DNA of 64,000 nt from Selaginella moellendorffii (GCF_000143415.4 NW_003314270.1:1915048-1979047); one strand, 5' to 3'. Positions 1 through 64,000 are shown, counted from the first letter of the stretch. Notes: generated by a model from the sequence alone, not told the origin. Made by a program: numbers and translations.

Positions 1-406
1 ATTTTGGTAGTCCATTTCGTGTGAGGGATGTGATCCTCCCAAAAGCATGGAAATTTAAGATATCTCGATTGAATACTGGACGTTAATCTTTTCAATCACA
101 TTAAAATTCCAAGTAGAACTGCACGTGATAATTTTGCCCTTTGAAACTTTCAAGATATGTCATAACATCACATCCCAACACATTCCAGGATACTTCATTT
201 GCATGCCAAGTCTTTTGCTTGGTGTGCAAGGAAAGCCTCGTGGAAAGCTGGGATATAAAACATAGAGGATGGGAAGCTTCAGTGTCAAGAACTCGTAGCG
301 ACGCAGTGTAGAAAATATAATTCCAGGCTCCAGGCTCCAGGCACCAAGTCCATAGCAATTCTGCAAATTCTTCATTGTCGATTCTCCATTTTGTGATTGG
401 AAACCC

Positions 407-628
407 ATGGCTCAAGTTCATGCTGCGGAGTTGAAGGGCAATCAACAGGACCTCAGTCCTAAAAAGCGCATGGGCTGTTTTGGATGGAGGAGTAGCAGCA
501 ACAAGACCAGCAAGATCAAGCCCAAGAAGAACGCCCAAGTCTCAGATGGGAAGATCAAGGAGAGAAAACAAAAGCAAGCAATAATTGTTCCACACTTTGC
601 AACTTCAGCCAGATTGTCAATGCTGTGA
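407..628 (+). CDS. Small basic protein, 73 aa, type A of the local CFGW...AIIVPHF...RLSML family
   Basis: Intact ORF with AT-rich TATA-like boxes upstream (~254, ~316). Near-identical intact copies at 8806 and 23132. Shares CFGW and AI(I/V)VP(H/Y)F-x3-RL-x2-L motifs with the type B ORFs. Confidence 0.7.
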   Translation: MAQVHAAELKGNQQDLSPKKRMGCFGWRSSSNKTSKIKPKKNAQVSDGKIKERKQKQAIIVPHFATSARLSML

Positions 629-824
629 CATGGATTTGCACAGATTCAAGACTTTTTCCTTTTCGTCTTGAAGAAGCGAACTTGTAATATATTTTGTTTC
701 GTGAATTGAAATCATTCTATCAATTCAAAAAAATTTCTTCAATTGATCACAAAAATGCTTGTTGTGAAGAAGAAGAACTGAGAATGTGGAAAACTTCAGG
801 TTTTAGGGTTTCTACGGCCTAGGT

Positions 825-1176
825 ATGAACAAGGAGATGCAAGTGCGAAGGCGCATCGCGAGCATGTAAGCATCGCAAATGTCTCCTCCACTTTTCTCAA
901 TCGCTTGTGCGTGCCAGCTACAACAAGCGCGAGGACAATTTCGCGTCCCTCAGAGACTACAATGACTACCTGGAAGACGTAGAGGACATCAGTGAGCTCT
1001 CGTTTCATTCTCTCAGCTGCTCACTCACTTTGCCTTGTAGTCTTCAATCTGGTCCAAGGCATCGATGTGGCTGAGACGGAGGCCAAGATCAAGGCGTATA
1101 ATGAGGAAAACTACGAGCAAATCCTCGCATCCAGAGCTCGCAAGGTAAGGCGTGTTTTCGAGGAGAAACAAATCCT

Positions 1177-1224
<48 letters not shown>

Positions 1225-1583
1225 TACACACACAGGCTGTGGAGATTAGCACTGCTCTCCAGCAAGAGCAAGGCTTCACTGAAACGAGAGAAGCCATAGA
1301 ACAGGTAATCAGAAATTCTTTTCCATGATATTCCAGCGAGAATTTGGATCGAAAACAGGGACCGTCTGGAGCGTACGCGCCGGCAGTGGCGGGGATGTTG
1401 ATGCAGCAGCCAACGAGGCAGCCCGAGCCGATTGGACACAGCCTGCTCAACGGTGGCGCGGCCGAGGATCCAGAGGCGCAGAGGATTCGAGAGGAGCGAG
1501 CCGCCATCGCCGGGGGCTGGTCCATAGACTGCTGCCACAGGAGGGATCTCACGGAAGCTTTCTCCAGCTTGTGGGTCAACTAG
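825..1583 (+). CDS. MAT1: CDK-activating kinase assembly factor MAT1-like (plant short form), 5 exons
   Basis: Spliced translation MNKEMQVRRRIASI/YNKREDNFASLRDYNDYLEDVEDI/FNLVQGIDVAETEAKIKAYNEEN... matches the MAT1 centre domain. GT-AG introns at about 866-917, 992-1040, 1145-1235, 1305-1337. Stop at 1581-1583. Confidence 0.85.
1179..1233. repeat. (CT)n(CA)n microsatellite in MAT1 intron 3
   Basis: Directly visible. Shorter in the duplicate copies near 9370 and 23640. Confidence 0.95.
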
Positions 1584-1857
1584 AGACAAGAGAAGAACTG
1601 CTGCTCAATGGATGAAGTAGCAGTGTTCTTGAGAGCCGGCTCTCGTTGGATAGCCCCTGTTTCCATTTTTTCTTCAACTTTTCTACAACTTTTCTACAAC
1701 TTCTAGTAATTCTGTGCTCACAATACCACGTAGCCTTTCATTAGCTTAAAAAGCTGACAAAGGTGGAACCTACAGAACAGATCACAGAAAGTTCAAATAG
1801 CATACAACTTTCAAACTTACCACAGCTTTTTCTTTTGAACGTTTTTCTTTTAAACGT

Positions 1858-3059
1858 TCACTCTACCTTACTTCTCTGAAGGTAAACTGTCCCGCTCGCT
1901 CGTGGGCATTCCTTTGTTGTCACAACCAGCCTTATATAACTAGTGGAATACCATTCTTTGAGTTTGTGAGAGCCTTCTAAATTCACTTTCTTGTCCAGCT
2001 TCATGATGTCTAGCGTCACAAATGCTTGAGTTGCTCCTAAGTCACTTCTCGTTGTGAATTGTACAAACACAAGCATCTTCTTGTTCAGCTTACCATTCCA
2101 CAAGAAAAACATTGCCTTTGGTCCTGCTTCACAGAATGTCCCTGTCCAAGCATATGTTGTAAATGAAGCATCAGTCTCCACTGACTTGAGCCACTTGTTC
2201 AATTGTTTTGCATTTTTAATCTCCTTAACTAACACTACTGACAACCCTTTTCGTTTTAAAAAGTCATATGTTTTCTTGTACATAGCATGTGTTTCTACCA
2301 ATCCAAATAGCTCTGCTAGTACCTTCTTGTCAAATGTAAATCCAAAAGTCATGCATGTATATGTCTCAAAGTTGATTTTACATACAAATGAGTGTTTAAA
2401 TGTGTTTATAAAGCATCTCATGAGCATACTTTGTGGCATGTTATGCCATAGTGCATTTACCACCAAAGGCTCTCGCAAGATTATATAGTGAATTTCTACT
2501 GTAACTGACAAACTAGGAGTCTCTGTTTTATTATCAATAACACCTCTAATATATGGAGCTATTGGTGCAAAATGTTCTGCTCCATCACTGCTCTCAAGGA
2601 GAGTTGCAAAACCATGGTCTACAAGAGTCATGCCCCTCCATCCTGGTACAATCACATGGCACCTGAAAAAGTAATAAGTAAATATCACAATATCACGTAA
2701 TTCTATAAAGCTTGCGGTCTTACCTGAGAGATAGTAAGTAACTATCAGACCTTCTATAAAACTTGCCATCTCAGATTGTTCCACAGCAAAACTGCATCGT
2801 CTCTCAAAGAGCGATGGACTCCAAGTTCCCGGCCTGTTTGAGTGATCATCCTTCGTGCAAACTCCATGAACCAATCTGCAGCAGGTGCAGTCTCCATAAT
2901 ATACTTCTCAATAGCGGTTGATAAAAGTCTTCTCCTTCCTGTGTAGGTGGAGATAACAGCTGGCATGTCTAGTTGACTAACATCTATAAACCTTTCCATA
3001 AACACTTGGATGTTGCTACCATCAAAACCCAGGTAGACTGTAAATCTCTCCCACATCAA
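1858..3059 (-). pseudogene. Crinkler/CR-effector-like gene remnant (NTPase C-terminal part + PD-(D/E)xK-like nuclease domain), frameshifted and 5'-truncated
   Basis: ORFs 2754..3059 and 1858..2874 join by a frameshift. Motifs in order: YTGRRRLLSTAIEKYI, LVDHGFATL, LREPLVVNAL, GPKAMFFL, VFVQF, QAFVTLD, YIRLVV. This recalls the GR.RF / LV..GF / DEPLV / GPD..FF / VFVQ.K series of fungal CR-type proteins. Confidence 0.55.
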
Positions 3060-3072
3060 ACTCTTTCATAGT

Positions 3073-3540
3073 TGTTAGAGGTAGAGATGATGTGGCAGTT
3101 GTTATGCCCACGTGGCAGTAGCTTTATGTATATGTACACAATCATATACAGTTATATATATATATACAGTTCTTCCTCCTCGTGTGCGCGTCTCTCCGCT
3201 GCTAACATGGTATCGGAGCCCTGGGTTCCTTGATCCTGAGAATGGCGCTTGCTGGCCAGGAGGCCAGTGACGAGGAGGAGGATGAGCCTCCCGATTGCAA
3301 TCCCTCTTGCAATGTTTGGGACGCTTGAGGCGTTGCACCAAGGCACCAGGCTGTGTAAAGGTGCTGAGCAACAAGCAGCAGCAAGCAGAGAACAAAGCCA
3401 GTGGGAGATTGAGAGATTTCAACAACCCACATCAAGAATTGGGTCAAGATTCAAGAACATTGCATAGCAATTCTTTGCAGGAATTTCCAGCAATTGGGAA
3501 GGATGGAACGAGTGTCCGAGCAGAAGGGAACCTTGCCTTG
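3073..3540 (+). mobile_element. Ty1/Copia 5' end: 135-bp LTR, Met-tRNA PBS and decayed start of gag
   Basis: LTR TGTTAG(3073)...CTAACA(3207) with an internal TATA run, followed immediately by PBS TGGTATCGGAGCC (3208-3220). No second LTR seen. Confidence 0.75.
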
Positions 3541-3689
3541 TAACGTGACTCGTACTGTGCTACTGCCGGACGTTTGAGAGAGATATAAGCGTCACACGGA
3601 TGTGTAATGTCTGCTTCTGTAATATCTGTTTCTGCTGTTTTTGTAATGCCTGTTTCTGTAAACAATAAAATTGAAAAAAAAACAAGAAA

Positions 3690-4140
3690 CCAGTTAAACG
3701 CCACAGCATATGGCCACCTAAAGACAAATGCGCAGGGAGAGCAAGGGCAATGAGATCGTCCTCCTTCGATCGCCATAGGGGCTTTGGCGAAGAATTTCGC
3801 ATAAAGGAAAATTGGGGCAAGAAGTAGAAACCGAAGCCATCCTAAAAGAAAGTAGCATACCTCTCGTGGGACGAATGACATGAGAAGATCCAGCCCGAAA
3901 TTTCACTTTGCTGAGACCATCTTCTTTTCTTGGTTCAAGAGTTCTTCATCGGACCCTCATCACGGAGATGGAGTTAGCCGAGAACACCCTCTGAACCGCA
4001 TCTACGCCCACTCTACCATCACAAAGGTAAAATTCATGACTCTCTGCCCCATCTATGTCGTCAATGAACTCCACAAGCTCTTCCATTTCTGCCATAGCTT
4101 GCAACGAGTTTAGGGTACAACTCAAGGGGGAATGCTGGCC
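3690..4140 (+). mobile_element. Decayed LINE (L1-like) endonuclease fragment
   Basis: Remnant APE motifs: AYGH (VYAP-like), IG(D)F-like, FFSWFK...LNRIYAHS (FTW...LDRIY-like). Reverse-complement match to 20440-20725. Confidence 0.55.
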
Positions 4141-4299
4141 TCCATGCCACGTGTCATTGTCGAATGTCCATTTCACATCCATTCTTTATATGCCACGTAG
4201 GAATGGCCCATGCCATGTCAGGAATTAAGCCACTCACATAGACCATGTTGCGAACAAAATTGATCATGGTAGGCTTCTTTGCATTATGTTCTCACCTCT

Positions 4300-6495
4300 T
4301 GCTCTTATTGCACATGACAAAAGATGAAAAAAACTATCACTATGCAAGTTAGTGGTAACTTCCTTAATGAGAGTCTATTTGAATTGGCTTAAGCTTATCA
4401 ACTAAGCTAGCAAATGTCGTAATTAAAAGCTCAAAGAGTCTATTGAATGGGGAACTTAGATTGTATCCTAGCATTATTGTAAATTTGGGCAACTTTGGGC
4501 ATTCGAGAATAAAACCCCATTCATCCATGTCCATCATAAAATCTTCCATTTGTGGAAAAATGAGTTATATTGAAGAACTTGTTGGTATAAGCATTTTTAT
4601 TAGAGAGTTCTTTATAAGAGCGGCTTGATAGAGTTCAATATAGTAGAGAAAAAGTTTCTTAGCAAGGGGTTTAATCCTATTGAATTGTTACTCTTGAAAG
4701 GAACTTGGTGACACTCCAAGTTGTAGAACGTTGGGAGGACACCACAATAGATGTGGGGCAAGCCACATGCAAAAGCCATTAGAGAGGTTGATTGCAAAAT
4801 GTTTAAACAGTCCTCCTCTGTTAAATTGTCAATCATTCTCATTTAGAACTTTTTGCAATTGCTAATATTGCAATTATACACCCACAAGAGATTTGTGCAT
4901 TATATTTGAACACTTGGAATAGCAACTAACCCACAAAGTCAACTTATGCATACAGAAATAAAGACCATACCAAAGTTGTGTTTTAAACTTCACTTTCCTT
5001 GTCTTTTTGTCACAATGTCCTAAAATGCATTGGCATCTAGGGATGCCTTGCTGATTGTATAAGATGGACCTCAAGGCATGAGTTACATATTTAGAATGCA
5101 CTCAATTAACTGTGAGGTGCATTAGGTATAAAGGAGGAGGGTGATTGGTGTAAATCCATGGATTCCATCTTGGAGAATCCCAGCAATTATGACTATAATG
5201 TAATGTTTGAGTCTAGACTCACCAAACTTGGTGAAAGCTATAAATAAGCTATGGAAGCATCCATGGCTGCAATAGTGTGGCATTACCTATTCATAAAGCT
5301 AAAGGCAATGGAAAACCTATTGTAAGAAGGCTTGCAATACTCACTATGCATAGAAGCTCTATAGAGCCATTACAAGAGTTTAACATTATTAAGTGGGCTT
5401 TCACTCATTGGCATAAATGCTTTACTATAGATCTTTCTAGTAAAGATGATCATTCCTCTTGTGCAACTCATCAACTACCTAATCTTTGATTTGAACTTTG
5501 GAGAAAACTTCCACACCTAAGTTGTGGACATCATCCAAAGTAACTCTACATCTACTCTTACTAAAGTGAGGATGAGCTTTCAATCCCTGAAAACTCTAGT
5601 TCTTTGCCCTTAGCACATGGTATATATTGGATAGTTTAGCCCATGTTTGAAAATCCTTCTCACTCAATTCAAATATTAAAATGGTTATGTTTGGAAAAAT
5701 GATTGAAGTGTCCCTACTGTTGATCTTCTTGGCCAAACGTTATTGCACAAAATTGCAATCTCCTTAAGCATGCTATTCTTGAGAAGTAGTCAAGCCCAAC
5801 TCATATATGCCTTCAACAATTAGTGCACACCAGCCTAAAGTTAAGGAATCAGCCTCAATGTTGTAGCTTGGGTCTTACCATTCCCCTCAGTGTTGCCTAT
5901 GTCACACATGAATGAGCTCTTCACCAACACCATGCAAACTTGCATCCAAATACAAGCTCCACCATGTCATGGAATTGGTAAAGGTGTTTGTTGAAACTAA
6001 GACTATAATCAGGAAGATGAGCATGAAGTGAGGGGTTAGACACGGGACCATACAAAGTGTTCATAAACCCTATATAAAAGTTGCTATGGTTTGCTCTTTT
6101 GCCAAAGGAAAGTGCCTTTCATTGCAACATGAGCAATCAGTAGAATAATGATTCCTTTATCTTTAGCCTAGTTTGTGCCTCTAAGGTGTTAAAAGACCTA
6201 GATTGCAAATCAATGGCAAGGAAGGATAAACTCAATTGGCTGCATTGGGGGCACGACTCCAGATGCTATACATCCACAGCTTCGCAAAGGCATTTGTTGT
6301 CAAGAACACCATGTTAAAGAAGATAGTGTGCAAGAGAATGAAAATTTGGGGTGAGAACATTGTGCTCTAGAGAAGCTACATTTGGTTTGCAACATGTTGA
6401 ATGCATGGGATGTCTATGGGCCCGGCACTTTCCCCATACCCTAGCCTTGAGTGGTGCCCTAAACTCGGAGCTATGGATGGAAGAGCTTGTGGAGT
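4300..6495 (-). mobile_element. Degenerate L1-like LINE ORF2 (EN end, RT, zf-RVT remnants)
   Basis: Minus-strand remnants RD*KLILTLVRVDVELL (DWRPISL..DYK-like), LLERSIVKH, IGNATLL (FADDATL-like) and FILECPK. Many stops, CpG-depleted. Confidence 0.6.
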
Positions 6496-7030
6496 CTCCG
6501 TTATTCTTCCTCTCAGCTGTGAGCATCGCGGTGGATGCTTGGAGACTGGCCTTAACCGGGCGAGTTTAGTAGGGTGGTGCACGAGGATTTGAGCAATTAC
6601 GATCCAGAAGGTAGAGAAAACTTCGCCATTCGCATGCTCTGATCTAATTAACGTAGCTGCCGCTCCAGGCGCTTGGCCTGTTCTTGTCGTCGAGTTTGTG
6701 GATCACATGTACAGGTAACACACTGTAGTTCTCTTGCTGGAAAAGAATGGCCGTCCTCACAAAATCCTCCTGCTTTCAGAAGCTCGTCATGCTCTTGCAT
6801 TGCGGAAGCCTGCGTTTGCGATCCGAGTGCAGTGCTGAGCTCTTCGGAAGTTTTGGATGCTACCTCTCAATTGAACCGAGCGAATACACTACCAGGCAAG
6901 AAAACTCGCTACCAATATGATGCCTAAAGATCTATCTCTCTTCACAGGTATGGCTGCTACCGCCGGTAGTAAGAGGCGGAGGAAAGACGAACGACGAGGT
7001 GTTTTTGTCGCGGCATTTGAAGCGTCTACT
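6496..7030 (+). pseudogene. DCN1-like (AAR3-type) 3' gene fragment with internal deletion
   Basis: AVSIAVDAWRLALTGR...VVHEDLSNYDPE/GAWPVLVVEFVDHMY with introns retained. Lacks the ~90 bp present in the copy at 20725. Confidence 0.75.
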
Positions 7031-7302
7031 GCTGGAGAAACTTCTGCTCATGTCCTCCGGTGGATTTTGACAGATGAAAGCTTTGTAGTAGAGAAATTCT
7101 TTTCAATGTATAGTGGTGCCCAAGCGAGCGATGATTCTTTTTCCGCATAGTATTCTTGTGACCGAGAAACACGTGACAATAATGATCTAGACTCTATTCA
7201 AGTCAAAGTCTGGAGTCCTAACAACTCTCTATATTTCTTGGCTAGCAAGTTAGGACGAAGTATATAATGTGTGCCCTGAGAATTTCTTTCATTTGTTTTG
7301 GA

Positions 7303-7527
7303 ATGGCAGCAGGTGGAAACAGCATCAAGATGGACGAGCAACAAAAGGTTGCAAAGGTCGATTGTTTTGGATGGATGAGACAATGGAAATTCAAAGTAGC
7401 AAACAAGGTGGAGAATTCGCAAGATTGGAGCAAGACTATGGAAAGCAGCAGTGAGTCAAAGAAAAAGAAAAAGGATGCAATTGTCGTTCCTCACTTCTCT
7501 TCCTCGCCAAGACTTCCACTCCTGTAA
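7303..7527 (+). CDS. Small basic protein, ~74 aa, type B of the CFGW...AIVVPHF...RLPLL family
   Basis: TATATAA at 7261. ORF MAAGGNSIKMDEQQKVAKVDCFGWMRQWK...KKKKKDAIVVPHFSSSPRLPLL. Intact duplicate at 21752. Confidence 0.7.
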   Translation: MAAGGNSIKMDEQQKVAKVDCFGWMRQWKFKVANKVENSQDWSKTMESSSESKKKKKDAIVVPHFSSSPRLPLL

Positions 7528-7639
7528 TAGTAGAGAAAAGCTTCCAGATTGTTTGTTCTCCCTCCAAATATCTTCTCTGTTTTAAGATCTGGTACTCAGG
7601 ATAAGTTGGTCAAGCTAGGATGAATGAGCAGCATCGTAT

Positions 7640-8300
7640 CCATTTCCAGGACACTTCGTTTGCATGCCGAGTCATTTCTTGGTTTGCACGGAAAGTTTTT
7701 TGGACAAGGATTGAAATCAGGAATTCGCAGCAACAGAGCGTAGAAAATCTAATTCAGCCTTCACGCACGAAGACTATATCCTTTGTTCTCTCAAATTTGT
7801 GACTGGCTCAATGGAGTTAGTGCTTTGGATGGAGGAGTAGTCAACCCACAATCTGAGTCCTGTTGATTGCCCTCACAATATCCAGAAGCTCGTCGTTCTC
7901 TTGCATCGCGGAAGCCTTCCGAGTGCCGTGATGAGCTCTTCGGAAGTTTTGGATGCTACCTACCGAGAGGCAGAGGAAAGACACGAACGACGAGGTGTCT
8001 TTGTCGCGGCATTTGAAGCGTCTACTACTAGAGAAACCTCTGCTCATGGGTTTTGATAACAAGACAATAATATGAAGCGAATTTTTTTTCCACTGTTGTA
8101 ATCTAGACTCTATTCAAATACAAAACGATCATTGATTTTGGAATGGCAGCAGGAGTTCAAGGTGGAAACACGGACGAGCAACAAGAGGTTGCAACGAGAC
8201 AATGGAAATTGAAATAAGTAGCAAGCAATGTGAGCAAGACTATGAAAAGTAGCAGTGAGATGCAATTGTCACTTCTCTAGACTTCCACTCCTGTAATAGG
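7640..8300 (+). pseudogene. Collapsed remnants: type A promoter and 5' end, DCN1 fragment, type B pseudogene
   Basis: 7660-7760 parallels the type A upstream region. TGCTTTGGATGGAGGAGTAG at ~7821. DCN1 exon pieces at 7870-8048. Deleted type B copy at 8143-8298. Confidence 0.65.
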
Positions 8301-8805
8301 CTTCTAAATTTTTTATTTTTTGTAATGAAAATAAATCTGTCATCTTGAACATTTGAATCTGTTCTAAATTTTGGTAGTCCATTTCGTGTGAGGGATGTGA
8401 TCCTCCCAAAAGCATGGAAATTTAAGATATCTCGATTGAATACTGGACGTTAATCTTTTCAATCACATTAAAATTCCAATTAAAACTGTACGTGATAATT
8501 TTGCCCTTTGAAACTTTCAAGATATGTCATAACGTCACATCCCAACACATTCCAGGATACTTCATTTGCATGCCGAGTCTTTTGCTTGGTGTGCAAGGAA
8601 AGTCCCGTGGAAAGCTGGGATATAAAACACAGAGGATAGGAAGCTTCACCGTCAAGAATATAAAACATAGAGGATGGGAAGCTTCAGTGTCAAGAACTCG
8701 TAGCGACACAGTGTAGAAAATATAATTCCAGGCTCCAGGCTCCAGGCACCAAAGCAATTCTGCAAATTCTTCATTGTCGATTCTCCATATTGTGATTGGA
8801 AACCC

Positions 8806-9027
8806 ATGGCTCAAGTTCATGCTGCGGAGTTGAAGGGCAATCAACAGGACCTCAGTCCTAACAAGCGCATGGGTTGTTTTGGATGGAGGAGTAGCAGCAA
8901 CAAGACCAGCAAGATCAAGCCCAAGAAGAACGCCCAAGTCTCAGATGGGAAGATCAAGGAGAGAAAACAAGAACAAGCAATAATTGTTCCATACTTCGCG
9001 GCTTCAGCCAGATTGTCAATGCTGTGA
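8806..9027 (+). CDS. Small protein type A, copy 2 (73 aa)
   Basis: Intact ORF differing from 407..628 by a few residues (…IIVPYFAASARLSML). Confidence 0.7.
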   Translation: MAQVHAAELKGNQQDLSPNKRMGCFGWRSSSNKTSKIKPKKNAQVSDGKIKERKQEQAIIVPYFAASARLSML

Positions 9028-9199
9028 CATGGATTTGCACAGATTCAAGATTTTTTCCTTTTCGTCTTGAAGAAGCGAACTTGTAATATATTTTGTTGTT
9101 TCATGAATTGAAATCAGTCAAAAAAATCTCTTCAATTCATTCTCAATGATCACAAAAATGCTTGTTATCACTTCGCAGAAGAACTGAGAATGTGGAAAA

Positions 9200-9650
9200 C
9201 TTCAGGTTTGAGGACATCAGTGACATTCTCTCAGCCGCTCACTCACTTTGCCTGGTAGTCTTCAATCTGAGGCGAAGATCAAGGCGTATAATGAGGAAAA
9301 CTACAAGCAAATCCTCGCATCCAGAGCTTGCAAGGTAAGGCGTGTTTTCGAGGAGAAACAAATCCTTACTCTCTCTCTCTCTGTCTCACATACACACACA
9401 GGCTGTGGAGATTAGCATCCAGCAAGAGCAAGGCTTCACTGAAACGAGAAATTCTTTTCAATGGTATTCCAGCGAGAATTTGGATAAAAAACAGGGACCT
9501 TCTGGAGCGTACGCGCCGGCAGTGGCGGGTATGTTGATGCAGCAGCCAACGAGGCAGCCCGAGATTGGCTCAACGGTGGATCCAGAGACGCAGAGGATTC
9601 GAGAGTTGCGAGCCGCCATCGCCGGCAGGAACTAGGGACAAGCGCATGGA
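9200..9650 (+). pseudogene. MAT1 pseudogene
   Basis: Collinear with 825-1583 but exons 1-2 are largely deleted and there are several internal deletions. Confidence 0.85.
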
Positions 9651-9725
9651 TGAAGCTGATGGTTCTAGCTTAAAAGAGTGCTAGCAATTGGAACTAGAAA
9701 ATCCATATTAGGGCTTAAAATTTGG

Positions 9726-9885
9726 AGAGGGCCGCGCGTACGCGAGCCCTCAACTTCCACAAATTACGACGTCCACTCCTCCACTTTGGGAAGATGGTAG
9801 GCCGGCCAAGCCGTAGTGCAATGGGAAGGCCGAACCTAGGCCATTGACCTTCATGATCGCCAATAGACCCCGTCCAGGTAAGTAT
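9726..9885 (-). ncRNA. U1: U1 spliceosomal snRNA, copy 1
   Basis: Minus strand starts ATACTTACCTGG. Loop I GATCATGAAG, loop II ATTGCAC, Sm site AATTTGTGG, 3' GC hairpin. Confidence 0.95.
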
Positions 9886-9907
9886 GGATCCTTTCCCATA
9901 GCGCTGG

Positions 9908-9956
9908 GTTATATACTGCTCTTGTGCCCTTATTCCATTCCCCGGCATGTGGGATA
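9908..9956 (-). promoter_or_regulatory. Plant snRNA promoter (TATA ~-30, USE TCCCACATG ~-70) of U1 copy 1
   Basis: TATATAAC and ATCCCACATGC on the minus strand with Pol II-type spacing. Conserved before copies 2 and 3. Confidence 0.85.
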
Positions 9957-11320
9957 GGGCAAGAATTGGTGCAGCATATCCTTCGTTCATGGCTCATCGA
10001 GACGAGGGAAGAGGAGTTGTCGGGTGAGAAAAAGAGAAGCCTTCTCTCATCTTCTCTTTTGTATTTTGGGAGCAAAGCTCTCCAAGGAGTAGCAAGAACT
10101 TAGATGTGACCTTTACAACAATTGATACTAAGTATCTTGCCCAAGAGTGGTCGAATGCCCTGCGTTGGCCCTCGATCGTCATAACTCTTATAATATGATC
10201 TAATTGGCTCGGCCGGATGCCGTATCTGAGCACCCCGCGGTTCGAACCCATGGCCAGAAGTTAAAAGAGTACCATACCGCCAATATTTGTAAAATAATTT
10301 TTATTCAAATATATGAAAGTGGCGTGGTCCTTTACGAAACCCTAGCTCAATTTTGGCACCAACATCAACGAATTTTTTCACCAACAGAATATAACTACCT
10401 AAACTTCATTTAATGGTCCAAACCAAGAAAAACTTTGTAATTTGTTTTGTTGGTAATAGACCGAGTGCCACGCAATATGTATATAATACGGCAGTTGTGG
10501 ATGTATAGGTTGACTAGCTCCTTCTGCTTCAGCCACTGTTGCTGGAGAACAGCAGAAATTTGTGGAAAACAGACAATGTGAAAGTTTGTATGGAAGAGAA
10601 AAAGCAAACTCTGATCTATCAGATCTTAGAGAAGCAGCGCTGTGTGTTGTTGTGAACAAGAGCAGCAGCGGCAGCTTCAGTCAATCAAGAGCCATTACCT
10701 TCGCTTTGCTTTAGAACCATCTTTTCTTCCAACCTTTGCGGGGATGAGCTCTTCCTTGAGAGTTATTTTATACACACGGTATAGTTCTAGGCACGCCTAA
10801 AGTCCTCGCGCAATACCCTGAAGATTCACCAGTCAAGGAGGTTGTCAAGGAGGTTTCTTCGATCGAACGGAATTCCAAAGCCAGTGATTCCCGGTTATTG
10901 AGGAAAAAGCTTGAAGATTGAAACAAGGAACTAGAGAACAAAACTCTATGAGCGGGATAGTGGAGCGAATTTATAAAACTGAATTGAAGCAAATGGCTCT
11001 TAAAGAAATCAATTGAAATCTTTCCTTCTTGTGATCAAGAACCTATTTTATAAGAAGCAAGGACACGAGAGAAAAGATCCATTTCTTGTGTTTCTTGCAT
11101 GTATCTACAGGCATGGTAACTTCGGGTTCTTCCGGTTAGAATTCCACTTCTCCCTCCAACTCATAACACATTTTCAGGGTGGCCATTGTAGCTGATTGAG
11201 CAGCGCCACAAGTGACCATCTGATTTGTTCGTTACATAAAAAAATAGTTTCTTGATTCTGAAACTGTTTTTTTCTCTTTCTTAGTAGAATCAGAGTTTAT
11301 TTATTTGGTTGATCATGCGT

Positions 11321-11806
11321 TTAACATGGTTTTGTGCAGTGAATCGGCGATGATGGCACTGAATCCAGCCGGCCTGCAATTGTGTTACGAGTTGGAGGAG
11401 GGCCTGGAATGATCTTTCCATTTGAAGGAGTTCCAGATCTCACAGCTTGTTTGGTGTCAATGCTTGGAGGAGATCCATTTTCGAATGCACTAACGTGTTT
11501 TGGTCCTGGGTGGATAGGCGAGCTCCTCCGTTTGATCACTGCTGGGAGTATACTTTCTTTATTCACTGCTGGGTGTATAGGCGAGCTCTTTCCTTTGAGC
11601 ACTGTTGTCGCTACCGGGATCTCGAGATTGTAAGCCTGCGAGAGCTGGACCGTGAAATCCTGCAAGAGTTTACGATGATGCCGTGCTCCTGCTTCATCAG
11701 CAGAAGAAACGAGAGAAGCAGCGGAAGCTCCAACTTGTTCCTGGTGGATCTCTCCAGCCAGGAGCAGCAGCAGCAGCAGCAGCTGGAAGATCAGACGAGT
11801 CTCCAT
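11321..11806 (-). CDS. Secreted Pro/Ser-rich peptide-precursor-like protein, 161 aa, with repeated SSPIH motifs
   Basis: Signal peptide (METRLIFQLLLLLLLLAG), RKLL motif, three SSPIH motifs, intronless, TATA-like TGTATAAAA at ~11995. Confidence 0.7.
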   Translation of the reverse strand: METRLIFQLLLLLLLLAGEIHQEQVGASAASLVSSADEAGARHHRKLLQDFTVQLSQAYNLEIPVATTVLKGKSSPIHPAVNKESILPAVIKRRSSPIHPGPKHVSAFENGSPPSIDTKQAVRSGTPSNGKIIPGPPPTRNTIAGRLDSVPSSPIHCTKPC

Positions 11807-12419
11807 GCTCCGACACTTCCGAGTGCTTTTGCTTTGATCTCCTCCAACTCTTCTTCCTGCTCAAATGGGATCGCTTTCTCTCTCCAACTTTTGCTAGACT
11901 TCCAGTTCCAATGGGATCGCAACTTTTGCTCTTCCCGTTCCAATGGGATCGCTTCTTCTCACTTGGAGATACCCCAGCTTCATTAATGGCTTTTATACAC
12001 GGTTATTCCTCTCCATCCGTCCCGGAAAAACTTTGAAAAATCATCCGTCAAAAACACGCTCTTTCGTTTGAACGAGAGTCTCGTTCCCTCCCGGTGAAAC
12101 AAAAACATTCCTGAACTTTGAATCCTCGCCTACGAACGAAAGTAACAAGGCGACGTATGGAAGTTGTAGAGCAAAACGGAGAAGTTTCCAGCCCGTGTAA
12201 GTCAAGTCCAACTCTCGCTACTTCTTTCCCCGATGCTGCCCAAAAGATCCGGCTCGTATGGCCGTATGCAGTCTAGGCATATGTCGTCAGCATGGTGTTC
12301 CACGTCACTAGGCTCCCGTGCAGTGCTCTGGCCATTTGTGGTCGCATTCATTGGAACCCTAAAGTTTCATGGTTATTGATCACATTGTTTCTTCCGAGAT
12401 TTTTGGACAACGAGAATGT

Positions 12420-13110
12420 GAACGAGGGGGTTCTCCACGGGGTTTGAATCCGTTTGGCGACATCAAGGACGTGACAATGCCCCTGGATCAAGGGACGATG
12501 CGACGGCGGCCATGGACAACATGCACAACTCGGAGCTCTTTCGCAAACTGTTGACGGTGAATTACGCGCAGCCCATGAAGATCAAGGGAAGAGAACAGGG
12601 CTGGGCATCTCAACCAAGTGAGTTTTCTCTTCCATTTCCCTTCTTTCTCGTTTTTTTTTTTTTTTTGCGTTAGATTTCATCTTCATAGAGTATATGGATT
12701 TGCTGAAGATTTTTCTTTTAGTTCTTCATTCCTAAACGAAGTCAGTTGTTTTACTTCTCTTGCCTTTGGTTCACTTGTTTGTCAGTTCTTTCTCTAAACT
12801 ATTACTTTTCTTCTTGTCTCTTTGATTTTTCTTTGCTATTTGTTCCACGACAGCTTCGTCTTACCTTGTTGATTTGGAATTCTATCTTTGCAGTTTGGGC
12901 CGATGCCGATACATGGTTTGAGCGAAAACAGCGGGAGCTAGAGATGAAGAAGCTCAAGGCCGAGCAGGATGCCACGGTCAAGGAGGCGCAAGAGGCCGAG
13001 AGGAAGAAGCTCTTGGATGCCCTCGAGGGAGAACCGGAAGAGCCTGAAATTACCATGCCTGTAGATCCTGCAATCTTGCAAGAAACGCAAGAAGTGGAGG
13101 TCCTTTGGTA
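12420..13110 (+). pseudogene. RRM protein (cyclophilin-E-type RRM, At1g13690-like) pseudogene
   Basis: PFGDIKDVTMPLDQGT|DATAAMDNMHNSELFRKLLTVNYAQPMKIKGREQGWASQP/VWADADTWFERKQRE. The RNP1 segment is deleted with a frameshift and the N-terminus is missing. Confidence 0.8.
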
Positions 13111-13607
13111 TGCTTTCTTTTCTCTCGTGTCCTTGGTCTTTCCCTTACAGAGCAAAATAGTGTGCAGAAATCTGGAACTGGAGGTAGTTTGATCTATAAG
13201 GAAATCTTTCTAGTTATACAGTGTTGATGTTTTAGGAAAAAACAAGATTGAAACAAGGAACTAGAGAAGAAAAATCTATGAGCAGGATAATTGTAAAACT
13301 GGATTGAAGCAACCGAACAAAAGTTTGTTTGCGTGGCTCTTAAAGAAATAGATTGAAAGACAAGAAAGTGGTTTTCTCTCTTTCCTAAGTTCTATAGTCT
13401 TGTGATCAAGAAACTATTTTACAAGAAGGATACAAAGCATGCCCACTTTTTGTGTTTCTTGCATGATCACAGGATCTAGAGGTATGGTAACTTCGGGCTC
13501 TTTCTTCCACTTCTCCCTCCATTTGCAGGCCGGCCGATTCAGTAAGTGACCCTATAAATAAACTGTTTTTCTCTAACAAAGAATCAGAGTTTAGTGTTTA
13601 GTGCCGT

Positions 13608-13987
13608 TTAACATGTTTTCGTTTTATTGACGCAATGAATCTGTGGCCTTGAATGCAGCCAGCCTGCAAATGTGTTACGAGTTGGAGGAGGGCCTGGAAC
13701 GATCTTTCCATTTGAAGGAGTTCCAGATCTCACAGCTTGTTTGGTGCCAATGCTTGGAGGAGATCCATTTTCGAATGCACTAACGTGTTTTGGTCCTGGG
13801 TGGATAGGCGAGCTCCTCCGTTTGATCACTGCTGGGAGTATAGGTGAGCTCTTTCCTTTGAGCACTGTTGTCACCACCGGGATCTCGAGATTGTAAGTCT
13901 GCGAGAGTTGGACCATGGAATCCTGCAAGAATTTATGATGATGCAGTGCTCGTGCTTCATAAGCAGAAGAAACGAGAGAAGCAGCAG
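13608..13987 (-). pseudogene. Truncated duplicate of the SSPIH peptide precursor
   Basis: Collinear with 11321-11720 but lacks the signal peptide exon sequence and one repeat, and has a frameshift near the RKLL motif. The 3' flank 13245-13600 duplicates 10915-11300. Confidence 0.75.
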
Positions 13988-14012
13988 GTTTAATCTCTTA
14001 TCTCCTCTTTGC

Positions 14013-14105
14013 AGGGAATGTCCTCCGAAGCTCAAGGGGGCCATCGCCAGTTTGATTTATGCTGGACCAAGGTGTCCTGATTTGGCAGAGTTGCTAGAGA
14101 TACAA
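14013..14105 (+). pseudogene. IST1-like (Vps4 regulator) single-exon fragment
   Basis: After a TTTGCAG acceptor: ECPPKLKGAIASLIYAGPRCPDLAELLEI, matching the plant IST1-like motif. Confidence 0.65.
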
Positions 14106-14667
14106 TTGATTTTGTATCTCACATCACCTCCAAAAGGTTGGTTTTTTGGCCGTGGATAAACCAGCATTTTAAACTAACATCCTGATGTTGGTTTGGAACG
14201 TTGGTTTCATACATGGTCACTCTTGGTTTTTAAGCAATTAAAACTATTTGTGTTTTGGAAGGACAAAAATGGGGTGGTTTTATTGCATGTTTAGTTTCTC
14301 ATTTACAAGGAAAGGATCAACTTTTGAGGGGACAACCTTTTGGATTCTTTTGAGTTGATTTTTATGCCTCAACTTGTTGATACATTGTTTTATACCATAT
14401 TCATATTGGTTTATGGGATTTTACATTAGTTTATAAATGGATCTTTGTGTTAATTATTAGAAATGATTTTTGATTGAGTTTCAATTTGCATTTAGAACCA
14501 TTAGAAAAGGTCAAAATTATGTCATAAATTATTTTCCTTGTTTTTAAGAAGTTTTTAAAAATTGGATGCTTTATTAAGCTTGTTTTTGCATTGACGTCTC
14601 ACAAGAGGGCATTGTCACAACTTGGGGTCTACTGGAAGATACATCTTATAGGGCTTACAATTCGGAG

Positions 14668-14780
14668 CATACGCGAGCCCTCAACTTCCACAAATTATGA
14701 CGTCCACTCCTCCACTTTGGGAAGATGGCAGGCTTCTTTATCCATAGGACAATTACAACGTTCACTCCTCCAGTTTGGGA
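14668..14780 (-). pseudogene. U1 snRNA pseudogene fragments (3' half only, partly doubled)
   Basis: Stem III/Sm region present. 5' splice-site-binding end, stems I-II and most of the promoter are absent. Confidence 0.8.
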
Positions 14781-14845
14781 CGGCCAGTGCTTAATAGAGT
14801 AAATATAGTCATTCCACGCTTGGGAGGATATCCTTCGGTCAAAGA

Positions 14846-16342
14846 CTAGCCACGGGTCAAAAGGTCAACATCTTGACCGGCCAGCCCCTTCTCCAGCATG
14901 AGATCCACGGCCTCTTGCGGCCGGCCCTCGCGGAAGTAGAGGCCCGCTACTACCATGAATGGCTCTGCGCAACCGCTGGGATCCAGCCTGACTATCTCCT
15001 CCGCCACTCGCCTTGCCCGGGCGCTGTCCCGACGGATCTTACACACGTCGAGGAGCAGCTTCCACGCTGAGGCCGGGGCCACGAACGGCATGCTTGCTGC
15101 AAGATCCTCGGCATCTCCCAGCTCTGATCGGCTCGTCAGCATTGCCAGGATCGCGCAGTAGTGCTCCACTCTCGGCCGGATGCCGTAGTCCGAGGCCATG
15201 TCGCGGATGATCCCCGCCGCATCGTCCAGGCACCCGAGCCAAGAATGCGCGCTAAGAACCGCCGAGAGGACCACCTGATCCGGCATCAGCTGCCCCGAGC
15301 AATTCTCCCAGTGGAAAATCTCCAGCGCTTGCCCCGCGAGATTGTTCATGGTGCACCCCTCCATGATAGACGCCCAGGTGACGGTGCTCCTCACCAGCAT
15401 CGCGTCGAACAGCTCCTTTGCCTCAACCAGGTGCCCGTTACGGGCATACGCAACGATCAGGGTGTTGCATGCGTCGACAGTCACCCGGGGCAAATTGTCG
15501 AAGGCTGTACGGGCCTCCGCCACCATGCCGTGGTCTCCGTACGCCCTGATCATGGCCACCCACGTCCCCCGCGTCGTCTCCGGCATCAAGTTGGCGGCCT
15601 TGACGCACTCGGCAAGATGCCCTGCCTGGGCATATGCCTGCGCGAGCGAGTTCCAGCTCCCGGAAGTCCTGGCGGGCATGTAATCGAACAGCTCCTTCGC
15701 TGCCGCCACATTTCCTGCCCGAGCGAATGCTGCTAGAACCGCATTTGCGGCAATGGAATCCGAGGCTGGGACGCTCTGGAGCATCTCGCTGGCCTCGTCG
15801 ACCAGGCCGTTTCTCGCGTACGCAATGAGCAGCAAGCTCCACCCGAGGGCCTTTTTGTGCGGCATCCAGTTGTAGATCTCGCTCGCCTCCGCCACCTTGC
15901 CGTAGCGGGCGTACGCCGCCATCATCTGGATCCACCACGACGACTTTGCTCGAGGGAGAGATGAGAAGACCCGCCGGGCATCCTCCAAATGCCCGTTGTT
16001 CACGTAGGCCTCAAAGATCGCCCGGTATGCCTCGTTCCTTGGGTGGCGAATGGCGTCAAACACTTGGCGGGCTTCCTCCACGCCACCCCACTTTCCAAAT
16101 GCCTGGATCGTCACGTTCTTGAGCTCGCGGTTGTCTCGGGTGTGAGTTTGCGTGCAGATGATCTCGTATATCCGCCTCACCTCGAGCAAGTTGTCAGCCT
16201 CCAAGAGCCTGGTGGTGAGTGCCTCCACCTCGGCCTCTGGGTTTCCATACAGTCTGTAGATCCTGCGCAGTCGAATTGCTGCGCGTTTTATCCGCCCCTC
16301 CTCGCTGAGGGGCTTTCCCATCTTCTTCCGGAAGATCCCCAT
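14846..16342 (-). CDS. PLS-class PPR protein with E domain, no DYW (498 aa)
   Basis: ~31-aa repeats (…FD.MP….W..++.AY..NG), then DYGIRPRVEHYCAIL…MPFVA…WKLLL. Confidence 0.9.
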   Translation of the reverse strand: MGIFRKKMGKPLSEEGRIKRAAIRLRRIYRLYGNPEAEVEALTTRLLEADNLLEVRRIYEIICTQTHTRDNRELKNVTIQAFGKWGGVEEARQVFDAIRHPRNEAYRAIFEAYVNNGHLEDARRVFSSLPRAKSSWWIQMMAAYARYGKVAEASEIYNWMPHKKALGWSLLLIAYARNGLVDEASEMLQSVPASDSIAANAVLAAFARAGNVAAAKELFDYMPARTSGSWNSLAQAYAQAGHLAECVKAANLMPETTRGTWVAMIRAYGDHGMVAEARTAFDNLPRVTVDACNTLIVAYARNGHLVEAKELFDAMLVRSTVTWASIMEGCTMNNLAGQALEIFHWENCSGQLMPDQVVLSAVLSAHSWLGCLDDAAGIIRDMASDYGIRPRVEHYCAILAMLTSRSELGDAEDLAASMPFVAPASAWKLLLDVCKIRRDSARARRVAEEIVRLDPSGCAEPFMVVAGLYFREGRPQEAVDLMLEKGLAGQDVDLLTRG

Positions 16343-16451
16343 AGCTCAAGAAACTTTCGAAGCCGCAAACTCTCTCGATCATGAAGATACTTCAATCGTT
16401 CGCAAACATGACGAGCAAAAGGCACACACAAACAATGCATCACTGAGACTT

Positions 16452-16524
16452 CGCCGACCGTGGGGTTCGAACCCACGACCACAAGGTTAAGAGCCTTGCG
16501 CTCTACCAGCTGAGCTAGGCCGGC
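16452..16524 (-). tRNA. tRNA-Lys(CTT)
   Basis: GCCGGCCTAGCTCAGCTGGTAGAGCGCAAGGCTCTTAACCTTGTGGTCGTGGGTTCGAACCCCACGGTCGGCG folds as a cloverleaf with anticodon CTT. Confidence 0.95.
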
Positions 16525-16555
16525 TAATATTAATGGTTTCATAGCAAGAGCTTTT

Positions 16556-16740
16556 CGGTAATTGAAAGCAGGGATGGTCGCATTAGTTCGAGTGTCAACT
16601 CTCGTAAGTTGCTTAGAAAACCTGACATGGTAGATCTTGCAGGCTCAGAGCGTATTGGAGCTGGTGGTGTTCGACTCGAAGACGGGACGCACAAACAAAT
16701 CCGACACTTGGAACTGTTATCAGCAAGCTAAGTGACGGTT
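16556..16740 (+). pseudogene. Kinesin-7 fragment copied from 26881-27130
   Basis: GGTAATTGAAAGCAGGGA…GTGTCAACTCTCGTAAGT…GTAGATCTTGCAGGCTC, with multiple deletions. Confidence 0.85.
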
Positions 16741-16919
16741 TTTTGTGTGGAGAAATGTGCGCGGCTATCGATCGGGCACTCCAAGATCTACCAGGTACAA
16801 TGTAGCAGTCAAGGATCGGAGCAAGTTCGTCTAGCTCCGTCGCGAACAAGCTCAAGGTAATTTTCTTCCTTTCGTAGGCTGACAAGCTACAAATCCAAAG
16901 CGAGTTACGATTTTTTTCT

Positions 16920-17430
16920 CTCTCCGATTTGTGTCCCACCCAAAGCTTAAACGCTTCCACAGCGCGTCTTCTCTCGGCCGTGTTGGCCTTCCTGTGCTTG
17001 CTGGTGTAGAGATTCGCGTAGAGCTCCACGTACAATCGCTTGTACTTGGCCTTGGCTCTCCCCGGGTGGCTTCCCTGCCGATCCATGCAGTCCACCACCT
17101 GGAGCGCGAGCTGAGAGTATCCTCCTCGCACGAACGACACCACTGATCGAGGGTTTATCTCTTTGCAGAGAAGGATGTAGTCCTCAACTTGCATGTCCAA
17201 AAACGTACTTCGTCACAAAATGCTTAGCCATGGAACTGGCCGCGTTGCTTCTCTCGTCTCCATCAAAGGATTCGTACATGGTGTCCATTTTCCCTGGCCG
17301 TGAGAAAATCATAGAAGTCATTTCGTCTTTGTCGTAGATGGGATTCACTCGCTTCTTGATGTCCCTAAGATCACTGCCCCGCTCCGAGAATCTGGGAAGT
17401 GTGCGACAACCAATCCGGCACAAAAGCACA
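16920..17430 (-). pseudogene. P-class PPR gene 3' fragment (At4g17616-like C-terminus)
   Basis: SFVRGGYSQLALQVVDCM…KYKRLYVELYANLY…RRRAVEAFKLWVG, frameshifted and truncated. Confidence 0.55.
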
Positions 17431-17587
17431 GCCCCATGCCCCAGTCCACTCTTAGAGCAAACCGGAATTATTTAAAATGAGATATATTTAGCATGTAGAT
17501 TAAGTTTTATACAAAGGCAGGATATAAAACGCAGAAGAAAATCTACTAATTCTGCAATTGTGCAACCATTTTGTAATTTGGAAACAC

Positions 17588-18090
17588 ATGGCTCAGGTTC
17601 ATGCCAAGGGTAATCAACAGCATCGCAGTTCCAACAATCTGCTTTGGATGGCAACAATACCAACAAGATCAAGCCTGGCCAAGGAGTAAAAACAACAACA
17701 ATAACTTTGCGGCTTCAGCCAGATTGTCAATGTGTGTTATTTGCACACCTTCAATTCTGCTCAATGACAAATGGTTGATATCTCACGCAAATCTGGTTTT
17801 CTTTTCTTATTCACACGGAGAAGGGTTTTTTGCGGCCTACAACAAGCACGAGGGGATTTTCCGACTATCTGGATAGAGGACTCTCGTTTGATTCTCGGGT
17901 TGCTCGCTGTAGTCTTCAATCTGGTCCAAGGGATACCATGGAAAATAATTTTTTCTCACCTGTTCCGTTTCAGTGAAAATACGGACCTACGCGCCAGCAG
18001 TTGATGCAGCAGCCCGCAAGGCAGCCCGAGCCGATTGACAGAGTCTGCTCAACGGTAGTGCGGCCGAGGAGATGATTCGAGAGGACCGCA
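17588..18090 (+). pseudogene. Strongly deleted type A small-protein copy plus MAT1 remnants
   Basis: ATGGCTCAGGTTCATGC…TGCTTTGGATGG…TTTGCGGCTTCAGCCAGATTGTCAATG, followed by MAT1 pieces (CTACAACAAGC.., GTCTTCAATCTGGTCCAAGG, GATGCAGCAGCC). Confidence 0.75.
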
Positions 18091-18609
18091 CAGAATGGCC
18101 TTTCTAGAACGTCTATAGATCAAAGATTGCTCCGCCTGTTTCACTCTCTCTCAAGGACTTACATGGCATTTGTATATTTCCACTCCCGTCGGCATCCGTC
18201 CGTCAAACGACTGTGGTCTTTTTGGCACTCTTTTGACCGGCACACTCCCATCCGGCTACATTTTTCTTTGACTGGCACACTCCCATTTGACTACATTTTC
18301 TCTTGTTGTGGGAGTTCTTGGTGGAGACGGTGCACGTTGGTGCCGGAAGATAGTTGGAGGATGTAGATGTGTATAAAACCAAATGGGCTTTTCTGGTAGC
18401 TCTTGATTGTTTCAAATCGGCATGTGATTTAGCATCGAAAGATTTCTACAGGTGAGAAGGCTCACTAGCACCACATTTTCAAGCAATTCAGCAAAGCAAT
18501 TTTGTTTCTGTGCGTAGAATCCCAACTACCTATAGCCAAATTTGCACAAGCTACGTTAAAGAAACACAAACCGTGTTAAAGATAGACATCTTAGATATTT
18601 TTAATTCGG

Positions 18610-18769
18610 AGAGGGCCGCGCGTACGCGAGCCCTCAACTTCCACAAATTACGACGTCCACTCCTCCACTTTGGGAAGATGGTAAGCCGGCCAAGCCGTAG
18701 TGCAATGGGAAGGCCGTACCTAGGCCATTGGCCTTCATGATCACCAATAGACCCCGTCCAGGTAAGTAT
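18610..18769 (-). ncRNA. U1: U1 snRNA, copy 2
   Basis: All U1 motifs intact. TATA ~18795, USE ~18830-18839. Confidence 0.95.
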
Positions 18770-18869
18770 GGATTACTTCCATAGGCCCTATGCTATATAC
18801 TGCTCTTGTGCCCTCATTCTGCGCCTCGGCATGTGGGATAGGGCAAAGATCCGGTGCAGCGTATCCTTT

Positions 18870-19550
18870 GGTCAAAGACCTAACCTGTCAAACGGTCAAC
18901 ATCTTTAGTCCATGCGGTGCTCGGATCTTACACCCGTCGCTTCCGTCAACGGAACGTCAAGGAGTGCCGGTGGCCCGGCATGGCCACGAACGGTATCGCA
19001 GTATCTGGTAGGGTTTGTTCCTCGTCAGCAGTGTGAGCAGCGCAGTAGTGCTCCACGCTCAGCCCCATGTCGCGGAGTTCTACTGGAGCCGAGAATGCCG
19101 TAAGAACCGATGAGAGGACCATGGTGCACGCGTCCATGATCGACATCCAGGTGATGGTGCGCCTACACCATGTTGCATGCTTCAACAGTCACTCAGATCA
19201 AATTGTCAAATATACCCCCTACTCATCTCGGGCATCAAGTTGGCGGCCTTGATGCACTTGGCAAGAAGACTTGGCAGCGATGGAATCCGATGGTGGCAAT
19301 GAGCAGCAGGCTGCGGCATCCAGTTGTAGATCTTGCTCGCCTCCGCCACCTTGCCATAGCCGGCGTAGCCCGCCATCATCTGGATCCACCACCAGGACTT
19401 TGCCCGAGGGAGAGACGAGAACATCCGCCTGGCGTCCTCCAAATGCACGTGGGCCTCGAAGATCACCCGGTATGCCACCTCGTTCCTTGGGTGGCAAATG
19501 GCACCCCAGTTTCCAAACGCCGCGTCGCAGAATATCTGCCTCACCTGCAT
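18870..19550 (-). pseudogene. Deleted copy of the 498-aa PLS-PPR
   Basis: Blocks collinear with 14846-16185, with large deletions and frameshifts. Confidence 0.85.
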
Positions 19551-20724
19551 CACTCACAAAAGGTATCCTCATTTTTTTAAGGGATAGCTAAATGATTTTC
19601 ATCACTCACAAAACCTTTTTCACTCAATTCAAATATTAAAATGGTTACGTTTGGAAAAGTGATTGAAGTGTCCACTACTGTTGATCTTCTTGGCCAAACG
19701 TTATTGCACAAAATTGCAATCTCCTTAAGCATGCTATTCTTGAGTAGTAGTCAAGCCCAACTCATATATGCCTTCAACAATTAGTGCACACCAGCCTAAA
19801 GTTAAGGAATCAGCCTCAATGTTGTAGCTTGGGTCTTACCATTCCCCTCAGTGTTGCCTATGTCACACATGAATGAGCTCTTCACCAACACCATGCAAAC
19901 TTGCATCCAAATACAAGCTCCACCATTCATGGAATTGGTAAAGGTGTTTGTTGAAACTGGGACTATAATCAGGAAGATGAGCATGAAGTGAGGGGTTAGA
20001 CACCATTAACCTGGGACCATCTATAGAGAAGTTGCTATTGTTTGTTCTTTTGCCAAAGGAAAGTGCCTTTCATTGTAACATGAGCAATCAGTAGAATAAC
20101 ATTCATAATGATTCTTTATCTTTAGCCTAGTTTGTGCAAATCTTTGTGAACATCTTCCTCTAAAGTGTTAAAAGACCTAGATTGCAAATCAATAGGATAT
20201 ACTCAATTGGCTGCATTGGGGGCACGACAGATGTTATACATCCACAGCTTCACAAAGGCATTTGTTGTCAAGGACACCATGTTAAGGAAGATAGTGTGCA
20301 AGAGAATGAAAATTTGGTTCTTTTGTCATGTGCGATAAGAGCAAAAGGTGAGAACATTGTGCTCTAGAGAAGCTACATTTGGTTTGCAACATGTTGAATG
20401 CATGGGATGTCTATGGGCCCAGGAATCAATTCGGCACTTTCCCCTAAACTCAGAGCTATGAAGAAATGGAAGAGCTTGTGTTCATTGAAGACATAGATGG
20501 GGCAGAGGGTCATGAATTTTACCTTTTCTGATGGTAGAGTGGACGTAGATTCTGCGGGTGTTCTCGGCTAACTCCATCTCTGTGAAGTGCGAGGAGCCAC
20601 CAACGGTCCGATGGAGAACTCTTGAACCAAGAAAAGAAGATGGTCTCAGCAAAGTGAAATTTCGAGCTGGATCTTCCAATGTCATTCGTCCCACAAGAGG
20701 TATGCTACTTTCTTTTAGGATGGC

Positions 20725-21530
20725 TCAATGTGAATGCTCTCGCCAGTGAGAATAGTCACGCTGAACCCCTCGCAATTTGCTGCAGCTCTTAGATGCTCGC
20801 CGGTTTGGATGCCGGGAAAAAGCCTCAGTAAGTGTTGTGTTGTTGCCTGCTGCTGGATGGTTTCTCACTCCGTTATTCTTCCTCTCAGCTGTGAGCATCG
20901 CGGTGGATGCTTGGAAGCTGGCCTTAACCGGGCGTTTCAGGCTGATCGGCCAGTGGTGTGAGTTTGTGCGAATGCACCATCGCCATGCTATTACCGAAGA
21001 TACCTGGCGACAAGTCCTGGAGTTTAGTAGGGTGGTGCACGAGGATTTGAGCAATTACGATCCAGAAGGTAGAGAAACTTCGCCCTTCGCGTGCTCTGGT
21101 CTAACTAACGTAGCTGCCGCCCCAGGTGCTTGGCCTGTTCTTGTCGACGAGTTTGTGGATCACATGTACAGGTAACACACGATAGTTCTCTTGCTGGAAA
21201 AGAATGGCCGTCCTCACAAAATCCTCCTGCCTTCAGAAGCTCGTCATGCTCTTGCATTGCGGAAGCCTGCGCTTGCGATACGAGTGCAGTGCTGAGCTCT
21301 TCGGAAGTTTTGGATGCTACCTCTCAATTGAACCGAGCGAATACACTACCAGGCAAGAAAACTCGCTACCACTATGATGTCTACAGATCTATCTCTCTTC
21401 ACAGGTATGGCTGCTACCGCCGGTAGTAAGAGGCGAAGGAAAGACACGAACGACGAGGTGTCTTTGTCGCGGCATTTGAAGCGTCTACTGCTGGAGAAAC
21501 CTCTGCTCATGTCCTCCGGTGGGTTTTGAC
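20725..21530 (+). pseudogene. DCN1-like (AAR3-type) 3' gene fragment
   Basis: DAWKLALTGRFRLIGQWCEFVRMHHRHAITEDTWRQVLEFSRVVHEDLSNYDPEGAWPVLVDEFVDHMY is the cullin-binding domain C-terminus. The 5' part is replaced by LINE sequence. Confidence 0.8.
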
Positions 21531-21751
21531 AGATGAAAGCTGTGTAGTAGAGAAATTCTTTTCAATGTACAAGCGAGCGATGATTCTTTTTCCGCATAGC
21601 ATTCGTGTGACCGAGAAACACGTGACAATAATGATCTAGACTCTATTCAAGTCAAAGTCTGGAGTCCTAACAACTCTCTATATTTCTTGGCTAGCAAGTT
21701 AGGACGAAGTATATAATGTGTGCCCTGAGAATTTCTTTCATTTGTTTTGGA

Positions 21752-21976
21752 ATGGCAGCAGGTGGAAACAGCATCAAGATGGACGAGCAACAAAAGGTTG
21801 CAAAGGTCGATTGTTTTGGATGGATGAGACAATGGAAATTCAAAGTAGCAAGCAAGGTGGAGAATTCGCAAGATTGGAGCAAGACTATGGAAAGCAGCAG
21901 TGAGTCAAAGAAAAAGAAAAAGGATGCAATTGTCGTTCCTCACTTCTCTTCCTCGCCAAGACTTCCACTCCTGTAA
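21752..21976 (+). CDS. Small protein type B, copy 2
   Basis: Intact ORF, one amino acid change (N>S) versus 7303..7527. Confidence 0.7.
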   Translation: MAAGGNSIKMDEQQKVAKVDCFGWMRQWKFKVASKVENSQDWSKTMESSSESKKKKKDAIVVPHFSSSPRLPLL

Positions 21977-23131
21977 TAGTAGAGAAAAGCTTCCAAATTG
22001 TTTGTTCTCCCTCCAAATATCTTCTCTGTTTTAAGATCTGGTACTCAGGATAAGTTGGTCAAGCTAGGATGAATGAGCAGCATCGTATCCATTTCCAGGA
22101 CACTTCGTTTGCATGCCGAGTCATTTCTTGGTTTGCACGGAAAGTTTTTTGGACAAGGATTGAAATCAGGAATTCGCAGCAACAGAGCGTAGAAAATCTA
22201 ATTCAGCCTTCACGCACGAAGACTATATCCTTTCTTCTCTCCAATTTGTGACTGGCTCAATGGAGTTAGTGCTTTGGATGGAGGAGTAGTCAACCCACAA
22301 TCTGAGTCCTGTTGATTGCCCTCACAATATCCAGAAGCTCGTCGTTCTCTTGCATCGCGGAAGCCTTCCGAGTGCCGTGATGAGCTCTTCGGAAGTTTTG
22401 GATGCTACCTACCGAGAGGCAGAGGAAAGACACGAACGACGAGGTGTCTTTGTCGCGGCATTTGAAGCGTCTACTACTAGAGAAACCTCTGCTCATGGGT
22501 TTTGATAACAAGACAATAATATGAAGCGAATTTTTTTTTCCACTGTTGTAATCTAGACTCTATTCAAATACAAAACGATCATTGATTTTGGAATGGCAGC
22601 AGGAGTTCAAGGTGGAAATACGGACGAGCAACAAGAGGTTGCAACGAGACAATGGAAATTGAAAGAAGTAGCAAGCAATGTGAGCAAGACTAGAAAATAA
22701 ATCTGTCATCTTGAACATTTGAATCTGTTCTAAATTTTGGTAGTCCATTCGTGTGAGGGATGTGATCCTCCCAAAAGCATGGAAATTTAAGATATGTCGA
22801 TTGAATACTGGACGTTAATCTTTTCAATCACATTAAAATTCCAATTAAAACTGTACGTGATAATTTTGCCCTTTGAAACTTTCAAGATATGTCATAACGT
22901 CACATCCCAACACATTCCAGGACACTTCATTTGCATGCCGAGTCTTTTGCTTGGTGTGCAAGGAAAGTCCCGTGGAAAGCTGGGATATAAAACACAGAGG
23001 ATAGGAAGCTTCACCGTCAAGAACTCGTAGCGACACAGTGTAGAAAATATAATTCCAGGCTCCAGGCACCAAGTCCATAACAATTCTGCAAATTCTTCAT
23101 TGTCGATTCTCCATATTGTGATTGGAAACCC

Positions 23132-23353
23132 ATGGCTCAAGTTCATGTTGCGGAGTTGAAGGGCAATCAACAGGAGCTCAGTCCTAACAAGCGCATGGGC
23201 TGTTTTGGATGGAGGAGTAGCAGCAACAAGACCAGCAAGATCAAGCCCAAGAAGAATGCCCAAGTCTCAGATGGGAAGATCAAGGAGAGAAAACAAGAAC
23301 AAGCAATAATTGTTCCATACTTTGCGGCTTCAGCCAGATTGTCAATGCTGTGA
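23132..23353 (+). CDS. Small protein type A, copy 3 (73 aa)
   Basis: Intact ORF, two substitutions versus the 8806 copy. Confidence 0.7.
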   Translation: MAQVHVAELKGNQQELSPNKRMGCFGWRSSSNKTSKIKPKKNAQVSDGKIKERKQEQAIIVPYFAASARLSML

Positions 23354-23504
23354 CATGGATTTGCACAGATTCAAGATTTTTTCCTTTTCGTCTTGAAGAT
23401 GCGAACTTGTAATATATTTTGTTGTTTCATGAATTGAAATCAGTCAAAAAAATCTCTTCAATTCATTCTCAATGATCACAAAAGAAGAACTGAGAATGTG
23501 GAAA

Positions 23505-23935
23505 ACGGTTTGAGGACATCAGTGACATTCTCTCAGCCGCTCACTCACTTTGCCTGGTAGTCTTCAATCTGAGGCGAAGATCAAGGCGTATAATGAGGAA
23601 AACTACGAGCAAATCCTCGCATCCAGAACCCGCAAGGACTCTCTCTCTCTGTCTCACATACACACACAGGCTGTGGAGATTAGCACCGCTCTCCAGCAAG
23701 AGCAAGGCTTCACTGAAACGAGAGAAGCCGTAGAACAACGAGAAATTCTTTTCAATGGCAGCGAGAATTTGGATAAAAAACAGGGACCTTCTTGAGCGTA
23801 CGCGCCGGTAGTGGCGGGTATGTTGATGCAGCAGCCAACGAGACAGCCCGAGATTGGCTCAACGGTGGATCCAGAGGCGCAGAGGATTCGAGAGTTGCGA
23901 GCCGCCATCGCCGGCAGGACACAGCTCAATGGATG
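23505..23935 (+). pseudogene. MAT1 pseudogene
   Basis: Shares the 5' deletions of the 9200 copy. In-frame stop at 23793-23795. Confidence 0.85.
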
Positions 23936-23997
23936 AAGCAGCAAGCTAATGGACACAATATTGATCCATTAGATCCATCTTAGGTCTTAGAATTTGG

Positions 23998-24157
23998 AGA
24001 GGGCCGCGCGTACGCGAGCCCTCAACTTCCACAAATTACGACGTCCACTCCTCCACTTTGGGAAGATGGTAGGCCGGCCAAGCCGTAGTGCAATGGGAAA
24101 GCCGAACCTAGGCCATTGGCCTTCATGATCACCAATAGACCCCGTCCAGGTAAGTAT
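23998..24157 (-). ncRNA. U1: U1 snRNA, copy 3
   Basis: All U1 motifs intact. TATA ~24183, USE ~24217-24226. Confidence 0.95.
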
Positions 24158-24266
24158 GGAACTCTTCCCCAGGCCCTAGCTTATATACCGTTTTAGTGGC
24201 CTCATTCACGCCCCGGCATGTGGGATAGGGCAAAGAATCGGCGCAGCATATCCTTCGGTCAAAGAC

Positions 24267-24715
24267 CTAGCCACCTGTCAAACGGTCAGCATCTTGACTC
24301 TCCAGCCTATCGCGTCCTCGGCGTCGATCGAGTGTCGCTGCTCATCCTCCTCCCAGGCCGTGGAAAGACCCGCCGGGCACCCTCCAAATGCCCGTTGTTC
24401 ACGTAGGCCTCAAAGATCGCCCAGTATGCCTCGTTCCTTAGGTGGCCAATGGCGTCAAACACTTGGCGGGCTTCCTCCACGCCACCCCACTTTCCAAATG
24501 CCTGGATCGTCACGTTCTTGAGCTCGCGGTTGTCTCCGGTGTGAGCTTGCGTGCAGATGATCTCGCCTCACCTCGAGCAAGTTGTCAGCCTCCAAGCCTG
24601 GTGGTCAGTGCCTCCACCTCGGGTTTCCATACAGTCTGTAGATCCGAATTGCTGCGCGTTTTATCCGCCCCTCCTCGCTGAGTGGCTTTCCCATCTTCTT
24701 CCGGAAGATCCCCAT
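24267..24715 (-). pseudogene. Deleted copy of the 498-aa PLS-PPR
   Basis: Retains both termini of 14846-16342 but about 1 kb is missing internally. Confidence 0.85.
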
Positions 24716-24793
24716 AGCTCAAGAAACTTTCGAAGCCGCAAACATGGAGATGATTAAAAGACTTTAAACACAAACAATGCATCGCCGTGCCTC

Positions 24794-24866
24794 CGCCGAC
24801 CGTGGGGCTCGAACCCACGACCACAAGGTTAAGAGCCTTGCGCTATACCAGCTGAGCTAGGTCGGC
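24794..24866 (-). tRNA. tRNA-Lys(CTT), copy 2 (D-stem mismatch)
   Basis: Full 73-nt cloverleaf. D stem reads GCTC/TAGC instead of GCTC/GAGC. Confidence 0.85.
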
Positions 24867-24896
24867 TTATACTAATGGTGAAGCAACAGCTTTTCT

Positions 24897-25520
24897 CTAT
24901 GTGTAGAGCATGTATCCCAGGCCATTGACCGTGAAGATGATCGTGACAATGATCGCAAAGAGGCTACACGGGAGCTTGATCCGTCGGAGGAATTTTTCCA
25001 GCTTGGCGATCCAGCGGATGATCGAAGCGAGGTATAGCGTCGTGATTCCCGTGCAGACGCTAACGATCACGTTGGCGGTGCGGTGTGGGCAGTGAAAAAG
25101 GACAGTAAGAATGCTGTAAATGAGAGGCCAGACCAGGGTCGTGATCCCGGCGAAGAAGAGGAAGAAGAGGCACTCGTTGATCCGGCGCTGATCCTCGCTG
25201 GGCTTCCGCTTGCGCTGGATGAGGAGAAAAACTGACCAAAATGTGCCGACTGTGGAGATGATCCCAGCCAGGAACAAGTGGAAGCATCGCCCTCTCTCCT
25301 CCCGCGTCGCGTCGGGCTTGATGAGTGAAATCCCCGTCTGGAAGCAAGTGGAGGCCACGAATGTGAAGGGCGTGATCATCGTCTTGGCGAGCGCCTTGGT
25401 GGGCATCATCTCCATTTCGCCGCGATCATCGGATTCCTGCTGCTGATCCATTCCTTCAACAACTTGGGCATCTTCTTGGGGATCTCTCTGGGAGGCTGAT
25501 TCCATGCCCGATGAAATCAA
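24897..25520 (-). CDS. Intronless multi-pass membrane protein (~5 TM), PGG-domain-like, no ankyrin repeats
   Basis: Acidic N-tail, then hydrophobic helices. FVASTCFQTGI resembles the LIATVTFQAG motif. Likely start at ATG ~25505. Confidence 0.55.
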   Translation of the reverse strand: MISSGMESASQRDPQEDAQVVEGMDQQQESDDRGEMEMMPTKALAKTMITPFTFVASTCFQTGISLIKPDATREERGRCFHLFLAGIISTVGTFWSVFLLIQRKRKPSEDQRRINECLFFLFFAGITTLVWPLIYSILTVLFHCPHRTANVIVSVCTGITTLYLASIIRWIAKLEKFLRRIKLPCSLFAIIVTIIFTVNGLGYMLYT

Positions 25521-25912
25521 TCAATCGAATCGATCAATCCATCCAGAGTTAAGAGGTCAGAACTGTGCTAAGTGGACTTTTGTTCTACGTGTTAATTGTT
25601 GACAAGTATTCTTGACTAAACTTCTTTCTTTGAAGAGGAATTTAACTTTGACCATGACGAGAATCACCTTTTACCTCGAAGTGAAACTTTTCGGATTGTC
25701 GCATTGCTGGTCGAAGGAATCCACCTTATATTAGAAGCTCGTCAGGCGGCACAATGAATCTTTTCTGTTCTCTGCAATTCAAAAAACGCGCGGGAAACCT
25801 AGTGTACGTTGCCACAATATCTCTGGGCCTAGGGTTCTTCATTATAGCTAGAGGAAGAGCTCGCGATCGCGGTTTCGCGTGCTCTGGGGGTTTCGATCGA
25901 TCCAGGGCGGCA

Positions 25913-28900
25913 ATGCAGCAGGGCGAGAAGATTTCGGTCGCGATCCGGGTGAGGCCGCCGATCAGGCAGGAGCTTGTGAGAGGCAGCCAATGGAAGCTTG
26001 GCGCTAGAACGATCGCGCTGTACAATGCGCTCGGCGCTCCTGTGCTGGGTCAATCCTACATGTTTGGTAAGTAGGGCATTGAGCTGCGGCCTTGTGATTG
26101 ATCGTGTTCTTCGTTCCGATAGATCAAATATTTACCAAGGATGCGACCAATGCGAGTGTGTATGAGATCCATGCCAAGGATCTCGTTCTATCTGGGCTTC
26201 AAGGATTCAATGGTCTCTGTCGTTCTTCAGAGTTGTGTGGCTCTCATTGTTTTTTTTTTCCTTTCCCTTCTTTTTGTTGCTCCAGGAACAATTTTTGCTT
26301 ATGGCCAAACCAGCAGTGGCAAAACCTATACAATGCGTGGGTCTGAGCGGGATCCTGGGCTTATCCATCGTGCTATATGCGACGTTTTCAGCACCATTCA
26401 GAGTGTTTGTGTAATTAAATCTGTTCTCTGTGGAGCTTATTTGCTTCTTTGCAGATACTAGACAGGGAGTTCTTGATTCGGGTTTCATACATGGAAATTT
26501 ACAAGGAAGAAATCAACGACTTGCTTGCTCCTGAAAATCGGAAGCTTCGGATACATGAAAACTCCGTGGTATGTATTTTGATTGATCCTGTTTGTGTTTT
26601 GGACTCTACTGAAAAGAACTTCAGCGGGGGATTTTTGTGGCAGGATTACGAGAAGAGATTGTGAGCAGTCCAGGTCAGGTCTTTGAGTTCCTCAAATTTG
26701 GAGAAGGTAAGCGTTAGATTGAAATGCCTAGAAATTATTGTTTGTTAACTTTCAGCTTACCGTCACTTCGGGAAAACCAACATGAATGTTTACAGTAGTC
26801 GATCTCATACCATATTCCGCATGGTTAATATGCTTTTCCTCTGTCAAAGTCAAAGTTGATTCAGTTCTTTGTTTGTAACAGGTAATTGAAAGCAGGGACA
26901 AAACAAACGATGGTCAAGACGATGCATTGGACGCAGTTCGCGTGTCAACTCTCGTAAGTTGCTTAAAATTCGTTTCTGGTAACCTGACAGTTTGTTTTCC
27001 GAAGAATATGGTAGATCTTGCAGGCTCGGAGCGTATCGCCAAAACTGGAGCTGGTGGTGTTCGTCTCAAAGAAGGGACGCATATCAACAAATCCTTGATG
27101 ACACTTGGAACCGTTATCAGCAAGCTTAGTGAAGCTAGTGGCAAGCAAGGGTAATTCAAGTTACATGTTTTCTGCACTAATTTCATGATGCTTACAGTGG
27201 ACACATACCATACCGAAATAGCAAGTTAACTCGGATTCTGCAGTCTGCTCTGGATGGAAATGCTAAAACTGCCGTCATCTGCACAATTACTCCGGATGAG
27301 GTAACGTTGCGGATGGTTCTGCATGTCCTTGATAATTGACACAAGTTAATTCACAGATGCAGCTTGATGAGACACGAGGAACTTTGCAGTTTGCCAGCAG
27401 AGCTAAACGGGTTTCAACATGTGCACAAATTAATGAGGTACTGTTTGCCCGACCAGGAAACTTGCTCTGACATAGCTACTATGCGATAGACAATCACAGA
27501 TGCAGCCTTGCTGAAACGGCAAAAGAAAGAAATCGAAGTATTACGAATGAAACTGCAGGTTTGGATATCATACGAACACGTTAGTCTCTGTCTAACTTAG
27601 TGGATTCAGGGTACGAGATCTGAAGTTTTGGAGAAGGAAATATTGAACTTGAGGAATGATCTGTTAAAGGTTAGTGTCTTTGTCATTTACAATGGAATAT
27701 AACTTACCGGTGATCTTGTGGCCAGTTCGAGCTAGAACGTGAAAGACTGGCTCTGGAGCTTGAGGAAGAGAAAAAAGCTCAAAAAGAGCGCGAGATAAGG
27801 ATTCAAGAACAGGAGCGAAAGATTGAAAACCTGAGCACTCTAGTGATTAGTTCTACGTGGGATGATCGCAAACCATCAAGAAAGGTACTGCCATTTTCGC
27901 TATTTGGGTTTTCTCCTTAAGATTACATGTTCAGAGCAATCGGCGTGAAACATGGTGTCCACGCTTTGTCACTCCAAAATCTCTAAAGGTACATGCTGCC
28001 TTTACCATGGGTTTTACCATTGACCTTGATACAGGATTCTGTAAACTTGGAGTCTCCAATGGTTTCCGCTAGGAAGGATACAGATCTTACTCCAGTGGCC
28101 TTTGAAATGCTCTTTGACGACGACAGCAACTTCAACGATACTCCTCTAGAGGAAACACAAGCGGAGGTGGTTTCAATTCCGTCAGACTTCGAAAATGTTG
28201 CTGACGAGGAGACGTGGATAAGTATGAATAAAGGGTACGTGAGAAGTGACAATACGGATTCAATGTCTTCTGCTACTGATATTGCCGTAAAGAATTTGGC
28301 TGTAAGTTTATTTCTTACTCAGTTTCAGTTTTGTGGCTGATTCATCTGTTTATGTAGGATGAGTTTGAATCATCTGATTTACAGACACAATATGACGTGC
28401 TGCAGCAAGCCCTCGTTTCCAAGGTAACAATTAGAATTGAAGGGCTTGTGATTATGGTTTTAAACAGGACGAGGAGCTGACACGAATGAGGACAGAGCTT
28501 TACTCTTCAATGTTAGAAAAGAAATGCTTAGAGGTAGCCGCTCGCGCATGGTTTTAGAATTTCTTAATTTTTGTTTTTCAGGAGGATTTATTGCAAGAAG
28601 TGCTCTTTCGGCAAGAGCTGGAGAAACACGTCGCACACTTGGAGAAGGAGGCGGTCGTGGGTATAGCACATGCAGGGATTCTGGAGGACGTTTTTAAAGA
28701 CTGCCGATCTTTAGTCTTGTCTGCCATCCAAGTAAGAAACTTGACATTGTTTTCCTGGAGAGACTTCTAACTAGGTGATGCAGGAAGCAAAAGACTTTAT
28801 GTGGACGGCCATGCTGGGCGTCAGTGATAAGCAAACTAACGGGGTCGAGTGTCTGACTTTAGAGAAGGAAAGTGAGTGTAGTGCGCGACAGCAACTCGAA

Positions 28901-29847
28901 CCAAAGGGAAGATATACAGACGAAGTTGAGAGAATGGATGAGATTGACCAACAGGTGAGAAGCATCTCCTGCTTCGAAATGGTTTATGATCTGCTATGGT
29001 GGTCGTTCATAAAGCTTGTGGATCTGATTGGGCTGTGAGGATAGCTAGAGGGAGGCTAACCCGCTCGTTACAATATGTGTTGTCTGGGGGGTAGTACTAG
29101 TGTAGTAAGGAGAATTTCTATCAAGAATATAGGCTGAGAAGGACGAGGTTCTACTTGTAGCAGGCATCAGGTGGGTCGTGATTGTTATAGCCTTTGTTTT
29201 GCGGTAGATGTCAGTGTAGGATATATAATTGCAACTGATGTATAACTTTATTGTTTGCAGTGTAATCTCGACAGGAGAAAGTTTTCTGACGCATATTATT
29301 CAAGGTGAAAACTGTTTTCCATTGCCTTTCGCAGACTTACATACTTTTCCCCTTGCAGAATAACAGAACTCACGGAAACGGAAATCCAGTTGAAGCATGT
29401 GTTGGAGCAATGTATTTCACAGCTGATGAATACCAAGAGTGTCAACAAGCTCCTTTTCGCTGTCAGTAAAAACAACTACAACCTCGAGAGCTACTTCTCA
29501 ATTGCCGACTGACTGCGTAATTTCAGGAAAACGCCGCGCTTTTAAGTGCCAACGCCAGGTCCCAGGAAACAATTGATTTTATGTACGGGAAGATTGAGGT
29601 TTTGACGGACCGCATACGTGAGTCCGACGTCCAGATTCGGCATTTCATCTCGAGCTCACAGGTGAATAGTTTGCCTGTCTTGACAACAAGAAATTCCGGG
29701 AGATTCGGCACTAAAGCTATGACGAACCAACGCTGCAACAACATTACTGGTATGCTAGTTTTGTTATTCACAGCATTCTTCACTCAGGTAGAGAGGGTGA
29801 GATTCCTAGAAGAGCAGCTGGCAGCTGCTTTGATTAGCGCGAGTTAG
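25913..29847 (+). CDS. Kinesin-7 (CENP-E-like) motor protein, many short introns
   Basis: [71 protein letters not shown], followed by coiled coil. C-terminal exon boundaries are less certain. Confidence 0.9.
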
Positions 29848-29944
29848 TTAATGTACAGGTATAAGAATGGTTACCACCATTTTGTGATCGCCATCAACGA
29901 TATCAATTCGTTCCAGTTAACTGTTCTAGTGAGGTAAGAATCTA

Positions 29945-32629
29945 TCATTCGAGCAGTCGTGGCTGACTCACTTGGTGGTTCTTGTTATCACAGTTTTGTT
30001 CCATCAGCTTCATCACTTTGGCTTCCTCGTCTTTCATTCCAGCGGTGGCAAACATCCCAGCAAGAATAGTGTAGGCCACCGAGTCCCCGGGATCCGCTTC
30101 AAACAACTTATGGGCTATCAAAGCTCCGGTCTCCACGTCCCGGCTCGTCCGACAAGCCCCCAGCAGGCTCCTCCAAACCACAACATCAGCCTCAAACGGC
30201 ATTCTCTCCGCGAGTTCCATTGCCTCGGCCAAGCGTCCGGCCCGTCCAAACGCATCGACCATGCAGTAGAAGTGATCCCTCCCGGGCCTCACGCAGTAGT
30301 CCGGCACCATCGACGCAAAGTAGCTCCAGCCCCTGTCCGCCATTCCGTTGTGGCTGCTAGCGAGCAGGATACTCGAGAAAGTCATCTCATCCGGCCTCTC
30401 GCCGTGAAGAACCATCGAGTGGAAGAGCTCCAGGGCCTCCCGGGGATGACCATTCTGGGCATAAGCGGTGACCATGGCGTTCCACGACACAAAGCTCGTC
30501 CGGGGCATGGAGTTGAAGAGCTCTTTGGCTTCCTTGACATGCCCGTTCTGGGCGTACGCCGCTAGCATGGCGGTCTGAGCAACGATGGTCGTCTCGGCCA
30601 TGGAGTGGAAGCACTCCCGGGCCGCGGACAGGTGACCGTTCTGCGCAAGCACGGTTAAAATGGTGGTCTCGGACACCGAGCTCACCTCGGGCATTTTGTC
30701 GTAAACCGCCTTCGCCTGAACCACCTGGCCACTTTGTCCGTACGCTGCCACCATCGCGTTCCATACTGCCACGTCGTGCTTGTTGTTGGCGTCGAAGAGC
30801 GCCTTGGAGCGATGGACGTCGCCGGCGGCGGCGTGGGCGACGAGCATCGCGGTCAGGGCAAAGAGATTGGCGCGCGGATCGTCGCCTCCACGCGGCATGG
30901 AATCGAATGCGCGCTGCGCGTCTCGGATCCGCCCGCCGGCGGCGTACGCCTGGATCATCGCGTTCCACGACACCAAATTGCGCCTTGACATCGCCGCGAA
31001 GATCCCCTCCGCCGCCTCGATCGAGCTGCCGCCGCCGCCATACGCCGCCAGCATCGCGTTCCAGCATACCACATCCCTCTCCGGCATCGAATCAAAGAGC
31101 TCTTTCGCGCGATCCAAGCTCCCATTGCTCGCGCACGCCTGGAGCATCACCGTCCACGACGCCACGTCGCGATGGGGCATGGAATCGAATGCCGCCCTCG
31201 CCACATCGATCCGCCCCTCCCCTCCGTTCGCCTCCACGATCGCGTTCCAGGAGATTACATTCCTCTCGGGCATCGCCGCGAAGAACCCTAACGCGCGCTC
31301 TAGATGCCCTGACGTGGCATACCCAGTCAGCATCGCATTCCACGTCACCAAGCTGCGCTGGGGAATCTTTTCAAAAACTGCGCGCGCGGGCTCCAGGTGG
31401 TGGCCGACGGCATACGTGGACAGCATGGTCGTCCAGGATTCGATGCCGTGGACGGGCATCGTGTCGTACAGATGCTTAGATTCCTCCACGCTGCCACACG
31501 CGTGGAAGAGGATGTTCCACGATATGGAATTCCACTGCGGCATTTTGTGGAAGAGGCCCATCGCGCCGTCCACGTCTCCCAGCTCGGCGTGGAGCTTCAC
31601 CGCCGTGTTCCACGAGATCACGTCGCGACGAGGAACCCTAGCGAAGAGCTCCTTCGCGCGATCGATCTCGCCGCTGTCCGCGAGGAGCTGGAGCATCGCG
31701 TTCCACGACACGGTGCTACGCTCCGGCATCGAATCGAAGAGCCTCTCGGCGGCGGTAAGATTCTTGCTCTGGCCGTGTGCGCTGATGATCGCGTTCCAGG
31801 CGGCGACGCCGCGCTCCGGCATCCTATCAAACGCGGCGCTGGCAGATTCGAGCTCGCCGCTGTGAGCGTAGCCGACGATCATCACTGTCCAGGATATTAC
31901 GGATCTCTCTCGCATCGTCTGGAACAGAGCAGACGCATCTCCCAGATGCCCGCTCGAAGAATACGCTTGGATCATCGCGTTCCAGGAGATTACATTCCGC
32001 TGCGGTGCTCTATCGAAGATTTCTTTGGTTTCCTGGACCAGGCCGTGCTCTCCACACGCACTGATGATGGAGTTCCAGGAGACGATGCTTCTTTCGGGCA
32101 TGCAATGGAACATCCACTTCGCATAAATCAAATGCCCGCTACGAGCAAACGCCTGGATCAAGGTGTTGTAGGAGACGACTGTGCGATCCGGCGCTTGATC
32201 GAAGAGCCTCTTGGCCTCGCCGATCTCGCCGCACTGCGAGTGGACGCCGATGAGGATATTGCAAGCCACGGGATCGCTCCTGTTCTTGTCGGGCATCGCC
32301 GCGAAGAATCTCTTGGCCTCGTCCAGATGCCCGTTATGCGCGTACGCCGCGAGCATCGAGACCCAGGAATGCGCATTCTTGGCCCTCGTCGCGTCGAAGA
32401 CCCAGCGCGAATCCTCGGCGCTGCCGCAGCGGCCATAGCTCTGGACGAGCGAATTCGCGAGGAAGACGTCGCCGGTGGCAGCGCGATCGCCGAGCTCCTC
32501 GAAGATCCGAGCGTGAGCCCGCCGCGCGTCGGTGAGATTCTTGCAGGATCGAAGGAGTTGGATGAGATTCTCGCGTCGATCGATTCTCAGAGCAGTGCTC
32601 ATGTACAGCAGCCAACGGTTAGATTCCAA
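29945..32629 (-). CDS. PLS-class PPR protein with E domain, no DYW (894 aa)
   Basis: More than 20 tandem ~31-aa repeats, ending DYCVRPGRDHFYCMVDAFGRAGRL…VWRSLLGAC. Confidence 0.95.
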   Translation of the reverse strand: MESNRWLLYMSTALRIDRRENLIQLLRSCKNLTDARRAHARIFEELGDRAATGDVFLANSLVQSYGRCGSAEDSRWVFDATRAKNAHSWVSMLAAYAHNGHLDEAKRFFAAMPDKNRSDPVACNILIGVHSQCGEIGEAKRLFDQAPDRTVVSYNTLIQAFARSGHLIYAKWMFHCMPERSIVSWNSIISACGEHGLVQETKEIFDRAPQRNVISWNAMIQAYSSSGHLGDASALFQTMRERSVISWTVMIVGYAHSGELESASAAFDRMPERGVAAWNAIISAHGQSKNLTAAERLFDSMPERSTVSWNAMLQLLADSGEIDRAKELFARVPRRDVISWNTAVKLHAELGDVDGAMGLFHKMPQWNSISWNILFHACGSVEESKHLYDTMPVHGIESWTTMLSTYAVGHHLEPARAVFEKIPQRSLVTWNAMLTGYATSGHLERALGFFAAMPERNVISWNAIVEANGGEGRIDVARAAFDSMPHRDVASWTVMLQACASNGSLDRAKELFDSMPERDVVCWNAMLAAYGGGGSSIEAAEGIFAAMSRRNLVSWNAMIQAYAAGGRIRDAQRAFDSMPRGGDDPRANLFALTAMLVAHAAAGDVHRSKALFDANNKHDVAVWNAMVAAYGQSGQVVQAKAVYDKMPEVSSVSETTILTVLAQNGHLSAARECFHSMAETTIVAQTAMLAAYAQNGHVKEAKELFNSMPRTSFVSWNAMVTAYAQNGHPREALELFHSMVLHGERPDEMTFSSILLASSHNGMADRGWSYFASMVPDYCVRPGRDHFYCMVDAFGRAGRLAEAMELAERMPFEADVVVWRSLLGACRTSRDVETGALIAHKLFEADPGDSVAYTILAGMFATAGMKDEEAKVMKLMEQNCDNKNHQVSQPRLLE

Positions 32630-33500
32630 GAATATCCATTGCTATCCTAGGGCATATTCTTTGTCCGCTACTCGATACCGTAGTAGTAGCCACAACATAT
32701 ACGCTATAGCTACACGATACACACCAGTCTGGCAAGAAAGAAAGAAGGAAAGAAAGAACGAGCAAAGAAAGAGAGAAAGAAAGATCCCTAGGTAGGAGCT
32801 AGGTTTTCTCTCCCAGATATTTTGATCGCGCGGAGAGCTCCGAGCTATGGCGATCGCGGCGTCGAATCGGTGCTCCCTCGTGTTCGTGCGCGTCTGCTGT
32901 TGTGGTGGGGAGCGCCGCGGTAGGGCCTGATCAGATCAAACGGCCAATTTCTCCTCTTTCTTTTCTTTGTTCTTGCGTCGCCATCACGGAACAAGACAGA
33001 GGCGGGCGAGGAGGCGCTGCTACCCCTCTAGCTGCGAGATCGTTGTCGCGGCCATAGCTCTCTGATTCATCCTTTCATTCATGCGGTAAAGGCGTGGCGG
33101 CGGCCTCGAGACGAGGTGAGCTAACCATTCCATTTCGCAGATTTGCGCGTTCTATCGCATTGTTTTGCGCTGATCTCTCGCGGGTGCCAGCTTGATCTGC
33201 GCGCCAGCAAACCAGGCAAAGTGGGCGACGAGGGAAAAAACAAAGAATAGGAGGATAGATAGATAGATCTGGCAGCCAGGCAAACAATGCAGCTGCTCCA
33301 ACGTGCTGATGACGCCGGCAGTGGCTCCGGGGACCCATTTGGCAGCTCGAGCAACCCATGTGATTCGTGACCGGGAGTGGGATCAATCCGGGCCAGGAAC
33401 AGGTCTTAGCTCCAGAAATCTTGGGCGATTTCTAGAGTTGGAGGGGAGGAAGCCTGGCGAGATCTTGCGCAAGAGGAGAACAATTTGAGCGAGAGGAAAG

Positions 33501-36204
33501 ATGCTGGGGTCTCCTCCTTCGAGGTCTCAAAACGATCCAGAGTCGCCGTCTCTTGGTAAGAAGCCCGGTGCCTGGCCACCCACGGTGATGGAGCCGCTTC
33601 CGGCGAATCACGGCTACAATCCCAGCATGCTCGGCTCTTGGGCTCGACGAACAGGCTACAAGAGTCGCGAGACCACTGGGACTTTCTCGACTGGGGAGCA
33701 AGAGCTTCCAAAGCCGCCGGCATACAGGGAGAGAGTTTTTGGCAATGCTGCTGGTGGAGCTACCGCTGGAACGAATGCTCCAGCGGCATTGAACGGGAAT
33801 GGACTTAGGAATTCGGTAGCCGCGGCCGGCAAGGAAAAGAATGGGATCCCAGCGATTTCTGAGACAGTTCCAGTGACGAATGTGGCTGCTGCTGCTGGTA
33901 ATGGTGTGAGGAAAATTAGCGAGCCCATTCGGATCGAGCCGATGAAGAATTTCAGGGACAGGGAGTCTGACGTCATGTCGTCCCAAGATCCAGACGATGG
34001 TGGATCGATCAAGCAGACTCATATGAAATACGAAATCAGGGAAAATCCCGGACTCGGTAAGACTTTTGCTTGTTTACCTTGGTGTTCTTCAGCTGATTGA
34101 GTTGCTGTTAAGTTGTCGGTGCTCATCATTTTTCTTGTGCTGCCTTTCTTGTGACATACACGAACTGATTTTTGTTGTTACAGTTCCACTGATCCTCTAC
34201 GGGCTTCAGCACTATTTTTCTATCATTGGATCGCTGATTCTCGTGCCGCTGGTTTTGGTCCCACTCATAGGCGGAAATGATGTAAGTCGTTTATACTTCT
34301 CCGCTGAGTGTTCTTGTCAATGATAGCAAGCTTTCTTGCATTCTTTTGTTTTCTGTATCCTCAGAATGATACATCGCGAGTGGTTTCCACTACATTGCTT
34401 GTTTCCGGGATCACGACGCTTATTCATTTGTGCTTCGGATCAAGGCTGCCTCTAATACAAGGCCCGTCGTTTGTGTACCTGGCTCCAGCTTTGGTGATTG
34501 CGAACTCGCCAGAGTTTTCCAACGTACCTGGAAATGTAAGGATACTCCTCTGTTGATTTTTCCTTGAGTTTGTTTGTTTATTGTAGAGGTTCAAGCACAC
34601 CATGAAGGAACTACAAGGTGCCGTCATAATCTCCTCGTTGTTCCAGATCATTGCTGGCTACAGTGGCCTAATGTCATTTTTGCTTAGGTATGTATGTCTT
34701 CAATCTTCTTAACTGATGATGGGTTATGTCTCCAGAGTTATAAATCCTGTGATTGTCTCGCCAACTGTAGCAGCCGTTGGTTTGGCATTCTTTACGTATG
34801 GTTTCACGACTGTTGGTTCATGTGTTGAAATTGGGATACCACAGATTATTGTGGTCATCATCTTCGCTCTGGTTTGTTTGCGTTAAGTTCTTCTCCTAAA
34901 TTTTCTCAGACGCGTCTGTTTGCAGCATCTTCGGAAGATTTCAATTTTCGGGCATAGGATTTTCCAAATTTATGCTGTGAGTTTCACTTTCTTTATGATT
35001 CAGCTGGATTAAATCCTTCAAAACAGGTGCCTCTCGGCTTGGCAACAACTTGGGCCTACGCGTTCTTGTTAACTGAAACGGGAGCTTACAACTATAAAGG
35101 TTGTAAGATGGACATGGCGAATCCTTCAGCGGCTTGCCAGCGGCACATCCATACAATGAGAAGTTGTAGAACCGACGCTTCACATGCCCTCAGAGACGCA
35201 GCCTGGGTAAGATTCCCTTATCCGTTCCAATGGGGAACTCCGACTTTCAGCCTCAGAACGGGGGCAGTAATGATTGCTGCTTCTATCATAGCTTCAGTGG
35301 ACTCGGTAAGTTTTCGAGAGTTCCGGTGTCATGTCTTCTCTTGACAAGTATTCGGTTTGCTTTCTTCAGGTAGGATCTTATCATGCAACGTCCCTTCTGG
35401 TTGCTTCAAGAGCTCCAACCCCTGGACTTGTAAGTCGGGCCATAGGCCTGGAAGGCATCACGAGTGCTCTGGCTGGTCTGTGGGGAATCGGAACCGGAGC
35501 AACGACTCTCACTGAAAACGTACACACGATCGCGGTGACGAGAATGGGAAGCCGTCACGCCGTGACATTCGGTGCATTCGTTCTCATAGCCTTGTCTTTC
35601 ATAGGTAAGCTTCTGCATCATTTTCTTCCTTGCTTTGCCATGCTCATAAAGTTTCCTTCGCTTTTCAGGCAAAGTTGGAGCCTTTCTTGCGTCGATTCCC
35701 CAAGTTATGGTGGCTGCGCTCCTGTGCATTATGTGGGCAATGCTGACAGCCTGGGGGCTGTCGTATCTCCGCTACACGGAAACTGGGAGCTCCCGCAACG
35801 TTCTCATCGTTGGGCTTTCGCTCTTCCTGTCTCTATCGGTGCCTGCGTACTTCCAGCAGTATAACGCTGGCAGCAACGCCGTCCAGTTCTTTCTTGCCCC
35901 GTATTCCGTTGCTACACACGGGCCCATACAAACCAAGAGCGGAACAGTAAGTTTGCTTCCTCCCCGTTCCTTATTTTGTTTGATTCCTTCGCTCTTGTCA
36001 GTCATCGTCTTTATAGCCTGAGTTTTAAGTCAGTCCTTTCCAGCATCGTTAGTTCGTCCGCTTGCAAGTTTTCTCCAGCCTGTTTGCTTTGTCTTGTTTC
36101 GCTTGTGTCAAAGTTCTTGTCTCTAGATTCTTTGTTATGTTTCTTGTTCTTTGGATAGCTTATCTCGTCCCGGAACGATCTTGAGAATGGGTTCTAACGC
36201 CATC

Positions 36205-36239
<35 letters not shown>

Positions 36240-36465
36240 CCAGGTGAACTTCATCTTTAACAGCCTGCTATCGATGCATATGGTGATAGCCTTCGTGGTG
36301 GCGTTTTTCCTGGACAACACTGTTCCTGGCAGCAAGCAAGAGCGCGGGATCTACGTGTGGTCTCGTCCCAGGAGCGCTAAGAACGAGCCGGCATTCCAAA
36401 GGGACTATGGCCTCCCCTTTGGGCTATGGAAGTTCTTCGCGTGGGTGAAATGGGTGGGCGTGTGA
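33501..36465 (+). CDS. Nucleobase-ascorbate transporter (NAT11/12-like)
   Basis: HMKYEIRENPGL, YGLQHYFSIIGS, GSRLPLIQGPSF, signature TENVHTIAVTRMGSR, LDNTVPGSKQERG. Confidence 0.93.
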
Positions 36466-37077
36466 GCGATCGAGCGAGCGAGCTGAGTGAGGGAGAGTGA
36501 GAGAGAGCGAGCGAGAGAGAGAGATAGAGAGAGAGATAGAGCGAGAGAAAGAGAAGAGCAAAGAAAAGAAAAGAGAGAGGTGATTGTTTGTTTGTATGAT
36601 ATATAGAAGACGAAGAAATCATTTTGGGCGGGAAGTGGCATATTCTCTAGCATTCTCTAGCATTGCTTAAAACTTTGTTGGCGTGCTTCCTCTGGAATAG
36701 GGTTAGGTTTGAGAGGCGCTCGATCGATCGATCCCACCGCTCGTGGCGCCTTTACTCCGCTTCTTTCATGACAGGGAGACGATGCTCCGGCTAGGTTTGC
36801 GGAGTCCGGATTTTTCTCCCAGGTATCGTGAATGCTGTGATCGCATTTCCTTTCTCCTCATTTCCTCGATCTTTTCTCTCGGATAGCTGGAAATATTTGT
36901 CCTAGGCCCCCAGCCGATGACGCCGCGATGAAGCTCGACACTTCCGACACTGTTCTTCGCAAGCTATCGCGGATTTCGCCGAGTGATGATGATTCCGCGA
37001 CGGCGCTGGGCCAAAGCTGACCCTACTCGGGCATATTTTCGCAAGAAATCCAGCGCTTCCAGAGGTCTTGCCGAGGC

Positions 37078-39696
37078 ATGGATCGCTTCGGGGAAGGTAA
37101 GTTGTCCCAGGGATTGAGGCTGGATTTGAGAGGGGATAGTAGATCGGAAAGCCTCCGGTCGGGTGTGGGTGTGGAGAGGGGAGTATCTGGATTGGGGAAT
37201 GGGTTTAAGTTGCTTAGAGTACCCCAGGCATTCTTAGCGTTGCTGCGAGGAGATTATGAGTTGAATGGTGAGTGATAGTTGGAGAGGTTTAGGAGAGTCT
37301 GTGTCATTTATTTCATCTCGCTCATCTTGTTTAATTCCTTATAGGTTTGTTTCCAACAACATGGTTCGTACCCACGGGTATCCAGACACACAAATGCGAC
37401 AAGTGCGTCCGGGAGTTTTTCTCTCCTTTCAATTGTCGTCGGCACATGAGATTTCATCGGAAAACACTCCATCCAGACAAGGTGAGTACGAAGCTCTGTT
37501 TCCTTTCTCTTTTTCTTTGGTTCGTTTTGCTGAATACAAGGCTTGAGTATTGAGTTTGTGCAGGACGAGCTGTCGAAGCAAAGGGATGCCATTGGCCAAT
37601 TCTGGGCGCAGGTGTTTCGTGCGCTAATAGCTTACGTTCCCGGAGGTACTGATCATACTTTGACTTGTTGCAGTTATCTCCAGCCCAAGCTTCTGAGATC
37701 CTCTCCTTGAAGTCTTCTCGGGTAGATGTAAGTCTCTTTGTTATTGGTTCTTGAATCTGGGACTAAAAGCTAGCTGCAGGAGATTACTGGGACTAATATC
37801 GAGCAGGCCCTACAAAAACACATGCAGATGTCCGGTGTTGCATACCTGACACAGGCCTACTTCAGAGCTGGAAGACAACTGGTAAGGCTGTCAAAACTTT
37901 CATGGCTTTGTCACTGGGATACGTCGCACTTCAGGAAGATATACGGGTCAATGCCGCAGCAAATGTGGCTTCCGAGCTTCTGTTCAAAGTATTGGACGAC
38001 GCAAGTGAGAAGACTTTCCTGATCGGTGGGACGAGTGTGGCTGTGGCACGTTACGTGTATCAAAAGGACCCTCCACATGGAGAAGAGAAGAACGCTATAG
38101 CAACTTTGGCTTTTCTCATCGAGGATAACTTGGTACTGTCTGCTGGTTTTTGTACCAAAACTGTAATTGTTTGTTGTTCAGGTGAAAGCTTGGAATGCGG
38201 AAAAGGATAAGAAAGCGCTTGACATCCAGAGAGCCCTCGTCGAAGAAGAGGAAGCTGCTCAGAAGAAGTAACGATCTTGATATTTTTGTTATATATATAT
38301 ATGTATATATATCTGAACGGGCATGGTTTCTGTTAGGCGCGAGAGGGAACTGGAAAGGAAGCGTCTAAAAAAGCAAAGACAAAGGGAGAAGAGAGCTGGA
38401 GGTAATCCACCCGACACTGGCATACAAAACGACGACACCGACTTACAGCAGGACGTAGAATCCGCAGCAGTTGGTGGATTTTCTTCTTTAGCTACGGGCG
38501 CCGAGGATTCAGATATAGAGAAGGTTGAAACCGGTACTGCTAGGTGGGCAGAGGAACCCGACAATTCCCAGGAAGAGTTTACCGTCAGCAGGCCCCAGCG
38601 GAGGCGCTTTGTTGTGCACACTCAAGCTGAACAGAAGCAGTCGAGTTTTCCGAAGTACAAGCCAAGATATACGAGGGGCAACAGAGGTGCGAATGTTGGA
38701 GCAAACGGCTACACTTGCTGGACGAGAAAGAACAATGCAGACAATGTTTGCGACGCCTCTACTGCTATAGAAGCTGATAGCAATCCTGATGGAATCCTCA
38801 ACGAACACGCTCAAGGAGAGACCATACCAGGCGAGAAGCTCACTAGCACAGGTGAAGCGGAGCAGGTTCCAAATGCTGAAGGACTCGATGATTCTCGAGT
38901 TGTTCATCAGGACCAACTGTATCTGGACCAAGAGGAGCTTATGATTGGCACCTTGAGCATACCGCTCAATGCCCGTGCATTGGAAGCTTTGAGGCCGTCT
39001 TCCCAGCGTTTTGACTCCTTGGAGAAAGAGCTGCTGACGCCCGTGAGCTTGAAAGGCGACGGTGGTACTAAAGCGGACGAAATGCCAGCGGCTGAGGAGT
39101 GCTCGTTGGAGAATCAGACGCCAGCAAGTGCTGAACGCGAGGCCACGGCGACAGGTGACGAGCAAGAGTTTGCCAGGGTGGCGGAGGCATGCATGGCGTT
39201 CCTCGTTGACAGTAAGTTCTAAGTTCTGTGTCACGACTCGTCTAAACGCTCTTTCTTTCCAGGATGGCGCAAGGCTATATCAGATCCAGAGGCAGTGGTT
39301 TTCGCGGTTCTGGAGGAGTCACTGGCCGATGGTGAGACGCCTGAGGTTCAGAAACTGGAAGCTGGCCCAGAAGGTGGTGTTGACGGTCATCCGGAGGTGG
39401 ACAAGGCCGGAAATGGTGAAGCTGACAAGGAGGAGGCTCCAGACGCCAGTGAAGTAGCAGGAAGTGTAGGAAATTCTTTAGAGTCGGGCGGCGTAGCGAG
39501 CGTAGGGAACCTGGAAGCTGGCAACGCAGAGGAGTCGTCCAGCGGCGGCAACGTTTTGGGTTTGCGCGGCGGGGTGAAGGGAGAGGAGGAGAAGCGGCTC
39601 GACGGCAGGAACGGGACTTGCAACAAGAAGGCAGGCCCCAACAAGTGGAAGAAGGGCAAGGCGTCCGAGCAGAGATACTTGCCCAAGAAGCAGTGA
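37078..39696 (+). CDS. C2H2-like zinc-finger protein (At4g25610-like); start codon uncertain
   Basis: KCDKCVREFFSPFNCRRHMRFH, ELLFKVLDDASEKTFL, LVKAWNAEKD…LVEEEEAAQK. Multi-exon. Confidence 0.75.
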
Positions 39697-39749
39697 GAAA
39701 AGAGGTTTTTGTGACGGTGGTGGCGGTAGGCTTTTTGATGTTTCTGGTG

Positions 39750-40110
39750 GGGAGGATTCATCGGCTACTGTGGTAGAGGATTCGTTGGCTACTGCGGTGG
39801 CGGAGGAGAGGATTCATCGGCTGCGGAGGAGAGGACTCATCGGCTACTGTGGTGTGGTGGCGGAGGAGAGGACTCATTGGCTACTTCGGTGGCGCAGGAG
39901 AGAACTCATCGGCTACTTTGGTGGCGGAGAGGATTCCTCGGCTACTGTGGTGGCGGAGAGAGAGACGTAGGATTAACGCTGGGGATGGAAGGCACGGCGA
40001 CGACGGTGGTGGTGGTGATGGTGGTGAAAGTTTTGGGACAGTGGTGGTGGTGGTGATGGTGGTGAAAGTTTTGGGACAGTGGTGGTGGTGGCGGTGACGG
40101 TGCTGGTGGT
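39750..40110. repeat. Imperfect ~30-bp tandem repeat plus (GGT)-rich duplicated unit
   Basis: GGCGGAGGAGAGGA(T/C)TCATCGGCTACT..GGT repeated about 7 times. GATGGTGGTGAAAGTTTTGGGACAGTGGTGG occurs twice. Confidence 0.8.
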
Positions 40111-40399
40111 GGCATTTTTTTTTGGATGGAGATGGTGGAAACGTTACAGCTCTCGAAGTCGACATCATCATAGGGACTGGTTACTTTCTAAACGGGCTGT
40201 ACATATTTTGCCAAGTTGAGGTGGACGCGACGCTTATATCCTTGTTCCTTTTTTATTTTTTCTCTCCGCAAATCGATCGGACCGAACTCTTTAAAGAACG
40301 CGCGAAGATTTCTTTTGAATTTTTAGGGCTTTTGACACCATCTTGGGCCAAACCATGGAAACCTGGAAACTACGAGAAATGACTTGTCACCTGGACGAT

Positions 40400-42700
40400 G
40401 ATGAATGCCACACCTGAGAAGCAATGGAAGGATCATGACCAAATGAGTTCTCTCATTGTCCAGCAGCTGGAGGCTGAGGCTGGAGAGCTGGAGCAACGAC
40501 TACAACTTAAATCCTGCAGCCAAGCATGGTCCATCTTCTCCTTCAAGCAGGACAGTAACCAAGATGCTCATTTAGATATAGCTGGCCATTGTTCTTGGAT
40601 GCTAAAAACTAGTATGAAGATCTCTTTAGTTATTGTGCCAAATTCTTTAGATATTCTTGCAGAATGCTCATACATCAGGGTCCATCTAGAAAGCAAATCA
40701 TAGCAATACAACAATTCTAAGATAACATGAAAGAAACTATAATGCATTGGTAATCTGCACTTGGTATATCATCCACAGCTATATACATCAATACATTTCA
40801 ATTGGTTGATATTAAATATCAAATGAATTTTCACCATAGTTAATAGTCATGTTTGATCATATAGACTAACATGTCTATGAGAAAATTCATCACTCTTCTC
40901 TCCACAAAAGTATTAATGTGTTTGGTCAATTACTTAATAGAAAAATCACCCACACAAAGATAATATCTCCCATTTAGAATTGGCAATGTTATTGAAAAAC
41001 TTTTTTACACTGTCTTGAGCCACTTCTAAATTCTATTTGCACATCATCAAAATATCAGTTAAACTTCCTTGCTTAATCCCAACTCTAATGTTGCTTTCCA
41101 AACATGGCAAAGTAGCTAAAATATATGTAGTGACAAGTGAGTGACAAGTGAGAGAGGTGTCTTAATAGTGTTATGCTAATTGAAAAGCATTGTAAATGTA
41201 GTTAGGGCAAATGTATGCACAAATTTCACAAGATTTTGTCAGAATATTAGCCCTTAATTTGATTATTTGGCTCCATATGAAGTAAAAGGCTTTGGAAACA
41301 AACACTATATTGCATAATTAATTTAAACAACTTTTAACAAATGATGCAATTGTTGGAAAGTATCATCATAATTGTTAACATATTTAATTGCACATTTGAA
41401 GATATCTAAGTCTAAGAGAAAGTTTTAACCCACACACTCAAATCATTATACCATTGTAATGCTATCCCTTTGAAACATATGGAAAATTCGTATATACATT
41501 AAGCATCATCCTAAAAATCATAGGTAGTAATCACTGTAAAATGATTGAACCAATGGTACACATAATTTTTAGGATTCTAATGAAAAAGAACTTTAGCCGA
41601 ACGTGAGGATTAACATCAAAACTAATAAATGCCACCATTAACTAAGTTTAATTGTTCAATTGTTATTACATAACACCAAGCAACTACATTAATTGCTACT
41701 CTAGAGTTATAGGAAAAGGAAGCTAGAAAAGGAAAAGAGAATAAATGAAAAATAAAACTATAAGAATAATAGAGATTTCAATAATGCAAAAGCTAAAACT
41801 ACAAATTTGATTGCATAGAATACATAAATGTGTATATTCAATTAGCCCAAAAACCCTAGGCTATATATAAAAATGGATTGAAATTATTGAAATCCCACTA
41901 TTCTAATACTAGTAAATGGGATAAATTATGTTTATATTTGATAATTAGAAATTTCATATATCTTGATTTTCAGATATATGTTATATAGTAAAATGTAATA
42001 CATTTATAATGTAAACCATATTTAAAATGCCCATTTTAAAATATAGTATACATTCCCTTTAGGTTTCTTTTTATAGTTTTTATTCTAGTTGCAAGAAAAA
42101 AATTCATTAGTTTTTTAAAATAAAATATTAATATTAAAGAAATAAGAAATAAATCTTTAATTAATAATTGAAAAGCATGACATTAAATAGTGTAGTGTAT
42201 ATGTTAATTGAATTTGTTCTCATAACACACTTATAAAATAACATATTTTATTAAAGTCCCACCTCAAAATATATTATTCATGATAAATATAGCGGGCTTT
42301 TATCATAATGTTATCAAAGATAATATAGAAATAAAAATCATAATTTCTTTGTTCATTTCAACATTATTCATTTTCATACTTTGGAAAAATATTTGAGTGG
42401 AGAGATAGAAGCATTGTTATTGATGCTATTTAAAACATGTTAAAAGTGTTAGTATAAATTAATTTAGTTTTTAATAATTTGATATTAATATAAAAATTAT
42501 AATCATAGTTATTATTATACTATTAGTCTACATAATTGTTATATATTTAGAATTTAATTTTAAATTTTAAAAAGAAAACAAAATATATATTAAAAAATAT
42601 ACTATTTAGTTTCATCGTTAGTATATTTTGTTAAATGATTTATAATTAAACAAAATTTAAATTTAAATTAAAATGAAATGTAGCTGAATATTCCTTTGAT
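40400..42700. other. AT-rich, CpG-depleted intergenic block, probably an ancient transposon relic
   Basis: No long ORFs and a sharp compositional contrast with the flanks. Family not identifiable. Confidence 0.4.
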
Positions 42701-42784
42701 TGTTTAGGTCTTTTTACCTTTGGCTAGGGCTTTTGTAGCGCGGCGATGGCATGAGGTGAGCGCCCCCCCTTCCCTTCAAAGAGA

Positions 42785-44854
42785 ATGGAAAGTGATGATA
42801 CTGGTGATGATGATCTGGTAGATGATGAGGAGCTGTGTGCGTTTGTGGCCCGCCATGGATTCCTGGAAGACGAGGACGGAGATCCGGCGGACGAGGACGG
42901 AGGAGAGGAAGACGGAGAGGCGGCGGACGAGGCCGTTTTGCAGTCCTTGCGGAGCGTCTGTGAGAAGATCGAGGGTAAGAAGCGATTGGAAGTGGAAAGC
43001 AGTGGGGTGGAGCAGCAGCCAATTCAGGGACTGGATGAGCAGCAAGAAACTCAAGGTGTGGAACAGCAGGAAACCCAGGTACTGGACTACAACTCGCAGC
43101 TCCTCCAGCATTCTCTCGACAAGAACAAGCAGTGCCAAGAACATCTTCGTAACTTGCTTCTGCGAGTGGAGGAAAGAAAAAAGGAGAACGCCGAGATCCA
43201 GAGGCGCGTCAAGACGCTCATGGGATTCGAGAAGCACTGCAACCGGCGAGCATTCGACCGGGGCTGCGTTGCGAGGTTCGTCGCGTCCCTGGCCACCTTA
43301 AGCTACTCCACTTCCAGGCTCAAGAAGCACCGAGTCGTGGCCGGCCCCGAGAAGAACAAGGACGTGGACAACTTCCGGGAGCTCAAGAACAGCGTCAAGT
43401 GCTCGAAAAGCTGGTCGCCGAAGGAGAGCGAGGCCCTGCACAGCACGGTAAAGATGCAAGTCCAGCAGCATCTCCTTGTCCAGGCTATGGAAGCGGTGGT
43501 CCTGGACTTGAAAACAGGAGTCTCTCTGGAAGAGCGCGAGAAGGAGATCGACAACATCTCGGATGCGGAGGTGAGGAACCTGATCGATGTGGTGGACTGG
43601 GAGATCGTCTCCAGGGGCTCGCTTCCGGCTAGAACGGCCAAGGAGTGCAAGGCCAGGTGGATCAACTTCGAGGACAAGCTCATTAACCACGGGCCCTGGA
43701 GCAAAGCCGAGGACCTCCAGCTCCTGAGCATTGCCAAGGAGTTTGGCTTCGCTCAGTGGGAGAGTGTGGCCGAGAAGCTCGGGACTTACAGAACTCCAGC
43801 GCAGTGTTTGATCCGGTACCAAAGGAGCTTGAACGCCAACTTATCGCTGAGAGAGTGGAGCCGGGAGGATGACGAGCAGCTCAAGCTGGCGGTGGACATG
43901 TGTGGCGAGAAGGACTGGCAGAACGTAGCGGCGTGCCTGGAGGGAAGAACGGGGCAGCAAGCGATGCACAGGTGGAAAGAAGTTTTGAGGGGGAAGAAGC
44001 GCGGGCGATGGTCGCTGGAGGAGGACAAGCGCCTCAAGTGTGCCGTGATGGTGTGCGGGCCTCACCAGTGGAAGTCCGTCGCGGCTCACGTCCCCGGCCG
44101 GTCAGAGACGCAGTGCCGAGAGAGGTGGCGGAACGTTTTGGATCCAAAGCTGAGCTTCGATATGTGGAGTCCGGAGGAGGACGAGAAGCTGGAGGAGGCC
44201 GTGGAGAAGTTTGGGATGCATAAGTGGTCGTCGGTGGCGGAGGTGATGTCGCCGAGAACGGACAACCAGTGCTGGCGGCGGTGGATGGCTTTGCATCCCG
44301 AGAGCAAGGAGAGTTTCCACAGGGAGGTGGTGCTCAAGAAAACGCTGCTGCCCCGATTCTCCAAGAGGAAGAAAGAGCGGCCGGGGCTGGAAGTGAGCGA
44401 CATCCTCCTGGTGGAGAGTGGTGACACTGTCTTGCAATTGCCCCCGGGGAGTGACGATCCTGGCCAAGACGTGGAAGCTAGTAGCTTCGAGCTGGACGAA
44501 GAGCTGGAAGAAGATCTCGAGAGTCCCGGAAAGCCAGGAGTTGAGCGCTGTAGACGAAACTCGATGGTGGACGTTACCAGTGAGAAGGATTTCGGTGGTG
44601 GTGGTTGCAAGAAGCGGGCTAGAACGAGGGCCGGGAGAGTGGAGGATTCACAGGCAAAGCGTCCTCGGCAACGAAAGCCGCGAGGCCGAAAGACGGTGGA
44701 CGTGGATCTTGAAGATGAGTCGCAAGATGGAAGGGAGATGCGAGCTGCTAGATTGGAGAAGATACGAGGCAAACGAAAGGATGGCGAAGATCTGGAGATA
44801 AATGAAGTCACGGAAACGATCGGAAGGCAAAGCAAGAAGATATGTTCAAGGTGA
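42785..44854 (+). CDS. 4R-MYB / snRNA-activating protein complex subunit 4 (SNAP190, MYB4R1-like), intronless
   Basis: A half repeat plus four MYB repeats (GPWSKAED, REWSREDD, GRWSLEED, DMWSPEED). Motifs QCLIRYQRSLN and RTDNQCWRRW. Confidence 0.88.
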   Translation: MESDDTGDDDLVDDEELCAFVARHGFLEDEDGDPADEDGGEEDGEAADEAVLQSLRSVCEKIEGKKRLEVESSGVEQQPIQGLDEQQETQGVEQQETQVLDYNSQLLQHSLDKNKQCQEHLRNLLLRVEERKKENAEIQRRVKTLMGFEKHCNRRAFDRGCVARFVASLATLSYSTSRLKKHRVVAGPEKNKDVDNFRELKNSVKCSKSWSPKESEALHSTVKMQVQQHLLVQAMEAVVLDLKTGVSLEEREKEIDNISDAEVRNLIDVVDWEIVSRGSLPARTAKECKARWINFEDKLINHGPWSKAEDLQLLSIAKEFGFAQWESVAEKLGTYRTPAQCLIRYQRSLNANLSLREWSREDDEQLKLAVDMCGEKDWQNVAACLEGRTGQQAMHRWKEVLRGKKRGRWSLEEDKRLKCAVMVCGPHQWKSVAAHVPGRSETQCRERWRNVLDPKLSFDMWSPEEDEKLEEAVEKFGMHKWSSVAEVMSPRTDNQCWRRWMALHPESKESFHREVVLKKTLLPRFSKRKKERPGLEVSDILLVESGDTVLQLPPGSDDPGQDVEASSFELDEELEEDLESPGKPGVERCRRNSMVDVTSEKDFGGGGCKKRARTRAGRVEDSQAKRPRQRKPRGRKTVDVDLEDESQDGREMRAARLEKIRGKRKDGEDLEINEVTETIGRQSKKICSR

Positions 44855-45024
44855 CGAGGAGATTTTTTTCTCATTCTCTTTTGTTTTTCGAGGCTTAGAT
44901 AGGGCTAAGTTAAAAGTTTGATCGAAGGATGGTTTCGAAAAGAAACATGAAAGCTTCATCTTATACATATGCTGTGTCATGTACAAGCGCTCTTTCTAAA
45001 AACTAAAAGCTTCTTTGTTCGTCG

Positions 45025-45914
45025 CTAAGTTGGATAGTCAGCGTTGATGCCAAGTATGCGAACCTTGTGCATGTGAGGAAGCTTTGCGATGACGAGCACG
45101 AGCACCGCGATGGTGTTGAGGAGGAGGAAAGGGTTCTTGTAGTCCGTGGTGTGGGACGCGATGAGATACCTAGAGGAAAAAGAGTTTCACTGCATGAGAG
45201 CTCGCTCGAAAGCAATGGAAGATTAAGCAAGAACAAGAGACTTCACTGCATGAGAAGATAGAGCTTGCTCGAAGATCAAGTAAGAACAATGCGTGAGAAG
45301 ATAGAGCTCTCGCTCGAAAGCAATGGAATGGATCAAGAGACTTTCACTGCGTGAAAAGATAGAACTCGCTCGGAAGCAATGGAATAAGTAAGAACAAGAG
45401 ACTTTCACTGCGTGAAGCAATGGAATAGATCAAGCAAGATCACTGCGTGAGACAAGATAGAGCTCGATCGAAAGAAAGCAAGACCAAGAGAAAACTTACA
45501 AGACCACTGGCACCACCATCAAGAACTTGCGGTTCCGCGTGAGCTGCCGCCCGTGATCCATTTGCTCCCACCACGTCAATTTGCTATATAGGCCTTGGTC
45601 CTCGGCAAACGGCGTCCCCTTCTTCCAGTGGAAGAAGTTGTATGTCACCTACGCACGCATTTTCTCGTGATCTTAGAAAAAACCATAGAAACAAGAAAAA
45701 AAAAACCAAAGAGGGGAACAAAAAATTGAAGGCTTACTCCAAAGTGGACCAGATTGACAATCGTCCATGCCGTTCCCACGGAGCATCCCAGCAGCGATAG
45801 CACCAAAAGCCATGACAAGAAGATGATGAGGATGTAGGTCGTCCAGATTCCAGGGTACTGGAACCACTCTGTGTTCTTGTTGAGATCCGCGGGATGCCCT
45901 ACCTTCACGAACAT
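45025..45914 (-). CDS. ORM: ORM/ORMDL sphingolipid regulator, 3 exons
   Basis: DLNKNTEWFQYPGIWTTYI, FHWKKGTPFAEDQG…LTWWEQMD…LTRNRKFL, IAKLPHMHKVRILGIN. Confidence 0.93.
45180..45490. repeat. Imperfect ~55-60 bp tandem repeat in ORM intron 2
   Basis: Unit like GATAGAGCTCGCTCGAAAGCAATGGAA…CAAGAGACTTTCACTGCGTGA, about 5 copies. Confidence 0.8.
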
Positions 45915-46210
45915 CGGGCCAAGCGAGCAGCGCTCCCAAAACCCTGATCTTAGAACTCTACAACCCTAGAAGAGAGGCGAATATGCTTGGCCCCGTCAGC
46001 ATTCACACGTGGAGCACTCGTGGCACGGTGGGTGACACATGGAGGGCCGTGAATCTTTGGTTTTAGGGCTTGCTGCCAGGTAGGAGAGAATGGCGGCATA
46101 TTGTAGGATATGCCGGAATGTCGCTTTACACGTGGCTGGGTTTTGCAGAGGTGGCATTGCTCGCAATCTGTGTGCCCAATAGCGATTGGCTAAGCCTATC
46201 TCACTCTCTC

Positions 46211-46242
<32 letters not shown>

Positions 46243-46361
46243 TCGATCGAGCGTGGGGCATAGCTGCGAAGCTGATGGTAAAATTGGATTGGTCGTGGGC
46301 GCGGCTTCACGCCATGCAAGCGCTGATTTTCCTGTGAGCGAAACACCAGGTCTCTTGGGCG

Positions 46362-48116
46362 ATGGAATGTCTGCTGCGTCCAAGAACAAGAATTGGGATT
46401 TCTGCGAGATCGCATCCTAAATGGGTCGCCAGGAAAGAGTTCCTTGGATCCAATCCGATCAAACAGTGGTGTAGTTCTTCTTGTTCTCCGGCTGCCGACG
46501 CTATCAGGGAAAAGAGGGCGGTGTCCACCACTGTTTGCGCGGTCCGGGAGCCCGAGTATGTGGAGGACAAGAAGCTGGAGAGGAGCAGTGGAATCCAAAG
46601 CATCGAGGTCGGTTCTCACTGTTTGTTCTTATCGATCGAGAGATTCCTGAGTTTGTTTTGTTTGATTTCCACAGGGAGCAAAGTGGGATCCCGACGCACT
46701 GTTTCTCAAAGACGCCAGTGAGCCTCTCTGGGAGCAACTTAGCTTAACGTTTCGCGTCGTGTATGGACTCGGTGAGTGTGAAGTTTTCTTTCTAGAAATC
46801 CACAAACCATGACCTCCTCTTTCTTGAATCATAGCTATGGTGGCTAACTTTGAGCTCTCGCTCGCAGGCTTGTATGCAGGGCTAGCGTTTGTTGGCCAAG
46901 CCATTTGTAAGGTGATTGGTATAGATTGCTGGGGTGGCTTTGAGATATCTCCAGAGGCTGTGTTGGATGGCCTCGGCTACGCAGTCGTGCCTATGCTGGC
47001 TTTACTCTTTATCCAAGACGTAAGCTCTTCCGAAAAAATTTCTATCTCCGGTTCTAAGTTGCGCGTATCACACATAGGATGCGATTGTCAATGCTTGGGC
47101 ACCCGCTAGAGCTGTGCGTGATGTCGAGGACGGAGAACTTATGGAGTATTTCGAGGGAATGGGGTGGCAGGTACTTAGTTTTTTGTTCTCTTCTCAACGT
47201 TGTTCGTCGATTCAAGTATTGATTATTTCACGATGTTTGCAGTTCCTCCCTATCGTTATAGCCGGAGCTCTTTCCGAAGAGATCTTCTTTAGAGTTGCTC
47301 TTCAGGTTGGTTCTTTCTACCTCCTGATTGTTGGTTTTCTAGAGAAAAAAAAAACTGATTTTTATGAATTCTTATGAATTCTTATGTAAATTTCAGGGTG
47401 GCTTTTCACATGCAATCCAAGCCAGTGCGAGTCTTAACCAAACTCCACAGGGATTGTCCGCACTGGTAAGCAAAACAAGCAAGCATTCGAGCCTCTCTTT
47501 AATCGTTTTGTTTTCTTTCAGACTGCTATAGTACCGTCCTTCGCACCGTTTGCACAGATACTGGCCGTCGTCCTGTCCTCGGCACTGACGGGCTCTATGT
47601 ACTACGTGATCACAGCTCCAAAAGGTTTGGAAATTTCGTAAACAATAGCCAGCTTGACTGAAAAAGGTGTACTTTGGTTGCAGATCCAACTTATGTGATT
47701 GCACCGGTCTCCCGTGGAAAACAGGCTCTGAAAGACATGAGGAAGCGATTTGAAGGTTTGTGTGCGGCGTTCTTCCGGTCCAGTTTGTGAGAACAAGTGT
47801 CCATTTGCAGTGTGGAACGAGAGGAGAACGATGAAGAAGATTTACTCTCCCCTCATGGAATCACTGTTGGCACTCTACCTTGGATTCGAGTGGCTACAGG
47901 TATGCACAAAAAAGGACTAACTATTTTCTCTTGCACAAAGTTCACTTTTCTTCCATTTTTTTCTTCTCACAGACTGGGAACATATTGGCACCAATGGTCA
48001 CTCATCTTGTTTACTCCAACGTCGTCGTTGGCAATGGGCTTTTGAGGCTGCATTATCAGAGGCTAAAGCTCAGGCAACGGGTTGCAAGCATTATGGGTTA
48101 CAGGAAAGATCTGTGA
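46362..48116 (+). CDS. CPBP/CAAX amino-terminal protease family protein (Abi), probably plastid-targeted
   Basis: ARAVRDVEDGEL, ALSEEIFFRVALQGG, QTGNILAPMVTHLVYS. Multi-exon. Confidence 0.82.
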
Positions 48117-48358
48117 GTGTTTTTACAAGTATTAAGGAGTACACCGCATAGCCGAGGATGTATATTAAGACACACAGTTTTGATAGCATTATAACGAACG
48201 GTCGCTCGCTCTGTACAGAAAATAGCTATGTCAAGCTTTGAGAAAAATGAGTATATATATATTTGCTATCGAATTTATATTGCAAGCATGTTGATTTACT
48301 GATAGAAATTCTTTACAAAATGATTTATCTGCCAATTCAAACAATTTGAGTCTCTACT

Positions 48359-50557
48359 ATGACGTCTTCAACGGCGGAGAGATCTCGTTATGCTTCGCTT
48401 ATTCGGTCATGCACAGACTCGCAAGACCTCGCGAGCGCCAAAAATCTTCATGCGCTTATTGCTTCCAGTGCTCAAGTCCATAACAGATATCTGGCAAATC
48501 TCCTCATCAATATGTACGCCAAGTGCGGCAGCCCCGCCGATGCCCTCGCCGTTTTCGGCCAGATCGAGCAGCCGAACGTCTTCTCCTGGAATCTTATACT
48601 TTCTGCATTTGCCCGTAACGGGCATCTGCAGGAATCTAGGAATATTTTTGATAGCATTCCTCGTCCTGATGCCGTTTCTTGGAACACCATCATCTCCGCC
48701 TACACAAGCAAGAGAGAAATCAGCGAAGCGAGAGCCTTGTTTGATCGGTCTCCATGCAAAAACACTGTGTCATGGAACTCGATAATCTCGGGGTATGCCG
48801 AGAACGGGTATTTGTACGAAGCGAAGAGTTTGTTTGATCGAATTCCAGAGCCAAACGCTGCGTCCTGGAACGCCATGCTGAATGCGTATGCTCAAAGCGC
48901 TCACATCGACGAGGCGAGGGAGTTGTTTGAGCGAATGCCCGTGAAGAATGTTGTGGCGTGGACGACGATGGTGGCGATGTTTGCCCAGAACGGAGAATTG
49001 CATCGAGCGCGGGAGCTTTTCGAGAGGATGCCAGACAGAAATGTGGTGTCTTGGACGACCATGGTGCAAGCCTATGCCCAAAACGCTCAGATCGACGAGG
49101 CAAAGCGGCTGTTTGATAGAATCCCAAATCCCAACACCATCTCCTGGAACGTCATGCTCCTCGCATACTCCCACAATGGGCATTTGGAGAAAGCCGAAAG
49201 CTTGTTCAAGGAGATGCCAAATCCAAACACCGTGTCTTGGAACGCGATGATCCAAGCATACATTTCTAGCAATCGCGAGCTCCATCGAGCGAGAGATTTG
49301 TTTGAGAAAATGCCATCCCCGGACGTGGTGTCGTGGACTTCGATGGTTTCAGCATATGCGAAGTCTGGAAACATTGGCGAGGCGAGGAACTTGTTTGATC
49401 GAATGCCCGCAAAGAACACGGTATCGTGGAACACCATGATCTCGGCCTATGCGGAGAATGGATTGTTGATCGAGGCGGAGAAACTCTTTAGCGAAATTTC
49501 AGCGAGAGGAGCGAGTACCTGGACGACCATGATGGCTGCTTACAGCCAAAACTCCATGAACGATCGAGCACTTCGATGCTTCTCTCTCATGGATCACGAA
49601 GGAGTTTCTCCGGATCTCGTCGCGTACTCCACTGCGCTTAGCGTTTGCTCGGCTTTGAAGTCTCTAGAAAGAGGCCAAGAGATCCACTCGAGCTTTGTCA
49701 CCAGCGGGCTGGAACCGGATCAAACTCTCGGTAACACTCTCGTAGATTTGTACTCCAAGTGTGGCTGCATGGAGAGATCCCAGGAAGAGTTCGATCGAAT
49801 GCCCAAACACGATATCACGTCGTGGACTTTGCTCATCGCTGGATACACGATCAATGCCCGAGCCAAGACGAGCATAAAAGTTTTTGCCGCTATGGATCAA
49901 GCCGGCTTCCATCCCGACAACTTTAGCTTCGTTGCAGCCTTCGAAGCGTGTGGAAGCTTGGCATCTGTAGCTCTGGTCAGGATCCTCCATGAAACTTACG
50001 AGACGAGCAAGAACGAGCCCGATCTCGTGCTGGAAAACTCGCTGATAGATCTCTACTCGAAGTGTGCTCACCTCCAAGGATCGAAGACCGTGTTCGATGG
50101 CATGAAACACCGAGACCTGGTCTCCTGGAGCACGATGATCACTGCCTTTGTCCAGAGCGGCCGTCCGCAAGAAGCCCTCGATCTCTTCATGGAGATGATC
50201 AGCGAGGGATTCGAGCCGGACTACGTGAACTTCATCACGGTTCTCACGGCTTGTAGCCATCTCGGCGAACTCAAGAGGGCCCTGGACTATTTCGCGTCCA
50301 TAACCGTGGATCACCACGTAAATCTCGTGAGAGAACACTACCACTGCGTGATCGACTTGCTCGCGCGCGCCGGGAAGCTGAGAGAGGCCGAGGATCTCAT
50401 AAAAAACATGCCTTTTGAGCCGGGTGAGGTCGCTTGGATGTCGCTGCTATCTTCGTGTAGAACACACCGTGAAAGCTCGCAGCGAGCGGCGGCTATGGCT
50501 TCCAAGCTCGATTCCTCGTCTTATGTAATGCTATCAAACATTTGTATAGAAGTTTAA
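48359..50557 (+). CDS. PLS-class PPR protein with truncated E domain (732 aa)
   Basis: LINMYAKCG, repeated VSWN/VSWT..AYA.NG, EHYHCVIDLLARAGKL…WMSLLSSC…SSYVMLSNI. Confidence 0.95.
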   Translation: MTSSTAERSRYASLIRSCTDSQDLASAKNLHALIASSAQVHNRYLANLLINMYAKCGSPADALAVFGQIEQPNVFSWNLILSAFARNGHLQESRNIFDSIPRPDAVSWNTIISAYTSKREISEARALFDRSPCKNTVSWNSIISGYAENGYLYEAKSLFDRIPEPNAASWNAMLNAYAQSAHIDEARELFERMPVKNVVAWTTMVAMFAQNGELHRARELFERMPDRNVVSWTTMVQAYAQNAQIDEAKRLFDRIPNPNTISWNVMLLAYSHNGHLEKAESLFKEMPNPNTVSWNAMIQAYISSNRELHRARDLFEKMPSPDVVSWTSMVSAYAKSGNIGEARNLFDRMPAKNTVSWNTMISAYAENGLLIEAEKLFSEISARGASTWTTMMAAYSQNSMNDRALRCFSLMDHEGVSPDLVAYSTALSVCSALKSLERGQEIHSSFVTSGLEPDQTLGNTLVDLYSKCGCMERSQEEFDRMPKHDITSWTLLIAGYTINARAKTSIKVFAAMDQAGFHPDNFSFVAAFEACGSLASVALVRILHETYETSKNEPDLVLENSLIDLYSKCAHLQGSKTVFDGMKHRDLVSWSTMITAFVQSGRPQEALDLFMEMISEGFEPDYVNFITVLTACSHLGELKRALDYFASITVDHHVNLVREHYHCVIDLLARAGKLREAEDLIKNMPFEPGEVAWMSLLSSCRTHRESSQRAAAMASKLDSSSYVMLSNICIEV

Positions 50558-50744
50558 TCCGGCAAATCCAACGGCATGTGGCCTGCCACGTGTTGACACT
50601 AAAAGGTATCGAGTTCGACTCTCAAGGATGAAAAAGCTTAGATTTAAAGGGAGTCCAAGGTTCGATTCCTAAAGGCTCGAGAAACTTTTCTTTAGGCTTT
50701 AATTCTCTATCTATTTGCAAGGCGTGGAGGGAGAGGAGGAGGCG

Positions 50745-51426
50745 ATGGCGGGCATCGCCGGATTCTTCACGCGCAAAGAGCCGGCGGAAGAGAATCAGGT
50801 GTGTAGATCCGGGAAATGAGCCGCGCGGTTCTGGAAATCCTTGTGCATCGATGCGATTTAGGTCTGAAAATGGGCAATGTGCTGCTGACAGGTTCCATTT
50901 TGGAGCAATCCCGAGCGAGCTGGTTGGCTCATGAAGCAGGGTAAGGTAGTCCTCTAAAGTTCCCTCTTTTCCCGAGAATTAATCTCTGCAATAGGAGAGT
51001 ACATTAAAACTTGGAGAAGACGCTGGTTTGTTCTTAAGCAAGGAAGGCTTTTCTGGTTCAAGGAGAGCACTATCACTCAGGTTGGAGATTTTCCTTTATT
51101 TTCTCTAGACTTTTCTTTCGTCCTTTCATCTTGTCTTTTGCAGTACTCTAGACCACGAGGAGTGATTCTTGTGAGCGGATGTCTGACTGTGAAAGGAGCC
51201 GAGGACGTTCTAAACCGGCAGCACGCATTTGAATTGTCCACGAACAAGGAGACGATGTATTTTATCGCGGACTCGGACAAGGTCTGGCCGTCTTTAGCTC
51301 AATAGATCATGCTTCACGTTTAACTTGCAAATCACGCAGGAAAAAGAGGACTGGATCAACTCTATCGGGAGATCAATCGTCCGGCACTCCAGGTCCATAA
51401 CGGAGACGGAGGTTCTCGACTATTAG
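50745..51426 (+). CDS. PH1: Pleckstrin-homology-only protein (PH1-like), 5 exons
   Basis: [31 protein letters not shown]…CLTVKGAEDVLN…EKEDWINSIGRSIVRHSRS. Confidence 0.9.
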
Positions 51427-51679
51427 CTAAGTAATGGCGTCGGTTCTCTCGTTTGGATTATATAATAGCTTGCGTGGCTAAGATGAAGTGTGTGTACAGT
51501 AGGCAGCAGCCCGTCTCTCAATTTATCTATCCCTGGAAACTTCATCCCTTGTCTGGGCTTGTCTGGAACTCAAGTGCATAGTCAGCGTATATGGGCTGCT
51601 TTTAGTTGCTACTTGGTAGCTTCCCTTGCATCGTACTTCTCCTCTTTTTTCAATTTCAGTGATGCACAGAGGGTAACTT

Positions 51680-53554
51680 ATGGATTCTAGTAGCATCTCT
51701 CTGAGTGTCTGGGATGAGTCCTCTCAACTAGATCTAGTAGATACCTCCTCATCGCAACGGCAGGAGCCTACCAGTTCAGCGATTGTGCCGCAGGAAACCG
51801 TCGGTGCTTCACGGTATCGCGAGTTTATCGATAGAGTTTTATGGAACGGAGGATCGTCTTTCGATGCCTGGCTCAACGCAGCGTCTTTTCAGGTTCGTGT
51901 GAGCTTTCTTTCTCCAGGTTCTTCTCACCGCTTTGTTCTTGCAGGTGTCTCAAGTCTTGCTCAATCTCCCATTCACATTCGCTCAGATGGGAATGGCATC
52001 AGGCATTACTTTCCAATTGCTCTATGGCATGATGGGGTCCTGGGTTTCTTACATCATGACCAGCGTGTACCTCACTTATCTAGCAACGCAAGGCTCGCAG
52101 CAGAAGAAAAACCACGTTGTTCAGGTTTGTATCAGTGCGATCTCGCAGAGTGCTCTTGGTTGACATTCCCTTCCAGTGGTATGAAGTTATGGAGTTTTTC
52201 CTCGGGCCTTGGGGCAAGGGAGCGACATTGCTATTATACTTTTGCGGCTTGTCTTCCGCTGCCATGATCCAAATGGTAGCCTGTGCGAGGTGTGCTTGAT
52301 TTTCTAATGCTTTTCAATTCTCTGCCTTTATCCTGGATAGCATTGCAGTGCCGCGTACTATATCAATGATAATCTGGACAAACGGACATGGACCCTTGTC
52401 CTGGGGCCGTTCATGTTTCTGGGTGTTTTGCTCCCCTCGCCGCGTAATTATCGGATGTGGTCTTTTGCTGGGATTATCATGACGACATATGTGGCTTGGT
52501 ATTTAACCATTGCTGCAGCAGTCCACGGGAGAGTAAGCCGTTTGACAATGCTAAAGTCACTGTGCTGAATCTTGGGAATTTGCAGGATCCGGGGGTGAAG
52601 CACACTGGTCCTCATAGCCTGGAAAACTATTTTTTGGGCGCATCTAACATAATCTACACATTTGGAGGACACGGACTGACAGTGTACGTCTTCATATTCC
52701 TTTCTTTCTGCATTTAAGTTCTCTTAACGGTTTGACAATGTTGTTTTCGTTACCGTGCCAACAGTGAACTTGCAGGGTCAATGTGGAAGCCAAGAGATTT
52801 CAAGCGAGTGTATTTTTATGCTGTCTTATATACTCTCACCTTGACGCTACCATCTGCATCAACTGTATACTGGGCTTTTGGCGATAGGATGCTGCACAAC
52901 GCTAACGCCTTCGCTGTTCTTCCCAGGACGAAGTTCCGCGATGCCGCGGTAGTGCTGATTATCATCCACCAGGTTTGTCAAAGAGTGTTTATCCTTTTTT
53001 CTTTGTGTGTGCCATTGTTCTAACTCTTTTATCTTGCAGTTCTTTGAATTTGGTCTCGTAGCGTTGCCATTCTTCATTATGTGTGAGAAGCTTTTTGGGA
53101 TTCACCACTCGAATTACTACCTGTTAAAAGTGGCTGCCAGGATACCGGTTTTTCTCCTCATATGGTTTTGTGCGATTATGCTGCCTTTCTTTGGTCCCAT
53201 CGACTCCTTCAACGGTTCCTTTTTTACAACGCTCGCTGTTTACTTCCTTCCATGCCTTGTGCATATGATCGTCTTCAGAAGTGAGAAGGCACGCAAGGTA
53301 AATGGTTTTTGTTTCCCTTTGCATGTTGGTAACTTAACAATGGCTTTTTGTTTTCTTAAAAGAGTTCATTTGAGCAACCTCCATTCTGGATACGCAGCTG
53401 GGCTGGAATGTATTGCATCAATCTGGGAGTGATTTTGTGGGTGGTGGTGGTGGGTGTTGGGATTGGAGGATGGGCAACGATTTCCAATTTGACAAGACAA
53501 GTGCGAAGCTTTGGGCTTTTTGCGAGGTGTTACCAGTGTCCACCAAAGTCTTGA
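51680..53554 (+). CDS. AUX1/LAX-family permease, divergent, copy 1
   Basis: LWNGGSSFDAW…QVLLNLPF, YYINDNLDKRTWT, NIIYTFGGH, MWKPRDFK, FARCYQCPP. Exon structure is AUX1-like. Confidence 0.9.
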
Positions 53555-53621
53555 CGTCAGGAAGTTTTTTAGTGGAAGAGGTTCTTCCTGTAAACAAACC
53601 ATATATTACGTGGTCGCATGT

Positions 53622-53649
53622 CCGCGGGTTCGATCCCCGGCAACGGCGG
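53622..53649 (+). pseudogene. tRNA-Asp-like 3' half (T arm + acceptor 3' strand); decayed twin at ~56094-56121
   Basis: CGGGTTCGATCCCCGGCAACGGCG matches the 3' end of plant tRNA-Asp(GTC). No 5' half present. Confidence 0.6.
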
Positions 53650-53871
53650 ATTAACAATCCGTGGTAACAACTCCCAAGCCCGAGGGACCATCGGTGTTGA
53701 AGATGGAAAAGGTTCGTTGGAGGCACTCTAGTTTCATATTTGATTGTGGTGGTTTGGACGTGATCAATTCTTGCACCCTTATGGATTGACACTGTAACCA
53801 ACTGGACAAGTGCGTGCTCTCTCTCGCATGCTCTCTCTCTCTCTCTTTCTCTCTCTCTCCCTCTCCCCTAT

Positions 53872-53990
53872 CATGAACAAGAGCAAAGACTACGGCTTCT
53901 TGGGCTTCAAGAACACCGAGAAGTCCATCTGCTTGTGGATCCAGAAAATGAAGGATAAAAAAATCATACTTAGTGACTGCTTCAAGATTG
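53872..53990 (+). pseudogene. PRISE/VEP1 extreme 3' fragment
   Basis: MNKSKDYGFLGFKNTEKSICLWIQKMKDKKII, which matches 57967-58050. Confidence 0.75.
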
Positions 53991-54154
53991 AAGTGTGTGT
54001 ACAGTAAGCAGCAGCCCGTCTCTCAATTTATCTATCCCTGGAAACTTCATTCCTTGTCTGGGCTTGTTTAGAAGTCAAGTCCATAATCAGCTACTTGGTA
54101 GCTTCCCTTGCATCGTACTTCTCCTCTTTTTTCAATTTCAGTGATGCACAGAGT

Positions 54155-56026
54155 ATGGATTCTAGTAGCATCTCTCTGAGTGTCTGGGATGAGTCCTCTC
54201 AACTAGATCTAGTAGATACCTCCTCATCGCAGCGGCAGGAGCCTGCCAGTTCAGCGATTGTGCCGCAGGAAACCGTCGGTGCTTCACGGTATCGCGAGTT
54301 TATCGATAGAGTTTTATGGAACGGAGGATCGTCTTTCGATGCCTGGCTCAACGCAGCGTCTTTTCAGGTTCGTGTGAGCTTTCTTTCTCCAGGTTCTTCT
54401 CACCGCTTTGTTCTTGCAGGTGTCTCAAGTCTTGCTCAATCTCCCATTCACATTCGCTCAGATGGGAATGGCATCAGGCATTACTTTCCAATTGCTCTAT
54501 GGCATGATGGGGTCCTGGGTTTCTTACATCATGACCAGCGTGTACCTCACTTATCTAGCAACGCAAAGCTCGCAGCAGAAGAAAAATCACGTTGTTCAGG
54601 TTTGTATCAGTGAGATCTCGCAGAGTGCTCTTGGCTGACCTTCCCTTCCAGTGGTATGAAGTTATGGAGTTTTTCCTCGGGCCTTGGGGCAAGGGAGCGA
54701 CATTGCTATTATACTTTTGCGGCTTGTCCTCCGGTGCCATGATCCAAATGGTAGCCTGTGCGAGGTGCTTGATTTTCTAATGCTTTTCAATTCTCTGCCT
54801 TTATCCTGGATAGCATTGCAGTGCCGCGTACTATATCAATGATAGTCTCGACAAACGGACATGGACCCTTGTCCTGGGGCCGTTCATGTTTCTGGGTGTT
54901 TTGCTCCCCTCGCCGCGTAATTATCGGATGTGGTCTTTTGCTGGGATTATCATGACGACATATGTGGCTTGGTATTTAACCATTGCTGCAGCAGTCCACG
55001 GGAGAGTAAGCCGTTTGACAATGGTAAAGTCACTGTGCTGAATCTTGGGAATTTGCAGGATCCGGGGGTGAAGCACACTGGTCCTCATAGCCTGGAAAAC
55101 TATTTTTTGGGCGCATCTAACATAATCTACACATTTGGAGGACACGGACTGACAGTGTACGTCTTCGTATTCCTTTCTTTCTGCATTTAAGCTCTCATAA
55201 CGGTTTGACAATGTTGTTTTCGTTACCGTGCCAACAGTGAACTTGCAGGGTCAATGTGGAAGCCAAGAGATTTCAAGCGAGTGTATTTTTATGTCGTCTT
55301 ATATACTCTCACCTTGACGCTACCATCTGCATCAACTGTATACTGGGCTTTTGGCGATAGGATGCTGCACAACGCTAACGCCTTCGCTGTTCTTCCCAGG
55401 ACGAAGTTCCGCGATGCCGCGGTAGTGCTGATTATCATCCACCAGGTTTGTCAAAGAGTGTTTATCCTTTTTTCTTTGTGTGTGCCATTGTTCTAACTCT
55501 TTTATCTTGCAGTTCTTTGAATTTGGTCTCTTAGCGTTGCCATTCTTCATTATGTGTGAGAAGCTTTTTGGGATTCACCACTCGAATTACTACCTGTTAA
55601 AAGTGGCTGCCAGGATACCGGTTTTTCTCCTCATATGGTTTTGTGCGATTATGCTGCCTTTCTTTGGTCCCATCGACTCCTTCAACGGTTCCTTTTTTAC
55701 AACGCTCGCTGTTTACTTCCTTCCATGCCTTGCGCATATGATCGTCTTCAGAAGTGAGAAGGCACGCAAGGTAAATGGTTTCTGTTTCCTTTGCATGTTG
55801 GTAGCTTAACAATGGCTTTTTGTTTTCTTAAAAGAGTTCATTTGAGGAACCTCCATTCTGGATACGTAGCTGGGCTGGAATGTATTGCATCAATCTGGGA
55901 GTGATTTTGTGGGTGGTGGTGGTGGGTGTTGGGATTGGAGGATGGGCAACGATTTCCAATTTGACAAGACAAGTGCGAAACTTTGGGCTTTTCGCGAGGT
56001 GTTACCAGTGTCCACCAAAGTCTTGA
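54155..56026 (+). CDS. AUX1/LAX-family permease, divergent, copy 2
   Basis: Near-identical tandem duplicate of 51680-53554 with few substitutions. Confidence 0.9.
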
Positions 56027-56726
56027 CGTCAGGAAGTTTTTTAGTGGAAGAGATTCTTCTTGTAAACAAACCATATATTACATGGTTGCATGTGCGCGGG
56101 TTCGATCCCTGGCAACGGCGGATTAACAATCCGTGGCAGCAACTCCCAAGCTTGAGGGATTATCGGTGTTGAAGATGGAAAAGGTTCGTTGTAGGAAAGT
56201 AAGATATTTTTGTGATCAAATATATAAAATATATTTTGCAACAAGAGCAAATGCATTAGATGACCACATTGGCACTTGCCTTGCTAATTTTGAAAGATTC
56301 TTTCTATGAACACATAGAGGTTGAGCAAAACAGCAGTGCAAGGAAATATTTGTGGGGCCTGAGACCTGAAGAGTCTTACTACTGTCTCTCGCTGATAGTA
56401 AGTTCCAGACAATTTGAAGTTGACAATTTTACCGCTCCAAAAGGAGGCATAACTTAAAGGAACGCAAGAAAGTACCTTAGTTTAAACAACTGCTTTAACA
56501 ACCGCAAGCCACAGTGGAAGTTGATTAATTTAGTCTCTTATTGCAAGAATCTATTTGCCGACATGGCATCAACTTACTTGTCTTAGGATTGGGATTTCCT
56601 CGACTATGTACCGCAGGAAATAAATCTCAAGAAGATTGGGCCGACCTCCTCTAGAACTCTGTGTATCTGAAGGTAAGTCACGCATTCGTTCGCAACATAA
56701 GCAGCAATGTAGCGCTTAGGAGTCGA

Positions 56727-58063
56727 ACAGCTTGATGGAAACGCTAAAAGAACCAGGTGCTCTTGGAGGGCCATGGAAGATTTATTGTGTTGCCCAAACA
56801 CCCAAAGCTAGAATGGTTCTCCCACAAGGATAGTATGGTGTCGTATATCCAGTGTGATCTTCTCCAAATTGTCACTGACTGAAGCTAGTCATATTTTCTG
56901 GTCACCTGTACAAGACAGCCGAATGAAAAAGAAAACTGCAGAGCGAATGGATTCGTGTTGCAGACACTAAATGATCATCCCAGTCACAAAAAAGCTCAAG
57001 CATGTTTGCTTGCTGATTGGAACCAAGCACTATTTAGGACCTTACTCTAGTACGATTGGCTTACAAGTCAATGATAAATGTATATGTACATTACCTTAGT
57101 CTTAAGGGGATTAAAACAACATTGAAACTCTCAAAAAAGTTAGAGAAACTACAAGCATGAACAGCCAACACTGCTCTTGGGGTGTCTGCTTGCTAGATGA
57201 CTCCACCACAAAACTTGAAGCCACCTGCTATGCTTCATGATCTGTGAAACTTGCCGTAGAACACTCTACCACCAATGTGCTTCTCCAACTTATAACTTCA
57301 TGTGAGGTGTGAACATCTTCCAACTCAAGGCTAAAATATGCTACCTTGCCTCTCACATAAGACAAGTGCGCTAACTCATCTTTGAATGAATCTTAGCCTT
57401 GCAGTAGGGACTACAGAAAGGGCACGAACCTCCTCCTAAGGGCTTATAAATTAACGAACTAACGAGGATACATGGAATTCCAAATTTTTACTACACGCAA
57501 GAGGATATCCTTTGGGGCAAATCTGACTTGGTTTGTTCATTGTGTGAATATCATCATTGGATTTGCACCTAGAAACTATGCTAACATGTTAGGATGGTTA
57601 GCAGTGTATGCTGCAATCTGCAAGAAAGAAGTTGTCTTCCCTGGCAACTTCAATAAGTGGAACAGCTTCACGAATTTATCAGCGAGCAAGAGTTGTGGGC
57701 TGCCATGAATCCAAATGCTCATAATCAAGCCTTTAACATTGATAACAAGGATCTCATCAGCTGGAAGAGGCTGTGGAACCTACTGGTTAATCTTCATATG
57801 GAAGCCCCACAGGAGTACGATGGTGGTGGTAAGAGCTTAGCAAAGATGATGCATAGTAAGGAGACAATCTAGAAGGATATTACAACCAAATACGGGCTCC
57901 TAGAGTCTAACCTTCAACCTGAAACGTGGTGGCTTTATGATCTGGTGATGAAATTGCCGCAATTGATCATGAACAACAAAGAATACAAGAAGTCCATCTG
58001 CTTGTGGATCCAGAAAATGAAGGATAAGAAAATCATACCTAGTGACTGCTTCTGGGAAGATTG
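56727..58063 (+). pseudogene. Progesterone 5-beta-reductase/iridoid synthase-like (PRISE, VEP1) pseudogene with insertion at ~57050-57500
   Basis: NSLMETLKEPGALGGPWKIYCVA, YIQCDLL, LKHVCLLIGTKHYLGP, LAVYAAICK, ELWAAMNPNAHNQAFN. Contains frameshifts and stops. Confidence 0.85.
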
Positions 58064-59699
58064 ATTATGGATTACCTTCTGTCTGCAAAATTAAATTTGT
58101 AGTGTGACTAGTCTTTCTTTACTCTTGTTCTTTGAACTATATATTAGGGAAGAAAGCACAACAATTCTCTGGCTCTACATGAGAAAAGATAACCATTGAA
58201 TATTCTAAGAATATTTCCTAGGGTCTCCTTTTATATTTTTTAAAGAATAAAATAAGCCTCTTAAAGATGATCTCTGATTTTTTTTTCCAAATATTATTTA
58301 TGATTTTTTTTATCTATATAGGGTACTGTGTTAAACTTAATATAAGAATACAAGTTTTGTGCTATTATTTTATTAAAAGTGTAGAACTAAAATTAAATGT
58401 ATATATGAAATTTAACTATTTTCTATTTATACTTATAATTTTGTTTTGAAATACTAGGTTGTGAGGTCTAAGTGTACAGCTATAATGTTGTATACTAATA
58501 TTAGCATAGTGAGATTTTAGTAGCCGTCGGATTAGTTTCAATCTGGACCATTCACTCCTTTATATAAACTAGAGTTTTTGAGTTAATTGCTATGCATATT
58601 TTCTGTATTCCCTTTCTATATTTCATGCCCTCATATTGGTGGAGGTGAGGGGCACTTTTAATTGTCCCTGAAGAGTGTTTAGATTTGGGATTTTGGTTTG
58701 GATCTAATTTTTGCATTGTCTAGGTCTAGCTTTTTCTATTTCCTTTCTTTTGTTCTTTTCTTTTAGAATTTTGGTTTAAATCTAGCTTTTGTATTGTTTA
58801 GATCTCTCTTTCCTTCTAGTTTTTTTTTTTATTTCTCTTCTTTTGCTCTTTCTTTTTCGTTCATCTTCATGGCAGATTAGTAATCTTCTCCTCTTTTGAC
58901 TCTAGAGTAGCAGTTGGTGCAATTACTTGATGCTATATGATTGCAATTGAATAACCAAACTCAGTTGATGGTGGCATTCATGGCATGTGGTATAACTCTT
59001 GCTTTTGGTGCCAATCCTTGCATTCAACTAGAGTTCTTTCGTAGGAATTCTAGGGATGATGTGTATTATTGGTTCAATCACTTCACGGTGATTGCCACAT
59101 TTCATTCTTGGGATGATTGTAGTGCATGTGGTTTTTACCTTTATCCTATAGTGATTTACCATAAGATAACACCACGAAGCAGAACCTAAACCCTTTATGT
59201 GCCATGTGTCCATAAGACAGTGGTGTGGAACCCAAGGTTCAGGGCCTTGGGCCACTAAACGATGGAATGGTGCCAAACCCCCAAGCATGGAGCCAATGAG
59301 TGATGGAACCGAACCATAGAGCAACTCCTGAGCATATAGCCCAAGGAGCAAAGGGATAGGAGCACGGAGTGACTTGGAACAGTCCTAGAGCAACTAGCAT
59401 CCCAATGCCAGGACCAGCATGTAAAATGGAGCCAAACGGAATTTAGCACTATTTCAGCATACCGGTGGCCTAATGTGAGGACATGGGTACTCCACCAGCT
59501 AGCATGGTGTGGAGTTTGGGCTTAGACCCAAGCCGGATGCAGAACAAGGATAGACACGCAAGCCAAAGCTAGATTATGCCTCAGGTTGGTTAGCCATGCC
59601 CGACTTACCCACTATCCCTACTATACATTTGGAATCCCCCATAGCCCCCCCACAGCCCCCCCCCTCCCCCCCCACCCCCTTGAGGAATACATGCTTTGG

Positions 59700-62600
59700 G
59701 CTTTCACCCCAAGCCTCCTTTAGTATCAGGAGTTATTCTCTGGAACAAGCTTGAAACTTACTAAATATAGAATGGCATTAGATTGCGCATTTGGACACGA
59801 GACGAACACCATTATGTTCAAGTCAATCTCTACATTCTGTAGATATGCCAAATGAGCAAATCTGGACACTTTCCATAAATAGCATTTGGGACCGAAATGA
59901 GACTAACACAAAGGGCATGATAACGAGGGTGTTTGGCAGACACGATAAGCTATCATTTAGCGATATTGAGGGACTAATCTCAATACATGAGGGTTCTTGT
60001 CAAGCCAATACAAGACAGAGCAAAAGAGAACTAAGAGCCAGACCGAGTATACTCAACTAGAAACACATAGAAGTTCCTATCTTATGTCCATCTGGCTAAA
60101 TACAGGTGCTAAGCCTAGTTTATTAACACTTGAACAAGAGGGGCTGATAAAGGGAACCAACAATACCGATCTCCTACTATCGTGGTAGTAAGGAAGGAGT
60201 GTTTGTAAAGACTGGCCGACAAGTAATTTTCAATACCCAAAGTCACATTCGTGACACTCTCCCCCCTAGGGAAGATTGACGTCCTTGTCGATGCATACTC
60301 GAGTCTAGACCACCGCCAAGGAAACAACTCTAGAAAAAGTTTATGGTGATCACACTATGTGAGAAATGCACCGACTTAAATGAGTTAAGAGGCAACCTCT
60401 TTATCTAATGCGGATGCGCTACCACTCAAACACCTTCCGGCCATCGCCGACAAGGAAATGACCAACAGAGTCAGCCACCCTTGCTACTCTAGGTGTCACC
60501 CAACTTACAAAAGTGTGATACGCCCCTACCCGCAAGGACATAGAGAGAGAAGCTAGAGGCCCAAACCCTCATAAGCAATGAAACCACACTCGTCGGTAAG
60601 GTTTAGATAGACTATTGTAAACAGGCAGTTAGAGTTGTTTACACAGTCACGCCCTTTTAACGGAATAAGGAACATCGACAGAGAGGCGGGTTATGTGACT
60701 AGTCGACAGTAGCTACCCCATGACTAAAGATTTCACCATGCACACGAAGTGCCGAAGCCAGACTACCTATACTGGCCCAAACTGAACGATCAATAGATGG
60801 ATAATATCAAAGTCATAAACAATGATATCTTAAAGACTTAATTATCAGTGAATAAAGCTTAAATTAGAACACAAAAGTATTCCAAATAAATTATCATCCG
60901 ATAAACTAGTATTAGTTGAAAACATAGGATTTACTATCCCACAAAATTCAATAGCATGTATATCATCAAGTAAACTTAATGATAAAACTTAACTACCAAA
61001 GATTGTAGATAGTATGCCAAACAACTTACAAAAGATAACTCAAAAAACACAAAGTATCATTGACGGGCAAGCAAAATATTCGCGAATGTATCAGTCAAAG
61101 GAAATAACATCCCAATCTATTAGAACTAACTCAAGCAATGATCAATAGAATAGAATGAATATTACAAGACCAACAAACATAGCATTCATGCCAACCATTG
61201 CACTAGCCAATCTGAATAGATCTCGGTCAACAATACAAATGAATTCAAATTGTTTAAGTAAGTGTTAGCAATATCCTATTGATATCTCAAACCCAAGAAA
61301 CCAATCCAGAGCAAACCACAAAGAACATGTGGTATTGCAAAAAGCCATAAGCTATCAAAGAGAACAATTAACCATCATAAAAGATCATCAATCATCCCAT
61401 CAAAAAGATATATACACAATCATCGTCTAAGAAGGAATCCACCATCCCGAAGAATAACAAATCATTTTAGATCAACGATAATTAAACAAAACCTTCGACA
61501 AGGATAATCATCTATCCTAGATGACAGTCAATCATTATCAATGATTGCTAGATGCAAAAGCCAACTTCAACACTGAAACTAATGAGCCAAAATGCCTTCC
61601 CTAACAACTTCTAACAAATGGACCACAAGCATGAAAGCTCAAGAAACCAAAAGCTCGAAGAAATTTATAGCCAAGTCTTGCCTAACAATGATCATGAGTC
61701 TTGCATGAACTAATTTTAATGCTAAAGAGACATCATGGTAGAACCCACAATATCTTCCTTAACACATCCATAAGCTAAATTTTATAGTGCTTAAGCTAAT
61801 GAAGAGTATATTTGCATCAATCCAAAAGCTAAGCACAATGGAACTATACTCAATAAGTGATCACTAAATGACCCTCCATGAATCCATCTATAATAAGACG
61901 TAGCTCACTTCATAATAAGCACAAAAAGAATCATCAATGATCAAGATATTTCAACTCAAATCCAACAAGGATTCAAATATTTCAATATCAATCACTAACT
62001 CTTTCACTTGTAAGGTTAGTACAATCTAGGATTGAATCACTTTTCAAGGAAAAGCCAAAACTCAACCCTCTACTAAATAATCTTATCTAGAACATAACTA
62101 ACTCAAACTTGCTACTCAGTTCGTTTAGATGTCAATATAGTTGCTAACTAGCAAATGCACGAATGCCAGTAACACAAAGCTATAACTAAATCATCAACAC
62201 TATCTTCATCAAGACTAATGAAACTCAATATCAATCCTACAAAGAGATATCTCATTTCACTCGAATCTCAACATCAATAATGTCAACGACAAGGCATCAC
62301 TTCAATACCATCAACACCATAACAAAACTAGAAGAAAGCACGAGTGAATCACCACTCAAAACTCCCTAGCAACTAAGCTAACCAAAGTCGAAGATACTTT
62401 ACTCAGAATTTGAGACCAATCCTCCAACAATACTCAGTTATAGATAACACATCATCAAGGAGTGAATCACCACATCCAAGATTCAATGAAACCCAACATT
62501 ATGGACTAAACGTAACCAAATGATATTAACAGAGGTAGAGTCAATATGCCAACATAGAAAACCTATATAAGTCTAATGACACGATCCTTCACAACACTAT

Positions 62601-64000
62601 CCGGTAAAGCAAGCCCATCACTGCTAAATCATCATCAAGCAAAGCAAGTGTTAATAATTCTTGACAAAGTCTACAAGTAATCATTAGTCGCAAAGCAACT
62701 AACAATCACTCCTCAACTTGCCTTCACAAGACCTAGACACCAACTATTGTCATCAAGTTATATACTTGTCCAACATGAACGTGATACCGTGGGTACAAGA
62801 TAAAAGTTCATAGACAAGCACAAATTAAATGACCATTCGAATCCAACTCAACTGCAATAAGCTCACTAATGTGTTTAGCCAACAGCTCTTAGCATGCCTT
62901 GAATAGGCTAGCTACGCATGATCAACACTTAGTCAAAACTAAGTGAAGACTATAAGATGGACTCATATTGGTACACAACCTCCTCATAGACAAAGCTATA
63001 GTATGGGTACCAACATCTTAACCTTAAATAATTAAGTTGGACAACACTATCCTCAACCAAGATGCAAAGCTACCAAGACCAAGTCAAGATCAGTGAGAGC
63101 TCACTACTCTCATATAGTCTAACAAAAGGCAAAGTGTAAATTGCCACCAAACATAATGCTATAGAAAGGCATAAGGGTCACCCTTCTTAGAAAAGCGTAA
63201 TGGCCATTTTTCTATACCAACTCCAGATTCTATCTAACTCAATTGCCTTAGCCCCAAAAGTCAGCATCCCTTTTGGGTTGCATCATACAAATTACTTATT
63301 AAAGTTTAAGCCAACCAAAGTCAACTCCAACCCTTTCACTAGTTTGTACTGGCTTACGAAAACAGAATGGTTTTCGAGCAAAGTGACCGACAAATCAGCC
63401 ATTGGAAAAGCCTAAGAAAATTTGTGGAAAATTTTCCATCCTAGAGAAAGAATGACTCTCAGTTCAGGAATGCAAACTTTCAAGACTCAACCAACTTTCT
63501 CCTACCAACAACTTCATATAGGTTCATCTCAACACAAATTCTCATAATCCAATAGTATGTCTAAGCATTGAACATCTTTACCCATTTTCAGATATCAACA
63601 CCGACATCTGCAAAATGCAAAATGAATATCCAAGGTTTGATCATGAAGATCCTATCTTCGGATATCCATATTGCACTAACACTCTTCTTCAATGACCTTC
63701 AAGATCCAATGTAAGCCAAAACACTAACAAGAAAAATGACATGGAAAATCAAGGTCTAAGGAGAATTCCTCATCACTCGAAATAACAATGCCACTTCCAC
63801 CAACACAAGTGTTAGTGATGTCAATGCCTTAACTACACACTGTCTCCATCTAACAATCTACTCTAAATGCTAACGGATCAACCAATAAGTCATAGCAAGT
63901 GAATGCCATAACCCTTTCGAACATTTTATGGGCAAACCCTTAAGAACAATGAACCAACTTAAGCTTAGCATAATGGACCATTAAGAATTTAGTCAAAGCT
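59700..64000 (-). mobile_element. Degenerate Ty3/Gypsy retrotransposon (pol, PPT, 3' LTR); runs off the window end
   Basis: Minus-strand PPT GGGGGGAGAG followed by TGTCACG at ~60257. RT remnant KNGHYAFLRRVTLMPF (GHYEF.VMPFGL-like) at ~63165-63212. Many stops. LTR far end not defined. Confidence 0.75.

What the first reader, a model, noticed from the sequence alone, without database searches (positions are those of the whole stretch)
407..23353. Birth-and-death array of an uncharacterised small-protein family (CFGW … AI(I/V)VP(H/Y)F-x3-RL-x2-L*)
Seen: five intact ~73-aa ORFs of two types (A: 407, 8806, 23132; B: 7303, 21752) and about five decayed copies (~7805, 8143, 17588, 22254, 22593). Types A and B are unalignable except for a central CFGW and a C-terminal Lys-rich + AI.VP(H/Y)F...RL..L box, the pattern expected from selection on two short linear motifs. 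These ORFs stay intact while neighbouring MAT1, DCN1 and PPR copies are deleted. There is no signal peptide. Type A ends -SML, a known minor plant PTS1 tripeptide; type B ends -PLL, which is not. Inference: an intracellular microprotein family with a C-terminal active motif, possibly split between compartments, with the Cys as a possible S-acylation site.
Basis: partly seen in the sequence, partly recalled or inferred. Interest (0 to 1): 0.75.

Follow-up and report, generated by a model that had tools for sequence, protein, structure and literature searches.

The report
Orphan mini-genes beside spikemoss MAT1
Two related reading frames of about 73 codons, so far seen only in the spikemoss Selaginella moellendorffii, look like real but tiny protein genes next to the cell-cycle gene MAT1; most of the "array" is recent block duplication, and the peptides' function is still inferred.

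Summary
There are five intact ORFs of 73-74 codons: type A at 407, 8806 and 23132, and type B at 7303 and 21752. There are five decayed copies. The genome is Selaginella moellendorffii.

The "birth-and-death array" is mostly passive. A copies differ by 2-4% and B copies by 0.4%, and they sit in segmental duplications whose flanks are just as similar.

The evidence that the ORFs code for protein comes from comparing A with B. Both stay open from a shared ATGGC start to a shared stop, although about half of the aligned bases differ. In the C-terminal 16 codons the differences fall 7/0/10 by codon position, and dN/dS is about 0.12. A younger released copy (17588) already carries six deletions.

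No family, fold or homologue was found outside this species. The only database hits are three Selaginella gene models that splice the first 70 residues of A onto MAT1. AlphaFold predicts disorder. The peptides are very basic (pI 9.7-10.7).

Best reading (about 0.5): independent, TATA-promoted microprotein genes that act through two short motifs. Main rival (about 0.2): A is a leader cistron of MAT1, resembling a class I conserved-peptide uORF, since its stop lies 196 nt before the MAT1 ATG.

No transcript data could be reached. This scan found the same family earlier on another piece of this genome (s1-405362).

The parts
407..628 (+). Type A ORF, copy 1 (73 aa); its stop lies 196 nt before the ATG of the only intact MAT1 in the window
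   Evidence: first ATG after a TATA-like box at 254-260
8806..9027 (+). Type A ORF, copy 2. It is identical to residues 1-70 of gene model EFJ31028.1 (SELMODRAFT_408886), which splices it onto MAT1 remnants
23132..23353 (+). Type A ORF, copy 3
7303..7527 (+). Type B ORF, copy 1 (74 aa); TATATAA at 7261-7267, 42 nt before the ATG
21752..21976 (+). Type B ORF, copy 2 (one substitution relative to copy 1)
7811..7872 (+). Truncated type A remnant: ATG, CFGW codons, a stop, then a short inverted piece. It ends at the junction with the next tandem unit
8143..8296 (+). Decayed type B remnant (CFGW, Lys run and VPHF codons deleted; stops present)
22260..22324 (+). Truncated type A remnant, the copy of 7811-7872 in the second large block
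22593..22746 (+). Decayed type B remnant, the copy of 8143-8296 in the second large block
17588..17735 (+). Older decayed type A copy with six deletions. It keeps the TATAAAA box (17523-17529) and is followed by a MAT1 remnant
254..260 (+). TATA-like box upstream of A1. Equivalents lie at 8621/8659 (A2, duplicated), 22986 (A3) and 17523 (old decayed copy)
   Evidence: conserved in the old copy
825..1583 (+). Intact MAT1 gene (exon 1 825-866; stop 1581-1583) immediately downstream of A1. MAT1 remnants lacking exon 1 follow A2 (9210-9635) and A3 (23499-23956)
6776..6927 (+). Inferred last exon and stop of the DCN1-like gene upstream of B1; a partial duplicate lies at 7883-8048
   Evidence: reading; repeats; Cullin_binding domain in the sister copy

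Best explanation
A and B are two anciently diverged paralogues of a small protein-coding gene restricted, as far as can be seen, to Selaginella moellendorffii. Each probably has its own TATA-type promoter. The product is an ~8-kDa, very basic (pI 9.7-10.7), intrinsically disordered peptide.

Selection has acted on the amino-acid sequence of two short linear motifs. These are CFGW near residue 25 and the last 16 residues, A-I-(I/V)-V-P-(H/Y)-F-x3-R-L-x2-L-stop, preceded by a Lys-rich run.

The ancestral arrangement was DCN1 - B - A - MAT1. This unit was duplicated in tandem, and one B and one A were kept. Larger blocks (A-MAT1-U1 snRNA-PPR-tRNA, and DCN1-B-psiA-psiB-A) were then duplicated recently, which accounts for most of the copies.

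Shown: the ORFs, their homology, the protein-level constraint and the duplication history.

Inferred: the peptides are made from their own short transcripts and act in trans. The polybasic run plus the hydrophobic C-terminal box would serve as a docking element for a partner protein or an acidic membrane surface.
For: 1. Between A and B, 103 of 198 aligned bases differ, yet both frames stay open from a shared ATGGC start to an aligned stop. The chance that a 73-codon frame is open at this base composition is 0.017.
2. In the unambiguous, ungapped C-terminal box the 17 differences fall 7/0/10 on codon positions 1/2/3. Ten residues are identical, five of them through synonymous codons. pN is 0.22 and pS 0.70, giving dN/dS of about 0.12. 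The other two phases give only 3-4 identities in 15.
3. Internal control: the released copies decay quickly. psiA at 17588 has six deletions, and psiB lost three motif-coding segments.
4. Among A1-A3 there are no indels in the ORF against 11 events in 632 flank columns (P about 0.02). Pairwise dN/dS is 0.15-0.48.
5. A TATAAAA or TATATAA box lies upstream of every intact copy and of the old A remnant. It is absent upstream of the psiA and psiB remnants and of MAT1. The ORF ATG is the first ATG after the expected start site.
6. After the tandem duplication the B copy that survived is the distal one. It has no intact cistron downstream for more than 1.2 kb, while the B copy next to A-MAT1 decayed. 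This fits a trans-acting product better than a cis-acting leader.
7. AlphaFold gives pLDDT 60, pTM 0.13 and no secondary structure, as expected for a peptide that works through linear motifs.
Against: There is no homologue outside one species. That search sees only annotated or called proteins, so constraint is measured between paralogues only.

Substitution density in the A ORFs equals that of their flanks. The recent copies may therefore be under relaxed selection.

One A copy elsewhere in the genome has Trp in place of the Cys.

Only 196 nt separate the A stop from the MAT1 ATG. This leaves little room for a separate 3' end and a MAT1 promoter.

The TATA box of B would give a leader of only about 10 nt.

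The docking or membrane mechanism rests on composition alone.
Confidence: 0.5

Rival explanations
1. A, and ancestrally B as well, is a cis-acting leader cistron of the MAT1 mRNA. It would resemble a class I conserved-peptide uORF: the nascent C-terminal box stalls the ribosome at the fixed stop codon and so sets how much MAT1 (a CAK/TFIIH subunit) is translated.
For: Every A copy lies directly 5' of a MAT1 copy on the same strand. This covers four copies in the window and two more on other scaffolds. In the intact copy the A stop is 196 nt before the MAT1 ATG.

The conservation pattern, a C-terminal block of 16 residues containing Pro plus a fixed stop position, is the published definition of class I CPuORFs. 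In those, the critical C-terminal region is 12-26 residues long (PMC4330380).

No TATA-like box lies between A and MAT1.
Against: All A-MAT1 pairs descend from one arrangement, so the linkage counts as one observation.

B has no main ORF downstream, and it was the B copy proximal to A-MAT1 that decayed.

CFGW lies about 47 residues before the stop, beyond the roughly 30-40 residues usually taken to fit the exit tunnel (general knowledge, not tested here).

A leader starting at the A promoter would be about 530 nt long. It would hold a 73-codon uORF plus three more uATGs at 630, 755 and 784, which is very repressive for a housekeeping gene.

Neither MAT1 nor Selaginella is mentioned in the one CPuORF paper checked for them.

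Conservation across taxa, which defines CPuORFs, could not be shown.
Confidence: 0.2
2. A is an alternative first coding exon of MAT1, as in public gene models SELMODRAFT_408886, _404242 and _428018. It would be spliced from a donor at its 3' end onto MAT1 exon 2, and the 'stop' would then lie inside an intron.
For: Three annotated proteins begin with A residues 1-70 and continue into MAT1 sequence.

Both candidate donors in A (ATT|GTCAAT and GCT|GTGACA) leave phase 2. This matches the phase of MAT1 exon 2 (sequence reading).

B ends with a similar CCT|GTAATA.
Against: The candidate donors lack both G at -1 and G at +5. The four real MAT1 donors read here are GTAAGC, GTGAGC, GTAAGG and GTAATC.

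The models are automatic predictions. One is built on a MAT1 pseudogene lacking exon 1 (window copy 2), and another reads the last MAT1 exon in a wrong frame.

Pfam's MAT1 match starts only at residue 81 of P0003.

The native MAT1 start at 825 is preceded by an in-frame stop in the intact copy.

B has no MAT1 exon within reach.

I did not build a joined A-MAT1 or spliced MAT1 sequence; the exons were examined only by reference.
Confidence: 0.07
3. The frames are no longer functional or never were: relics of a former small gene, now drifting inside duplicated intergenic DNA.
For: Substitution density in the A ORFs equals that of the flanks.

Thirteen of 70 positions vary among five A copies, including the Cys and the H/Y of the box.

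No annotation as a separate gene, no homologue in other species, and low language-model 'recognition' (1257 and 1319 against 2300 for most known families).
Against: The A-versus-B comparison requires long protein-level constraint on both lineages.

Released copies in the same DNA lose their frame quickly through deletions. The five intact copies have no indel at all.

One intact A and one intact B were kept after the tandem duplication.
Confidence: 0.15
4. One reading: type A is sent to peroxisomes by its SML> terminus while type B stays elsewhere, and the Cys is S-acylated.
For: SML> is an experimentally validated, weak plant PTS1 tripeptide and PLL> is not listed (PMC3427985 Table A1). No acidic residue lies at -6 to -4.
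Against: The tripeptide is not the conserved part of the box.

Weak tripeptides depend on upstream context with basic residues at -6 and -4 and a nonpolar residue at -5 (PMC9542071). Type A has A-R-L there.

The Cys is replaced by Trp in one copy.

Nothing was tested experimentally.
Confidence: 0.06

Closest known systems
Class I conserved-peptide upstream ORFs (CPuORFs) of plants, as defined in PMC4330380
   Same: A short ORF on the same strand, just 5' of a conserved gene. [quoted passage not shown]
   Different: Conservation is shown only between paralogues in one species. B has no main ORF downstream. At 73 codons with a second conserved motif far from the stop, the ORF would be unusual. 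No evidence was obtained that it shares a transcript with MAT1.
Taxon-restricted small-ORF (microprotein) genes of plants in general
   Same: Under 100 codons, no recognisable domain, disordered, restricted to one lineage, and missed or mis-joined by genome annotation.
   Different: Here two deeply diverged paralogues give internal evidence of protein-level selection, which most candidate small ORFs lack. Expression is unproven.
Public gene models EFJ31028.1, EFJ35916.1 and EFJ09494.1 (UniProt D8RA94, D8QUQ6, D8T1G1) of S. moellendorffii
   Same: They contain residues 1-70 of type A. EFJ31028.1 is window copy 2 exactly.
   Different: They treat A as a MAT1 first exon through a weak donor. They are not described as a family, and type B is in no annotated protein.
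IGT/LAZY family (a lead from memory plus PMC8513883)
   Same: A Trp-containing motif in the N-terminal part and a short conserved motif at the very C-terminus, with basic disordered sequence between. Region I with its conserved Trp, and the 14-residue C-terminal CCL, are described as essential.
   Different: The family-defining region II (IGT motif) is absent. The C-terminal boxes could not be compared, because no LAZY sequence was available through the tools. There is no Pfam or HMMER link. This is a resemblance in layout only.

Membership tests
Class I CPuORF | C-terminal peptide sequence and stop-codon position conserved | tested here: met
   A against B: 10 of 16 final residues are identical, the stops align, and dN/dS is about 0.12. 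The comparison is between paralogues only.
Class I CPuORF | Lies in the 5' leader of the mRNA of a downstream main ORF | not testable with these tools
   The geometry fits for A (196 nt before the MAT1 ATG). It does not fit for B, which has no intact ORF downstream.
Class I CPuORF | Peptide conserved among orthologous genes of different taxa | tested here: inconclusive
   A HMMER profile search of 1.84 billion representative proteins found only three S. moellendorffii models. Unannotated leaders of other plants cannot be searched here.
PTS1-targeted peroxisomal proteins | C-terminal tripeptide from the validated plant PTS1 set | tested here: inconclusive
   A ends in SML>, which is listed. B ends in PLL>, which is not (PMC3427985 Table A1). 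The tripeptide is not conserved within the family.
PTS1-targeted peroxisomal proteins | For weak tripeptides, an enhancing pattern at -6 to -4 (basic, nonpolar, basic) | tested here: not met
   Type A has A-R-L at -6 to -4. The rule comes from PMC9542071.
MAT1 (as an N-terminal exon of the protein) | Covered by the MAT1 family profile, or homologous to MAT1 N-termini | tested here: not met
   The Pfam MAT1 match in P0003 starts at residue 81. The A peptides alone give no hit.
MAT1 (as an N-terminal exon of the protein) | A usable splice donor at the end of A, in phase with MAT1 exon 2 | tested here: inconclusive
   The phase fits. However, the donors lack both -1 G and +5 G, unlike the four real MAT1 donors (reading). 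No junction reads were available.
IGT/LAZY | Region II IGT motif | tested here: not met
   No such motif in the A or B alignment. No Pfam or HMMER link.
N-myristoylated or S-acylated membrane anchors | Met-Gly-Cys at the translated N-terminus, or an invariant acylatable Cys | tested here: not met
   M-G-C occurs only internally (Met22) in A and is absent in B. The Cys is Trp in SELMODRAFT_428018.

The most novel reading that the evidence does not exclude
Type A is a nascent-peptide arrest cistron, of the class I CPuORF kind, that gates translation of MAT1. This would make assembly of the CDK-activating kinase/TFIIH module a translationally controlled step in a lycophyte. Type B would be a paralogue that escaped from the leader and became a free-standing microprotein gene, a rare visible case of a uORF peptide turning into a gene or the reverse.
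Probability: 0.15. Interest if true: 0.55.

Novelty: new member of a known kind. Interest (0 to 1): 0.3.

Why it matters
If the peptides are made, this is a clean example of a lineage-restricted microprotein family. Its two deeply diverged paralogues give built-in evidence of selection on short linear motifs. That would make it a good test case for small-ORF annotation in early vascular plants.

It also flags three public Selaginella gene models that probably mis-join this ORF to MAT1.

If the cis reading is right, it would add MAT1 to the short list of plant genes controlled by arrest peptides.

As it stands the finding is modest: one species, no expression data and no function.

Tried and rejected
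- Pfam scan of all five peptides: only sub-threshold chance hits to NUP210 Ig and DUF1246.
- Word-index protein search with A1 and with the A+B alignment: nothing found, not even the query itself.
- ESM Atlas for A and B: no usable hit.
- PDB sequence profile search: nothing.
- AlphaFold: no fold, so no fold search was run.
- Rfam on 1-25000: no RNA family overlaps the ORFs.
- Antisense ORFs overlapping A and B (101-538, 8527-8937, 22892-23263, 7198-7422, all minus strand): no family hits; taken as chance.
- Fourth HMMER hit, P0004, an ENA tandem-repeat protein: 52 bits summed over eight weak repeats of one unit; rejected as a repeat artefact.
- 'VPHLSSNA' matches at 52067 and 54542: chance matches inside a longer unrelated ORF.
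- Paper searches for Selaginella small ORFs and for a uORF in Arabidopsis MAT1 (AT4G30820): nothing relevant.
- No plant genome or transcriptome collection is searchable with these tools, so tblastn across land plants was not possible.


Full report
**What is there.**
- Type A (73 aa) is intact at 407-628, 8806-9027 and 23132-23353.
- Type B (74 aa) is intact at 7303-7527 and 21752-21976.
- Decayed pieces lie at 7811-7872 and about 22260-22324. These are A copies truncated after the CFGW codons, with a stop and a small inverted segment.
- Further decayed pieces lie at 8143-8296 and 22593-22746. These are B copies that have lost the CFGW, Lys-run and VPHF codons and carry stops.
- The last decayed piece is an A copy at 17588-17735 with six deletions.

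A and B are 35-36% identical, with 21 invariant columns. B against A gives E = 4.5e-6. No other copy lies in the remaining 40 kb.

**Whose genome.**
A HMMER profile of A+B was run against 1.84 billion representative proteins. It found three real hits, all gene models of Selaginella moellendorffii: EFJ31028.1, EFJ35916.1 and EFJ09494.1. EFJ31028.1 is window copy 2 exactly.

All three models use the first 70 residues of A as a first exon joined to MAT1 sequence. Type B occurs in no annotated protein. The fourth hit is an ENA tandem-repeat protein whose score is the sum of eight weak repeats; I treat it as an artefact.

**The array is mostly passive duplication.**
Self-comparison shows the following blocks.
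- 5650-9989 matches 19610-24261 at 85-97% identity.
- 1-1513 matches 8368-9625 and 22734-23914.
- An older copy lies at 17535-18100.

Reading the sequence gives one unit in this order:
1. DCN1 last exon
2. B
3. an upstream segment
4. A
5. MAT1

That unit was duplicated in tandem into (DCN1 end - B - truncated A) followed by (partial DCN1 end - decayed B - A - MAT1). The larger blocks, which also carry a U1 snRNA gene, a PPR gene and a tRNA, were then copied.

A three-way alignment of the A loci shows that the flanks are as similar as the ORF:

| Region | Variable columns |
|---|---|
| ORF | 4.95% |
| Upstream flank | 5.0% |
| Downstream flank | 3.5% |

The survival of A2, A3 and B2 therefore says little by itself. 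Two weak signals remain. The ORF has no indel, against 11 events in 632 flank columns (3.9 expected, P about 0.02). Pairwise dN/dS among A copies is 0.15-0.48, resting on only 5-9 changes per pair.

MAT1 in copies 2 and 3 has lost exon 1 and part of exon 2. Only the MAT1 at 825-1583 is intact.

**Why I take the frames to be coding.**
The informative comparison is A against B.
- About half of the aligned bases differ (103 of 198). Yet both frames run from a shared ATGGC start to an aligned stop.
- A random 73-codon frame is open with probability 0.017 at this base composition.
- In the ungapped C-terminal box the 17 differences fall 7/0/10 on codon positions 1/2/3. The chance that any one of the three phases is empty is about 0.003.
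- Ten of the 16 box residues are identical, five of them through different codons. pN is 0.22 and pS 0.70. The other two phases give only 3-4 identities in 15.
- The released copies serve as a control. They lose the frame through deletions well before reaching this divergence.

Both lineages have therefore been under protein-level selection for most of their history, strongest on CFGW and the last 16 residues.

**What the peptide looks like.**
- It has no family, fold or solved relative.
- AlphaFold gives pLDDT 60, pTM 0.13 and no secondary structure.
- The peptides are about 8 kDa, with pI 9.7-10.7.
- A Lys-rich run sits directly before the hydrophobic box.
- There is no hydrophobic N-terminus.
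- The Cys of CFGW is Trp in one copy elsewhere in the genome.

**How it may work.**
Three readings compete.

*1. Independent microprotein genes (my best reading, about 0.5).*
- A TATAAAA or TATATAA box lies upstream of every intact copy and of the old A remnant. None lies upstream of the psiA and psiB remnants or of MAT1.
- The ORF ATG is the first ATG after the expected transcription start.
- After the tandem duplication the surviving B is the distal copy, with nothing to regulate downstream. The B next to A-MAT1 decayed.

The mechanism, a disordered basic peptide that docks through its C-terminal box to a partner or an acidic membrane, is inferred from composition only.

*2. A leader cistron of MAT1 (about 0.2).*
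- The A stop is 196 nt before the MAT1 ATG in every lineage of copies.
- A conserved C-terminus with a fixed stop is the published definition of class I CPuORFs, whose critical region is 12-26 residues long (PMC4330380).
- Against this: B has no main ORF downstream.
- Against this: such a leader would be about 530 nt long, with a 73-codon uORF and three more uATGs.
- Against this: all the A-MAT1 pairs descend from one ancestral arrangement.

*3. An alternative first exon of MAT1, as in the public models (about 0.07).*
- The phase fits MAT1 exon 2.
- The candidate donors lack both -1 G and +5 G, unlike the four real MAT1 donors visible.
- One of the models sits on a MAT1 pseudogene.

A further reading, that the frames are now relics, gets about 0.15.

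But the tripeptide is not the conserved part of the box. The -6 to -4 context also does not match the enhancing pattern (PMC9542071).

**Limits.**
- "Only in S. moellendorffii" therefore means only among annotated or called proteins.
- Expression is untested.

**Earlier work in this scan.**
Finding s1-405362 describes the same family on another piece of this genome. It reads it as an orphan small-ORF pair beside MAT1. My independent tests agree with that reading. They add the codon-position test, the duplication map, the gene-model fusions and the argument from which B copy survived.

**Verdict.**
This is a real feature that very likely codes for protein, and a lineage-restricted microprotein or leader-peptide family. 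The array is ordinary segmental duplication. Function is unknown beyond motif-level inference. Interest is modest (0.3).

Noticed in passing
window 9725-9885, 18609-18769, 23997-24157 (all -); 16452-16524 and 24794-24866 (-): Three full-length U1 snRNA genes (134-138 bits) and two tRNA genes are carried inside the duplicated blocks, each U1 just downstream of a MAT1 remnant.
   Followed up: no
window 11321-11806 (-) and 13608-13928 (-): A 161-aa ORF with a Leu-rich, signal-peptide-like N-terminus and three S-S-P-I-H motifs has a partial paralogue 2.3 kb away. It may belong to the secreted repeat-peptide family noted 33 kb upstream of this window (s1-339344).
   Followed up: no
window 8621-8665: In A copy 2 a 38-bp tandem duplication doubles the TATA-like box upstream of the ORF.
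   Followed up: partly
window 476-488 and 7363-7375: The 13 bases TGTTTTGGATGGA, which encode CFGW, are identical in A and B with no synonymous change, whereas half of the conserved residues in the C-terminal box use different codons. With three degenerate codons this is not significant (about 1 in 8). A nucleotide-level constraint is not excluded.
   Followed up: partly
window 605-616 and 7504-7515: The conserved S-(A/P)-R-L inside the box contains ARL and PRL. Both are validated PTS1 tripeptides in PMC3427985 Table A1, but they lie three residues before the end.
   Followed up: no
window 6500-6720 versus 20960-21175: The DCN1-like copy upstream of B1 lacks about 100 bp of the Cullin_binding region that the sister copy retains. 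At most one of the two DCN1 copies is therefore intact.
   Followed up: partly
proteins P0004-P0012 (ENA metagenome contigs of 5.8 and 10.7 kb): Tandem-repeat proteins with a 58-residue unit that echoes the spacing W...SNKT...(30 residues)...V-x-P-H-F-A-A-S of type A. The score is inflated by repetition and the origin is unknown.
   Followed up: partly
window 1858-2874 (-): A 338-aa ORF with no Pfam hit. Another first-stage note (s1-402920) calls it a Crinkler-type remnant.
   Followed up: no
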